Assembly: GCA_036785375.1 (NCBI GenBank)
Contig: JAWMAR010000010.1
Span: 6,262,001 to 6,326,000, forward strand
Reading direction: 5' to 3'
Length of the DNA: 64,000 nucleotides
From: Leucoraja ocellata
Lineage: Eukaryota
The notes below the pieces were generated by a model, which was given only the letters and a program-made list of their open reading frames with translations, was not told where the DNA came from and did not search any database. The translations under genes were made by a program, and so were the position numbers. Below are positions 1-64,000 of this stretch, in pieces; position 1 is the stretch's first letter, and every line of letters starts with the position of its first letter.

Positions 1-343
1 AAGGGCTGAAGATGGATACGTCACCTGGTCCCGATGGACTGCACACTAGGGTTCCGAAAGAGGTGGCTTTACAAATTGTGGAGGCATTGGCAGTGATATT
101 TCAAGAATCCCTAGAGGCAGAAGAGGTCCCAGATGATTGGAAAATTGCCAATAGTACCCCGCTGCGCATGAGGGAGCAAAGCAGAAGAGTGGGGACGACA
201 GGCCGTTAGTTATTTACATGGATAGCACGTTGGCTGGATGGCAGAAGCCACAGAGTGGCAATAGCGACAGAGTGGCTTTTTGTGGTTGGCTGCCAGTGAC
301 TAGCGGATTTCCACAGGGGTCGGTGCTGGGGCCATTACTCTTC
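1..343 (+). mobile_element. Degenerate CR1 ORF2 (RT) fragment, interrupted by L1 and resuming at 8582
   Basis: Encodes SPGPDGLH..LKEVA and VTSGFPQGSVLGPLLF. The continuation after the L1 contains AKFADDTK. Confidence 0.9.
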
Positions 344-2948
344 TTTTTATTTTTAATGTTTTATTTATTAGAAGTAAGTACAATACAGTGGTACCTTTTT
401 ACAGGTTCCCCAAATTATGCTAACATTGGACATTCTCTGTCCAACTTCCTTTTTTTAAAAAAAGAGAAAAGTAAGAAGAGAAAAAGAAAAATAGGTAGTA
501 AAGAGTGAAGGATAGACTGGTGTGCGTGAGTAAGAAGCAAAAAAAGGAAATAGTGAAGAAAAGAAATAAGTGAGGAAGGAAAGCAGGAGAGAGTTTATCC
601 AATCGCCACAAGGAGATGATTTCTTATATTCTAGGTCGTCTTTCACCCATACCTGAAACTTTTAATTTTTACGATACTGTTGCACCACATGACTCCAAGA
701 AATCAATAAATGGAGACCAACTCATTAAGAATTGGTCTTGTTTGTCTTTTTGGAAAGTCTCATTTCTTCCAAATGTGCTGTGTCCAACATATTACTGATC
801 CATATTTTAAATGTTGGTGTATTAGCATTTTTCCAAAATTTAAGTATGCTTTTTTGCTTTTATTAACCCATAATTAAATAATGAGTTTTGGGGTTTATTT
901 AATTTATTCCCGTCTCCCTTTACTCCAAATATAATCATTTCAGTATTATGTACCATTGTTTAATCTTAAATCACTTTGTGAATATATCAAATATATCACA
1001 TCAAAATTGATGAAGTTTTGTACAAGAAACAAATGATTATGTGATATTGACATTTTGAGAAAGACATTTATCACAGATGGGAGAGATATTTGGATAAAAT
1101 TTATTCAACCTAGTTTTAATATTTTAAATTGAATTAAACTGTGTCTAGCGTTAATCGAACATTTATGTATATGCATCAACTACTTTTCCCATGTTTCTTT
1201 TGAGATTTTTGTCATTAATTCTTTTTTCCCCAGTCTTCTCTAATTGCCTCTGTTGATGGTAATCATCTGTTTAAAATACTGTTATACAAGTATGATATTA
1301 TTTTTTGTGACTGCCTTGATATTCATTGCTTCTTCCAGTGGGTCTAAAATTATACTTTGAAAACTTGGTATATATTTCTTCATAAAATCACATACATGTA
1401 AATATTAAAAATATTGATTGTTATTCAATTTAAATTTTGATTTTAGTTGTTGAAATGATAATAAATTTCCCATTTCATACAAGTCACCTACCCTTTTAAT
1501 TCCCACTCTTTCCCATTGTCTATATGTATTATCCATACCAGATGGTTTAAATACTGGGTTATTCACTATTGGTGTTAACACTGATAGGTTTCTTAATTTT
1601 AAAGTTAATTTTATTTGTTACCAGATTCGTATTATATTATGTATAATTGGATTCTTCTTATATAATATATTGTTCAGTTTTATTGGGGAGAATACAATCC
1701 AACCAGTAAAATCCTAAATCGTAAGGAGAACAATCCTCTTTCTCCATTCTTATCCATTCCAACTGTTGAGCAGGACTATCCAACCAGTAAATTATATTCT
1801 TCATATGCACTGCCCAATAATAATATAAAAAATTAGGCAGTGCAAGTCCTCCTACCTCTTTGGATTTGCACAAGTGGTGTATTTTAATTATGTGTGCTTT
1901 ATAATCCGAAATAAAATTGGTAATATTCGAGTAATTTAAAAAGAAAATGTTTTGGTATATATATTGGTATAGATTGGAATAAATATATTATTTGTGGTAT
2001 ATAAAATATATTATTTTATAGCATTTATTCTGCCAATTAATGATAGGGGAGCGCTCTCCAAAATTTAAACAGAGCATTCAGTTTATTTAATAATGGTATA
2101 ATATTAGCATTAAATAATGATTTATATCTTCTAGTAACTTGAATACCCAAATACTTAAATTTTTCCGTTGCAATATTAAATGGAATTTTTAATAAGTGAT
2201 TCGCTTTCTGTGGTTTTAGTGAGATAATTTCACTTTTATTCCAGTTCATTCTATAACCAGAAAAAGAGCCGAATTCCTCTATTAAATTGAATAAATTCGG
2301 GATACTTGTCTGTAAATTTGTAATATATAAAAGTATATCATCCGCAAATAGTGAAATTTTATTACTAGAGTCATTGGTATTATATCCCTGAATATTCGGA
2401 TGCCTTCTTATCATTTCAGCAACCGGTTCTTTCATAAGGGCAAATAGCACGGGTGATAAAACACAACCCTACCTATTGCCCCTCGATAATTGAAATTTTG
2501 GAGATAACATATTATTAGTTAATATTCTTGCCATTGGTTTATCGTATAGTAATTTTATCCATCTAATAAAATTATCTCCCATATTAAATTTGTATAAATA
2601 CTGCCATTCTACCTGATCAAATGTTTTCTCTGCATCCAAAGATATAACTGATACATCTTCCGTTTCCGTTTTGTATGAATACATTATACTAAAAAGGCGT
2701 CTCAGATTGTTAGATGATTGTCTTTTAGGTATAAACCCCGTTTCGTCCGGATCTATCAATTTATTAATATATTTACTCAATCTTCTTGCTAAAGTCTTTG
2801 CTAAAAATTTCTGATCTGTATTTAGGAGTGATATGGCTCTATATGAGCCCGGCTCTTCGAAATCTTTATCATTTTAATGTATTAGCGTAATTGTGTATTC
2901 TGCTAGTGTTTCTGGTAATTTATTTTCGGTAAAGGCATACGTATATAA

Positions 2949-3188
2949 ATGAAATGAAATGAAATGAAATGAAAAAAATGAAATGATTCAATTTATTGTC
3001 ATTGTCAGTGTACAGTACAGAGACAACGAAATGCATTTTTTAGCATCTCCCTTGAAAGGGAGACACAGGGCGTCGCGGTGTGCCCGCGCCTGCCGCCGTA
3101 CATTCCATTACAGGCAAAGGTGGGTGAAGTGTCTTGCCCAAGGACACAACGACAGTATGCACTCCAAGCGGGATTTGAACCGGCTACC
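2949..3188 (-). mobile_element. 5'-truncated tRNA-derived CORE-like SINE inserted in L1 ORF2
   Basis: Minus strand shows a B-box (GGTTCAAATCC), a CORE-like motif (GTGTCCTTGGGCAAGACACTTCACCC) and a tail ACAATGACAATAAA followed by (CATTT)n. Short TATAA duplication on both sides. Confidence 0.75.
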
Positions 3189-3945
3189 TATAATTTAAGT
3201 AACCGTGGGACCATTAACTCCTGAAAACCTTTATAACCTTCATTATTAAAACCATCTGGTCCTGACGTTTTCCCATTTTTCAGTTATTTTATTGGTTCAT
3301 TTATTTCTTCACTTGCGATCTGAGCTTCTAATGCCTCTTGTTCTAAGATATCAAATTTTGGCAGATTACAATTATCTAAAAAATCTATAATTTTATTGTA
3401 TTCTATTGTAGTTTTAGTTGTATATAAGTTTTGATAAAATTGAGCAAACCTTTTATTAATATCCTTGGGTAACGTTAATAGTTCCCCATCTCTGATTTGA
3501 TTTTAGTAATAGTCTTTTCCTTTCCTTGTTTCTTCAATTGTCGTGTTAGAAGTTCACGTGGTTTATCGCCAAATTCAAAATGTGCCTGTTTTGTAATCTG
3601 AAATAATCTTATTACTCTTGCCGATAATATTCGATTAAGTTTACATTTCAATAATGTGATCTTATTATGTTTATCTATAGTTGGGTCTTTTGCGTTATCT
3701 AATTCTAATAGTTTAATTTCCTTTTCTAACGTCCCTTGTTCTATCGTATTCTTTTTATTTTGGAAACTTTGATATGAGATTATAACTCCACGGATAAATG
3801 CCTTAAAGGTTTCCCATAATAAACACGGTGAAATACCTGGTGTCTCGTTTGTCTCAAAAAAATATTTCATTTGTTGTTTTAAATACTCGTAACCTTGTGG
3901 GATATTAACTATTTGTGTATTAAATCTCCAAAAAGATTTTATACC

Positions 3946-5368
3946 AAAAAACCCCACATCTCCAGCCTCAACGACTACCGGCCAGTCGCACTCACACCAG
4001 TGGTGATGAAGTGTTTTGAAAAACTGGTCCGGGGTCATATCACATCACTCCTGCCCCGAAGCTTTGACCCCCACCAGTTTGCGTACAGAGCAAATAGATC
4101 TACAGAGGACGCTGTAGCCACAGCTCTCCATGCTGCACTGTCTCACCTGGAGCAGCGGGGGAGCTACGTGCGGATGCTCTTTGTGGACTACAGCTCTGCT
4201 TTTAATACCATCCTTCCCCACAAACTGGTGGACAAACTGGGGGACTTGGGACTTCCACACTCCACCTGTACGTGGATAAATAGCGTCCTGTCGGGTCGCA
4301 GCCAGAGAGTCAGAGTGGGCCATCATACATCCACGGCCCTCAGCCTCAGTACCGGCTCTCCACAGGGCTGCGTACTAAGCCCCCTGCTCTACACCATCTA
4401 CACACATGACTGCACCCCCGCCCACCACAGCAACACCATTGTCAAATTTGCGGATGACACTACGGTGGTGGGACTCATCTCCGGGGGGGACGAGTACGCC
4501 TACAGGGATGAGGTGGAGCAGCTGACAGTGTGGTGTGGAGAGAATAACCTGCTCCTCAACACCTTAAAGACAAAGGAAGTAATAATAGACTTCAGGAAGA
4601 ACAAAACGGACATGGTACCATTGACTATCAGAGGGGACTGTGTAGAGAGGGTGGCGGATTTCCGCTTCCTGGGAATCCATATTGAGGAGGACCTGACGTG
4701 GAGCGTGAACACCACTGCGCTGCTGAAAAAGGTCCAGCAGAGACTGCACTTCCTGAGGGTGCTCAGGAAGAATAACATCACTAAGAGACTGCTGCTGTCC
4801 TTTTATCGGTGCTCCATTGAGAGCATACTAACATACTGTGTATGCGTGTGGTACACCAGCTGCACAGCGGCTCAGAGGAAAGCGCTCCAGAGGGCCATTG
4901 ACAACGCCCAGAGGATTGTCGGCTGCCCTCTCCTTACCTTGGAGGACTTACACAGTTCCCGCTGCACCAAAAAATCCCAGAATATCATAAAGGACATTTC
5001 CCACCCCGGACACTCCCTGTTTGAACTGTTACCGTCAGGCAGACGGTACAGATCTACAAGGACAAGGACAAATAGACTAAAAAACAGTTTTTACCCAACT
5101 GCTATAAAAGCACTAAATGTAGCCGCCAAGGAACGCAGGGGCGATACAGACTAAGGGACTGTGGTAACTGTGGAATCGACAGAAGGATGGAGGGTTGGGT
5201 GTGTATGCGTGCTTTGTTCATGATATTTATTTAGTTGTTTATCTTTAATATTTTACCTTGTATGTATCGTTAGCTTTTAGAAATGTTTGAATGCTGCACT
5301 GACTGGCTGACATTTTAAATTTCGTTGTACATGGTTCATGTTACAATGACAATAAAGAAACTATTCTA
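3946..5368 (+). mobile_element. 5'-truncated Rex1/Babar-type non-LTR retrotransposon with an uninterrupted RT ORF to 5154
   Basis: Motifs [43 protein letters not shown] and KFADD. Ends in AATAAAG plus (CTATT)n. TSD TTATACC at 3939-3945 and 5369-5375. Confidence 0.9.
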
Positions 5369-7251
5369 TTATACCTGGCATTCCCTCTACTTTTAAAGTA
5401 AAAGTCAATGGGGGAGTGATCAGAAATAATACTATTGCGATATTTAGGATTAATCGTGTATGGAATTAATTTTGTGTCAACTAAAAAGTAATCAATTCTT
5501 GAGTAAGTTTTATGTACCGATGAATAAAACGGGTATTCCCTTCCAGTAGGATTAACTATTCTCCATACATCTGTTATATTAGTGTTTTTTATATATGTAT
5601 TTAAAAATTCACTAGTCTTGGATTTGACATTATACTTCCTTAGTTTTATTGATTTATCTAAATATGCACCTATAACACAATTAAAATCCCTCCCAATATT
5701 ACATTTTGGTAATTACACTCATCTATTATATCCGATTTTCTTTAAAAAATGGGGGTGATCAAAATTTGGAGCATAAATATTTATCAGTGTCAATGGTGTA
5801 GATTTCTCCCGCCACTATAGTGTACCTTCCTTCTTTATCAGATATAATATTTTTTTAAATAAATGGCATTCCTTTCCGAATAATAATAGCCGTGCCTCTA
5901 GCTTTAGAAGTAAACGACGAGTAATAAGTTTGACCTATCCAGTTTGCCTTCAGTCTCATCTGTGTTTGTAATTTCATATGAGTTTCTTGTAGAAAAGCTA
6001 TATCCACCTTTAAAGATTTTAATTGAGCCAAAATCTTGCGCATTTTGATTGGATCATTCGCACCCCTAATATTCCAACTACAAAATGTGATTCCTCCATT
6101 CTTTTTTTCCCTATTATCTTGAATTATTAATTAATTTTGCTGATTTTGATTCATGTGGTGTAGTTAAATACCTTAGGGTTTTGGGTGTGGGGTAACCGTC
6201 CCGTGTTAACGTTATTTTACATCTCCTCCGTCTATTGAACCTCCATAGGAAGAAGAGGAAAGTGTGTTGAAAGGTAGTGAAGAAAACAAAGAAAATTATT
6301 GTTAAGTGAACCACATAAAAGTGAATAATAAAAAAAGGTGATCTTAAGGTATCAAAAAGGTGATACCTTAAATTCTCAATGCCATCAATGATGGCCAAAA
6401 AAATTGTTGACTTCCGTAGTTGGAATTGTACATTGAGCTCAGCCCCCTAATTAAGCTGCCATAGACAACTGCATGACGTTTCCACTTAATATAACCAAAA
6501 ATCTTAACAATAAAACAAATTGATCCAGTCAGGCCGAATAGACAACAAAAAATTAATCAATAGAGAATTATCATCATCATTACTTTTCCACATAATCTCT
6601 TAAGTACCCACGCTTTAAACCTTATATAATGCTTACTCAGTACATAGAGTAATGTAATCATAAAACAGAGGGACAGGCCTTGTCCCTGTACTCGCTCGTC
6701 TCTTCCTTAATTACCAACCTGTTCCAAGGGTTAAATTTATTTATCTTAATAGCAACCGTCTTCCAGCCCAAACCTTTGGAACTATTCCAAACCTTTAACG
6801 CCTCCCTCTTTCCGGATTATAATGTTATAATATTATTATACATATTTTCATTAGTTGTTAAGTATTAGAATACATCCTAGATTATATTTCCTTTCATTTC
6901 AGCTATATTAGAGTTATTTAACTATTAGTAATAACCATCTAATCCTCTATAGACCCCTTATCCCCCAACCTCAATTGATTAATGTGTTTGTTAGTCATGT
7001 TAGTATAATATTAAAATGATAGCCTAAACCTCAATTCGTAATATTAAATTCATATGATTAATTAATTATTTACATTAAGTCTATACTGTAATAGTTAAAA
7101 CTTTAATTCAGTCCATAGTTTCAAGTCTGATCATTTGCTTCAGCATGTCTGTTTTCTCCCTTTGTTTATCTTCACATTTTCCGTTCAAGGTGAAATCCAA
7201 ACTCTGTCGTTGAAAACACATTCCTGTGAGATAAGCCAGTCTGGTTCGTGT

Positions 7252-8240
7252 CTAGAGCAGACCCGCCATCTTAATTATAGCAGTCTTCCACTGAAAATCA
7301 CCATCCTTCTCCTCTCTTTTCTCTATTTTCTGTGCAATCTCTTGTGCATACTTAAATGCCAGCTCAGGGTCCATGAATGAGCGTTGAGTTGAGTTGTACA
7401 TTATCTTCATCTTCGCGGGATAAACCACTCCGTATCTCACCCCAGGTTGTCCTTGCAAAATATTACTTACTTTTTTAAATTGAATCCCTTCCTCCAATAT
7501 TTCGCGTGGGTCGTCCCTGTAGAATCTCACAGTCCCTCCCTCGAATATGAGCCTCTTACCATGTGGTATCATCTTCAGGTGTTTTTTCCACGGTTGCAAT
7601 GTCTAAGAACTTCACGATAATCTGTCTTGGGGGAGCATTTGTTTCTCTTCGGAAGCGACCCACACTATGAGCCACATCAATCCTCACATTTTCATTCAAC
7701 TTAAAGACCCCTTTGAATATTTTGGAGACAAGCTCGGACATTTGAATTCCATGCTCTCGTCCCTCCTTTACTCCTATAATCCTTAAATTCCGTCTCCTTG
7801 AACTAGCTTCCAAATCTTGACATTTGTCTGTCAGTTTATTCAATTGTTCCCGATTATCACCTTGTTCCTTTTTCAAAATCGATATTTCGTGAGCCATCAT
7901 ATGCATTTCATCCATCATCTCTTCTGTCAACTTGTCAGAATGTTTCATCTCTTCAATCAACTTGTAAAACTTCTTATTATAATCAATTTCCATTCTCTCA
8001 AATTCTTGTGTTGTACTCTGATCAAAGTCACTGAACTGCTACTTCAAAGAGGCATACATTTCCTTTGATTCATCATTAGCAGTATCAATTTCCTTAGACA
8101 GGTTAACTTCCATTTTAGAGAGATTACTCTCCAGTGAAGTGCTCATAGTAGCAAACATTTTGGAGATTAGATCTTACCGTTTGTTCCCACTGCTTCATCT
8201 TCTTCTCCTTCTCCTTTTCGTTTGACTCTCTTCTTGTAGC
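7252..8240 (-). pseudogene. L1 ORF1p (coiled coil, RRM, CTD), frameshifted
   Basis: ORFs 7556-7993 and 7252-7599 contain SRRRNLRIIGVKEG, PRQIIVKF and YGVVYPAKMKI. Confidence 0.85.
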
Positions 8241-8581
8241 CATTTCAGATGCTGCTTGTTGAGGATTAAGCTCTTCATCTGAGCTTTCAGTTGTTGATTG
8301 AAGAGCTTCCAAGTCTTCTTGAAACTGATGGTAGCTTTCTTGGGTCCACGTGAGTGTTTTACTTTTGTCACCTAAAGGTCCCGTTAAAACTCCGATTTCT
8401 TCGACGCTTTCGAATGACATCACTCCCGCGACGCCAAGCAGCCCTCGGTGAGTGTTTTTAAATCGGTCCCGACTTTTAAAACGTCTTTTTACGCGATTTT
8501 TATGCGATTTTGCGGGAGCGGAGCTCAATGCTGCGCCTTCAACACATCATGGCGCCACCGGAAGTCGGGCCGCTACTCTTC

Positions 8582-9204
8582 GGGTTGTATATTCAATTAT
8601 TCGGACAAAGGGGATTGAAGAGTTTGTGGCCAAGTTTGCGGATGATACGAAAAGATGTAGAAGGGCAGGTGGTGTAGATAAAGTAGGGATTCCGTAGAAA
8701 GCCATGGACAGGTTGGAGAAGTGGTAGATGGAATATAGTGTGATTACCTTGAAATCATCTGCAAATTTAGTAAAAAAACTGCATTTAAAAAAAATAATTT
8801 GCATCTTTTGGCACCAGCTAACACTTATTATTAAGTTTTAATTTATTTAGATTAAACAATATTATTGTAGAAAAAATAGTTCCTGAAGAGGAGTCAAGAA
8901 TTTTGGTAGTAGGAATAAAGGCGTAGATTATGTTCTAATAGGGGAAAGAATCCAAAAATCGCGGGTGCAAAGCGACTTGGGAGTGCTGTTGCAGGATTCA
9001 CAAAAAGTTAATCTGCAAGTCGAATCGGTGGTAAAGAAAGCAAACGCAATGCTAGCATTTATTTCAGGAGGGCTTGTATACAGAAACAGGGATGTAATGC
9101 TGAGTCTCTATAAGGCGCTGGTAAGGCCGCGTTTGAAATACTGTGAGTAATTTTGGGCCCCATATCTGAAGAACGATGTGCTGGCTCTGAAGAGGTTACT
9201 GAGG
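8582..9204 (+). mobile_element. Older CR1 RT fragment (host of the L1 and of the full-length CR1); continues at 13907-14140
   Basis: Encodes KFADDTK, VVKKANAMLAFI and LYKALVRPRLKYC. Resumes after 13906 with IPGISRLTYDERL. Confidence 0.85.
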
Positions 9205-9450
9205 CCGGAACCGTTGGTGAGCAGTCGAGGAGGGTCAGGGCGGTGAGTATATAAATCGGGCGCGGGGCTTGTTTTCACAGAGGCCCAGGACCGTTGGAGA
9301 GCAGTGGAGGAGGGTCAGGGCGGTGAGTATATAAATCGGGCGCGGGGCTTGTTTTCACAGAGGCCCAGGACCGTTGGTGCAATGGAGGAGGGTCAGGGCG
9401 GTGAGTATATAAATCGGGCGCGGGGCTTGTTTGGTGGAGGAGGGTCAGGG
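9205..9450 (+). repeat. About 80-bp tandem monomers in the CR1 5' UTR, each with TATATAAA and GGTGAGT
   Basis: GAGGAGGGTCAGGGCGGTGAGTATATAAATCGGGCGCGGGGCTTGTTT occurs three times plus a partial fourth copy. Confidence 0.9.
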
Positions 9451-9589
9451 TAATCTGTAACGTTCACCAAAATCCGTAACGTTCCACACTCCATAGGGAG
9501 GGTTCTGGTGGAAGCCGCTGATTGGTGGAAGCAGCCTAGAGGAAGCAGCTGATTGGGTGCAACATCAGGTTAGCATTTGTGCTTTCTGG

Positions 9590-9792
9590 TTAAAGGGGCA
9601 GTGCTTTAGTTAAGGTACAGTGGGTTAAAGGGTACAGTGGGCTAAAGGTACAGTGCTTTAGTAAATGTACAGTGAGCCAAGGGTACAGTGGGTTAAAGGT
9701 GCAGTGCTTTAGTTAAGGCACAGTGAGTCAAGGGTACATTGGGCTATAGGTACAGTGCTTTTTGTTTATATAATAAAGGTGCAGTTTAAAGG
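9590..9792 (+). repeat. Degenerate 17-20 bp minisatellite (GGTACAGTG...) in the CR1 5' UTR
   Basis: Repeated AAGGTACAGTGGGTTA / AAGGTGCAGTGCTTTAGTT units. Confidence 0.85.
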
Positions 9793-9890
9793 TCACGAGG
9801 GAGCAGCTGTTGTGAGTCAGATACCTGCTGATTTCTCCCAGCAGTTTCTATTGTATCTTACTGGTATCAGATCCAGAGTAAGGCGGGAGA

Positions 9891-10873
9891 ATGACAGTCA
9901 GAGCAGTATACTGTTCTGGATGTCAGATGTGGGAGGTCATGGTGTCGGATGGCCCTCCAGACATCCACATCTGCACCAGGTGCTGAGAGATGGGGCTCCT
10001 AAGGGACCGTATTAGGATCCTGGAGCAGCAGCTAGATGACCTCGCTCTGATCAGGGAGAGTGAGGAGGTCATATAGGGGAGTTATAGAGAGGTGGTCACT
10101 CCAAAACAACGGGAGAGAGACATGTGGGTCACGTTAAGGAAGGGCAATGGGCAGAGGCAGGAACGAGTGAGTACTCCAATGTCGGTACACCTCGCAAATA
10201 AGTACTCCTGTTTGAGTACGGATGGGAGTGACAGCCTACCCGAGGGTAGTGACAGCGGACGGGCCTCCAGCTCAGAGACCGGCCCTGTTGCTCCAAAAGC
10301 TAGGGGAAAAAAGAGGGCAATAGTAATTGGGGACTCTATTGTTAGGGGGTCGGATAGGCGATTCTGTGGACGCAGTCGGGAGACCAGGATGGTGGTCTGC
10401 CTCCCTGGTGCCAAGGTCTCGGACGTGTCTCAACGCATCCAAGATATTCTTAAATCAGAGGGAGAGGAGCCTGAGGTCGTGGTACATATAGGTACCAATG
10501 ACATAGGAAAAAAAAGGGAAGAGGTCCTGAAGGGAGGATTTAGGGAGTTGGGAGGAGAGTTAAGAAAAAGGACCAAAAAGGTAACAATCTCAGGATTACT
10601 GCCTGTGCCACGCGACAGTGAGAGTAGGAATGGAGCGTGGCTGAAAGACTGGTGGCTGAAAGACTGGTGGCTGAAAGACTGGTGCAGAGGCTGGTGAAAG
10701 ATGCGTGGCTGAAAGACTGGTGCAGAGGGCAGGGATTCAAGTTCCTGGATCATTGGGACTTCTTTTGGGGAAGGTGGGACCTGTACAGAAAGGATGGGTT
10801 GCACTTGAACCCGAGGGGGACCAATATCCTAGCGGGGAAATTTGCAAAGGCAGCTGGGGAGACTTTAAACTAG
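9891..10873 (+). pseudogene. CR1 ORF1 (CxxC-CxxC finger, coiled coil, GDS-type esterase), disrupted
   Basis: ATG at 9891 gives MTVRAVYCSGCQMW...ICTRC then TGA. Downstream motifs AIVIGDSIVRG, VHIGTNDI and DGLHLN. A WLKDW-encoding tandem duplication frameshifts the C-terminus. Confidence 0.85.
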
Positions 10874-10989
10874 AATGGTTGGGGCGAGGGACTCAAATAG
10901 CGAAAGGTAGTAGACAGAATGGGAGGCAGGAAGCAGAAATGGGAAGCACTCGGACACAAGAGGAGAAAGGAAAACAAGGAAATAAACAG

Positions 10990-13817
10990 AGAATAAGAGA
11001 CGGGGGTTTTCTTAAATGTGCATATTTTAATGCTAGGAGCATTGTAAGAAAGATGGATGAGCTTAGAGTCTGGATAGACACCTGGAAGTATGATGTTGTG
11101 GCGATCAGTGAAACGTGGTTGCAGGAGGGCTGTGACTGGAAACTAAATATTCCAGGATTTCGTTGCTTCAGGTGTGATAGAATTGGAGGGGCAAGAGGTG
11201 GAGGTGTTGCATTGCTAGTCAGGGAAGATAGTACAGCAGTGCTTTGGCAGGATAGATTGGAGGGCTCATCTAGGGAAGCTATTTGGGTGGAATTGAGAAG
11301 TGGGAAAGGTGTAGCAACACTTATAGGGGTGTATTATAGACCGCCAAACGGGGAACGAGAATTGGAAGAGCAAATATGTAAGGAGATAGCAGAGATTAGT
11401 AGTAAGCACAAGGTAGTGATTGTGGGAGATTTCAACTTTCCACACATAGACTGGGAAACACATTCTGTAAATGGGCTGGATGGGTTGGAGTTTGTAAAAT
11501 GTGTGCAGGATAGTTTTTTGCAGCAATACATAGAGGTACCTACTAGAGGAGGGGCAATGCTGGACCTCCTGTTAGGAAATGAGACTGGACAGGTGGCGGA
11601 GGTATGCGTTGGGGAGCACTTCGGGTCCAGTGATCACAATACCATTAGTTTCAATATAACTATGGAGAGGGTCAGAACTGGACCTAGGGTTGAGATTTTT
11701 GATTGGAGAAAGGCGAACTTTGATGCGATGCGAGATGATTTAAAAGGAGTGAACTGGGACATTTTGTTTTATGGGAAAGATGTAGAAGAGAAATGGAGGA
11801 CATTTAAAGGGGAAATTTTAAGAGTAGAGAATCTTTATGTTCCTGTTCGGTTGAAAGGAAACAGTAAAAATTGGAAAGAGTCCTGGTTTTCAAGGGAAAT
11901 TGGACATTTGTTCGGAAAAAGAGGGAGATCTACAATAATTATAGGCAGCATTAAGTAAATGAGGTGCTTGAGGAGTATAAGGAATGTAAAAAGAATCTTA
12001 AGAAAGAAATTAGAAAAGCTAAAAGAAGATATGAGGTTGCTTTGGCAAGTAAGGTGAAAGTCAATCCAAAGGGGTTCTACAGCTATATTAATAGCAAAAG
12101 GATAAGGAGGGATAAAATTGGTCCATTGGAGAGACAGAGTGGACAGCTATCTGCAGAGCCAAAAGAGATGGGGGAGATATTGAACATTTTTTTTTCTTCG
12201 GTATTCACCAAGGAGAAGGATATTGAATTATGTGAGGTAAGGGAAACTAGTAGAGTAGCTATGGATACTATGAGGTTCAAAGTAAAAGAAGTACTGACAC
12301 TTTTGAAAAATATAAAAGTGGATAAGTCTCCAGGTCCTGACAGGATATTCCCTAGGACATTGAGGGAAGTTAGTGTAGAAATAGCCGGGGCTATGACAGA
12401 AATATTTCAAATGTCATTAGAAACGGGTATAGTCCCCGAGGATTGGCGTACTGCGCATGTTGTTCCATTGTTTAAAAAGGGTTCTAAGAGTAAACCTAGC
12501 AATTATAGACCTGTTAGTTTGACTTCAGTGGTGGGCAAATTAATGGAAAAGATACTTAGAGACAATATATATAAGCATCTAGATAAACAGGGTCTGATTA
12601 GGAACAGTCAACATGGATTTGTGCCTGGAAGGTCATGTTTGACTAATCTTCTTGAATTTTTTGTAGAGGTTACTAGGGAAATTGACGAGGGTAAAGCAGT
12701 GGATGTTGTCTATATGGACTTTAGTAAGGCCTTTGACAAGGTTCCTCATGGAAGGTTGGTTAAGAAGGTTCAACTGTTGGGTATAAATGCAGGAATAGCA
12801 AGATGGATTCAACAGTGGCTGAATGGGATAAGCCAGAGGGTAATGGTGGATGGCTGTTTATCGGGTTGGAGGCAGGTGACTAGTGGGGTGCCTCAGGGAT
12901 CTGTGTTGGGTCCTTTGTTGTTTGTCATGTACATCAATGATCTGGATGAAGGTGTGGTAAATTGGATTAGTAAGTATGCAGATGATACCAAGATAGGGGG
13001 TGTTGTGGATAATGAAGAGGATTTCCAAAGTCTACAGAGTGATTTAGGCCATTTGGAAAAATGGGCTGAAAGATGGCAGATGGAGTTTAATGCTGATAAA
13101 TGTGAGGTGCTACACCTTGGCAGGACAAATCAAAATAGGACGTACATGGTAAATGGTAGGGAATTGAAGAATACAGTTGAACAGAGGGATCTGGGTATAA
13201 CCGTGCATAGTTCCTTGAAGGTGGAATCTCATATAGATAGGGTGGTAAAGAAAGCTTTTGGTATGCTAGCCTTTATAAATCAGAGCATTGAGTATAGAAG
13301 CTGGGATGTAATGTTAAAATTGTACAAGGCATTGGTGAGACCAAATCTGGAGTATGGTGTACAATTTTGGTCGCCAAATTATAGGAAGGATGTCAACAAA
13401 ATAGAGAGAGTACAGAGGAGATTTACTAGAATGTTGCCTGGGTTTCAACAACTAAGTTACAGAGATAGGTTGAATAAGTTAGGTCTTTATTCTTTGGAGC
13501 GCAGAAGGTTAAGGGGGGACCTGATAGAGGTCTTTAAAATGATGAGAGGGATAGACAGAGTTGATGTGGACAAGCTTTTCCCTTTGAGAATAGGGAAGAT
13601 TCAAACAAGAGGACATGACTTCAGAATTAAGGGACAGACGTTTAGGGGTAATATGAGGGGGAACTTCTTTACGCAGAGAGTGGTGGCGGTGTGGAATGAG
13701 CTCCCAGTGGAAGTGGTGGAGGCAGGTTCATTGGTATCATTTAAAAATAAATTGGATAGGCATATGGATGAGAAGGGAATGGAGGGTTATGGTACGAGTG
13801 CAGGCAGGTGGGACTAA
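10990..13817 (+). pseudogene. CR1 ORF2 (endonuclease-RT) with a 1-bp frameshift near 11908 and an in-frame TAA near 11952; start approximate
   Basis: ORFs 10705-11958 and 11964-13817. Copy 2 lacks the frameshift but has the same TAA (51288-51290). Confidence 0.9.
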
Positions 13818-14689
13818 GGGGAACAACATTTGTTCGGCATGGACTTGTAGGGCCGAGATGGCCTGTTTCCGTGCTGTAATTGTTATATGTTATATGGTTA
13901 CTGAGGAGGTTTATAAGCATGATCCCAGGAATTAGTAGATTAACCTATGATGAGCGTTTGTCGGCACTGGGCCTGTACTGCCTGGAGCTTAGAAGAATGA
14001 GGGTGGTGGTGGAGGGAGTCGTTGAGACTTACAGAATAGTGAAAGGCTTGGATAGATTAGAGGTGGAGAGGATTTTGCGCAAGGAGTGTCTAGGATTAGA
14101 AATCATAGCCTCAGAAGTAAAGGACGTTGTTTAAGGAACGAAATGGGGACTTTATGAAACTGGAGCACCCGGAGATAGCCACACGGTCACAAGGGGAACG
14201 ACAATCTCCGTACAGACAGCACCCGAGGCCAGTATCAAACTCAGCATATCTGGTGTTGTCAGGCAATGAATCTACCGCTACGTAGTTGTGTCCAATTCCC
14301 ATCGTCTCATTAATCCAAGAACATTGTTCACTTCTTCAGTTCACCGACCAGCAATGTGTATGAAGGCTGCGTTCAATCAGTAATGGAATTGACTTTGCTG
14401 CAGGCCGAGCTCAGGACGTTCGTCTACTTGTTAGATAACGCCTGGCCAATGCCCTCCTCAATTACCTCCACAGTTCCTGGGTGGTCTCCGATCTGCGCCA
14501 TGTGCTATATTTCCCAGTCGACTGATGTCGGTGAAAGCGAACAAGGCTTGCAAGAAAACAAGTGGTCGAATTTGGACGGCGGAACAGCTCTATTGGGAGC
14601 AAGCATGAACCCAATCGGCCCAATGACATCCTTTGTCGTATTAAGTAGTTCAGAACAGACGTTGCATTTAAGTATAATAATATGATTAT

Positions 14690-15024
14690 TAAGAGTTTAG
14701 ACACGCTAGAGGCAGGAAACACGTTCCCGATGCTTGGGGAGTTCAGAACCAGGGGTCACAGTTTAAAAGTAAGAGGTGGGCCATTTAAAACGGAGGGGAA
14801 GAACAACTTTCTCACACAGAGAGTTGTGAGACTGTGGAGGCTGATTCTCTGGATGCTTTCAAGAGAGAGCTAGTCAGAGTTCTCAAAGGTAGCAGAGTCA
14901 AGGGATATGGGGAGAAGGCAGGAACGGGGTACTGATCGTGGATGATCAGCCATGATGATATTGAATGGCGGTGCTGGCTCGAGGGACCGAATGACCTACT
15001 CTTGCACCTATTGTCTATTGTCTA
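14690..15024 (+). mobile_element. CR1 3' fragment with (CTATTGT)n tail
   Basis: Encodes FPMLGEFRTRGHSLK..FLTQRVV and ends CTATTGTCTATTGTCTAT. Confidence 0.85.
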
Positions 15025-15028
15025 TATC

Positions 15029-15069
15029 AAAATAAAGCAAACCAATAAATGTTAGGTAAGTGGTTTAAT
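15029..15069 (-). promoter_or_regulatory. Putative poly(A) signal ATTAAA and U-rich downstream element of cassette B
   Basis: Minus-strand ATTAAA at 15069-15064, followed by GGTTTGCTTTATTTT. The same arrangement occurs downstream of cassette A (28227-28269). Confidence 0.5.
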
Positions 15070-15136
15070 CACGTTGATATCTTTTCAATCTAAACGAATT
15101 AATTGATTACATGCTTCAGATTAAGAATAGCGCGAC

Positions 15137-15249
15137 TTAAATTCCCTGACACCTTCGTATGACTCGCCGGTGGTTGGCCGATTGGATGTACACGGTGTTC
15201 GAAATTTCGGTCCTCCCAGCCTCCTGCGATCTATCAGTATCGACCATTT
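15137..15249 (-). CDS. Terminal (cytoplasmic) exon of receptor cassette B
   Basis: Acceptor CTGTCCACTGCAG|AAATGG. Spliced to the TM exon (phase 2) it reads R-NGRY* (TGA at 15236-15234). The phase-1 frame reads EMVDTDRSQEAGRTEISNTVY...GI*. Aligns with exon 29183-29244. Confidence 0.65.
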
Positions 15250-15379
15250 CTGCAGTGGACAGAACATGAGTTATTAAAGTGAGTGTGGGTAATGGTACAT
15301 ATACATGACCACAGTTAACCGCCAGCAGAAATATTTGACGGTGGTTTGTCCGGGACTTCAACTGAACGGAGACTCTTCG

Positions 15380-15615
15380 GCCGCACGGTGGCGCAGCGGT
15401 AGAGGTGCTGCCTTGCACTGGTGCCGTCTGTGTGGAGTGTGTACCGCGTGTTTTTTTCTTCCGGGAGCTCCCTTCTCCTCCCGCACTCGCAAGACGTGCA
15501 GGTTTATGGGTTAATTTGCTTATTAACTTGCAAATTGCCCCTCGTGTGTCGCGTAGTGGTCTACGCGGACTGGATGGGCCGAAGGTCTGTTTCCTCGCTG
15601 TACCTCTCAGTCTAA
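15380..15615 (+). mobile_element. tRNA-derived SINE (elasmobranch HE1-like), degenerate
   Basis: A-box TGGCGCAGCGG; the 3' end GGGCCGAAGGTCTGTTTCC resembles the CR1 3' end. Confidence 0.7.
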
Positions 15616-16289
15616 AGTCATTATTTACAACAACATTTGGGGTTAACACGCAATCGCATGCGCCTAACCGCAGGCCAAGGGAGTCAAGAGTGTTTTAATG
15701 TCATATGTCCCAAATAGGAGAATAAAATTCTTACTTGCTGCAGCACAACAGAATATGAAAACATACTACATAACGGGAGAAAAAAAGTTCAGTGTGTATA
15801 TATACGCAGAATGGCGAACGACAGGTGGATATTAATCTCTGCAGGTGGAAGGTGTAGCATTTTGTTTCTATTGGTGTCAGTACGACACACACAAGGAATG
15901 GGAACGTCCTGGTTTGCATACAGGGACAGAGGGATCTTCGTTTAGAAATCGAAGGAGCGAAGGAAGGCAGAGTATTGGAGATCAGGGAAGGACTGAGATG
16001 AGAATCTGAGCAGTAATATGGTTGTCAACAATGATCACACAATTAGATTCATTTGAATTATATTAGGTTGCTAATATCTTGGAATGGTCAACCCTACAGA
16101 TTAAACTGGATGTCAGAGAAGGGAGTGGCTATGGAGGTTTAATCATGACCCAAACACATCAGCGAGCTAGACAAAACATGCTGCAATAACTCAATGGGTC
16201 GGGCAGCATGTCTGGGGTAAAAATGAATAGGTGACGTTTCGGGTCGAGACCTTTCATGACCGAGCTTTTAGCTCTAGGAGCAAGACGAT

Positions 16290-16880
16290 GGGCGTTTTAC
16301 GGCACCGGGCCTGTACTCGCCGGAGTTTAGAAGGCTGATAGTGGACTTCATTAAAACTTACCGAATAGTGAAAGGCTTCGATAGAGTGGATGTTGTGCGG
16401 GTGTTTAGTGGGAGAGTCTAGGGCTAGAGTACATAGCCTTAGAATTAAAGAACGTGCATTTAGGAAGGAGATGAGGTGAAATGTAATTTGTCATAAGCTT
16501 GTGAATCTGTAGAATTCTGCCACAGATGGCTGTGGAGGCCAAGTTAATGGATATTTGTAAGGCAGGAATAGATAGATTGTTGATTAGTTCAAGTTCAAGT
16601 TCAAGTTCACATTTATTGTCACATGCACCAATTATAGTACAGTGATATTTGAATTACCATGCAGCCATACAATTAAAAGGACACATTACACGATAGAACT
16701 TAACATAAACATCCAGGACAGCGATCACTGGAGGAAGGCAATAAGTACGGGTGTTGAGGGTTATGGGGAAATAGCAGGGGGGTGGGGTTAGCAGGGAGAA
16801 ATAGATCAGCATGATTGAATGGCGCAGTAGATTTGATGAGTCAAATGGCCTAATTCTACTCCTGTCACGTGACCTCATGA
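16290..16880 (+). mobile_element. CR1 3' fragment interrupted by a short minus-strand element with an (AGTTCA)n end at about 16585-16740
   Basis: CR1 C-terminal motifs lie on both sides. TTGATTAGT before the insertion continues as TAAGTACGGGTGTTGAGGGTTATGGGG after it. Confidence 0.65.
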
Positions 16881-17229
16881 TTATGCTTTTTCGGTCCCAT
16901 CTGGGGCTGTGATTAGGACTTATCAACGAGTCTCAGTGCAGGTGGAATGGACAGAGCCAGCAGTGTCTTGGGCTTCTACTCCGGTGAGGAACCAGTGATT
17001 TGCCAGGCATATATTGTGTGTTTGCATTTATGAAGGCAATTCAACGTGGAAATATACAAAAGTTACCAACAGCAAAAATAACCTTTTTGAAGAGCATCGC
17101 TGTTATAATGTGGAAAGTGAAGGCGGGAGAATGGGAGGAAAAGATAGATACGCCATGACCGAATGACGGAGATTCGATGAGCCTTATGGCCCAATACTGC
17201 TCCTATCACTCATGAACGAACCACTGCCC

Positions 17230-17505
17230 AACGCACGGTGGCGCAGCGCTGGAGAGTTGCTGCCTCACAACGACCCGTCTGTACGGAGTTTGTACGTTCT
17301 CCCTGTGACCAGCGTGGATTTTCTCAGAGTCCGGTTTCCTCCCACTCTCCAAAATCGTAGAGGGTTGCCGGCTAATTGGCTTGATATAATTGTGAATTAT
17401 CCTTAGCGTATGCAGGACGGTGTTAGTAGTGTGCGAAGATCGCTGGCCGGCTATCACTCAACAGGCCTGTTTCCGCATTGTATTTTAAACGGAACTAAAC
17501 TAAAA
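17230..17505 (+). mobile_element. tRNA-derived SINE (HE1-like)
   Basis: GCACGGTGGCGCAGCG A-box, body GTACGGAGTTTGTACGTTCTCCC and (CTAAA)n tail. Confidence 0.75.
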
Positions 17506-17559
17506 GCACAAACTGGTTCTCTGTTACTTAGAGAGAAAGGAATGCATAATGTTACATAC

Positions 17560-17659
17560 CTGAGTTTGGCACTACAATAAATGAAAGACATCACTAACAG
17601 GGCAAAGGTTTTCAATCCAAGCGGAATACACAAGATCACAATGGGGGCAACCTGTGTGA
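17560..17659 (-). CDS. Transmembrane exon of cassette B, with an intramembrane Lys
   Basis: Acceptor TCTCTCTTCAG| and donor AG|GTATGT; 100 nt, phase 1 to 2; encodes VTQVAPIVILCIPLGLKTFALLVMSFIYCSAKLR. Confidence 0.88.
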
Positions 17660-19882
17660 CTGAAGAGAGAGTGAGATAGGTCAAACAAGACTCTAGCAAA
17701 GAGAGTGAGAAAGTACTAATGGAGGCGGCTCATTTATAAATGTGGTGATAATGTGTCGTTAAACAGCAGAATTATTCTGACAAAAGTGAGGGTAATGCGT
17801 GTGAGTGAAATAATGAGAAAAGGGAGATTAAAAACCACATAGCAATCACGCCGACAGGACTTTAGACGCGATTGTGTAACGTTCCTCCTGTACTGACTTA
17901 ATTGGCAACGGACAATGTGCCATTTCAAACGGCTGCGAACTGAAGTGCTTGAAATGGGTGGTAAATCCGGGCGACGGTTAACATTGTAAATGTGCAGTAT
18001 CATTGGCAATACGCCAGTATTCACAGTAGCACAGTCAACATCACAGTCACTAGTGTATGTATATAGGTGGATGAAGCAGGAACTGCGGAGAGAGTGATAG
18101 AACTAATACTCCAGGTCAGTGAAGGAACTCTACATTTCCAAATCTACTAATTGCTCTTTTTCTGTTTTCAATTAACTCAGTGACTGGCGCTCCACGTCCA
18201 CTGGGGCCGGCTGGTGGTGATGGTGGGGGGTCACACATATCCTACACCTACATATCCCAACACAGGTCTACACACTCGAGCCGAGTGCATCTTCACCGCA
18301 CTCCCTCGACACCATTAATATGTTTATTGTGCAAAACGCAAAGAGATGGAGTAAGGCGGTGGGTGAGGAGGTATCTGTGGAAGCAATGCGCAGGAGATCT
18401 TTTGGTCGGGAGCCCTTCAGAACGATTGCATTGAGGAGATAAAGCGGGAAGAGATTCGGGGCGGGGCAATGCCTGACAAGTGATAGGTGGACCCATGTGG
18501 GGAGTGTGTTAATGATTGATTTCTCAATTTGCGTTAAGAAGAACAAAGCTGCCCTCAGTTCTGCAGGTGGAATCGCACCCTGACCCCATATAATTATACA
18601 GTATTGAGACATTTTTATTGACGTACACAAATAATCTCTTAATACAAATTAACTAGCCAGAGCAGTTGTGGTCTCTTGTACATCGGCCTGTCGGCCTTCA
18701 GTGTAACATACATACAATGCCAGATCGCTCTGATCATCGACGGTGCCCCAACTTCTCATAGTTAACACATACTCTGCTTTTACGCCTTGTTCACCCATTT
18801 GGCATGCGTCACATTTAATCTCATTATTAGTTTAATTTAGTTTAGTTTATTATCACGTGCACCTAGGTGCAGTGAAAAGCTTTTATGGCTGCCGCGTTCC
18901 ATCTGCCGCGTTCCCACCCAACCTTTGGCCTGCCCACACCCACTGAACCTTCTTTACATCATCGTGCCCACCCAGAGTCTCATCTTCTCTTTTGTCATTC
19001 GTCAGATTGCAACTCCGTCATTTGAACATTCAGTCAAAACACTAATACATGTAGGGACTAAATGTGGCCGCTGCATTGCACGCTATGGTATCCAATTGGC
19101 CACAATTGGTCAATCTGCCAGAGATGCGTTTATCCCCAATTTGCTATCTAGTCCGAGAACCAATTTTCAATCACGGGCGCATGGTCCCCTACGTCCGACT
19201 ACTCCGGATTTCAGATTGTTGACCAATCTCCCATGCGGGACTTGACCGAGATCCTTCTGAAAATCCAAACACTCCACATCAATTAGCCTTCTTCAATTCT
19301 ACTCATCACATCTTGCATAAATCCATGCTGAACATAGAAAATAGGAAACTGGAGCACATGAACCGGCCCTTCGGCCCACTGTGTCTGTACCGCATATTAT
19401 GCCAAGCAAAACTAATCTCGTCTGTCTGCACACACGATTCATACCATCCTATTCCCTGTATATCCATGTGCCGATCTAAAAGCCTCTTAAATGTCACCAA
19501 CGTATCTGCTTTCACCACCACCCCTGCCAGCGCGGCCCATGCACCCACCACTCTCCACTTCAACAACTTGCCCCGCACACCTCATAGCCTATTTCGCCTG
19601 CAACCTAAGTCCTCTAGCCTTTGTTTTGTGTTCTGCTATTCCATGCTTCATTATGAGGTTCAGTTTCCAAAGGCTGACCAAAATCTTTCATAGCAATTTG
19701 CCGAGCAGACTACACGTTAGTTTAACAAGTCCAGGTCAATGTAGTTACTGCTGAGTGTGGCTACCGAGATCCCGCCCCCAGGTCCCTGATCTTCAACTTT
19801 ACGAGCCGAGAGGCGGGTTTTCTGTTCCTGCTCCCCTTCCTCCCTCCACCCCCTCGCTGGACACTGCAGAATGGTTTGTTAC

Positions 19883-20263
19883 CGGGTGTGACACGCAGCC
19901 GGACCTCACGCTGGTACTGATGAATAAACGGAGGGTATAAAATAGAAAAATATTTTGCCTCCGGTTTCCTGATCGGCACGAGACACAAGTAGCCATGACT
20001 GTCGTCCACCCTCAGCTGCTTTATCCAGGTTGAGGCGTTTCCGCGCTCTGGGTTGCCGACCAGCTTGAACCGAGTTGCTCCGTTCTCCGCCGCCCAGGAT
20101 CCATCAGCTTGGGGTCTGAACGTGACGATGTGTTGGTAGGGATCCTTCCTCATCCATGTGACCGCGAGAGGGGCGTGCTTGAGCGGAGGCGGTGGGAACA
20201 CACATGATAACGTAGCCGAAGCCCCCTCAGTCCCAGTCACCACTGAGACATTCTCGCCGGAAG
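19883..20263 (-). CDS. Ig V-set exon of cassette B (Siglec-15-like V domain lacking the essential Arg)
   Basis: Acceptor TCCTTCCCTCAG| and donor CCG|GTAACA; 381 nt, phase 1-1; motifs ATLSCVF, VTWMRK, RFKLVGNPERGNAS and DSHGYLC. Confidence 0.9.
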
Positions 20264-20399
20264 CTGAGGGAAGGACAGACACCGGAATGTATCAGCGTTC
20301 TGTGGGTGAATTATCTTCACACTCTAGCAAGTCTCTACCATCTCCATGCACGTTTGTTCGTCTAATTCCAGTTCAGATTTAGGTGCTCTTAGAATAACC

Positions 20400-22500
20400 C
20401 CAACAAAGTCTACACAAGTTACATATAGATTGGGCCAACCAAATTGGTAACAGCGCTGGGGAGGAGCATTTCCTCGAATATAGATTTTTTAGCCAATATG
20501 TAGAAAAAAATGACTAATGGGCAGGCCACTCTAGACTGGGTATTGAGTTGATGAAGGATTAGTTAGCAATCTTGTTGTGCTATGCCCCTTGGGCAACAGT
20601 GACCATGTTATGATGGAATTGTGCATTAAGATGGTGAGCGACACGGTTAATTCACAGACTAGGGACTTGAACTTAAAGAAAGGAGACTTTGGCGGTATGA
20701 AACGGTAGCTGTATGGGATAGTCTGGTAAATGGTACTTATAGAGTGACGCTGGAGTTACAATGGCAAATATTGAAAGATCACATGATGAACTACATTTAT
20801 TCATCCCAGCCTGGCGTAAAAATAAAACGGGGAAGACGGCTCAACCGTGACTAACGTTGCAACAAAAGGATAGCGTTAATTTCAAGGAAGAGGCATATAA
20901 ATTGGCCAGAGGAAGCAGCAAACCGGAGGACTGGGCGAAATTTAGAATTCAACGAAGGAGGTCAAATTGGTTAATTAAGAGGGGGGGGGGGTGATAGAGC
21001 ACGAAAGAACGCTTGCGGGGAATATAAAAACTAACTGTAAAAGCTTCATTACATATGTGAAGAGGAATAGATTAACGAAGGCAAATGTAGATCCCTTACA
21101 ATCAGAGACAGGTGAATTTATAATGGGAAATAACGAAATGGCAGAACAGTTAAACGAGTAGTTTGGTTCTGTCTTCACTAAGGAAGACACAAACAATCTC
21201 CTAGAAATACTAGGGGCAGATGATCTAGTGGGAGGGAGGAAATGAAGAGAATCCATTATTAGTCGCGAAATTGTGTTATGTAAACTGTTGGGACTGAAGG
21301 CAGATAAATCCCCAGGGCCTGATGGTCTGCATTCCAGAGTACTCAAGGAGGTGGCCCTGGAAACAGTGGGTGCATTTGTGATCATTTTCCAATGCTCTCT
21401 CGATTCTGGATCAGTTTCTGTGCACTGGAGGGTAGCCAATGTAACTCCACTTTTTAAGAAAGGAGGGAGAGGAAAAACAGGGAATTATAGACCAGTCAGC
21501 CTTACATTGGTTGTGGGAATGATGCTTGAGTTGATTATTAAAGATGTAATAGCAGCGCATTTGGAAAGTAGTGACAGGATCGGTCAAAGTCAGCATGGAT
21601 TTACGAAGGGGAAATCATGCTTGAAGTGTTTTTTGGATTTATTTGAGGATGTAATACGTATAATAGATAAGGGAGAACCAGTGGATGTGGTGTATCTGGA
21701 ATTTCAAAAAGCCTTTGACAAGGTGCCACACAAGATATTAGTGTGCAAAATTAGAGTACGATGTATCGGAGGACGGGTATTGACATGGATAGAGAACTGG
21801 TTGGCAGACAGGAAGCAAAGAGTAGATATTAAGTGGTCCTTTTCAAAATGGCAGGCAGTGAATAGTAGGTTGCCGCAAGGCTCAGTGCTGGCACTCCAGT
21901 TATTTACAATATATATTAACGATTTAGATGAAGGAAGGTATGTAACATCTCCAGGTTTGCGGATGACACAAAGCTGAGTGGCAGAGTGAGCAGCGAGGAG
22001 GATGCTATGAGACTTGAATATGATGGGTGAGTGGGCAGATGCAGTAAAATGTAGACAAAGGTGAGGTTATCCACTTTGGTAGCAACAACAAGAAGGCAGA
22101 TTATAAACATATAACCATATAACAATTACAGCACGGAAACAGGCCATCTCGGCCCTACAAGTCCGTGCCGAACAACTTTTTTGGTGTCAGATTAGGAAAA
22201 CGCTAGGTGCAACGAGACCTGCGTGTGCTTGTACAGCAGGGAGTGAAGAAAGCTAATGGCACATTGGCCTTCATTGGGAGAGAATTTGACTTTAGGAGCA
22301 AGGAGGTCCTACTGTAGTTGTACAGGGCCCTAGTGAGGCCACACCTGGAGTATTGTGTGCAGTTTTGCTCTCCAAATTTGAGGAAGGACATTCTTGCTAT
22401 TGAAGAAGTGCTGTACAGGTTCACCAGGATAATTCCCGGGATGGCGGTACGGGTATATGAGGAAAGAATGGGTCGATTGGGCTTGTATTCCCTGAAAATT
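20400..22500 (+). mobile_element. Degenerate CR1 ORF2 fragment, with a roughly 75-bp inverted CR1 3' end at about 22105-22180
   Basis: Motifs KSPGPDG, NYRPVSLT, FQKAFDKVPH and PQGSVL. The insert is the reverse complement of about 13830-13895. Confidence 0.88.
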
Positions 22501-24204
22501 AGGTTTTGTATTCCCTGAAAATTAGGTTGTACCTCCGGTCAATAACATCGCGTCTGATCTGCTGTCAAACCTCTCTCCATACCCCCCCCCCTGCTCTCTG
22601 TCAACGTTTGCCCTCTTGCTTATCGTGTCTCACTCTGTTTTATGAATGGCGGTCTCCATACGCATTTTCCTCCAACTTAGCCGTGACCAGATAACCTTCA
22701 CGAACGGCTCGGTGCGTCAAGGGGGCGCCTCACCACCACCTTCGGAAGGACACTTAGGTATGGACAATATCACCACATTCCCCACCCGCCCAACCTCATC
22801 CATTGACATCAATTGATCTATTTTCCGTCTCAATCGCATTCTGTTGCCTTTTACCCATAACCCTGACACCCGTACTAATACATTATCCATCTCTGTCATT
22901 AAAATATCCATTGACGGCATCGACAGTTTTCGGTGGCAACGAATTCCACTGGTTCAGCAACCTCTGACTAAATATATCCCTTCTCATCTCCTTTCTAAAG
23001 GCACGCCCTGCTATTTAGAGGCCACAGCCTCTGGTCCACTAGTGGAAACATCCTCATCCGGAGAGTGCTGCAAAGCAGACAGATCCAGAGGTACAATGAT
23101 ATTGTGGCCTTGGGGTGACAGTTAGTTACTGTAGCGAAGAAGGAGTATGGCACGCTTGCTGTCATTGGGCAGCACTTTCAATATTATAAGTGGGGCTTTA
23201 TGTTACAGCCCTTCAAGGGTTGGACGAACCAAAGGTTTGCGGAGAGGGTGGTCTCTACGGAAAGCGGAAATGGATGGGGATGGGAGAAGGTTGAATTTTG
23301 GCGAGTAAGGCTTTCAACAAAGTACGGGGATGATTAGAACGTGTTTTAAGGAGTCAGATTTCCTTCCATAGATCGGGCAAACAGGTTTGACTGAACTTAA
23401 TCCCCCCTCAAGAAAAATCCCCATGGACGCACAAGTAGAAGTCCGGCATAAAGGAAGACGGCGGGCGTTGAAGATTGGACTTTGCACAATTTCAATCCTC
23501 CAGATGTGTAGATGTGGTCAAAAGTGCAACTCAAGCTGTGCACGATGTTGCATGCAACACTACTGTTTGCATGAACAGATGCTATGCGGAGGATGCGTGT
23601 AGTATGGAAGGAACCTCTTTGGTGGTAGAGTGCGTTCTGCTTTTTTATTTCCCTGTGTTGCCCGGTAACCCCATCCACCTGTGACCCCTCTGCTCCATGT
23701 TCCATTGGGACAACGGGAAATGTTCTTGTACAACATTTGATGGAGGCAGCCATTTTTGGTTGAAGTCCTGTTTCATCACCAGCCACCAGCCAACCATTCA
23801 CACTGAGCCCACATTGATCCCATTCAGTCCAATACAGGCTGTATCTCATTCCCGGGTACCCGTCATCTCTGTTTGTTTCTATTCACCCCGAGGCTGTGAA
23901 CATTGTTTCTGGACTTTGCAGTTTCTGTGAGGAATTGAATCTAAAGAATGAATCAAACGCTGTCAAGCTGCAGTGTGAGCGACAGCACAACTCTGCAAAG
24001 ACAATCCCACAGTCACTTCCTCACCAACAGCTAAATCGGTGATCTCACGCAATGTTCTTTTCTTGGCAGAACAGAGAGCTATTTAGGAATGAAAGGTGCA
24101 GCAGCAAACTTTGCCTCCAGTGGAATCCTACATTGGGCAGCAGTGAAGCCACACAGGGGAATAAGTGGATGCTATTCCTAGTGGCCGACATTGATGTGCG
24201 TGTT

Positions 24205-24930
24205 TTGTTTAGTTTAGTTTAGTTTAGTTTAGTTTAGTTGTTTGTCACGTGTACCGAGGAACAGTGAAAAAACATTGGTTACATGCTAACCAGTCGGCAG
24301 AAACACAATAAATGATTACAACAGAACCATTTACAGAGTATAGATTCGTGATATGGAATTTCGTTTAGTGCAATGTACAGCCAGCAAATTCCGGCCAAGG
24401 AGACTCCTAGGTTCATCAAAAAAGGTAAATAGTAGTTCAGTCCTGCTCTCTAGTTGTGGTAGGATGATTCAGTTGCCTGATAACAGCTGGGAAGAAACTG
24501 CCCCTGAATCTGGCGGTGTGCGTTTTCACACTTCTCTAACTGTTGCCTGATGGGAGAGGGAAGAAAAAGGTGGGCAGGGTGAGACTCGTCCTTGATTATG
24601 CTGCTGGCCTTGCCCAGGCAGCGTGAGGTATAAATTGAGTCTATAGAAGGGAAGATGGGTTGTTTGATGGTCTGGGCTGAGTCTACAATTCCCTGCAATT
24701 TCTGGCGGTCTTGGATGGAGCTGTTCCCAAACCAAGCTGCGACGGCACATGATAAAATGCTTCCCAAAGCGCGTCTGTTGAAGTTAGTGAGAGTTGTCGG
24801 GGACTTGCCGAACTTCCTAAGCCTTCTAAGGAAGTAGAGGCGCTGTTGTGCGTTCTTGGTCATTGCTTCAATATGGGTGGTCCAGGAGAAGTTGCTGGGG
24901 ATATTGACTCATGGGAATTTGAAGTTTTCA
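24205..24930 (-). mobile_element. Rex1/Babar-type 3' fragment with (TAAAC)n tail
   Basis: ORF 24450-24863 encodes AQQRLYFLRRLRKFG; (GTTTA)n at about 24207-24240. Confidence 0.85.
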
Positions 24931-26694
24931 ACCATCATTCCTTTAGTAAAACTATGCATGCTTTCCACTGCAATCCACTGCAATTCCCTGACACGTTGAC
25001 TCCAGAAACGTGTCAAACCTGTGGATTAACTAAAGCTCGCAGTATTTATACCAAGACAGATGATCTTACAACTAGAGGGCAGAGGGTTGTGAGACTGGAG
25101 AGATGTAAGAGGGAATCGATTAATAATATTTTCACAGACATTCGTCTGCATATGGGATGAAGCTATGGAAGCAGATGCGATTATGACTTCCAAACGGCAT
25201 TTCGACATATATGTATACGTCATACGATTATAAGACAATAGCAACGGAATTAGTTCATTCGCCTATCGAGTACACACCTCTTTTCATGAATCGTCAGCTA
25301 TCCACGTCTTCCAGATGCGCTGAGTAGCTCCGGAACTTTGTGTCTTTTTGCGCAGTGATTATTTAGTTTTCTCTGACGTTCAGTGTCCCATTATAGACAC
25401 CCTGGAACCGGTTCCCTCGCTCTCGCACCGAGGCCCTGTATTCTCATGGTACCTCCTTGGGCGAACACAACGGACTCAGAAAGTGAAGGTTGAGAGTGAT
25501 GGGTAGAAATGATTTAGAGCAACATGGGTCAAACGCAGGTAAATGGGTGTATCTTAGACGGGGACTCCTGAGTAACATCAACGGGTGGGTCCGATGGGGA
25601 TCTTTGCAAGTTCTATTACTCGAGCAACAGGCACCAACTTGGTAAACTGAGCTCCTGTTCCCGCCCTCCCTTTAAACTCACCGGACCCCAGGTCCCTCGC
25701 TCCCTTTAAACCCAGTGGGGGACACATTAAAGTGCCCCCCTGAAACTGACTGGGTAATCTGGAGAAATTAGTAAACGGCTGTGTGACATTAACAAATTAA
25801 AAACGAGTCGGATAATTAATATGATTGACAACCAAAGTTCGATAATGTCAGGTGGGATCGGCGGGCGTCGTTGTGAGAATATGTCCACATTTATCTAGCT
25901 TGTAAGATCGGGACAAAAGGCCTAGTTTGTGGGAGGATCGTTCAGTAATCGGAAAACAGCGGGACAATAGGAAACGGGGAGTTTAGAAGGATGAGGGGTC
26001 TCTTCATTAAAACTGACCGAATAGTGAAAGACCTGAATAGAGTGGATGCGGAGAGGATGTTTCCACTAGTGGGAGAGTCTAGGACCAGAATAAGAGCACG
26101 TACCTCTAGAAATTATGGAATTCGTGGCCAGGGAAAGCTGGTGATCGCCGTCAATTTATATATTTAAGGCGGAGATGGATATATTCTAATGAGTACGGGT
26201 GTCATGGATTATGAGGAGAAGGCAGTAGAATTGGGTTTAGAGGTTTGTGCTGCAGACGATGCCAAGACCTACTCTAACCAGCCAGCTCTTAATCCATATC
26301 CCTCCATTCTCTGCCTCTTTGGCTGTAGCTTCAGGGTGGTTGGTCCAGGACACATTATTGGCGATATTTGCCCTTAGGGCACATTATTAGGGAACCGGGA
26401 GCCTTCATCTACTTCCAGCGGCTCATCATTGTTTGACATCGTCCCACTACAATGGTGTCATCTCCAAACTGGTAGATGATCCAGAGCAGAGTTTGTCCGC
26501 ACAACCGCGACTATGGGGAGAATAGTAGGGGAATGCCAATACATCCTTGCGGGGCAACTGTGTTGAGAATTATTGTGGAGGATGTTTTGTCGCATATCTT
26601 CGCTGCTTGTGGTCCATGGGTCAGGAAGTGGAAGATCCAGTGACAGAGGGGGAAATGTCACTGGACCCCATCTACGGAAGTTTGAAGAAGAGTG

Positions 26695-26895
26695 TGTGGC
26701 GGCACAGTGGAGCAACAGTGGAGTTGCTGCATTACAGCGACACGTTCCACCCTGACTGCGTGCTGTCAGTACGGAGTTTGCATGTTCTCCCTGTGACCGA
26801 GTTGGTTTCCTCCGATGTGCAGGATAGTGTTAATACCGGGTTCACTGGTCGGCGGGGACGCCGTGGACTTGTTTCCACGCTGTGTCTCTAAAATA
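26695..26895 (+). mobile_element. Degenerate tRNA-derived SINE
   Basis: GGCACAGTGGAGCAAC...GTACGGAGTTTGCATGTTCTCCCTGTGACC, same family as 17230. Confidence 0.6.
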
Positions 26896-27589
26896 TAGGG
26901 TCCGGGTTGGGATTGACACATGTGTGACTGGATTTACACGGGATTAGTGATTTTAGTTTGATTGCTTTGTTCGTTTACGGGTCAAAGTTTGTTAACACAC
27001 CAAGACCCACATTTTCGTAATAACTCTGACAAACAGAGGCCCCGAGTTTGTGTGATCCTTTATTTTAACCCGGGTACGGGTCCCACACTCCATTTAAACA
27101 CTAGGGTTCCGTATTCCCATAGTACCTGCTCAGCCTGGGAAACACAAACGACTAATATATGAAAGGGTGAGTGATTGATGGGTCAATGGGTAGAAAATAT
27201 TTAGAAGAATAATGGGTCAAACGCAGGCAAATGGGTCCAAATTAGGTGGGGCATCTTGGGCAACATCAACGAGTGGGGCCGAAAGGCCTGTTTGCATGTT
27301 CCATGATTGTAAAAGCAGGCACCAACTTGTCAACCTGAGCTCCTGTCTGTGCTGTTCTGCCTGTGACCGGGAGGATTTTCTCCGGGAGACCCGGCTTCTA
27401 CCCACATTCCAAGACCGTGCGGGCCTGTAGATCAATTGGCCTTTGTCTATTTCACCTAATGTACAGCGAGTGGATGAGTAAATGGGATAACATAGGTCAC
27501 GTGTGAACGGGAGATCGATGGTTGACGTGGATTCTGTGAACCGAAGGAGTTTCCATGCTGTATCTGTAAACTAAGATCAAGCGCTAGAA

Positions 27590-28052
27590 ACAGAGATACA
27601 TAGAAATTAGGTGCAGGAGTAGGCCATTCGGCCCTTCGAGCCTGCACCGCCATTCAATATGATCATGGATGATCGTCAACTCAGTATCCCGTACCTGCCT
27701 TCTCTCCATACCCTCTGACCCCCTTGGCCACAAGGGCCACATCTAACTCCCTCTTAAATATAGCCAATGAACTGGCCTCGACTACCCTCTGTGGCAGAGA
27801 GTTCCAGAGATCCACCACTCTGTGTGAAAAAAGTTCTCCTCATCTCGGTTTTAAAGGATTTCCCCCTTATCCTTAAGCTGTGACCCCTTGTCCTGGACTT
27901 CCCCAACATCGGGAACAATCTTCCTGCATCTAGCCTGTCCAACCCCTTAAGAATTTTGTAAGTTTCTATAAGATCCCCTCTCAATCTCCTAAATTCAAGA
28001 GAGTATAAACCAAGTCTATCCAGTCTTTCTTCATAAGACAGTCCTGACATCC
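27590..28052 (-). mobile_element. Young CR1 3' fragment, inverted relative to about 36150-36625
   Basis: ORF 27754-28050 (MSGLSYEERLDRLGLYSLEFRR...) is almost identical to the C-terminus of ORF 35586-36524. Confidence 0.92.
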
Positions 28053-28226
28053 CTACGGTGATTGGCTGGAGAATGGCGGGGAATGGACTGAGATTTGTGC
28101 AAGATAACAGGTAACAAAAAACAGAACTGGAGATGAGTCAAATGCTCGATGTGGCCATGGATCCAATGGGCCGAATGGTCCTTTGGAAATGTTACAAGCA
28201 ATTCAGAACGTCATTGTATTAAAATT

Positions 28227-28269
28227 AAAATAAAGCAAACCAAATAATTATTGTATATCTGAATTTAAT
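28227..28269 (-). promoter_or_regulatory. Putative poly(A) signal ATTAAA and U-rich downstream element of cassette A
   Basis: ATTAAA at 28269-28264, then GGTTTGCTTTATTTT; homologous to 15029-15069. Confidence 0.45.
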
Positions 28270-29182
28270 AACCATTATACACGTTGTTCCATGTTGCTCT
28301 CTCATTCAAATATATTGAGAGATTTATACATATACGAAATTAAGCACACTGAATTCAAAATTAAAGTTATGTTCTATATGTATTGCATAAGTAAATTTAA
28401 TTAGCATTTCGATTTATCGCCCTTCCATTAAAATATACTTCGAAGGTTGTAAATATATTAAATTAAGCAAACTGCATTAATAATAAGCTTGTATTCCCTG
28501 CGTGCTCAATGCATCATTTGAGATTTATAAGCAGAGCACTACAAAGCAAAGGACTCGAAATAGATTAGTCAGGATCCAGGGGTTGCCACAGCAGGGAGGT
28601 TTGGACATGCTTCTGGAGTCAATGGGTCAGAGAATTGTACAGTGAAGAAATTGGGCCTTCGGACACACATGTCGATATGACCATCTTTGTCTATGTACAT
28701 GCATCCCGTTGGCCTCAATTAGATCCATATCCTTCCAACTTGTAATAAGAGGGAACTGCTGATGCCGGTGTTTACCAAAGATAGACACGATGTGCTTGCG
28801 TAAGTCAGTGGATCAGGCAGCAACTCTGTAGGACGTGGATAGGTGACGCTTCATGCCCGGTCCCCTTCTAACCAACTGGGAATTTGCAGCACTTTGTCTA
28901 TCCTTCCAACTATTTCCGAATTAAGGGCCTGTTCATGCGTCTAAACGTCTATTGTACATGTTGGTGTATCTCATTTCCACCACTTTGTTTACTAGCATAT
29001 TCCAGATATCAAACCCTCTCGGTGTACAGAACCTTTCCTTTGAACTAGAAGTACTGCATTTTATTATATTACACAAATATTAAAAGCGAGTCGGAGAATT
29101 AATATGATTGACAACCAAAGGTCGACAAAATCAGCCAGACCGCAAAAGCAGGTGGGATCGGCGGACTTCATTGCGAGGCAGG

Positions 29183-29244
29183 TTATATTGCAGTCGGAAC
29201 ACTGGTCTGCTCAGCTTCCTCGGATGGATCAGTCTCCACGCATG
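29183..29244 (-). CDS. Terminal (cytoplasmic) exon of receptor cassette A
   Basis: Acceptor CTTGTTGTGTCCGCAG|CATGCG. After the TM exon it reads S-MRGD* (TGA at the same offset as in B). The phase-1 frame reads CVETDPSEEAEQTSVPTAI*. Confidence 0.65.
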
Positions 29245-29799
29245 CTGCGGACACAACAAGACCAATTAAAACAAGCCTCAGTAATTGTCCCACAAGACCA
29301 TTCCTGGCATCTCCATTCACAGCCGTCATTTAAATATGTGAAGTGATTCGGATGGAGATTTGAAGGGAATTCTCCAGAGGGGAGACGTTATTGTCAATGT
29401 CAGCGTTTGACAACAACATTTGAGGTGGACATCAATATGCGAAACAGGTGATTAACTTAACATGGGTCACGTATATTGTTCGTTGTGTTCACAGTGAGGA
29501 GGATTGTCTGACCTGCAGCAAGGTATTGGTTTATTATCGTCACCTTGACACAGATAGGAGGAAAAAAACTTTGTTTCGCGTGTCATCCAGTTACATTATT
29601 CCATAAACCCAAACCGTGCAGAATATAGTCTTACAGAGAAAGGGCAGAGGGCAAGGGCCCCATCAAGGTAGACTGGAGGATCGGGAATACATTCTTATCT
29701 TTTGAGGGATTTCTCAAAGCGTCTGAGCGCGTAAGAATCTGTTCTTCCATCTGTAGGTACATGATGCACTTGAGCCATGTATTGACAACGTGACAGGGG

Positions 29800-30030
29800 T
29801 ACCACGGTGGCGCAGTTGTAGAGATGCTGCCTTGCAGCGGAGAGTCCCGGGTTCGATCCTGATTACGGGTGCTGTCTGTGCGGAGTTTCCACGTGCTCCC
29901 CGTGACTGCATGGTTTTTGACCCTCCCATATCCCAAAGACTTGCGGGTTTGTAGGATAATTGTCCTCTGCAAACTCCCCCTATATTGCAGGATAGAACTA
30001 ATGCATGGATGATGATGGTTGGCGCGGCCT
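29800..30030 (+). mobile_element. tRNA-derived SINE with A and B boxes
   Basis: CACGGTGGCGCAGTTG (A box) and GGTTCGATCC (B box). Confidence 0.75.
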
Positions 30031-30109
30031 AGGAAGCCTCACAGTTTTCAATCACACACCAAAGGTCATTGAGTTTATATTCCAGGCATAGAAACGCGAC
30101 ATTACGTAC

Positions 30110-30210
30110 CTGAGTTTGTCACGGTAGAAGATAACACACATCACTAAAAGGACAATGGTTTTTAGTCCGAGAGGGATCCACAGGATCAGAAACCTTGTAA
30201 CTCTGTGTGG
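30110..30210 (-). CDS. Transmembrane exon of cassette A, with an intramembrane Lys (not in the ORF track)
   Basis: Acceptor CTCTCTCCTCAG| and donor AG|GTACGT; 101 nt, phase 0 to 2; encodes PHRVTRFLILWIPLGLKTIVLLVMCVIFYRDKLR. Paralog of 17560-17659. Confidence 0.88.
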
Positions 30211-31527
30211 CTGAGGAGAGAGTGAGAGAGATCAGAGTGGTCACTTGGAAAGTGGAGCGATCGACAATGTACAAATGGTGTATGCTTCACTAAGATCACC
30301 ACCCATTCTATACACTCTAGAGAATACAGGTCTAATCTGCTGGAGGAAATAACAGACTGCTGACAGCGCTCAGGAAGTCAGGCAACTGTCGAAGGAAATC
30401 CAAAGACGTCGTTTTGTCCGGGAATTCCAGTTTTGAGGCAAGATCTCGATATGAATTGTCATTCGGCAATTTCCTTCCAGACATGCTACCTGGCCGATCG
30501 AGTTCCTCCAGTAGCTTTTTTTTTCTGCTCAAGGTTCCCGTGCCTGCATTCTACAGGGTCTCCGGTCTAATCAATCTCCCCTGATCTTCAATCAACCTGC
30601 CCTTCTGGGAAACAGTGACGGATTCTTCACTGCACTAATCGTGGCTTTATTGTAGTTAAGAAGAACAAAGTCCGACACAGTACTGCAGGGGTCGTCTCAC
30701 TAGAACCTTATATAACTGCGGTAAAATATTTCAGCCCTTGAATATAACTCCTCTCTTGATAAATCCTGAAAAACTATGGCCTTTCTCGACTCTTCCCCAT
30801 CAGTACATCACCCTTCATTGACACGAGAACAAGCACAATATGGACCTTTTGAACATCCACACCACCCTATCTCTGACCATTTAATAAACACTGTTGTTTT
30901 ATGTTTAGTTCACCCGTGCGGATAATTTGACAATTTGCCACATTTTATTCCACATTATGTTCCCACCCACTCATTCAGCTTGTCCACCTTCCCCGAATCT
31001 CCGCGTCCTCCTGCCCTCTCACAGTCCCACGGCACTACCACCACCATCAGACCTGACAATTGCCCCACCTCAATCAACTCCCTGATGCAGACTGTGAATA
31101 GCTGAGACCAAGAACCAAACTGTGAAGTACCTCGCCAGCCGCAGACTCTCAACATGACAGAGATCCAGATATTTCATTCTACATGCTGCTCGATAACAGC
31201 TTCTCAATCCCTGACAGTGCGTTGCCTTAATGCCGCCTTCTCGCACCTGGTTCCCCAAACTCCTGGCTGGGACCCAACCTAGATCCTTCTGAGAATCCAA
31301 ACCTACCACAGCACCTTATTCCCTCTCGGGCATTCAACTCCTCACCTCACCAATAGACTCCAATACATTGATCAACTATGGTTGACTTTTCTCTGGAGTT
31401 GTATCTGACCCTCTAGATGCGAGGCTGCGCCCACTGAGTCCTGAGAGACAGGGTTTCCTGTTCCTGCTCTCCTCCCTCCCTCTGCACCTTCGCTCTACAC
31501 GGAAAGAATGTGGCGATAGTTTCTTAC

Positions 31528-31937
31528 CGGGTGTGATCCGTACCCGGAGCTGGACCTCACGCTGGTACTGATGGGTGAACGGGGGGTGTATGAAGCTCTG
31601 GTACTTACATCGATGTATTTTAACGCATTGTTTTCAGTTTTGTTGAACTCCACCAGACACAGGTAGCCGTCACTGTCCTCCACACTCAGCTGCTTTATCC
31701 TGGTTGAGGCGTTTCCCTGCTCTGGGTTCCCGACCAGCTCGAACCGAGTTGCTCCGTTCTCCGCCGCCCAGGATCCATCAGCTTGGTGTCTGAACGTGAC
31801 GATGGGCCGGTAGGGATCCTTCCTCATCCATGTGACCGTGAGGGCCCTGGGGTAATGCGGGGATTGCGGATACACACATGGTAACGTGGCCGAACCCCCC
31901 TCAGTCCCATTCACCACTGAGACATCCCCGCCGGGAG
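31528..31937 (-). CDS. Membrane-proximal Ig V-set exon of cassette A
   Basis: Acceptor TCCTTCCCTCAG| and donor CCG|GTAAGA; 410 nt, phase 1 to 0; motifs ATLPCVY, VTWMRKDPY, RFELVGNPEQGNAS and DSDGYLCLVEF. Confidence 0.88.
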
Positions 31938-33039
31938 CTGAGGGAAGGACAGACACCGGAATGTATCAGCGTTCTGTGGGTGAATCGTCTTGTACCGACC
32001 TCTCCCTGTGTGAGTGGGTGGAGCCGGTGCCCAGTGTGGAGCTGACAGTGATGGTCCCAGGGAAGGTGGGCCAGGGGGCGCAGGGGACAGGACACATTCA
32101 AGGGTGGCTCCGGATCAGGGGTCACTGGACGCCTCTGACAGCGCGGCTTTCCCACGGCGCTGGCCCTGAGAGCGAGAGTGAGCGACAGCGAACCCGCGCC
32201 TCCCCGGAACCCAACTCTATTCTCCACGGGGAATATTCAATGTGTGAAGCGGTGAACTCCACACCGAGAGGGAGACCCACCCACAGGGGATTGGGCACCG
32301 ACACCTCCTTCACTACTGTTCTCCAACACATTAATAGTTCCAACAAGGTGATCACCATCTTGCTATTTCTCGGATTACACAACCCACCTGTATTTGACTG
32401 TGGACCAGGCCCGGCGTCTCGTCTACTCCAGGAACGCACTGGCCAGACGGATTAACTGGAGAGGAATCAGGAGCAGGAACCCTGGCCGTTCAGCCCCACC
32501 CCCCCCCCCCCCCCCCACCCCCCCCCCCCCCCAACCCGACCCCACACGGCGATGGTTCTCGTCCAGCAGCGCGGCTGCGAGTGTTCTCCGGCTTGGCCCT
32601 GCTGTAGGACCGGCTCGCCGACCGCGGATCTAACGACTGGACCCGCGCCGCAAGAACGAAGAGGAACCCGGGAGCAAACGCCGAGAGGAAGGTGGGCCGT
32701 CGGAGAGTGAGGAGGGTCGTCTGATAGTGTGGAGGGTCGACGGAGAGTGAGCAGGGCCGTCGGAGGGCGAGGAGGGCAGCCGAGAATGACAGTGAGGGGA
32801 GGTGGGCCGATGCCACCAGCGGCAGCAGGCAGTAGAGAGAACTGCCGTGAATCTTTGCATCTGTCGGCGCCAAAACGTGGCGACACTTGTGTACTGTCAA
32901 GGTGACGTCCGCTACATGATTGTCAAGTCAAACTGAAATGAAAGAACAGGTGCAGAGAAATGCTACATTGAAATCACGAGACAGTGGGGACAGAAACCCA
33001 GACGGCCGAGTTCTGCCCGGGGGTTAAAAGGGCACACAG

Positions 33040-34074
33040 TAGCAATGTTACAACATTTTGAGATTTAAAAATCAAGTCTGTAATTTATCCCATCAGATAA
33101 AGCATAACAATAAGTTTAATTTGACACCTAATTCACTTTCATATCTCAAGTATTTAAAAAGTTACGCCATTTTCATACTCGGAAATTAGCATCTTGTTCC
33201 CTATTGATTTTCCAGGGACATAACAAAAAAACTGTGATCATGGACAGTCAAAAGGCCATAACCTTCTTAAAAATTAAGAGAACTGAATGAAATTTTCAGT
33301 TATCGTAGATTGAACCATTCTGAAACAAACATAAAATAATCTAACTTGGATGACCTGAAATTAAAGCATATAATTATTTAGTTACCCAAGTGTAGCAAAT
33401 TTCAAACTTCAATTACTAGATCTAAACATCTATCCATTTCTTAATAAATGATTAACGTTTTTAAATAGCCCAAGTGTCCAAATAATATTCATAAATAATT
33501 CACAATAAAACATGATTTTAAAATCTCATTTACATCAATTTATAGGCCAAATGGAAGGAATTTAGTGTTCAATTGCTGTAAGTTAAAGTCCATTTTAAAT
33601 TGGCTTTCTAGTGGGTTCCTGTGAACGCGCTGGTTTAGAACGTTCACATTGCGCTGGATTTGTGCCTCAAATGCCCAGAAAAATACTGCGGGATAGAAAC
33701 AGCCCAAAATGAGCTACTCGCTATAGTAAACTTTATAAACAGGGTTCTTAAGAAGCCCCTTTTAATGTAAAAGTAAGGTACATACCTTTAATTGTTTGCT
33801 TTATAAAACCCTGGGCTGCGAGAGGTCGCGGGTTTAGAGAGTGATTTTTAAACTACTATAACTATTATACAAGGCCATAAAAAACTAATAATACCTTTTG
33901 CGACGGGGTCTTTCAGCGATTTTTCGTTAATGATTTACTAGGCTGAACATTTTCGATTGCAACAGCCTAGTAAAAATCGCGTTTTAAACCCGCCCCTCTA
34001 ACAGCGCCAAAATCACACACACGGGGTGGGGCAGATTCTCAGCCACGATTCAGGTAGGTTTTGTAAGATACCTA
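33040..34074. mobile_element. Non-autonomous DNA transposon (MITE-like, about 1 kb)
   Basis: Imperfect TIRs TAGCAATGTTACAA and TTGTAAGATACCTA; direct repeat CACACAG at 33033-33039 and 34075-34081; AT-rich with no long ORF. Confidence 0.75.
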
Positions 34075-35063
34075 CACACAGCACCAGACGCCAGTGAAGA
34101 AGACAGAAGAGACTTGCGTGCGGGAAAACTTGAACAAAAAATCAAAAGGACTGTCCGAAAAGACTGTGGCGATAGCCAGAAAAGGCAAGCAGGACTGATT
34201 TTCTACAGACCTGATTGGCAGCCGGTAAGGACTGAACTCTAAATGAACTGAGCCGAAGACTGCAGCCCCAGAGACTCTGTTTAACCCTTTAATATCTGAG
34301 AAACTTGTCTGGCTAACGTGTTGATTGAGAAAGTTTGAAATAGTGGTGGTGTATGTTAACCAAGATGACAGGGTGATGATAGTGTTTGTTGTCTATGTAA
34401 AGTACATCCTGCTTCATTGTGGGGTTAAGGGCTAATGTGAGCTAATTTCTAATACTTATATGCTATGTGTGGTGTTAGTTGAAATAATTGCATTTTAAAA
34501 AATATGGTAAAAATGTGTTAAAAAACAGTAAAGATTCATATGATATTAAGCTAACAAATTGGTAACAGTAGTGGGCATTATCTGTATTTTTCATTTAATG
34601 AAATGTGAAAATTATTTAAAAAACAAAATGGCTGCTATGAGTTGGAATGTTAGATACATGTAATTTTCTGTTATTTATATTTAGTTACAGTAATGTGTAT
34701 ATTTTTTGCCTTTGTGTCTAAAGGTTTTTCACCTGGTAAAGACTAAAACTGCTAAAGACTAATCTTCCAAAATAAAAGGTGGAAAAGAAGTGTTTGGTCT
34801 GAGTGAATCCAGTTCATCATTTCGGGGTAGATAAATCAAATCCCTTTCAAGCGGGGAATCTGCAAAAACATTAGAAGACTTGACAATGATTGTTCTGGGT
34901 TGTCTGCAAAACAACGTATTTCACTGTACCTGGGCACGTGTGAGAATACAGTATCATTGAATCATTGAATTGAACCATCAACATGTATTGATCAGCATTG
35001 TACCGGGGGAACCCGCGGTCCGTGAGGTCTGGGGCAGCGACAGTCTCTGAACATTGGTCTCAC

Positions 35064-35348
35064 CTTCCACAGTCAGCACCGTTGGAATCACAGATTGAAA
35101 GCTGTTAATGTTGAGCTCCGCGCGGCACCGGTACTTATCGCTGTCCACCCGTCTCAGTCGCTCCACCATTATCGAGGCATCTCCCTCGCTGAGGTTCCCC
35201 ACGAATTTGAACCGACTTCCGGCCTCCTGTGGCACTTCATCGCATCGGAAGGGGCCGTGACTGGGATATGTGCAGTTCAACACAAGGTTGGGAGGCTTTG
35301 GTGACAACTTGTTTGTGCCACAGCACGGAGCCGGTGAGGGTGTGATCA
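35064..35348 (-). pseudogene. Siglec-15-like N-terminal V-set exon; 5' part lost in the gap; frameshifted by a 4-bp duplication
   Basis: Removing one ACAA copy (35309-35316) gives DHTLTGSVLWHKLSPKPPNLVLNCTYPSHGPFRCDEVPQEAGSRFKFVGNLSEGDASIMVERLRRVDSDKYRCRAELNINSFQSVIPTVLTVE. Donor AAG|GTGAGA, phase 1. Confidence 0.85.
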
Positions 35349-35548
35349 NNNNNNNNNNNNNNNNNNNNNNNNNNNNNNNNNNNNNNNNNNNNNNNNNNNN
35401 NNNNNNNNNNNNNNNNNNNNNNNNNNNNNNNNNNNNNNNNNNNNNNNNNNNNNNNNNNNNNNNNNNNNNNNNNNNNNNNNNNNNNNNNNNNNNNNNNNNN
35501 NNNNNNNNNNNNNNNNNNNNNNNNNNNNNNNNNNNNNNNNNNNNNNNN
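35349..35548. other. Assembly gap (200 N)
   Basis: Run of N. Confidence 1.
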
Positions 35549-36625
35549 AGTAGGAGTAAACGGGTCCTTTTCACAATGGCAGGCAGTGACTAGTGGGGTA
35601 CCGCAAGGCTCAGTACTGGGACCCCAGCTATTTACAATATATATTAATGATCTGGATGAGGGAATTGAAGGCAATATCTCCAAGTTTGCGGATGACACTA
35701 AGCTGGGGGGCAGTGTTAGGTGTGAGGAGGATGCTAGGAGACTGCAAGGTGACTTGGATAGGCTAGGTGAGTGGGCAAATGTTTGGCAGATGCAGTTTAA
35801 TGTGGATAAATGTGAGGTTATCCATTTTGGTGGCAAAAACGGGAAAGCAGATTATTATCTAAACGGTGGCCGATTGGGAAAGGGGGAGATGCAGCGAGAC
35901 CTGGGTGTCATGGTACACCAGTCATTGAAGGTAGGCATGCAGGTGCAGCAGGCAGTAAAGAAAGCGAATGGCATGTTGGCTTTCATAGCAAGAGGATTTG
36001 AGTATAGGAGTAGGGAGGTTCTACTGCAGTTGAACAGGGTCTTGGTGAGACCACACCTGGAGTATTGCGTGCAGTTTTGGTCTCCAAATCTGAGGAAGGA
36101 CATTATTGCCATAGAGGGAGTGCAGAGAAGGTTCACCAGACTGATTCCTGGGATGTCAGGACTGTCTTATGAAGAAAGACTGGATAGACTTGGTTTATAC
36201 TCTCTAGAATTTAGGAGATTGAGAGGGGATCTTATAGAATCTTACAAAATTCTTAAGGGGTTGGACAGGCTAGATGCAGGAAGATTGTTCCCGATGTTGG
36301 GGAGGTCCAGGACCAGGGGTCACAGCTTAAGGATAAGGGGGAAATCCTTCAAAACCGAGATGAGGAGAACTTTTTTCACACAGAGAGTGGTGAATCTCTG
36401 GAACTCTCTGCCACAGAGGGTAGTTGAGGCCAGTTCGTTGGCTATATTTAAGAGGGAGTTAGATGTGGCCCTTGTGGCCAAGGGGATCAGAGGGTATGGA
36501 GAGAAGGCAGGTACGGGATACTGAGTTGGATGATCAGCCATGATCATATTAAATGGCGGTGCAGGCTCGAAGGGCCGAATGGCCTACTCCTGCACCTAAT
36601 TTCTATGTTTCTATGTTTCTATGTT
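35549..36625 (+). mobile_element. Young CR1 3' portion with an open RT C-terminus and (TTTCTATG)n tail
   Basis: ORF 35586-36524 encodes GVPQGSVLGP and KFADDTK; tail TTTCTATGTTTCTATG. Confidence 0.93.
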
Positions 36626-37169
36626 TTCCCCGTAACCATTGACGTGCACACTATTCAAACCCTATCCACCTTATCTATAAAAACACCCAATGACGTCCTC
36701 CACAGTCGGCTGTGGCAATGGATTCCATAGGTTCGCCACCCTCTGGCTAAATACATTCCTGCACATACCCACATCACATAGCTGGTTCGTAACCTTCGGC
36801 GCCTTGGTAATTCTAGTGAGCACACTGCATCGACCGCTTCCGGGCTGTGAGACTGCTCGTCTACACCACCCCCACAGTCAGAGCATCCCAGATTCCAAAT
36901 ACACTCCAAGTGAATAGTGCTCTCCAGATATCCTCCAAACACATTACTCCTTGGCTGAAAACCACGACCACTACTTGCCAAAAAATGTCCCTACCCTTTA
37001 CCCTCTCCATGACCTGACTAATATCGTCTACATATATCTTCACCCCACACCCTCCCCAACACTGTCGCGTCGATTCCCAAGAATATGAAACTCGGCTATG
37101 TTTTTACCCCAGCTAGTAATCTGATCAATCTTCTCCGTGTTCGGGTATGCAATTATGCAGATAGCTCAC

Positions 37170-37216
37170 AACAATGTATAATTGCAAAAGTGTTAATTAA
37201 ATAAAAACTCTAACAT
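37170..37216 (-). pseudogene. Candidate leader-peptide exon with a 1-nt insertion in a T run
   Basis: AAAACATG start. With one T removed it reads MLEFYLINTFAIIHC followed by a phase-1 donor T|GTGAGC (46 nt). As assembled it stops after 7 codons. Confidence 0.3.
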
Positions 37217-37709
37217 GTTTTGTTCGTGTGCTATCTTTAATGTGTTGGGAAATCCTGTTTCCCTGATATGGATACTTATAGTTTACTTTAGGAATACAGC
37301 ATGGAAACAGGCCCTTGGGCCCACTGAGTACACGTCGACCAACAATCACCGCGTATAGTAATTCCATGTTATCCCATGTTCTGAAGATCCGGGGCGTTGC
37401 CTTCAGAACAGGGGATAACGCAATCTACAAGAAGCGAGCTCTCCCGGACCATCAAAAGAGCCAAGTGGGCCGACGCGCTGAAATTCTATGGCCACGTCTG
37501 CGACACCAGGGACAGCAGACGTATGTGGCAGTGTATCCGGTCCATTGTGGGCAATAGCTGTATCACATTCTAACAACAGCGACGCCTCCTTCCGGCGAAG
37601 CTAAATGACTTCTATGCGCGCTTCGAAGTCCACCACTTCCCCCGAGGATCAGATAATAATCCTGGCTTCAGCCTACGTGTGGAGAGCCCTAACGAGGGTC
37701 GACCCACGG

Positions 37710-38245
37710 AAAATCGATTGGGAAAAGGCGAGGTGCAACGAGACCTGGCTGTGATTGTACATTTGTCAGTGAAAGTAAGCATGCAGGTACAGCAGGCAGT
37801 GGAGAAAGCTAATGGCATGTTGGCCTTCATGAGCAAGGAGGTCCTACTGCAGTTGTATAGGAGCCCGGTGAGACCGCATCTGGAGTGGTGTGTGCAATTT
37901 TCATCTCCTAATTTGAGGAAGGACGTTATTGTTATTGAGGGAGTACAGCTTTACCAGGTAATTCCCAGAATGACGGGACAGATATATGAAAGAATGGGTC
38001 GACTGGGCATGTATTCACTGGAATTTAGAAGGATGAGAGGTAATCCTATAGAAACATATAACATTCTTAAGGGATTAGACCGGCTAGGTAGAGGAAAAAT
38101 GTTCCCGATGTTGGGTGAAACCATAACCAGTGGTCACAGTTTAAGAATAAGGGGTAGGCCAATTAGGACTGATATGACGGAAAAACTTATTCTCCCAGAG
38201 AGTTGTGAATCTGTGGAATTCTCTATCAGAGAAGGCAGTGGAGTC
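37710..38245 (+). mobile_element. Degenerate CR1 3' fragment
   Basis: Encodes VQRDLAV..QVQQAVEKANGMLAF..GHSLRIRG. Confidence 0.85.
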
Positions 38246-38689
38246 CAATTCACTGATGTTTTCAAGAGAGAGTTAGGTTTAGCTGGTATGGCCCAGTTAT
38301 CCCTATCAAGGGCAATCCTGATGAACACACCACTCCGAACCACCGCATTATTCTCGGGAATTCAACCCTACACGTGACCCATTTCCTTTAGCGCCTGTTC
38401 AATGTTTGTTTGGAGGCAGCCAGATTAACCCGAATGCTATGGGCACAATGATTTGTGTTATATCCCACCATCATTCACAGCAGCTACGTCATTTAGTATC
38501 GTTTTGTTTAGATTAGAGATCGGCGTTGGAAAAGGATTCTCGGCCCACCGACTCCACGCCGACCAGCGATCACCCATATACTGGTTCCATCCTACATACT
38601 AGGGACAATTGACAGAAGCTAACCAATCTACAAACCCGCACGCCTCTGGAATGTGGGAGGAGGAACACGACCACAAGATGATAAAGGTG

Positions 38690-39679
38690 TATCTGCAATT
38701 TGAGAGGGAGAAGGCGCAATCGGATGTCAGTATTGCAGCCGAGCAAAGGGGACTACACAGGCACGAGGCCAGAGTTGATTGGAAAGGACCATATGAGGGA
38801 TGACGGTGAAACAGCAATGACAGGAATTTCTTGGGAATAATCCAGAATATGCAGGATATTTTCATTACACAGAGAAAGAAAGTTTGTTGGGGGAGAAAGA
38901 GGCGGCCATGGCTGATAAGGGAAGTCAGGGACAGTACAAAACTAAAAGCGAATGCGTATCACACAGCAAAGATTAGTGGGAAGCCAGAGGATTGGGAAGC
39001 TTTTAAAGAACCACATAAGGTAACTACAAAGGCAATATGGAAAGTAAAGAAGATATACGAAGGAAAGCTAGACAATAATATAAAATATGATAGCAAGAGT
39101 TGTTTTAGTTATATAAAGAGTAACAAAGAGGCAAGGGTGGAAGTTGGGCCGCTGGAGCGTGATGATGAGCAGGAGAAAATAAAATGGGGAATAAAGAAAT
39201 GGCAGAGGAGTTGAACAACTTTTTGCATCAGTCTTCACAGTGGAAGACACCAGCAACGTGCTTGAAATTCAAGAGGGTCAGTGATTGGAAGTTAGTGGAG
39301 TGGCTATTACTAGAGAGAAGGTGGTTGGTAAGCTGAAAGGGCTGAAGATGGATACGTCACCTGGTCCCGATGGACTGCACACTAGGGTTCCGAAAGAGGT
39401 GGCTTTACAAATTGTGGAGGCATTGGCAGTGATATTTCAAGAATCCCTAGAGGCAGAAGAGGTCCCAGATGATTGGAAAATTGCCAATAGTACCCCGCTG
39501 CGCATGAGGGAGCAAAGCAGAAGAGTGGGGACGACAGGCCGTTAGTTATTTACATGGATAGCACGTTGGCTGGATGGCAGAAGCCACAGAGTGGCAATAG
39601 CGACAGAGTGGCTTTTTGTGGTTGGCTGCCAGTGACTAGCGGATTTCCACAGGGGTCGGTGCTGGGGCCATTACTCTTC
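38690..39679 (+). mobile_element. Degenerate CR1 ORF2 fragment (host of L1 copy 2)
   Basis: Encodes PWLIREV, CFSYIKS, FASVFT, SPGPDG and PQGSVLGP. Confidence 0.85.
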
Positions 39680-42600
39680 TTTTTATTTTTAATGTTTTAT
39701 TTATTAGAAGTAAGTACAATACAGTGGTACCTTTTTACAGGTTCCCCAAATTATGCTAACATTGGACATTCTCTGTCCAACTTCCTTTTTTTAAAAAAAG
39801 AGAAAAGTAAGAAGAGAAAAAGAAAAATAGGTAGTAAAGAGTGAAGGATAGACTGGTGTGCGTGAGTAAGAAGCAAAAAAAGGAAATAGTGAAGAAAAGA
39901 AATAAGTGAGGAAGGAAAGCAGGAGAGAGTTTATCCAATCGCCACAAGGAGATGATTTCTTATATTCTAGGTCGTCTTTCACCCATACCTGAAACTTTTA
40001 ATTTTTACGATACTGTTGCACCACATGACTCCAAGAAATCAATAAATGGAGACCAACTCATTAAGAATTGGTCTTGTTTGTCTTTTTGGAAAGTCTCATT
40101 TCTTCCAAATGTGCTGTGTCCAACATATTACTGATCCATATTTTAAATGTTGGTGTATTAGCATTTTTCCAAAATTTAAGTATGCTTTTTTGCTTTTATT
40201 AACCCATAATTAAATAATGAGTTTTGGGGTTTATTTAATTTATTCCCGTCTCCCTTTACTCCAAATATAATCATTTCAGTATTATGTACCATTGTTTAAT
40301 CTTAAATCACTTTGTGAATATATCAAATATATCACATCAAAATTTATGAAGTTTTGTACAAGAAACAAATGATTATGTGATATTGACATTTTGAGAAAGA
40401 CATTTATCACAGATGGGAGAGATATTTGGATAAAATTTATTCAACCTAGTTTTAATATTTTAAATTGAATTAAACTGTGTCTAGCGTTAATCGAACATTT
40501 ATGTATATGCATCAACTACTTTTCCCATGTTTCTTTTGAGATTTTTGTCATTAATTCTTTTTTCCCCAGTCTTCTCTAATTGCCTCTGTTGATGGTAATC
40601 ATCTGTTTAAAATACTGTTATACAAGTATGATATTATTTTTTGTGACTGCCTTGATATTCATTGCTTCTTCCAGTGGGTCTAAAATTATACTTTGAAAAC
40701 TTGGTATATATTTCTTCATAAAATCACATACATGTAAATATTAAAAACATTGATTGTTATTCAATTTAAATTTTGATTTTAGTTGTTGAAATGATAATAA
40801 ATTTCCCATTTCATACAAGTCACCTACCCTTTTAATTCCCACTCTTTCCCATTGTCTATATGTATTATCCATACCAGATGGTTTAAATACTGGGTTATTC
40901 ACTATTGGTGTTAACACTGATAGGTTTCTTAATTTTAAAGTTAATTTTATTTGTTACCAGATTCGTATTATATTATGTATAATTGGATTCTTCTTATATA
41001 ATATATTGTTCAGTTTTATTGGGGAGAATACAATCCAACCAGTAAAATCCTAAATCGTAAGGAGAACAATCCTCTTTCTCCATTCTTATCCATTCCAACT
41101 GTTGAGCAGGACTATCCAACCAGTAAATTATATTCTTCATATGCACTGCCCAATAATAATATAAAAAATTAGGCAGTGCAAGTCCTCCTACCTCTTTGGA
41201 TTTGCACAAGTGGTGTATTTTAATTATGTGTGCTTTATAATCCGAAATAAAATTGGTAATATTCGAGTAATTTAAAAAGAAAATGTTTTGGTATATATAT
41301 TGGTATAGATTGGAATAAATATATTATTTGTGGTATATAAAATATATTATTTTATAGCATTTATTCTGCCAATTAATGATAGGGGAGCGCTCTCCAAAAT
41401 TTAAACAGAGCATTCAGTTTATTTAATAATGGTATAATATTAGCATTAAATAATGATTTATATCTTCTAGTAACTTGAATACCCAAATACTTAAATTTTT
41501 CCGTTGCAATATTAAATGGAATTTTTAATAAGTGATTCGCTTTCTGTGGTTTTAGTGAGATAATTTCACTTTTATTCCAGTTCATTCTATAACCAGAAAA
41601 AGAGCCGAATTCCTCTATTAAATTGAATAAATTCGGGATACTTGTCTGTAAATTTGTAATATATAAAAGTATATCATCCGCAAATAGTGACATTTTATTA
41701 CTAGAGTCATTGGTATTATATCCCTGAATATTCGGATGCCTTCTTATCATTTCAGCAAGCGGTTCTTTCATAAGGGCAAATAGCACGGGTGATAAAACAC
41801 AACCCTACCTATTGCCCCTCGATAATTGAAATTTTGGAGATAACATATTATTAGTTAATATTCTTGCCATTGGTTTATCGTATAGTAATTTTATCCATCT
41901 AATAAAATTATCTCCCATATTAAATTTGTATAAATACTGCCATTCTACCTGATCAAATGTTTTCTCTGCATCCAAAGATATAACTGATACATCTTCCGTT
42001 TCCGTTTTGTATGAATACATTATACTAAAAAGGCGTCTCAGATTGTTAGATGATTGTCTTTTAGGTATAAACCCCGTTTCGTCCGGATCTATCAATTTAT
42101 TAATATATTTACTCAATCTTCTTGCTAAAGTCTTTGCTAAAAATTTCTGATCTGTATTTAGGAGTGATATGGCTCTATATGAGCCCGGCTCTTCGAAATC
42201 TTTATCATTTTAATGTATTAGCGTAATTGTGTATTCTGCTAGTGTTTCTGGTAATTTATTTTCGGTAAAGGCATACGTATATAAATGAAATGAAATGAAA
42301 TGAAATGAAAAAAATGAAATGATTCAATTTATTGTCATTGTCAGTGTACAGTACAGAGACAACGAAATGCATTTTTTAGCATCTCCCTTGAAAGGGAGAC
42401 ACAGGGCGTCGCGGTGTGCCCGCGCCTGCCGCCGTACATTCCATTACAGGCAAAGGTGGGTGAAGTGTCTTGCCCAAGGACACAACGACAGTATGCACTC
42501 CAAGCGGGATTTGAACCGGCTACCTATAATTTAAGTAACCGTGGGACCATTAACTCCTGAAAACCTTTATAACCTTCATTATTAAAACCATCTGGTCCTG

Positions 42601-45600
42601 ACGTTTTCCCATTTTTCAGTTATTTTATTGGTTCATTTATTTCTTCACTTGCGATCTGAGCTTCTAATGCCTCTTGTTCTAAGATATCAAATTTTGGCAG
42701 ATTACAATTATCTAAAAAATCTATAATTTTATTGTATTCTATTGTAGTTTTAGTTGTATATAAGTTTTGATAAAATTGAGCAAACCTTTTATTAATATCC
42801 TTGGGTAACGTTAATAGTTCCCCATCTCTGATTTGATTTTAGTAATAGTCTTTTCCTTTCCTTGTTTCTTCAATTGTCGTGTTAGAAGTTCACGTGGTTT
42901 ATCGCCAAATTCAAAATGTGCCTGTTTTGTAATCTGAAATAATCTTATTACTCTTGCCGATAATATTCGATTAAGTTTACATTTCAATAATGTGATCTTA
43001 TTATGTTTATCTATAGTTGGGTCTTTTGCGTTATCTAATTCTAATAGTTTAATTTCCTTTTCTAACGTCCCTTGTTCTATCGTATTCTTTTTATTTTGGA
43101 AACTTTGATATGAGATTATAACTCCACGGATAAATGCCTTAAAGGTTTCCCATAATAAACACGGTGAAATACCTGGTGTCTCGTTTGTCTCAAAAAAATA
43201 TTTCATTTGTTGTTTTAAATACTCGTAACCTTGTGGGATATTAACTATTTGTGTATTAAATCTCCAAAAAGATTTTATACCAAAAAACCCCACATCTCCA
43301 GCCTCAACGACTACCGGCCAGTCGCACTCACACCAGTGGTGATGAAGTGTTTTGAAAAACTGGTCCGGGGTCATATCACATCACTCCTGCCCCGAAGCTT
43401 TGACCCCCACCAGTTTGCGTACAGAGCAAATAGATCTACAGAGGACGCTGTAGCCACAGCTCTCCATGCTGCACTGTCTCACCTGGAGCAGCGGGGGAGC
43501 TACGTGCGGATGCTCTTTGTGGACTACAGCTCTGCTTTTAATACCATCCTTCCCCACAAACTGGTGGACAAACTGGGGGACTTGGGACTTCCACACTCCA
43601 TCTGTACGTGGATAAATAGCGTCCTGTCGGGTCGCAGCCAGAGAGTCAGAGTGGGCCATCATACATCCACGGCCCTCAGCCTCAGTACCGGCTCTCCACA
43701 GGGCTGCGTACTAAGCCCCCTGCTCTACACCATCTACACACATGACTGCACCCCCGCCCACCACAGCAACACCATTGTCAAATTTGCGGATGACACTACG
43801 GTGGTGGGACTCATCTCCGGGGGGGACGAGTACGCCTACAGGGATGAGGTGGAGCAGCTGACAGTGTGGTGTGGAGAGAATAACCTGCTCCTCAACACCT
43901 TAAAGACAAAGGAAGTAATAATAGACTTCAGGAAGAACAAAACGGACATGGTACCATTGACTATCAGAGGGGACTGTGTAGAGAGGGTGGCGGATTTCCG
44001 CTTCCTGGGAATCCATATTGAGGAGGACCTGACGTGGAGCGTGAACACCACTGCGCTGCTGAAAAAGGTCCAGCAGAGACTGCACTTCCTGAGGGTGCTC
44101 AGGAAGAATAACATCACTAAGAGACTGCTGCTGTCCTTTTATCGGTGCTCCATTGAGAGCATACTAACATACTGTGTATGCGTGTGGTACACCAGCTGCA
44201 CAGCGGCTCAGAGGAAAGCGCTCCAGAGGGCCATTGACAACGCCCAGAGGATTGTCGGCTGCCCTCTCCTTACCTTGGAGGACTTACACAGTTCCCGCTG
44301 CACCAAAAAATCCCAGAATATCATAAAGGACATTTCCCACCCCGGACACTCCCTGTTTGAACTGTTACCGTCAGGCAGACGGTACAGATCTACAAGGACA
44401 AGGACAAATAGACTAAAAAACAGTTTTTACCCAACTGCTATAAAAGCACTAAATGTAGCCGCCAAGGAACGCAGGGGCGATACAGACTAAGGGACTGTGG
44501 TAACTGTGGAATCGACAGAAGGATGGAGGGTTGGGTGTGTATGCGTGCTTTGTTCATGATATTTATTTAGTTGTTTATCTTTAATATTTTACCTTGTATG
44601 TATCGTTAGCTTTTAGAAATGTTTGAATGCTGCACTGACTGGCTGACATTTTAAATTTCGTTGTACATGGTTCATGTTACAATGACAATAAAGAAACTAT
44701 TCTATTATACCTGGCATTCCCTCTACTTTTAAAGTAAAAGTCAATGGGGGAGTGATCAGAAATAATACTATTGCGATATTTAGGATTAATCGTGTATGGA
44801 ATTAATTTTGTGTCAACTAAAAAGTAATCAATTCTTGAGTAAGTTTTATGTACCGATGAATAAAACGGGTATTCCCTTCCAGTAGGATTAACTATTCTCC
44901 ATACATCTGTTATATTATTGTTTTTTATATATGTATTTAAAAATTCACTAGTCTTGGATTTGACATTATACTTCCTTAGTTTTATTGATTTATCTAAATA
45001 TGCACCTATAACACAATTAAAATCCCTCCCAATATTACATTTTGGTAATTACACTCATCTATTATATCCGATTTTCTTTAAAAAATGGGGGTGATCAAAA
45101 TTTGGAGCATAAATATTTATCAGTGTCAATGGTGTAGATTTCTCCCGCCACTATAGTGTACCTTCCTTCTTTATCAGATATAATATTTTTTTAAATAAAT
45201 GGCATTCCTTTCCGAATAATAATAGCCGTGCCTCTAGCTTTAGAAGTAAACGACGAGTAATAAGTTTGACCTATCCAGTTTGCCTTCAGTCTCATCTGTG
45301 TTTGTAATTTCATATGAGTTTCTTGTAGAAAAGCTATATCCACCTTTAAAGATTTTAATTGAGCCAAAATCTTGCGCATTTTGATTGGATCATTCGCACC
45401 CCTAATATTCCAACTACAAAATGTGATTCCTCCATTCTTTTTTTCCCTATTATCTTGAATTATTAATTAATTTTGCTGATTTTGATTCATGTGGTGTAGT
45501 TAAATACCTTAGGGTTTTGGGTGTGGGGTAACCGTCCCGTGTTAACGTTATTTTACATCTCCTCCGTCTATTGAACCTCCATAGGAAGAAGAGGAAAGTG

Positions 45601-47902
45601 TGTTGAAAGGTAGTGAAGAAAACAAAGAAAATTATTGTTAAGTGAACCACATAAAAGTGAATAATAAAAAAAGGTGATCTTAAGGTATCAAAAAGGTGAT
45701 ACCTTAAATTCTCAATGCCATCAATGATGGCCAAAAAAATTGTTGACTTCCGTAGTTGGAATTGTACATTGAGCTCAGCCCCCTAATTAAGCTGCCATAG
45801 ACAACTGCATGACGTTTCCACTTAATATAACCAAAAATCTTAACAATAAAACAAATTGATCCAGTCAGGCCGAATAGACAACAAAAAATTAATCAATAGA
45901 GAATTATCATCATCATTACTTTTCCACATAATCTCTTAAGTACCCACGCTTTAAACCTTATATAATGCTTACTCAGTACATAGAGTAATGTAATCATAAA
46001 ACAGAGGGACAGGCCTTGTCCCTGTACTCGCTCGTCTCTTCCTTAATTACCAACCTGTTCCAAGGGTTAAATTTATTTATCTTAATAGCAACCGTCTTCC
46101 AGCCCAAACCTTTGGAACTATTCCAAACCTTTAACGCCTCCCTCTTTCCGGATTATAATGTTATAATATTATTATACATATTTTCATTAGTTGTTAAGTA
46201 TTAGAATACATCCTAGATTATATTTCCTTTCATTTCAGCTATATTAGAGTTATTTAACTATTAGTAATAACCATCTAATCCTCTATAGACCCCTTATCCC
46301 CCAACCTCAATTGATTAATGTGTTTGTTAGTCATGTTAGTATAATATTAAAATGATAGCCTAAACCTCAATTCGTAATATTAAATTCATATGATTAATTA
46401 ATTATTTACATTAAGTCTATACTGTAATAGTTAAAACTTTAATTCAGTCCATAGTTTCAAGTCTGATCATTTGCTTCAGCATGTCTGTTTTCTCCCTTTG
46501 TTTATCTTCACATTTTCCGTTCAAGGTGAAATCCAAACTCTGTCGTTGAAAACACATTCCTGTGAGATAAGCCAGTCTGGTTCGTGTCTAGAGCAGACCC
46601 GCCATCTTAATTATAGCAGTCTTCCACTGAAAATCACCATCCTTCTCCTCTCTTTTCTCTATTTTCTGTGCAATCTCTTGTGCATACTTAAATGCCAGCT
46701 CAGGGTCCATGAATGAGCGTTGAGTTGAGTTGTACATTATCTTCATCTTCGCGGGATAAACCACTCCGTATCTCACCCCAGGTTGTCCTTGCAAAATATT
46801 ACTTACTTTTTTAAATTGAATCCCTTCCTCCAATATTTCGCGTGGGTCGTCCCTGTAGAATCTCACAGTCCCTCCCTCGAATATGAGCCTCTTACCATGT
46901 GGTATCATCTTCAGGTGTTTTTTCCACGGTTGCAATGTCTAAGAACTTCACGATAATCTGTCTTGGGGGAGCATTTGTTTCTCTTCGGAAGCGACCCACA
47001 CTATGAGCCACATCAATCCTCACATTTTCATTCAACTTAAAGACCCCTTTGAATATTTTGGAGACAAGCTCGGACATTTGAATTCCATGCTCTCGTCCCT
47101 CCTTTACTCCTATAATCCTTAAATTCCGTCTCCTTGAACTAGCTTCCAAATCTTGACATTTGTCTGTCAGTTTATTCAATTGTTCCCGATTATCACCTAG
47201 TTCCTTTTTCAAAATCGATATTTCGTGAGCCATCACATGCATTTCATCCATCATCTCTTCTGTCAACTTGTCAGAATGTTTCATCTCTTCAATCAACTTG
47301 TAAAACTTCTTATTATAATCAATTTCCATTCTCTCAAATTCTTGTGTTGTACTCTGATCAAAGTCACTGAACTGCTACTTCAAAGAGGCATACATTTCCT
47401 TTGATTCATCATTAGCAGTATCAATTTCCTTAGACAGGTTAACTTCCATTTTAGAGAGATTACTCTCCAGTGAAGTGCTCATAGTAGCAAACATTTTGGA
47501 GATTAGATCTTACCGTTTGTTCCCACTGCTTCATCTTCTTCTCCTTCTCCTTTTCGTTTGACTCTCTTCTTGTAGCCATTTCAGATGCTGCTTGTTGAGG
47601 ATTAAGCTCTTCATCTGAGCTTTCAGTTGTTGATTGAAGAGCTTCCAAGTCTTCTTGAAACTGATGGTAGCTTTCTTGGGTCCACGTGAGTGTTTTACTT
47701 TTGTCACCTAAAGGTCCCGTTAAAACTCCGATTTCTTCGACGCTTTCGAATGACATCACTCCCGCGACGCCAAGCAGCCCTCGGTGAGTGTTTTTAAATC
47801 GGTCCCGACTTTTAAAACGTCTTTTTACGCGATTTTTATGCGATTTTGCGGGAGCGGAGCTCAATGCTGCGCCTTCAACACATCATGGCGCCACCGGAAG
47901 TC
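39680..47902 (-). mobile_element. L1 copy 2, with a SINE at about 42285-42524 and Rex1 at 43282-44704
   Basis: Duplicate of 344-8566. Confidence 0.92.
43282..44704 (+). mobile_element. Rex1/Babar-type element, copy 2
   Basis: ORF to 44490; one amino-acid difference (T/I) from copy 1. Confidence 0.9.
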
Positions 47903-48539
47903 GGGCCGCTACTCTTCGGGTTGTATATTCAATTATTCGGACAAAGGGGATTGAAGAGTTTGTGGCCAAGTTTGCGGATGATACGAAAAGATGTAGAAGG
48001 GCAGGTGGTGTAGATAAAGTAGGGATTCCGTAGAAAGCCATGGACAGGTTGGAGAAGTGGTAGATGGAATATAGTGTGATTACCTTGAAATCATCTGCAA
48101 ATTTAGTAAAAAACTGCATTTAAAAAAAATAATTTGCATCTTTTGGCACCAGCTAACACTTATTATTAAGTTTTAATTTATTTAGATTAAACAATATTAT
48201 TGTAGAAAAAATAGTTCCTGAAGAGGAGTCAAGAATTTTGGTAGTAGGAATAAAGGCGTAGATTATGTTCTAATAGGGGAAAGAATCCAAAAATCGCGGG
48301 TGCAAAGCGACTTGGGAGTGCGGTTGCAGGATTCACAAAAAGTTAATCTGCAAGTCGAATCGGTGGTAAAGAAAGCAAACGCAATGCTCGCATTTATTTC
48401 AGGAGGGCTTGTATACAGAAACAGGGATGTAATGCTGAGTCTCTATAAGGCGCTGGTAAGGCCGCGTTTGAAATACTGTGAGTAATTTTGGGCCCCATAT
48501 CTGAAGAACGATGTGCTGGCTCTGAAGAGGTTACTGAGG

Positions 48540-51500
48540 CCGGAACCGTTGGTGAGCAGTCGAGGAGGGTCAGGGCGGTGAGTATATAAATCGGGCGCGG
48601 GGCTTGTTTTCACAGAGGCCCAGGACCGTTGGAGAGCAGTGGAGGAGGGTCAGGGCGGTGAGTATATAAATCGGGCGCGGGGCTTGTTTTCACAGAGGCC
48701 CAGGACCGTTGGTGCAATGGAGGAGGGTCAGGGCGGTGAGTATATAAATCGGGCGCGGGGCTTGTTTGGTGGAGGAGGGTCAGGGTAATCTGTAACGTTC
48801 ACCAAAATCCGTAACGTTCCACACTCCATAGGGAGGGTTCTGGTGGAAGCCGCTGATTGGTGGAAGCAGCCTAGAGGAAGCAGCTGATTGGGTGCAACAT
48901 CAGGTTAGCATTTGTGCTTTCTGGTTAAAGGGGCAGTGCTTTAGTTAAGGTACAGTGGGTTAAAGGGTACAGTGGGCTAAAGGTACAGTGCTTTAGTAAA
49001 TGTACAGTGAGCCAACGGTACAGTGGGTTAAAGGTGCAGTGCTTTAGTTAAGGCACAGTGAGTCAAGGGTACATTGGGCTATAGGTACAGTGCTTTTTGT
49101 TTATATAATAAAGGTGCAGTTTAAAGGTCACGAGGGAGCAGCTGTTGTGAGTCAGATACCTGCTGATTTCTCCCAGCAGTTTCTATTGTATCTTACTGGT
49201 ATCAGATCCAGGGTAAGGCGGGAGAATGACAGTCAGAGCAGTATACTGTTCTGGATGTCAGATGTGGGAGGTCATGGTGTCGGATGGCCCTCCAGACATC
49301 CACATCTGCACCAGGTGCTGAGAGATGGGGCTCCTAAGGGACCGTATTAGGATCCTGGAGCAGCAGCTAGATGACCTCGCTCTGATCAGGGAGAGTGAGG
49401 AGGTCATATAGGGGAGTTATAGAGAGGTGGTCACTCCAAAACAACGGGAGAGAGACATGTGGGTCACGTTAAGGAAGGGCAATGGGCAGAGGCAGGAACG
49501 AGTGAGTACTACAATGTCGGTACACCTCGCAAATAAGTACTCCTGTTTGAGTACGGATGGGAGTGACAGCCTACCCGGGGGTAGTGACAGCGGACGGGCC
49601 TCCAGCTCAGAGACCGGCCCTGTTGCTCCAAAAGCTAGGGAAAAAAAGAGGGCAATAGTAATTGGGGACTCTATTGTTAGGGGGTCGGATAGGCGATTCT
49701 GTGGACGCAGTCGGGAGACCAGGATGGTGGTCTGCCTCCCTGGTGCCAAGGTCTCGGACGTGTCTCAACGCATCCAAGATATTCTTAAATCAGAGGGAGA
49801 GGAGCCTGAGGTCGTGGTACATATAGGTACCAATGACATAGGAAAAAAAAGGGAAGAGGTCCTGAAGGGAGGATTTAGGGAGTTGGGAGGAGAGTTAAGA
49901 AAAAGGACGAAAAAGGTAACAATCTCAGGATTACTGCCTGTGCCACGCGACAGTGAGAGTAGGAATGGAGCGTGGCTGAAAGACTGGTGGCTGAAAGACT
50001 GGTGGCTGAAAGACTGGTGCAGAGGCTGGTGAAAGATGCGTGGCTGAAAGACTGGTGCAGAGGGCAGGGATTCAAGTTCCTGGATCATTGGGACTTCTTT
50101 TGGGGAAGGTGGGACCTGTACAGAAAGGATGGGTTGCACTTGAACCCGAGGGGGACCAATATCCTAGCGGGGAAATTTGCAAAGGCAGCTGGGGAGACGT
50201 TAAACTAGAATGGTTGGGGCGAGGGACTCAAATAGCGAAAGGTAGTAGACAGAATGGGAGGCAGGAAGCAGAAATGGGAAGCACTCGGACACAAGAGGAG
50301 AAAGGAAAAAAAGGAAATAAACAGAGAATAAGAGACGGGGGTTTTCTTAAATGTGCATATTTTAATGCTAGGAGCATTGTAAGAAAGATGGATGAGCTTA
50401 GAGTCTGGATAGACACCTGGAAGTATGATGTTGTGGCGATCAGTGAAACGTGGTTGCAGGAGGGCTGTGATTGGAAACTAAATATTCCAGGATTTCGTTG
50501 CTTCAGGTGTGATAGAATTGGAGGGGCAAGAGGTGGAGGTGTTGCATTGCTAGTCAGGGAAGATAGTACAGCAGTGCTTTGGCAGGATAGATTGGAGGGC
50601 TCATCTAGGGAAGCTATTTGGGTGGAATTGAGAAGTGGGAAAGGTGTAGCAACACTTATAGGGGTGTATTATAGACCGCCAAACGGGGAACGAGAATTGG
50701 AAGAGCAAATATGTAAGGAGATAGCAGAGATTAGTAGTAAGCACAAGGTAGTGATTGTGGGAGATTTCAACTTTCCACACATAGACTGGGAAACACATTC
50801 TGTAAATGGGCTGGATGGGTTGGAGTTTGTAAAATGTGTGCAGGATAGTTTTTTGCAGCAATACATAGAGGTACCTACTAGAGGAGGGGCAATGCTGGAC
50901 CTCCTGTTAGGAAATGAGACTGGACAGGTGGCGGAGGTATGCGTTGGGGAGCACTTCGGGTCCAGTGATCACAATACCATTAGTTTCAATATAACTATGG
51001 AGAGGGTCAGAACTGGACCTAGGGTTGAGATTTTTGATTGGAGAAAGGCTAACTTTGATGCGATGCGAGATGATTTAAAAGGAGTGAACTGGGACATTTT
51101 GTTTTATGGGAAAGATGTAGAAGAGAAATGGAGGACATTTAAAGGGGAAATTTTAAGAGTACAGAATCTTTGTGTTCCTGTTCGGTTGAAAGGAAACAGT
51201 AAAAATTGGAAAGAGTCCTGGTTTTCAAGGGAAATTGGACATCTTGTTCGGAAAAAGAGGGAGATCTACAATAATTATAGGCAGCATTAAGTAAATGAGG
51301 TGCTTGAGGAGTATAAGGAATGTAAAAAGAATCTTAAGAAAGAAATTAGAAAAGCTAAAAGAAGATATGAGGTTGCTTTGGCAAGTAAGGTGAAAGTCAA
51401 TCCAAAGGGGTTCTACAGCTATATTAATAGCAAAAGGATAAGGAGGGATAAAATTGGTCCATTGGAGAGACAGAGTGGACAGCTATCTGCAGAGCCAAAA

Positions 51501-53231
51501 GAGATGGGGGAGATATTGAACATTTTTTTTTCTTCGGTATTCACCAAGGAGAAGGATATTGAATTATGTGAGGTAAGGGAAACTAGTAGAGTAGCTATGG
51601 ATACTATGAGGTTCAAAGTAAAAGAAGTACTGACACTTTTGAAAAATATAAAAGTGGATAAGTCTCCAGGTCCTGACAGGACATTCCCTAGGACATTGAG
51701 GGAAGTTAGTGTAGAAATAGCCGGGGCTATGACAGAAATATTTCAAATGTCATTAGAAACGGGAATAGTCCCCGAGGATTGGCGTACTGCGCATGTTGTT
51801 CCATTGTTTAAAAAGGGTTCTAAGAGTAAACCTAGCAATTATAGACCTGTTAGTTTGACTTCAGTGGTGGGCAAATTAATGGAAAAGATACCTAGAGACA
51901 ATATATATAAGCATCTAGATAAACAGGGTCTGATTAGGAACAGTCAACATGGATTTGTGCCTGGAAGGTCATGTTTGACTAATCTTCTTGAATTTTTTGT
52001 AGAGGTTACTAGGGAAATTGACGAGGTTAAAGCAGTGGATGTTGTCTATATGCACTTTAGTAAGGCCTTTGACAAGGTTCCTCATGGAAGGTTGGTTAAG
52101 AAGGTTCAACTGTTGGGTATAAATGCAGGAATAGCAAGATGGATTCAACAGTGGCTGAATGGGATAAGCCAGAGGGTAATGGTGGATGGCTGTTTATCGG
52201 GTTGGAGGCAGGTGACTAGTGGGGTGCCTCAGGGATCTGTGTTGGGTCCTTTGTTGTTTGTCATGTACATCAATGATCTGGATGAAGGTGTGGTAAATTG
52301 GATTAGTAAGTATGCAGATGATACCAAGATAGGGGGTGTTGTGGATAATGAAGAGGATTTCCAAAGTCTACAGAGTGATTTAGGCCATTTGGAAAAATGG
52401 GCTGAAAGATGGCAGATGGAGTTTAATGCTGATAAATGTGAGGTGCTACACCTTGGCAGGACAAATCAAAATAGGACGTACATGGTAAATGGTAGGGAAT
52501 TGAAGAATACAGTTGAACAGAGGGATCTGGGTATAACCGTGCATAGTTCCTTGAAGGTGGAATCTCATATAGATAGGGTGGTAAAGAAAGCTTTTGGTAT
52601 GCTAGCCTTTATAAATCAGAGCATTGAGTATAGAAGCTGGGATGTAATGTTAAAATTGTACAAGGCATTGGTGAGACCAAATCTGGAGTATGGTGTACAA
52701 TTTTGGTCGCCAAATTATAGGAAGGATGTCAACAAAATAGAGAGAGTACAGAGGAGATTTACTAGAATGTTGCCTGGGTTTCAACAACTAAGTTACAGAG
52801 ATAGGTTGAATAAGTTAGGTCTTTATTCTTTGGAGCGCAGAAGGTTAAGGGGGGACCTGATAGAGGTCTTTAAAATGATGAGAGGGATAGACAGAGTTGA
52901 TGTGGACAAGCTTTTCCCTTTGAGAATAGGGAAGATTCAAACAAGAGGACATGACTTCAGAATTAAGGGACAGAAGTTTAGGGGTAATATGAGGGGGAAC
53001 TTCTTTACGCAGAGAGTGGTGGCGGTGTGGAATGAGCTCCCAGTGGAAGTGGTGGAGGCAGGTTCATTGGTATCATTTAAAAATAAATTGGATAGGCATA
53101 TGGATGAGAAGGGAATGGAGGGTTATGGTACGAGTGCAGGCAGGTGGGACTAAGGGGAACAACATTTGTTCGGCATGGACTTGTAGGGCCGAGATGGCCT
53201 GTTTCCGTGCTGTAATTGTTATATGTTATAT
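48540..53231 (+). mobile_element. Full-length CR1, copy 2
   Basis: Same TSD; ORF2 is split only by the TAA at 51288-51290. Confidence 0.95.
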
Positions 53232-54472
53232 GGTTACTGAGGAGGTTTATAAGCATGATCCCAGGAATTAGTAGATTAACCTATGATGAGCGTTTGTCGG
53301 CACTGGGCCTGTACTGCCTGGAGCTTAGAAGAATGAGGGGGGTGGTGGAGGGAGTCGTTGAGACTTACAGAATAGTGAAAGGCTTGGATAGATTAGAGGT
53401 GGAGAGGATTTTGCGCAAGGAGTGTCTAGGATTAGAAATCATAGCCTCAGAAGTAAAGGACGTTGTTTAAGGAACGAAATGGGGACTTTATGAAACTGGA
53501 GCACCCGGAGATAGCCACACGGTCACAAGGGGAACGACAATCTCCGTACAGACAGCACCCTAGGCCAGTATCAAACTCAGCATATCTGGTGTTGTCAGGC
53601 AATGAATCTACCGCTACGTAGTTGTGTCCAATTCCCATCGTCTCATTAATCCAAGAACATTGTTCACTTCTTCAGTTCACCGACCAGCAATGTGTATGAA
53701 GGCTGCGTTCAATCAGTAATGGAATTGACTTTGCTGCAGGCCGAGCTCAGGACGTTCGTCTACTTGTTAGATAACGCCTGGCCAATGCCCTCCTCAATTA
53801 CCTCCACAGTTCCTGGGTGGTCTCCGATCTGCGCCATGTGCTATATTTCCCAGTCGACTGATGTCGGTGAAAGCGAACAAGGCTTGCAAGAAAACAAGTG
53901 GTCGAATTTGGACGGCGGGACAGCTCTATTGGGAGCAAGCATGAACCCAATCGGCCCAATGACATCCTTTGTCGTATTAAGTAGTTCAGAACAGACGTTG
54001 CATTTAAGTATAATAATATGATTATTAAGAGTTTAGACACGCTAGAGGCAGGAAACACGTTCCCGATGCTTGGGGAGTTCAGAACCAGGGGTCATAGTTT
54101 AAAAGTAAGAGGTGGGCCATTTAAAACGGAGGGGAAGAACAACTTTCTCACACAGAGAGTTGTGAGACTGTGGAGGCTGATTCTCTGGATGCTTTCAAGA
54201 GAGAGCTAGTCAGAGTTCTCAAAGGTAGCAGAGTCAAGGGATATGGGGAGAAGGCAGGAACGGGGTACTGATCGTGGATGATCAGCCATGATGATATTGA
54301 ATGGCGGTGCTGGCTCGAGGGACCGAATGACCTACTCTTGCACCTATTGTCTATTGTCTATATCAAAATAAAGCAAACCAATAAATGTTAGGTAAGTGGT
54401 TTAATCACGTTGATATATTTTCAATCTAAACGAATTAATTGATTACATGCTTCAGATTAAGAATAGCGCGAC

Positions 54473-54585
54473 TTAAATTCCCTGACACCTTCGTATGACT
54501 CGCCGGTGGTTGGCCGATTGGATGTACACGGTGTTCGAAATTTCGGTCCTCCCAGCCTCCTGCGATCTATCAGTATCGACCATTT
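54473..54585 (-). CDS. Terminal exon of cassette B'
   Basis: Duplicate of 15137-15249. Confidence 0.65.
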
Positions 54586-56895
54586 CTGCAGTGGACAGAA
54601 CATGAGTTATTAAAGTGAGTGTGGGTAATGGTACATATACATGACCACAGTTAACAGCCAGCAGAAATATTTGACGGTGGTTTGTCCGGGACATCAACTG
54701 AACGGAGACTCTTCGGCCGCACGGTGGCGCAGCGGTAGAGGTGCTGCCTTGCACTGGTGCCGTCTGTGTGGAGTGTGTACCGCGTGTTTTTTTCTTCCGG
54801 GAGCTCCCTTCTCCTCCCGCACTCGCAAGACGTGCAGGTTTATGGGTTAATTTGCTTATTAACTTGCAAATTGCCCCTCGTGTGTCGCGTAGTGGTCTAC
54901 GCGGACTGGATGGGCCGAAGGTCTGTTTCCTCGCTGTACCTCTCAGTCTAAAGTCATTATTTACAACAACATTTGGGGTTAACACGCAATCGCATGCGCC
55001 TAACCGCAGGCCAAGGGAGTCAAGAGTGTTTTATTGTCATATGTCCCAAATAGGAGAATAAAATTCTTACTTGCTGCAGCACAACAGAATATGAAAACAT
55101 ACTACATAACGGGAGAAAAAAAGTTCAGTGTGTATATATACGCAGAATGGCGAACGACAGGTGGATATTAATCTCTGCAGGTGGAAGGTGTAGCATTTTG
55201 TTTCTATTGGTGTCAGTATGACACACACAAGGAATGGGAACGTCCTGGTTTGCATACAGGGACAGAGGGATCTTCGTTTAGAAATCGAAGGAGCGAAGGA
55301 AGGCAGAGTATTGGAGATCAGGGAAGGACTGAGATGAGAATCTGAGCAGTAATATGGTTGTCAACAATGATCACACAATTAGATTCATTTGAATTATATT
55401 AGGTTGCTAATATCTTGGAATGGTCAACCCTACAGATTAAACTGGATGTCAGAGAAGGGAGTGGCTATGGAGGTTTAATCATGACCCAAACACATCAGCG
55501 AGCTAGACAAAACATGCTGCAATAACTCAATGGGTCGGGCAGCATGTCTGGGGTAAAAAAGAATAGGTGACGTTTCGGGTCGAGACCTTTCATGACCGAG
55601 CTTTTAGCTCTAGGAGCAAGACGATGGGCGTTTTACGGCACCGGGCCTGTACTCGCCGGAGTTTAGAAGGCTGATAGTGGACTTCATTAAAACTTACCGA
55701 ATAGTGAAAGGCTTCGATAGAGTGGATGTTGTGCGGGTGTTTAGTGGGAGAGTCTAGGGCTAGAGTACATAGCCTTAGAATTAAAGAACGTGCATTTAGG
55801 AAGGAGATGAGGTGAAATGTAATTTGTCATAAGCTTGTGAATCTGTAGAATTCTGCCACAGATGGCTGTGGAGGCCAAGTTAATGGATATTTGTAAGGCA
55901 GGAATAGATAGATTGTTGATTAGTTCAAGTTCAAGTTCAAGTTCACATTTATTGTCACATGCACCAATTATAGTACAGTGATATTTGAATTACCATGCAG
56001 CCATACAATTAAAAGGACACATTACACGATAGAACTTAACATAAACATCCAGGACAGCGATCACTGGAGGAAGGCAATAAGTACGGGTGTTGAGGGTTAT
56101 GGGGAAATAGCAGGGGGGTGGGGTTAGCAGGGAGAGATAGATCAGCATGATTGAATGGCGCAGTAGATTTGATGAGCCAAATGGCCTAATTCTACTCCTG
56201 TCACGTGACCTCATGATTATGCTTTTTCGGTCCCATCTGGGGCTGTGATTAGGACTTATCAACGAGTCTCAGTGCAGGTGGAATGGGCAGAGCCAGCAGT
56301 GTCTTGGGCTTCTACTCCGGTGAGGAACCAGTGATTTGCCAGGCATATATTGTGTGTTTGCATTTATGAAGGCAATTCAACGTGGAAATATACAAAAGTT
56401 ACCAACAGCAAAAATAACCTTTTTGAAGAGCATCGCTGTTATAATGTGGAAAGTGAAGGCGGGAGAATGGGAGGAAAAGATAGATACGCCATGACCGAAT
56501 GACGGAGATTCGATGAGCCTTATGGCCCAATACTGCTCCTATCATTCATGAACGAACCACTGCCCAACGCACGGTGGCGCAGCGCTGGAGAGTTGCTGCC
56601 TCACAACGACCCGTCTGTACGGAGTTTGTACGTTCTCCCTGTGACCAGCGTGGATTTTCTCAGAGTCCGGTTTCCTCCCACTCTCCAAAATCGTAGAGGG
56701 TTGCCGGCTAATTGGCTTGATATAATTGTGAATTATTCTTAGTGTATGCAGGACGGTGTTAGTAGTGTGCGAAGATCGCTGGCCGGCTATCACTCAACAG
56801 GCCTGTTTCCGCACTGTATTTTAAACGGAACTAAACTAAAAGCACAAACTGGTTTTCTGTTACTTAGAGAGAAAGGAATGCATAATGTTACATAC

Positions 56896-56995
56896 CTGAG
56901 TTTGGCACTACAATAAATGAAAGACATCACTAACAGGGCAAAGGTTTTCAATCCAAGCGGAATACACAAGATCACAATGGGGGCAACCTGTGTGA
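56896..56995 (-). CDS. Lys-containing TM exon of cassette B'
   Basis: Identical to 17560-17659. Confidence 0.88.
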
Positions 56996-59246
56996 CTGAA
57001 GAGAGAGTGAGATAGGTCAAACAAGACTCTAGCAAAGAGAGTGAGAAAGTACTAATGGAGGCGGCTCATTTATAAATGTGGTGATAATGTGTCGTTAAAC
57101 AGCAGAATTATTCTGACAAAAATGAGGGTAATGCGCGTGTGTGAAATAATGAGAAAAGGGAGATTAAAAACCACATAGCAATCACGCCGACAGGACTTTA
57201 GACGCGATTGTGTAACGTTCCTCCTGTACTGACTTAATTGGCAACGGACAATGTGCCATTTCAAACGGCTGCGAACTGAAGTGCTTGAAATGGGTGGTAA
57301 ATCCGGGCGACGGGTTAACATTGTAAATGTGCAGTATCATTGGCAATACGCCAGTATTCACAGTAGCACAGTAAACATCACAGTCACTAGTGTATGTATA
57401 TAGGTGGATGAAGCAGGAACTGCGGAGAGAGAGATAGAACTAATACTCCAGGTCAGTGAAGGAACTCTACATTTCCAAATCTACTAATTGCTCTTTTTCT
57501 GTTTTCAATTAACTCAGTGACTGGCGCTCCACGTCCACTGGGGCCGGCTGGTGGTGATGGTGGGGGGTCACACATATCCTACACCTACATATCCCAACAC
57601 AGGTCTACACACTCGAGCCGAGTGCATCTTCACCGCACTCCCTCGACACCATTAATATGTTTATTGTGCAAAACGCAAAGAGATGGAGTAAGGCGGTGGG
57701 TGAGGAAGTATCTGTAGAAGCAATGCGCAGGAGATCTTTTGGTCGGGAGCCCTTCAGAACGATTGCATTGAGGAGAGAAAGCGGGAAGAGATTCGGGGCG
57801 GGGCAATGCCTGCCAAGTGATAGGTGGACCCATGCGGGGAGTGTGTTAATGATTGATTTCTCAATTTGCGTTAAGAAGAACAAAGCTGCCCTCAGTTCTG
57901 CAGGTGGAATCGCACCCTGACCCCATATAATTATACAGTATTGAGACATTTTTATTGACGTACACAAATAATCTCTTAATACAAATTAACTAGCCAGAGC
58001 AGTTGTGGTCTCTTGTACATCGGCCCGTCGGCCTTCAGTGTAACATACATACACTGCCAGATCGCTCTGATCATCGACCGTGCCCCAACTTCTCATAGTT
58101 AATACATACTCTGCTTTTACGCCTTGTTCACCCATTTGGCATGCTTCACATTTAATCTCATTATTAGTTTAATTTAGTTTAGTTTATTATCACGTGTATC
58201 TAAGTGCAGTGAAAAGCTTTTATGGCAGCCGCATTCCATCTGCCGCGTCCCCACCCAACCTTTGGCCTGCCCACACCCACTGAACCTTCTTTACATCATC
58301 GTGCCCACCCAGAGTCTCATCTTCTCTTTTGTCATCGGTCAGATTGCAACTCCGTCATTTGAACATTCAGTCAAAACACTAATACAGGTAGGGACTAAAT
58401 GGGGCCGCTGCATTGCACGCTATGGTATCCAATTGGCCACAATTGGGTAATCTGCCAGAGATGCGTTTATCCCCAACTTGCTATCTAGTCCGAGAACCAA
58501 TTTTCAATCACGGGCGCATGGCCCCCTACGTCTGACTACTCCGGATTTCAGATTGTTGACCAATCTCCCATGCGGGACTTGACCGAGATCCTTCTGATAA
58601 TCCAAACACTCCACATCAATTAGCCTTCTTCAATTCTACTCATCACATCTTGCATAAATCCATGCTGAACATAGAACATAGGAAACTGGAGCACATGAAC
58701 CGGCCCTTCGGCCCACTGTGTCTGTACCGCATATTATGCCAAGCATAACTAATCTCGTCTGGCTGCACACACGATTCATACCATCCTATTCCCTGTATAT
58801 CCATGTGCCTATCAATTAAATTGACTATTGACTATTGACTATTGACTTAAATGTCACCAACATATCTGCTTTCACCACCACCCCTGCCAGCGCGATCCAT
58901 GCACCCACCACTCCCCACTTCACCAACTTGTCCCGCACACCTCATTTAAACATAGCCTATTTCGCCTGCAACCTAAGCCCTCTGGCTTTTGTGTTGTGTT
59001 CTGCTATTACATGCTTCATTATGAGGTTCAGTTTCCAAAGGCTGACCGAAATCTTTCATAGCAATTTGCCGAGCAGACTACACGTTAGTTTAACAAGTCC
59101 AGGTCAATGTAGTTATTGCTGAGTGTAGCAACCGGGATGCCGCCCCCAGGTCCCTGATCTTCAACTTTACGAGCCGAGAGGCGGGTTTTCTGTTCCTGCT
59201 CCCCTCCCTCCACCCCCTCGCTGTACACTGCAGAATGGTTTCTTAC

Positions 59247-59627
59247 CGGGTGTGACCCGCAGCCGGAGCTCACGCTGGTACTGATGAATAATCGGAGGGT
59301 ATAAAATATAAAGGTATTTTGCCTCCGGTTTCCTGATCCGCACGAGACACAAGTAGCCGTGACTGTCGTCCACCCTCAGCTGCTTTATCCAGGTTGAGGC
59401 GTTTCCGCGCTCTGGGTTGCCGACCAGCTCGAACCGAGTTGCTCCGTTCTCCGCCGCCCAGGATCCATCAGCTTGGGGTCTGAACGTGACGATGTGTTGG
59501 TAGGGATCCTTCCTCATCCATGTGACCGCGAGAGGGGCGTGCTTGAGCGGAGGCGGTGGGAACACACATGATAACGTAGCCGAAGCCCCCTCAGTCCCAG
59601 TCACCACTGAGACATTCTCGCCGGAAG
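59247..59627 (-). CDS. Ig V-set exon of cassette B'
   Basis: 381 nt, phase 1-1, donor CCG|GTAAGA; ends YLCLVRIRKPEAKYLYILYPPIIHQYQRELRLRVTP. Confidence 0.9.
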
Positions 59628-59764
59628 CTGAGGGAAGGACAGACACCGGAATGTATCAGCGTTCTGTGGGTGAATGATCTTCACATTCTAGCAAGTGCCT
59701 ACCATCTCCATGCACGTTTGTTCGTGTAATTCCAGTTCAGATTTAGGTGCTCTTAGAATAACCC

Positions 59765-61865
59765 CAACAAAGTCTACACAAGTTACATATAGATTGGGCC
59801 AACCAAATTGGTAAAAGCGCTGGGGAGGAGCATTTCCTCGAATATAGATGTTTAAGCCAATATGTAGAAAAAACGACTAATGGGCAGGCCACCCTAGACT
59901 GGGTATTGCGTTGATGAAGGATTAGTTAGCAATCTTGTTGTGCTATGCCCCTTGGGTAACAGTGACCATGTTATGATGGAATTGTGCATTAAGATGGTGA
60001 GCGACAAGGTTAATTCACAGACTAGGGACTTGAACTTAAAGAAAGGAGACTTTGGCGGTATGAAACGGTAGTTGTATGGGATAGTCTGGTAAATGGTACT
60101 TATAGAGTGACGCTGGAGTTACAATGGCAAAGATTGAAAGATCACATGATGAACTACATTTGTTCATCCCAGCCTGACGTAAAAATAAAACGGGGAAGAC
60201 GGCTCAACCGTGACTAACGTGGCAACAAAAGGATAGCGTTAATTTCAAGGAAGAGGCATATAAATTGGCCAGAGGAAGCAGCAAACCGGAGGACTGGGAG
60301 AAATTTAGAATTCAACGAAGGAGGTCAAATTGGTTAATTAAGAGGGGGGAAATAGAGCACGAAAGAACGCTTGCGGGGAATATAAAAACTGACTGTAAAA
60401 GCTTCATTACATATGTGAAGAGGAAAAGATTAACGAAGACAAATGTAGATCCCTTACAATCAGAGACAGGTGAATTTATAATGGGAAATAACGAAATGGC
60501 AGAACAGTTAAACGAGTAGTTTGGTTCTGTCTTCACTAAGGAAGACACAAACAATCTCCTAGAAATACTAGGGGCAGATGATCTAGTGGGAGGGAGGAAA
60601 TGAAGAGAATCCATTATTAGTCGCGAAATTGTGTTATGTAAACTGTTGGGACTGAAGGCAGATAAATCCCCAGGGCCTGATGGTTTGCATTCCAGAGTAC
60701 TCAAGGAGGTGGCCATGGAAACAGTGGGTGCATTTGTGATCATTTTCCAATGCTCTCTCTATTCTGGATCAGTTTCTGTGGACTGGAGGGTAGCCAATGT
60801 AACTCCACTTTTTAAGAAAGGAGGGAGAGATAAAACAGGGAATTATAGACCAGTCAGCCTTACATTGGTTGTGGGAATGATGCTTGAGTTGATTATTAAG
60901 GATGTAATAGCAGCGCATTTGGAAAGTAGTGACAGGATCGGTCAAAGTCAGCATGGATTTACGAAGGGGATTATGCTTGAAGAGTTTTTTGGATTTATTT
61001 GAGGATGTAATACGTATAATAGATAAGGGAGAACCAGTGGATGTGGTGTATCTGGAATTTCAAAAAGCCTTTGACAAGGTGCCACACAAGATATTAGTGT
61101 GCAAAATTAGAGTACGATGTATCGGAGGACGGGTATTGACATGGATAGAGAACTGGTTGGCAGACAGGAAGCAAAGAGTAGATATTAAGTGGTCCTTTTC
61201 AAAATGGCAGGCAGTGAATAGTAGGTTGCCGCAAGGCTCAGTGCTGGCACTCCAGTTATTTACAATATATATTAACGATTTAGATGAAGGAAGGTATGTA
61301 ACATCTCCAGGTTTGCGGATGACACAAAGCTGAGTGGCAGAGTGAGCAGCGAGGAGGATGCTATGAGACTTGAATATGATGGGTGAGTGGGCAGATGCAT
61401 GGCAGATGCAGTAAAATGTAGACACAGGTGAGGTTATCCACTTTGGTAGCAACAACAAGAAGGCAGATTATAAACATATAACCATATAACAATTACAGCA
61501 CGGAAACGGGCCATCTCGGTCCTACAAGTCCGTGCCGAACAACTTTTTTGGTGTCAGATTAGGAAAACGTTAGGTGCAACGAGACCTGGGTGTGCTTGTA
61601 CAGCAGGGAGTGAAGAAAGCTAATGGCACATTGGCCTTCATTGGGAGATAATTTGAGTTTAGGAGCAAGGAGGTCCTACTGTAGTTGTACAGGGCCCTAG
61701 TGAGGCCACACCTGGAGTATTGTGTGCAGTTTTGCTCTCCAAATTTGAGGAAGGACATTCTTGCTATTGAAGAAGTGCTGTACAGGTTCACCAGGATAAT
61801 TCCCGGGATGGCGGTACGGGTATATGAGGAAAGAATGGGTCGATTGGGCTTGTATTCCCTGAAAA
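59765..61865 (+). mobile_element. Degenerate CR1 ORF2 fragment, copy 2
   Basis: Duplicate of 20400-22500 with different frameshifts. Confidence 0.88.
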
Positions 61866-63569
61866 TTAGGTTTTGTATTCCCTGAAAATTAGGTTGTACC
61901 TCCGGTCAATAACATCGCGGCTGATCTGCTGTCAAACCTCTCTCCATATCCCCGCCTGCTCTCTGTCAACGTTTGCCCTCTTGCTTATCATGTCTCACTC
62001 TGTTTTATGAATGGCGGTCTCCATACGCATTTTCTTCCAACTTAGCCGTGACCAGATAACCTTCACGAACGGCTCGGTGGGTCAAGGGGGCGCCTCACCA
62101 CCACCTTCTGAAGGACACTTAGGTATGTACAATATCACCACATTCCCCACCCGCCCAACCTCATCCATTGACATCAATTGATCTATTTTCCGTCTCAATC
62201 ACATTCTGTTGCCTTTTACCCATAACCCTGACACCCGTACTAATACATTATCCATCTCTGTCATTAAAATATCCATTGACCGCATCGACAGCTTTCGGTG
62301 GCAACGAATTCCACTGATTCAGCAACCTCTGACTAAATATATCCCTTCTCATCTCCTTTCTAAAGGCATGCCCTGCTATTTAGAGGCCACAGCCTCTGGT
62401 CCACTAGTGGAAACATCCTCATCCGGAGAGTGCAGCAAAGCAGACAAATCCAGAGGTACAATGATATTGTGGCCTTGGGGTGACAGTTAGTTACTGTAGC
62501 GAAGAAGGAATATGGCACGCTTGCTGTCATTGGGCAGCACTTTCAATATTATAAGTGGGGCTTTATGTTACAGACCTTCAAGGGTTGGACGAACCAAAGG
62601 TTTGCGGAGAGTGTGGTCTCTACGGAAAGCGAAAATGGGTGGGGATGGGATAACGTTGAAGTTTGGCGAGTAAGGCTTTCAACAAAGTACGGGGAGGATT
62701 AGAACGTGTTTTAAGGAGTCAGATTTCCTTACATAGATCCGGCAAACAGGTTTGACTGAACTTAATCCCCCCTCAAGAAGAATCCCCATGGACGCACAAG
62801 TAGAAGTCCAGCATAAAGGAAGACGGCGGGCGTTGAAGATTGGACTTTGCACAATTTCAATCTTCCAGATGTGTAGACGTGGTCAAAAGTGCAACTCAAG
62901 CTGTGCACGATGTTGCATGCAACACTACTGTTTACATGAACATATGCTATGTGGAGGATGCGTGTAGTATGGAACGAACCTCTTTGGTGGTAGAGTGCGT
63001 TCTGCTTTTTTATTTCCCCGTGTTGCCCGGTAACTCCATCCACCTGTGACCCCTCTGCTCCATGTTCCATTGGGACAACGGGAAATGTTATTGTACAACA
63101 TTTGATGGAGGCAGCCATTTTCGGTTGAAGTCCTGTTTCATCACCAGCCACCAGCCAACCATTCACACTGAGCCCACATTGATACCATTCAGTCCAATAC
63201 AGGCTGTATCTCATTCCCGGGTACCCGTCATCTCTGTTTGTTTCTATTCACCCCGAGGCTGTGAACATTGTTTCTGGACTTTGCAGTTTCTGTGAGGAAG
63301 TGAATCTAAAGAATGAATCAAACGCTGTCAAGATGCAATGAGAGCGACAGCACAACTCTGCAAAGACAACCCCACAGTCACTTCCTCACCAACAGCTAAA
63401 TCGGTGATCTCACGCAATGTTCTTTTCTTGGCAGAACAGAGAGCTATTTAGGAATGAAAAGTGCAGCAGCAAACTTTGCCTCCAGTGGAATCCAACCTTG
63501 GGCAGCAGGGAAGCCACACAGGGGGATAAGTGGATGCTACTCCTAGTGGCCGACATTGATGTGCGTGTT

Positions 63570-64000
63570 TTGTTTAGTTTAGTTTAGTTTAGTTTAGTTA
63601 TTTGTCACGTGAACCGAGGAAAAGTGAAAAAACATTGGTTACATGCTAACCAGTCAACAGAAACACAATAAATGATTACAATAGAACCATTTACAGAGTA
63701 TAGATTCGTGATATGGAATTTCGTTTAGTGCAATGTAAAGCCAGCAAATTCCGGTCAAGGAGACTCCTAGGTTCGTCAAAAAAGGTAAATAGTAGTTAAG
63801 TCCTGCCCTCTAGTTGTGGTAGGATGATTCAGTTGCCTGATAACAGCTGGGAAGAAACTGCCCCTGAATCTGGCGGTGTGCGTTTTCACACTTCTCTAAC
63901 TGTTGCCTGATGGGAGAGGGGAGAAAAAGGTGGGCAGGGTGCGACTCGTCCTTGATTATGCTGCTGGCCTTGCCCAGGCAGCGTGAGGTATAAATTGAGT
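63570..64000 (-). mobile_element. Rex1-type 3' fragment, copy 2 (cut by the window edge)
   Basis: Duplicate of 24205-24640. Confidence 0.85.

What the first reader, a model, noticed from the sequence alone, without database searches (positions are those of the whole stretch)
15029..37216. Hidden expanded cluster of Siglec-15-like, DAP12-type activating receptors with a V-V-TM(Lys) architecture
Seen: phase-compatible minus-strand exons for V1 (35064-35348), V2 (31528-31937), TM (30110-30210) and tail (29244), plus further V-TM-tail sets at 20263-15137 and 59627-54473. Established: Siglec-15 has a V-set domain with YFCRVE (sialic-acid-binding Arg) and an extra Cys pair after the C strand, then a C2 domain and a TM Lys that recruits DAP12. 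V1 here matches (YRCRAE, NC-x9-C, RFKFVGN..DASIMVERL), and all TM exons share IPLGLKT. The second domain, however, is another V-set derivative (YLCLV, no Arg, no extra Cys pair), and I found no C2 exon. Inference: a lineage-specific, tandemly expanded activating immune-receptor family rather than single-copy Siglec-15.
Basis: partly seen in the sequence, partly recalled or inferred. Interest (0 to 1): 0.85.

Follow-up and report, generated by a model that had tools for sequence, protein, structure and literature searches.

The report
Skate Siglec-15-like two-V receptor genes
This stretch of a skate-like genome carries copies of an immune-receptor family that descends from Siglec-15 but has two V-type domains and no C2 domain; the family is real and widespread in sharks and rays, although the copies here look partly damaged.

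Summary
The exons are real. Minus-strand V1 (35064-35348, cut by the N gap), V2 (31528-31937), TM (30110-30210, IPLGLKT) and a 5-codon tail (from 29244) have the stated splice sites and phases. RNA reads of a related skate label cross the V1|V2, V2|TM and TM|tail junctions.

V1 is a Siglec-15-type V domain. A family profile hits human Siglec-15 first in the PDB (E 1.1e-22), with the F-strand Cys-Arg and the Siglec-15-specific extra disulfide aligned. V2 is a second V-set domain, and no C2 exon is present.

Gnomon already models this family across sharks and rays, in Lys-TM (activating-type) and ITIM-tail (inhibitory-type) versions. I found no paper describing it.

Corrections:
- The two other "sets" are 98.9% identical copies of a 39.3-kb repeat that straddles the gap. 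Their leader and V1 are only relics, and their tail is 5 codons, not the long ORF ending at 15137.
- Gene B has three frame breaks relative to its orthologues: +1 in V1, 32-34 nt from the gap; -1 in V2; +1 in TM, which compensates the V2 break.
- DAP12 pairing and sialic-acid binding remain inferences.

Verdict: a new variant of a known kind, of moderate interest.

The parts
35064..35348 (-). Gene B, V1 exon, 3' part only. It is a Siglec-15-type V-set domain. Positions 35313-35065 are in frame (83 codons: NKLSPKPP...YRCRAEL...TVLTVE). Positions 35347-35314 read in another frame (DHTLTGSVLWH). The donor is G|GTGAGA in phase 1.
   Evidence: (84.3% identity to L. erinacea LOC129695285 over 83 aa). 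The joint 31937|35064 is seen in RNA reads.
35349..35548 (.). Assembly gap (200 N) that cuts the V1 exon. Its 5' part and its acceptor are not in the readable sequence.
   Evidence: The gap was not filled or looked up.
31528..31937 (-). Gene B, V2 exon (V-set, YLCLV, no Arg). One base is missing after ...KYID (about 31607) relative to orthologues. The ancestral G strand (HQYQREVQLRVRITP) is therefore out of frame and the exon ends in phase 0.
   Evidence: V-set 4.3e-14; AF2 mean pLDDT 83; residues 101-120 score 52-63.
30110..30210 (-). Gene B, TM exon with Lys (LILWIPLGLKTIVLLVM). It is 101 nt against 100 nt in the A copies. One extra T (about 30190) makes it readable only from a phase-0 acceptor, which compensates the V2 shift.
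   Evidence: (92.9% identity to L. erinacea LOC129695295 over 28 aa). Joints 29244|30110 and 30211|31548 are seen.
29229..29244 (-). Gene B, coding part of the last exon: (AG)C ATG CGT GGA GAC TGA, which reads S-M-R-G-D-stop. The stop is at the same place as in orthologues (…SKRED-stop).
   Evidence: Joint with CT..AC ends in 10 reads.
19883..20263 (-). Copy A1, V2-type V-set exon (381 nt, phase 1 to phase 1) with the G strand YQREVRLRVTP in frame. The donor reads GTAACA.
   Evidence: (89.6% identity to L. erinacea LOC129715273 over 135 aa).
17560..17659 (-). Copy A1, TM exon (VTQVAPIVILCIPLGLKTFALLVMSFIYCSAKL), entered in phase 1.
15234..15249 (-). Copy A1, coding part of the last exon: R-N-G-R-Y-stop.
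23682..24012 (-). Copy A1, relics of a leader (24012-23968: LWDCLCRVVLSLTLQ, no ATG, with a stop just upstream) and of the start of V1 (23807-23682). The rest of V1 is not recognisable.
   Evidence: (E 0.024-0.32 in a 17-kb search space). The A2 counterpart ORF has no Pfam hit.
59247..59627 (-). Copy A2, V2-type V-set exon. It is 97% identical in protein to A1, with 6 non-synonymous and 3 synonymous differences.
   Evidence: 91.1% identity to LOC129715273; AF2 mean pLDDT 90.7, G strand 113-125.
56896..56995 (-). Copy A2, TM exon with IPLGLKT.
54570..54585 (-). Copy A2, coding part of the last exon: R-N-G-R-Y-stop.
63047..63377 (-). Copy A2, relic leader (63377-63333) and relic start of V1 (63172-63047).
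   Evidence: (E 0.002-0.05).
1..24640 (.). First copy of the 39,336-bp repeat. Its partner is 39337-64000. The window edges cut the alignment at both ends.
   Evidence: 98.886% identity over 24,684 columns. (211 mismatches and 20 indel events; 0-3 mismatches per kb in the first 10 kb, and up to 40 per kb around the V exon).
39337..64000 (.). Second copy of the repeat. It lies on the other side of the assembly gap from the first copy.

Best explanation
WHAT IT IS
The window holds members of a multigene family of type I membrane receptors that is found throughout sharks and rays and descends from the Siglec-15 lineage.

A complete member has these parts, as seen in database models:
- a signal peptide;
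- V1, a Siglec-15-type V-set domain. It has the WSM start, AVLPCTFTHP, the extra C'-C'' disulfide, and Cys-Arg on strand F;
- V2, a second V-set domain with a long F-G loop. It is itself derived from a Siglec-15-type V domain and is shared with the chondrichthyan V1-V2-C2 Siglec-15 genes;
- a transmembrane segment.
There is no C2 domain.

The family comes in two signalling versions:
- a Lys-containing TM (IPLGLKT) with a tail of a few residues;
- a TM without Lys, followed by a long tail with ITIM-like tyrosine motifs.

HOW IT WORKS (INFERRED)
These are paired receptors. V1 binds a sialylated ligand through the Arg. The ITIM versions inhibit. The Lys versions signal by pairing with a DAP12/DAP10-type adaptor, as Siglec-15 does.

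WHAT THIS WINDOW HOLDS
Only Lys-type copies are present.
- Gene B has V1-V2-TM-tail. Its V1 is closest to an inhibitory skate receptor, and its V2 and TM are closest to an activating one.
- There are two near-identical copies of gene A. Each has V2-TM-tail, with leader and V1 decayed.

As assembled, B is not an intact copy of the ancestral reading frame and A lacks usable 5' exons. I put about 60% on the copies here being non-functional or mis-assembled. The family-level reading does not depend on that.
For: SHOWN
- Exons, splice sites and phases were read directly.
- In oligo-dT RNA raw reads, coverage is confined to exons and repeats, with zero depth in the bins 30371-31370 and 31971-32770. 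Joints: 29244|30110 in 10 reads from 8 starts; 31937|35064 in 6 reads from 6 starts; 30211|31548 in 3 reads from 2 starts.
- An all-against-all search with the A2 V exon found 85 proteins at E<=0.001 and 14 at E<=1e-30.
- A search with a full-length skate member found 90 hits at E<=0.001, all from elasmobranchs.
- The 30-sequence alignment shows the leader-V1-V2-TM architecture and the two TM/tail versions.
- That profile against the PDB puts human Siglec-15 (7zoz) first, at E 1.1e-22 in one stretch covering V1. AVLPCTFTHP, both extra Cys, RFRxxGN and YxCRVE are aligned. The next best single stretch is pIgR at 5.4e-07.
- The extra bridge C95-C104 and R143 on strand F are described for Siglec-15 in PMC10264397 (passages read).
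- Frog Siglec-15 V scores 74.5 bits on the V1 HMM and 65.7 bits on the V2 HMM.
- Careful tree of 79 domain rows: V1-type rows split from V2-type rows (97/86). Family V1 including window V1 forms a clade (100/99). Family V2 including the three window V2 exons forms a clade (98/99). Window V1 groups with the two inhibitory skate V1s (100/98). The A copies group with L. erinacea LOC129715273 (100/99).
- Arg at the R143 position: 62 of 86 family V1 domains overall; 26 of 26 in ITIM-tail proteins and 12 of 23 in Lys-TM proteins. The extra Cys pair is present in 81 of 86 (isoforms counted separately; tail type assigned by a regular expression of mine).

INFERRED
- Adaptor pairing, from the TM Lys and from Siglec-15's known use of DAP12/DAP10 (PMC10264397 introduction).
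- Sialic-acid binding.
Against: - Single-sequence evidence for V1 is weak. Pfam V-set is below cut-off. The best PDB hit of V1 alone is mouse TIM-1 at 0.001, ahead of Siglec-15 at 0.0054.
- Foldseek with the A2 V model finds generic V-set folds, with Siglec-15 only at rank 36.
- The RNA run carries the species label 'organism A', while the best DNA holders carry 'organism B'. 3,036 of 3,969 laid reads are only 90-95% alike.
- The V2|TM joint carries 13 letters that differ from the window. The joints therefore show the exon structure of the family in a related skate, or of paralogues. They do not show transcription of this locus.
- Gene B has three frame breaks relative to orthologues. No leader was found for it.
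- The A copies lack a start codon and most of V1.
- No near-identical protein was found to confirm the shifted peptide (15 hits, best identity 75%).
- MDIR, CD300 and TREM sequences were not in my tree.
- Database names are pipeline labels, not evidence.
Confidence: 0.8

Rival explanations
1. Gene B is a working gene. The V2 (-1) and TM (+1) shifts are a fixed, compensated pair that replaces the V2 G strand and stalk with new sequence. The V1 (+1) shift next to the gap is a contig-end error.
For: - The two shifts restore the TM frame, and the 33 shifted codons contain no stop. By chance that is about 0.2, times about one third for frame restoration.
- All splice sites are intact.
- AF2 still places strands at 113-116 and 122-127, with pLDDT 82 for residues 121-130.
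- The V1 break is 32-34 nt from the gap edge.
Against: - The AF2 result leans on an alignment whose other rows carry the true G strand, and residues 101-120 score only 52-63.
- The related-skate reads at the V2|TM joint carry the unshifted, phase-1 form.
- No leader or V1 5' part is readable.
- The rate of 1-nt indel differences between the two repeat copies predicts 0.29 such events in 796 coding nt. P(>=3) is 0.003, so the breaks are unlikely to be all errors.
Confidence: 0.25
2. All three copies in the window are decaying duplicates (pseudogenes) inside a repeat-rich array. Only their paralogues elsewhere in the genome work.
For: - Gene B has three frame breaks.
- The A copies have a leader relic without ATG, preceded by a stop, and no recognisable V1 beyond about 40 codons.
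- pN/pS between the A1 and A2 V exons is 0.64, so no clear constraint is seen.
- LINE insertions lie around and between the exons.
Against: - The A V2 and TM exons are fully open, with intact splice sites apart from a GTAACA donor in A1. They are about 90% identical to an annotated skate gene.
Confidence: 0.45
3. The 39.3-kb 'tandem duplication' is a false duplication. Two haplotypes of one polymorphic region were both kept and scaffolded one after the other across the 200-N gap, so the window holds one A gene, not two.
For: - The two copies lie on opposite sides of the gap.
- Divergence is very uneven: 0-3 mismatches per kb over 10 kb, but 19-40 per kb around the V exon. That pattern is expected of alleles at a polymorphic immune locus.
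- The alignment is bounded only by the window edges.
Against: - Tandem arrays of such genes are usual. Gene identifiers of family members in other species are consecutive on single chromosomes.
- The transition:transversion ratio of 103:108 is odd under either reading.
- This was not testable here, because read laying was already used.
Confidence: 0.35
4. The domains belong to another V-set receptor family (CD300/pIgR/TREM/MDIR, TIM, JAML, CD276), and the Siglec-15 likeness is superficial.
For: - V1 alone hits TIM-1 best.
- The A V exon alone scores best on CD276, at 3.9e-14 summed over two domains, and it hits pIgR.
- NCBI names some members pIgR-like, JAML-like or HAVCR1-like.
Against: - With profiles, Siglec-15 is first for the V1+V2 profile (1.1e-22) and for the V2-type profile (3.2e-27). 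In the second case three V2-C2-TM rows add collinear C2 and TM columns.
- The Siglec-15-specific extra disulfide and the Cys-Arg are aligned.
- No CD300, TREM or NKp44 chain is among the 60 best listed matches of either profile search.
- Frog and lungfish Siglec-15 V domains fall on the V1-type side of the tree.
Confidence: 0.06
5. Gene B is simply the skate orthologue of single-copy Siglec-15.
For: - V1, the TM Lys and a short tail match Siglec-15.
- 11 of the 90 family models are named Siglec-15 by NCBI.
Against: - Chondrichthyans have separate V1-V2-C2-TM genes, found in Callorhinchus LOC103174418, Mobula, Heptranchias, Rhincodon, Scyliorhinus, Rhinoraja and Amblyraja. Their V1 forms its own group (95/91) outside the family V1 clade (100/99).
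- The window has no C2 exon.
- The family has many members per species.
Confidence: 0.03

Closest known systems
Siglec-15 of bony vertebrates (human structure 7zoz; frog Gastrophryne and lungfish Protopterus models P0066 and P0040)
   Same: - An N-terminal V-set domain with the same hallmarks: the WSM start, AVLPCTFTHP, the extra C'-C'' disulfide, RFRxxGN, and Cys-Arg on strand F.
- A Lys in the TM in the context LG[LFA]K[TA]L.
- A short tail.
   Different: - Siglec-15 has a C2-set second domain; here the second domain is V-set and there is no C2 exon.
- This family has many genes per species and includes ITIM-tail versions.
- Family V1 forms its own clade.
Chondrichthyan V1-V2-C2-TM 'Siglec-15' gene models (Callorhinchus milii LOC103174418, P0031; Mobula hypostoma XP_062903801, P0022; Heptranchias P0025)
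   Same: - Both V1 and a V2-type second V domain are present.
- The Lys-TM is of the form ..CLIPLIKFLLLL.. or ..LMPAAKCLFLL..
- Both Lys-TM and ITIM-tail versions exist.
   Different: - They keep a C2 domain between V2 and TM.
- HMM scores are 53-79 bits, against 170-216 bits for family members.
- They fall in separate groups in the tree.
Annotated but uncharacterised skate models: Leucoraja erinacea LOC129695295 (activating, P0100), LOC129695285 (inhibitory, P0004) and LOC129715273 (P0099); Amblyraja radiata LOC116971356 and LOC116971354
   Same: - Same family and same exon layout.
- Window V2 of B is 95% identical to P0100 over 103 columns.
- Window V1 is 84% identical to P0004.
- The A copies are about 90% identical to P0099.
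   Different: Those models have intact frames and their own leader and V1. The window copies have the breaks listed above.
Paired activating/inhibitory receptors such as mammalian CD33-related Siglecs and PILR (recalled from general knowledge; not compared by sequence beyond the PDB hits)
   Same: It works like them: near-identical ectodomains sit on either an ITIM tail or a charged TM, and the ligand-binding Arg is kept in all inhibitory members but lost in about half of the activating ones.
   Different: Different lineage. CD33 chains score 3.8e-10 or worse, against 1.1e-22 for Siglec-15.
Skate MDIR (modular domain immune-type receptors)
   Same: A skate multigene IgSF family with charged-TM and ITIM members (recalled). 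One paper in the library mentions it, seen only in the search listing.
   Different: Not compared. No MDIR sequence was available to me, and none turned up by name among the hits whose names I saw.

Membership tests
Siglec-15 lineage | The N-terminal V-set domain is specifically similar to the Siglec-15 V domain. | tested here: met
   The family profile (30 sequences, closest orthologues of the window genes included) hits 7zoz first in the PDB, at E 1.1e-22 with 82.6 bits over profile positions 13-152. Window V1 scores 104.5 bits on the family V1 HMM. Window V1 alone against 7zoz is only 0.0054.
Siglec-15 lineage | Arg on strand F directly after the canonical Cys (human C142-R143), which is needed for sialic-acid binding. 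| tested here: met
   YRCRAE in window V1 is aligned to YFCRVE. The role of R143 comes from PMC10264397. In the family, 62 of 86 V1 domains have R. V2 has L at this position (YLCLV).
Siglec-15 lineage | An extra C'-C'' disulfide (human C95-C104), described as unique to Siglec-15. | tested here: met
   Window V1 has NC-x9-C. Both Cys columns align with the human pair. The pair is present in 81 of 86 family V1 domains. Source for the human bridge: PMC10264397.
Siglec-15 lineage | A C2-set second domain. | tested here: not met
   The second domain is V-set (Pfam 4.3e-14). No C2-like exon is found in the window. Reads join V2 to TM directly (3 reads). None of the 30 aligned family members has a C2 domain.
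Siglec-15 lineage | A Lys inside the transmembrane segment. | tested here: met
   IPLGLKT is present in all three TM exons.
Siglec-15 lineage | Association with DAP12/DAP10, and sialoglycan binding. | not testable with these tools
   Both need co-immunoprecipitation and glycan-binding assays.
Siglec-15 lineage | One-to-one orthology with Siglec-15. | tested here: not met
   Family V1 (100/99) is separate from chondrichthyan V1-V2-C2 V1 (95/91) and from frog and lungfish V (99/90). There are many genes per species.
Paired activating/inhibitory IgSF receptors (functional class) | Closely related ectodomains combined either with a charged TM and short tail, or with an uncharged TM and an ITIM tail. 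| tested here: met
   Alignment A1 shows both versions. Window V1 groups with the V1 of the two inhibitory skate receptors (100/98), while its TM is 92.9% identical to that of an activating one. Only Lys-type exons lie in this window.
CD300 / pIgR / TREM / MDIR group | V domains closest to those families. | tested here: not met
   The best single pIgR stretch is 5.4e-07, against 2.4e-22 for Siglec-15. No CD300, TREM or NKp44 chain is among the 60 best listed matches. MDIR itself was not tested, because no sequence was available.
TIM (HAVCR) family | A six-Cys IgV domain followed by a mucin stalk (recalled). | tested here: not met
   TIM-1 is the best single-sequence hit of V1 (0.001), but TIM chains fall to 2.6e-08 or worse with the profile. 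Family V1 has four conserved Cys, and V2 follows it rather than a mucin stalk.

The most novel reading that the evidence does not exclude
Sharks and rays built a fast-evolving paired-receptor system out of the Siglec-15 lineage, which bony vertebrates are generally taken to keep as a single conserved gene. They duplicated the V domain, dropped the C2 domain, and multiplied the gene into ITIM and Lys-TM versions.

The ITIM versions all keep the sialic-acid Arg (26 of 26), whereas the Lys-TM versions keep it in only about half (12 of 23). That is the signature of self-sialic-acid sensing by inhibitory receptors, with pathogen-driven activating counterparts. It would have arisen independently of the mammalian CD33-related Siglecs.

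On this reading, gene B would be such a counterpart of the inhibitory LOC129695285-type receptor, kept open by a compensated frameshift.
Probability: 0.4. Interest if true: 0.75.

Novelty: new variant of a known kind. Interest (0 to 1): 0.55.

Why it matters
Siglec-15 is treated as the old, conserved Siglec that signals through DAP12, and it is a drug target in bone disease and cancer.

A whole shark-and-ray family built on its V domain would do three things:
- It would show that the Siglec-15 scaffold can also feed a paired-receptor arms race. The family has a second V domain, no C2 domain, and both inhibitory and activating versions.
- It would give natural variants of the binding site. The Arg is kept or lost, and the F-G loops vary in length.
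- It would make it possible to test whether DAP12-type pairing and sialic-acid recognition predate the split between cartilaginous and bony fishes.

For genome annotation, it flags loci that automatic pipelines label inconsistently (Siglec-15, sialoadhesin-like, JAML, HAVCR1-like, pIgR-like, uncharacterised). It also flags a possible false duplication at an assembly gap.

Tried and rejected
- Leader search. A scan for ATG-hydrophobic-donor mini-exons upstream of B and A gave nothing convincing. tblastn with the N-terminal 66-150 aa of seven relatives found only the relic leader and relic V1 start upstream of the A copies, and nothing upstream of B.
- DNA-level search for the 3' part of V1 upstream of the A copies found only chance matches.
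- C2 exon search found none.
- The long A 'tail' ORF ending at 15137/54473 is rejected. It is in the wrong frame for the phase-2 TM donor, and orthologues end after 5 residues.
- A 41-nt mini-intron inside the V2 exon of B (GTAAGT...CAG) would restore the G strand. I considered it and rejected it as too short for a vertebrate intron. This is my judgement, and no read showed it.
- The search for homologous proteins on V1 of P0100 alone reached only 29 elasmobranch proteins and no bony-vertebrate Siglec-15, because of the word-index limit.
- The same tool with the B V2 ORF found no near-identical protein. The 15 hits had at most 75% identity, and only proteins of 84-268 aa could be seen. The frame shift is therefore neither confirmed nor refuted by independent data.
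- Foldseek with the A2 V model was not discriminating.
- AF2 on the B V2 exon was ambiguous.
- pN/pS between A1 and A2 was uninformative at 0.64.
- Paper searches found no description of this family: Siglec-15 + shark (15 papers, none on shark Siglecs by title or abstract); Siglec-15 + elasmobranch (0); Siglec + cartilaginous fish + DAP12 (0); Siglecs / elephant shark / Siglec-15 (no paper among the 12 listed held 'elephant shark'); DAP12 / TYROBP / cartilaginous / shark (nothing relevant among the 10 listed); 'modular domain immune-type receptor' (1 paper, listing only). Subscription journals are not covered. Supplements were not opened.
- I searched and folded exon by exon. Full-length comparisons used natural database models only.
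- The search of earlier findings by words returned nothing.

Full report
1. WHAT IS IN THE SEQUENCE

Three-frame translation and the DNA around each claimed exon confirm four minus-strand exons of one gene, which I call B.
- V1 is 35348..35064, with donor G|GTGAGA in phase 1.
- V2 is 31937..31528, with acceptor CCCTCAG| in phase 1 and donor |GTAAGA in phase 0.
- TM is 30210..30110, with a phase-0 acceptor and donor AG|GTACGT in phase 2. It encodes LILWIPLGLKTIVLLVM.
- The last exon starts at 29244 and reads S-M-R-G-D-stop, ending at 29229.

Pfam calls V2 a V-set domain (4.3e-14). V1 alone stays below the cut-off (0.0011, 19.6 bits against 26).

Two further V-TM-tail sets, which I call A1 and A2, exist.
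- V exons: 20263..19883 and 59627..59247.
- TM exons: 17659..17560 and 56995..56896.
- Their last exon reads R-N-G-R-Y-stop (15249..15234 and 54585..54570).

2. THE GAP, TESTED FIRST AS ASKED

The 200 N at 35349-35548 cut the V1 exon.
- The 11 codons next to the gap (35347-35315, DHTLTGSVLWH) match the orthologues in one frame. The remaining 83 codons (35313-35065) match in another. One extra base sits in an A-run 32-34 nt from the gap edge.
- Beyond the gap (35549-39336) nothing resembles the missing V1 start or a leader. A LINE reverse-transcriptase fragment on the other strand begins 38 nt past the gap.

Continuity and frame across the gap cannot be established.

3. THE REPEAT

- Positions 1-24640 and 39337-64000 are 98.886% identical over 24,684 columns. 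Both ends of the alignment are set by the window edges, so the window shows about 1.6 units of a 39,336-bp period.
- The copies differ by 211 mismatches (103 transitions, 108 transversions) and 20 indel events, 9 of them single-base.
- Divergence is very uneven. There are 0-3 mismatches per kb in the first 10 kb, against 19, 40 and 22 per kb around the V exon.
- The two copies lie on opposite sides of the gap. A true tandem duplication and a false duplication of two haplotypes both fit, and I could not test depth.
- A1 and A2 differ at 6 non-synonymous and 3 synonymous sites in the V exon (pN/pS 0.64).

4. TRANSCRIPTS

The look-up of sequencing runs listed no run on record as RNA that holds the stretch. 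The best DNA holders carry the label 'organism B' (share 0.52). The RNA raw-read runs offered carry 'organism A'.

I laid four runs on 29171-35170 at 90% likeness. In the oligo-dT run X18, about 5% of the run was read and 3,969 reads were laid, of which 3,036 were only 90-95% alike.

Depth:
- Depth sits on the exons. It is about 19 on V2, and 3-5 on V1, TM and tail.
- Depth is high on two repeat-derived blocks.
- Depth is zero in the intron bins 30371-31370 and 31971-32770.

Joints:
- 29244|30110: 10 reads from 8 starts, CT..AC ends.
- 31937|35064: 6 reads from 6 starts, CT..AC ends.
- 30211|31548: 3 reads from 2 starts.

The last joint carries 13 letters that differ from the window. Read on the minus strand, they give the unshifted, 6-nt-shorter exon end (...QLQVT-) in phase 1.

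The predicted junctions therefore exist, and V2 is spliced straight to TM without a C2 exon. However, the reads come from a differently labelled skate and possibly from paralogues. They show the exon structure of the family, not transcription of this copy.

5. THE FAMILY

- A search of 1.84 billion representatives with the A2 V exon found 85 proteins at E<=0.001, 36 at <=1e-10 and 14 at <=1e-30.
- A word-index search with the full-length Rhinoraja member P0002 found 90 proteins at E<=0.001. All are from sharks and rays. [quoted passage not shown] Others are named sialoadhesin-like, JAML-like, HAVCR1-like, pIgR-like, A33-like or uncharacterised.
- Nearest relatives of the window exons: the A copies are 89.6% and 91.1% identical to L. 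erinacea LOC129715273; B V1 is 84.3% identical to the inhibitory LOC129695285; B TM is 92.9% identical to the activating LOC129695295.
- In the tree alignment, B V2 is 95% identical to LOC129695295 over 103 columns.

An alignment of 30 members (A1) shows leader, V1, V2 and then one of two endings:
- ..LCIPLGLKTLALLVM.. followed by a tail of about 5-15 residues;
- a Lys-free TM followed by a long tail with ..SCTYASI.. and ..V(I/T)YAAV.. motifs.

6. RELATION TO SIGLEC-15

- The A1 profile against all PDB chains puts human Siglec-15 (7zoz) first, at E 1.1e-22, in a single stretch covering V1. Aligned features are the WSM start, AVLPCTFTHP, both extra Cys, RFRxxGN and YxCRVE. The next best single stretch is a pIgR domain at 5.4e-07.
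- PMC10264397 (passages read) describes the V-set plus C2-set layout, R143 on strand F, and the C95-C104 bridge as a unique feature. It also describes signalling through the charged TM with DAP10/DAP12.
- V2 is also a Siglec-15-type V derivative. The A exon alone hits the Siglec-15 V domain at 3.3e-06. Frog Siglec-15 V scores 74.5 bits on the V1 HMM and 65.7 bits on the V2 HMM.
- Chondrichthyans also have V1-V2-C2-TM genes, in Lys-TM and ITIM-tail versions. These are found in Callorhinchus LOC103174418, Mobula, Heptranchias, Rhincodon, Scyliorhinus, Rhinoraja and Amblyraja.
- A profile that includes three of them is collinear with human Siglec-15 over V, C2 and TM (3.2e-27).
- Frog Siglec-15 is V-C2-TM(K). 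One lungfish model is V-V-C2-TM(K).

Careful tree of 79 domain rows, 131 columns, bootstrap not fully settled:
- V1-type rows split from V2-type rows: 97/86.
- Family V1 plus window V1: 100/99.
- Family V2 plus the three window V2 exons: 98/99.
- Chondrichthyan V1-V2-C2 V1: 95/91.
- Frog and lungfish V: 99/90.
- Window V1 with the two inhibitory skate V1 domains: 100/98.
- A1, A2 and LOC129715273: 100/99.

The rows were chosen by me from 189 stored proteins. No MDIR, CD300, TREM or CD33 rows were available.

7. BINDING-SITE PATTERN

Among 86 family V1 domains in 82 stored proteins, with isoforms counted separately:
- Arg at the R143 position is present in 62 of 86.
- It is present in 26 of 26 domains from proteins with an ITIM-like tail.
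- It is present in 12 of 23 domains from proteins with a Lys-TM.
- It is present in 24 of 37 unclassified or partial models.
- The extra Cys pair is present in 81 of 86.

Tail type was assigned by a regular expression of mine. Window V1 has the Arg.

8. STATE OF THE COPIES HERE

Relative to orthologues, B has three frame breaks:
- +1 in V1, next to the gap;
- -1 in V2 after ..KYID, which puts the ancestral G strand HQYQREVQLRVRITP out of frame;
- +1 in the TM exon (101 nt against 100 nt), which restores the TM frame.

The 33 shifted codons have no stop. The chance of that is about 0.2.

The rate of single-base indel differences between the two repeat copies predicts 0.29 such events in B's 796 coding nt. 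P(>=3) is 0.003 and P(>=2) is 0.035. The breaks are therefore unlikely to be all assembly errors, although contig ends are error-prone.

AF2 results:
- The A2 V exon gives a confident V-set fold, with mean pLDDT 90.7 and G strand 113-125.
- The B V2 exon gives mean pLDDT 83, with 52-63 over residues 101-120 and 82 over residues 121-130. This result is ambiguous and is biased by the alignment.
- Foldseek finds generic V-set folds, with Siglec-15 at rank 36.

The A copies keep open V2, TM and tail exons. Upstream they have only a leader relic without ATG, with a stop directly before it, and about 40 weakly similar V1 codons (E 0.002-0.05). Nothing of the rest of V1 is left.

No near-identical protein exists in the searched collection within the visible length range.

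9. VERDICT

- The Siglec-15-like, V-V-TM(Lys), no-C2 reading is supported.
- The family is lineage-specific, but it is paired rather than purely activating, and it is already modelled by annotation pipelines in other species.
- The 'expansion' seen inside this window is weak evidence: one damaged two-V gene plus two copies of a 5'-decayed gene across a gap.
- DAP12 pairing and sialic-acid binding are inferences from conserved residues.
- Notes from this scan report many Siglec-15-like loci on other pieces of the same genome. I did not check them.
- I found no paper describing the family in six searches.
- I worked exon by exon and did not join the window's exons into a spliced model.

Noticed in passing
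window 10092-13817 (+) and its copy 49427-53153 (+): A nearly full-length non-LTR retrotransposon with three consecutive ORFs. The first has a weak GDSL-esterase/OSK-like match, below Pfam's cut-off (9.5e-05). The second is an endonuclease (Exo_endo_phos, 3.3e-15). The third is a reverse transcriptase (RVT_1, 7.8e-35). It accounts for the strong positive GC skew of 8-14 kb and 48-54 kb.
   Followed up: partly
window 2037-5154 and 7252-8528 (copies at 41373-44490 and 46588-47864): Further retroelement pieces. An RT ORF on the + strand (RVT_1 4.7e-29, followed by an ALKBH8_N-type match) is nested against RT-bearing ORFs on the - strand. Several ORFs on the - strand have no Pfam hit.
   Followed up: partly
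window 29771-29970 and 32971-34170: Two intronic blocks of gene B reach very high depth in all four runs laid (up to about 2,000 summed contig depth and about 280 reads deep in X18). They carry many differences and loose ends. They look like expressed or abundant interspersed repeats shared between skate species, not part of the gene.
   Followed up: no
window 27585-28053 and 36150-36621: An inverted pair of 472 nt at 96.4% identity flanks gene B, downstream of its tail and upstream of the gap. It may be two copies of one repeat element. It could matter for rearrangement of the unit.
   Followed up: no
window 9210-9432 and 9588-9761 (copies at 48545-48767 and 48923-49096): Short tandem arrays just upstream of the LINE. 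One has an 80-nt unit with 2.8 copies at 95% matches. The other has a 51-nt unit with 3.3 copies.
   Followed up: no
window 19883-20263 against 59247-59627: Four of the six amino-acid differences between the A1 and A2 V exons lie in the F-G loop or the G strand, and one more is at the end of strand F. The donor of A1 reads GTAACA where A2 has GTAAGA.
   Followed up: partly
database proteins P0179 (Callorhinchus milii), P0019 (Protopterus annectens), P0003/P0098/P0001 (rays, sharks): The V domains of this lineage are multiplied in other models. Examples are three V1 before V2-C2 in a chimaera ITIM receptor, seven V1-type domains in a lungfish protein, and V1-V2-V1-V2 or V2-V2 arrangements in elasmobranchs. 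These may be real modular genes or merged tandem genes in the gene models.
   Followed up: no
database proteins P0032, P0037, P0030 (lampreys): Lamprey proteins with two to five V1-type domains, labelled Siglec-12 or JAML-like, fall on the V1-type side of the tree as one group (100/99). This hints that the Siglec-15-type V domain predates jawed vertebrates.
   Followed up: partly
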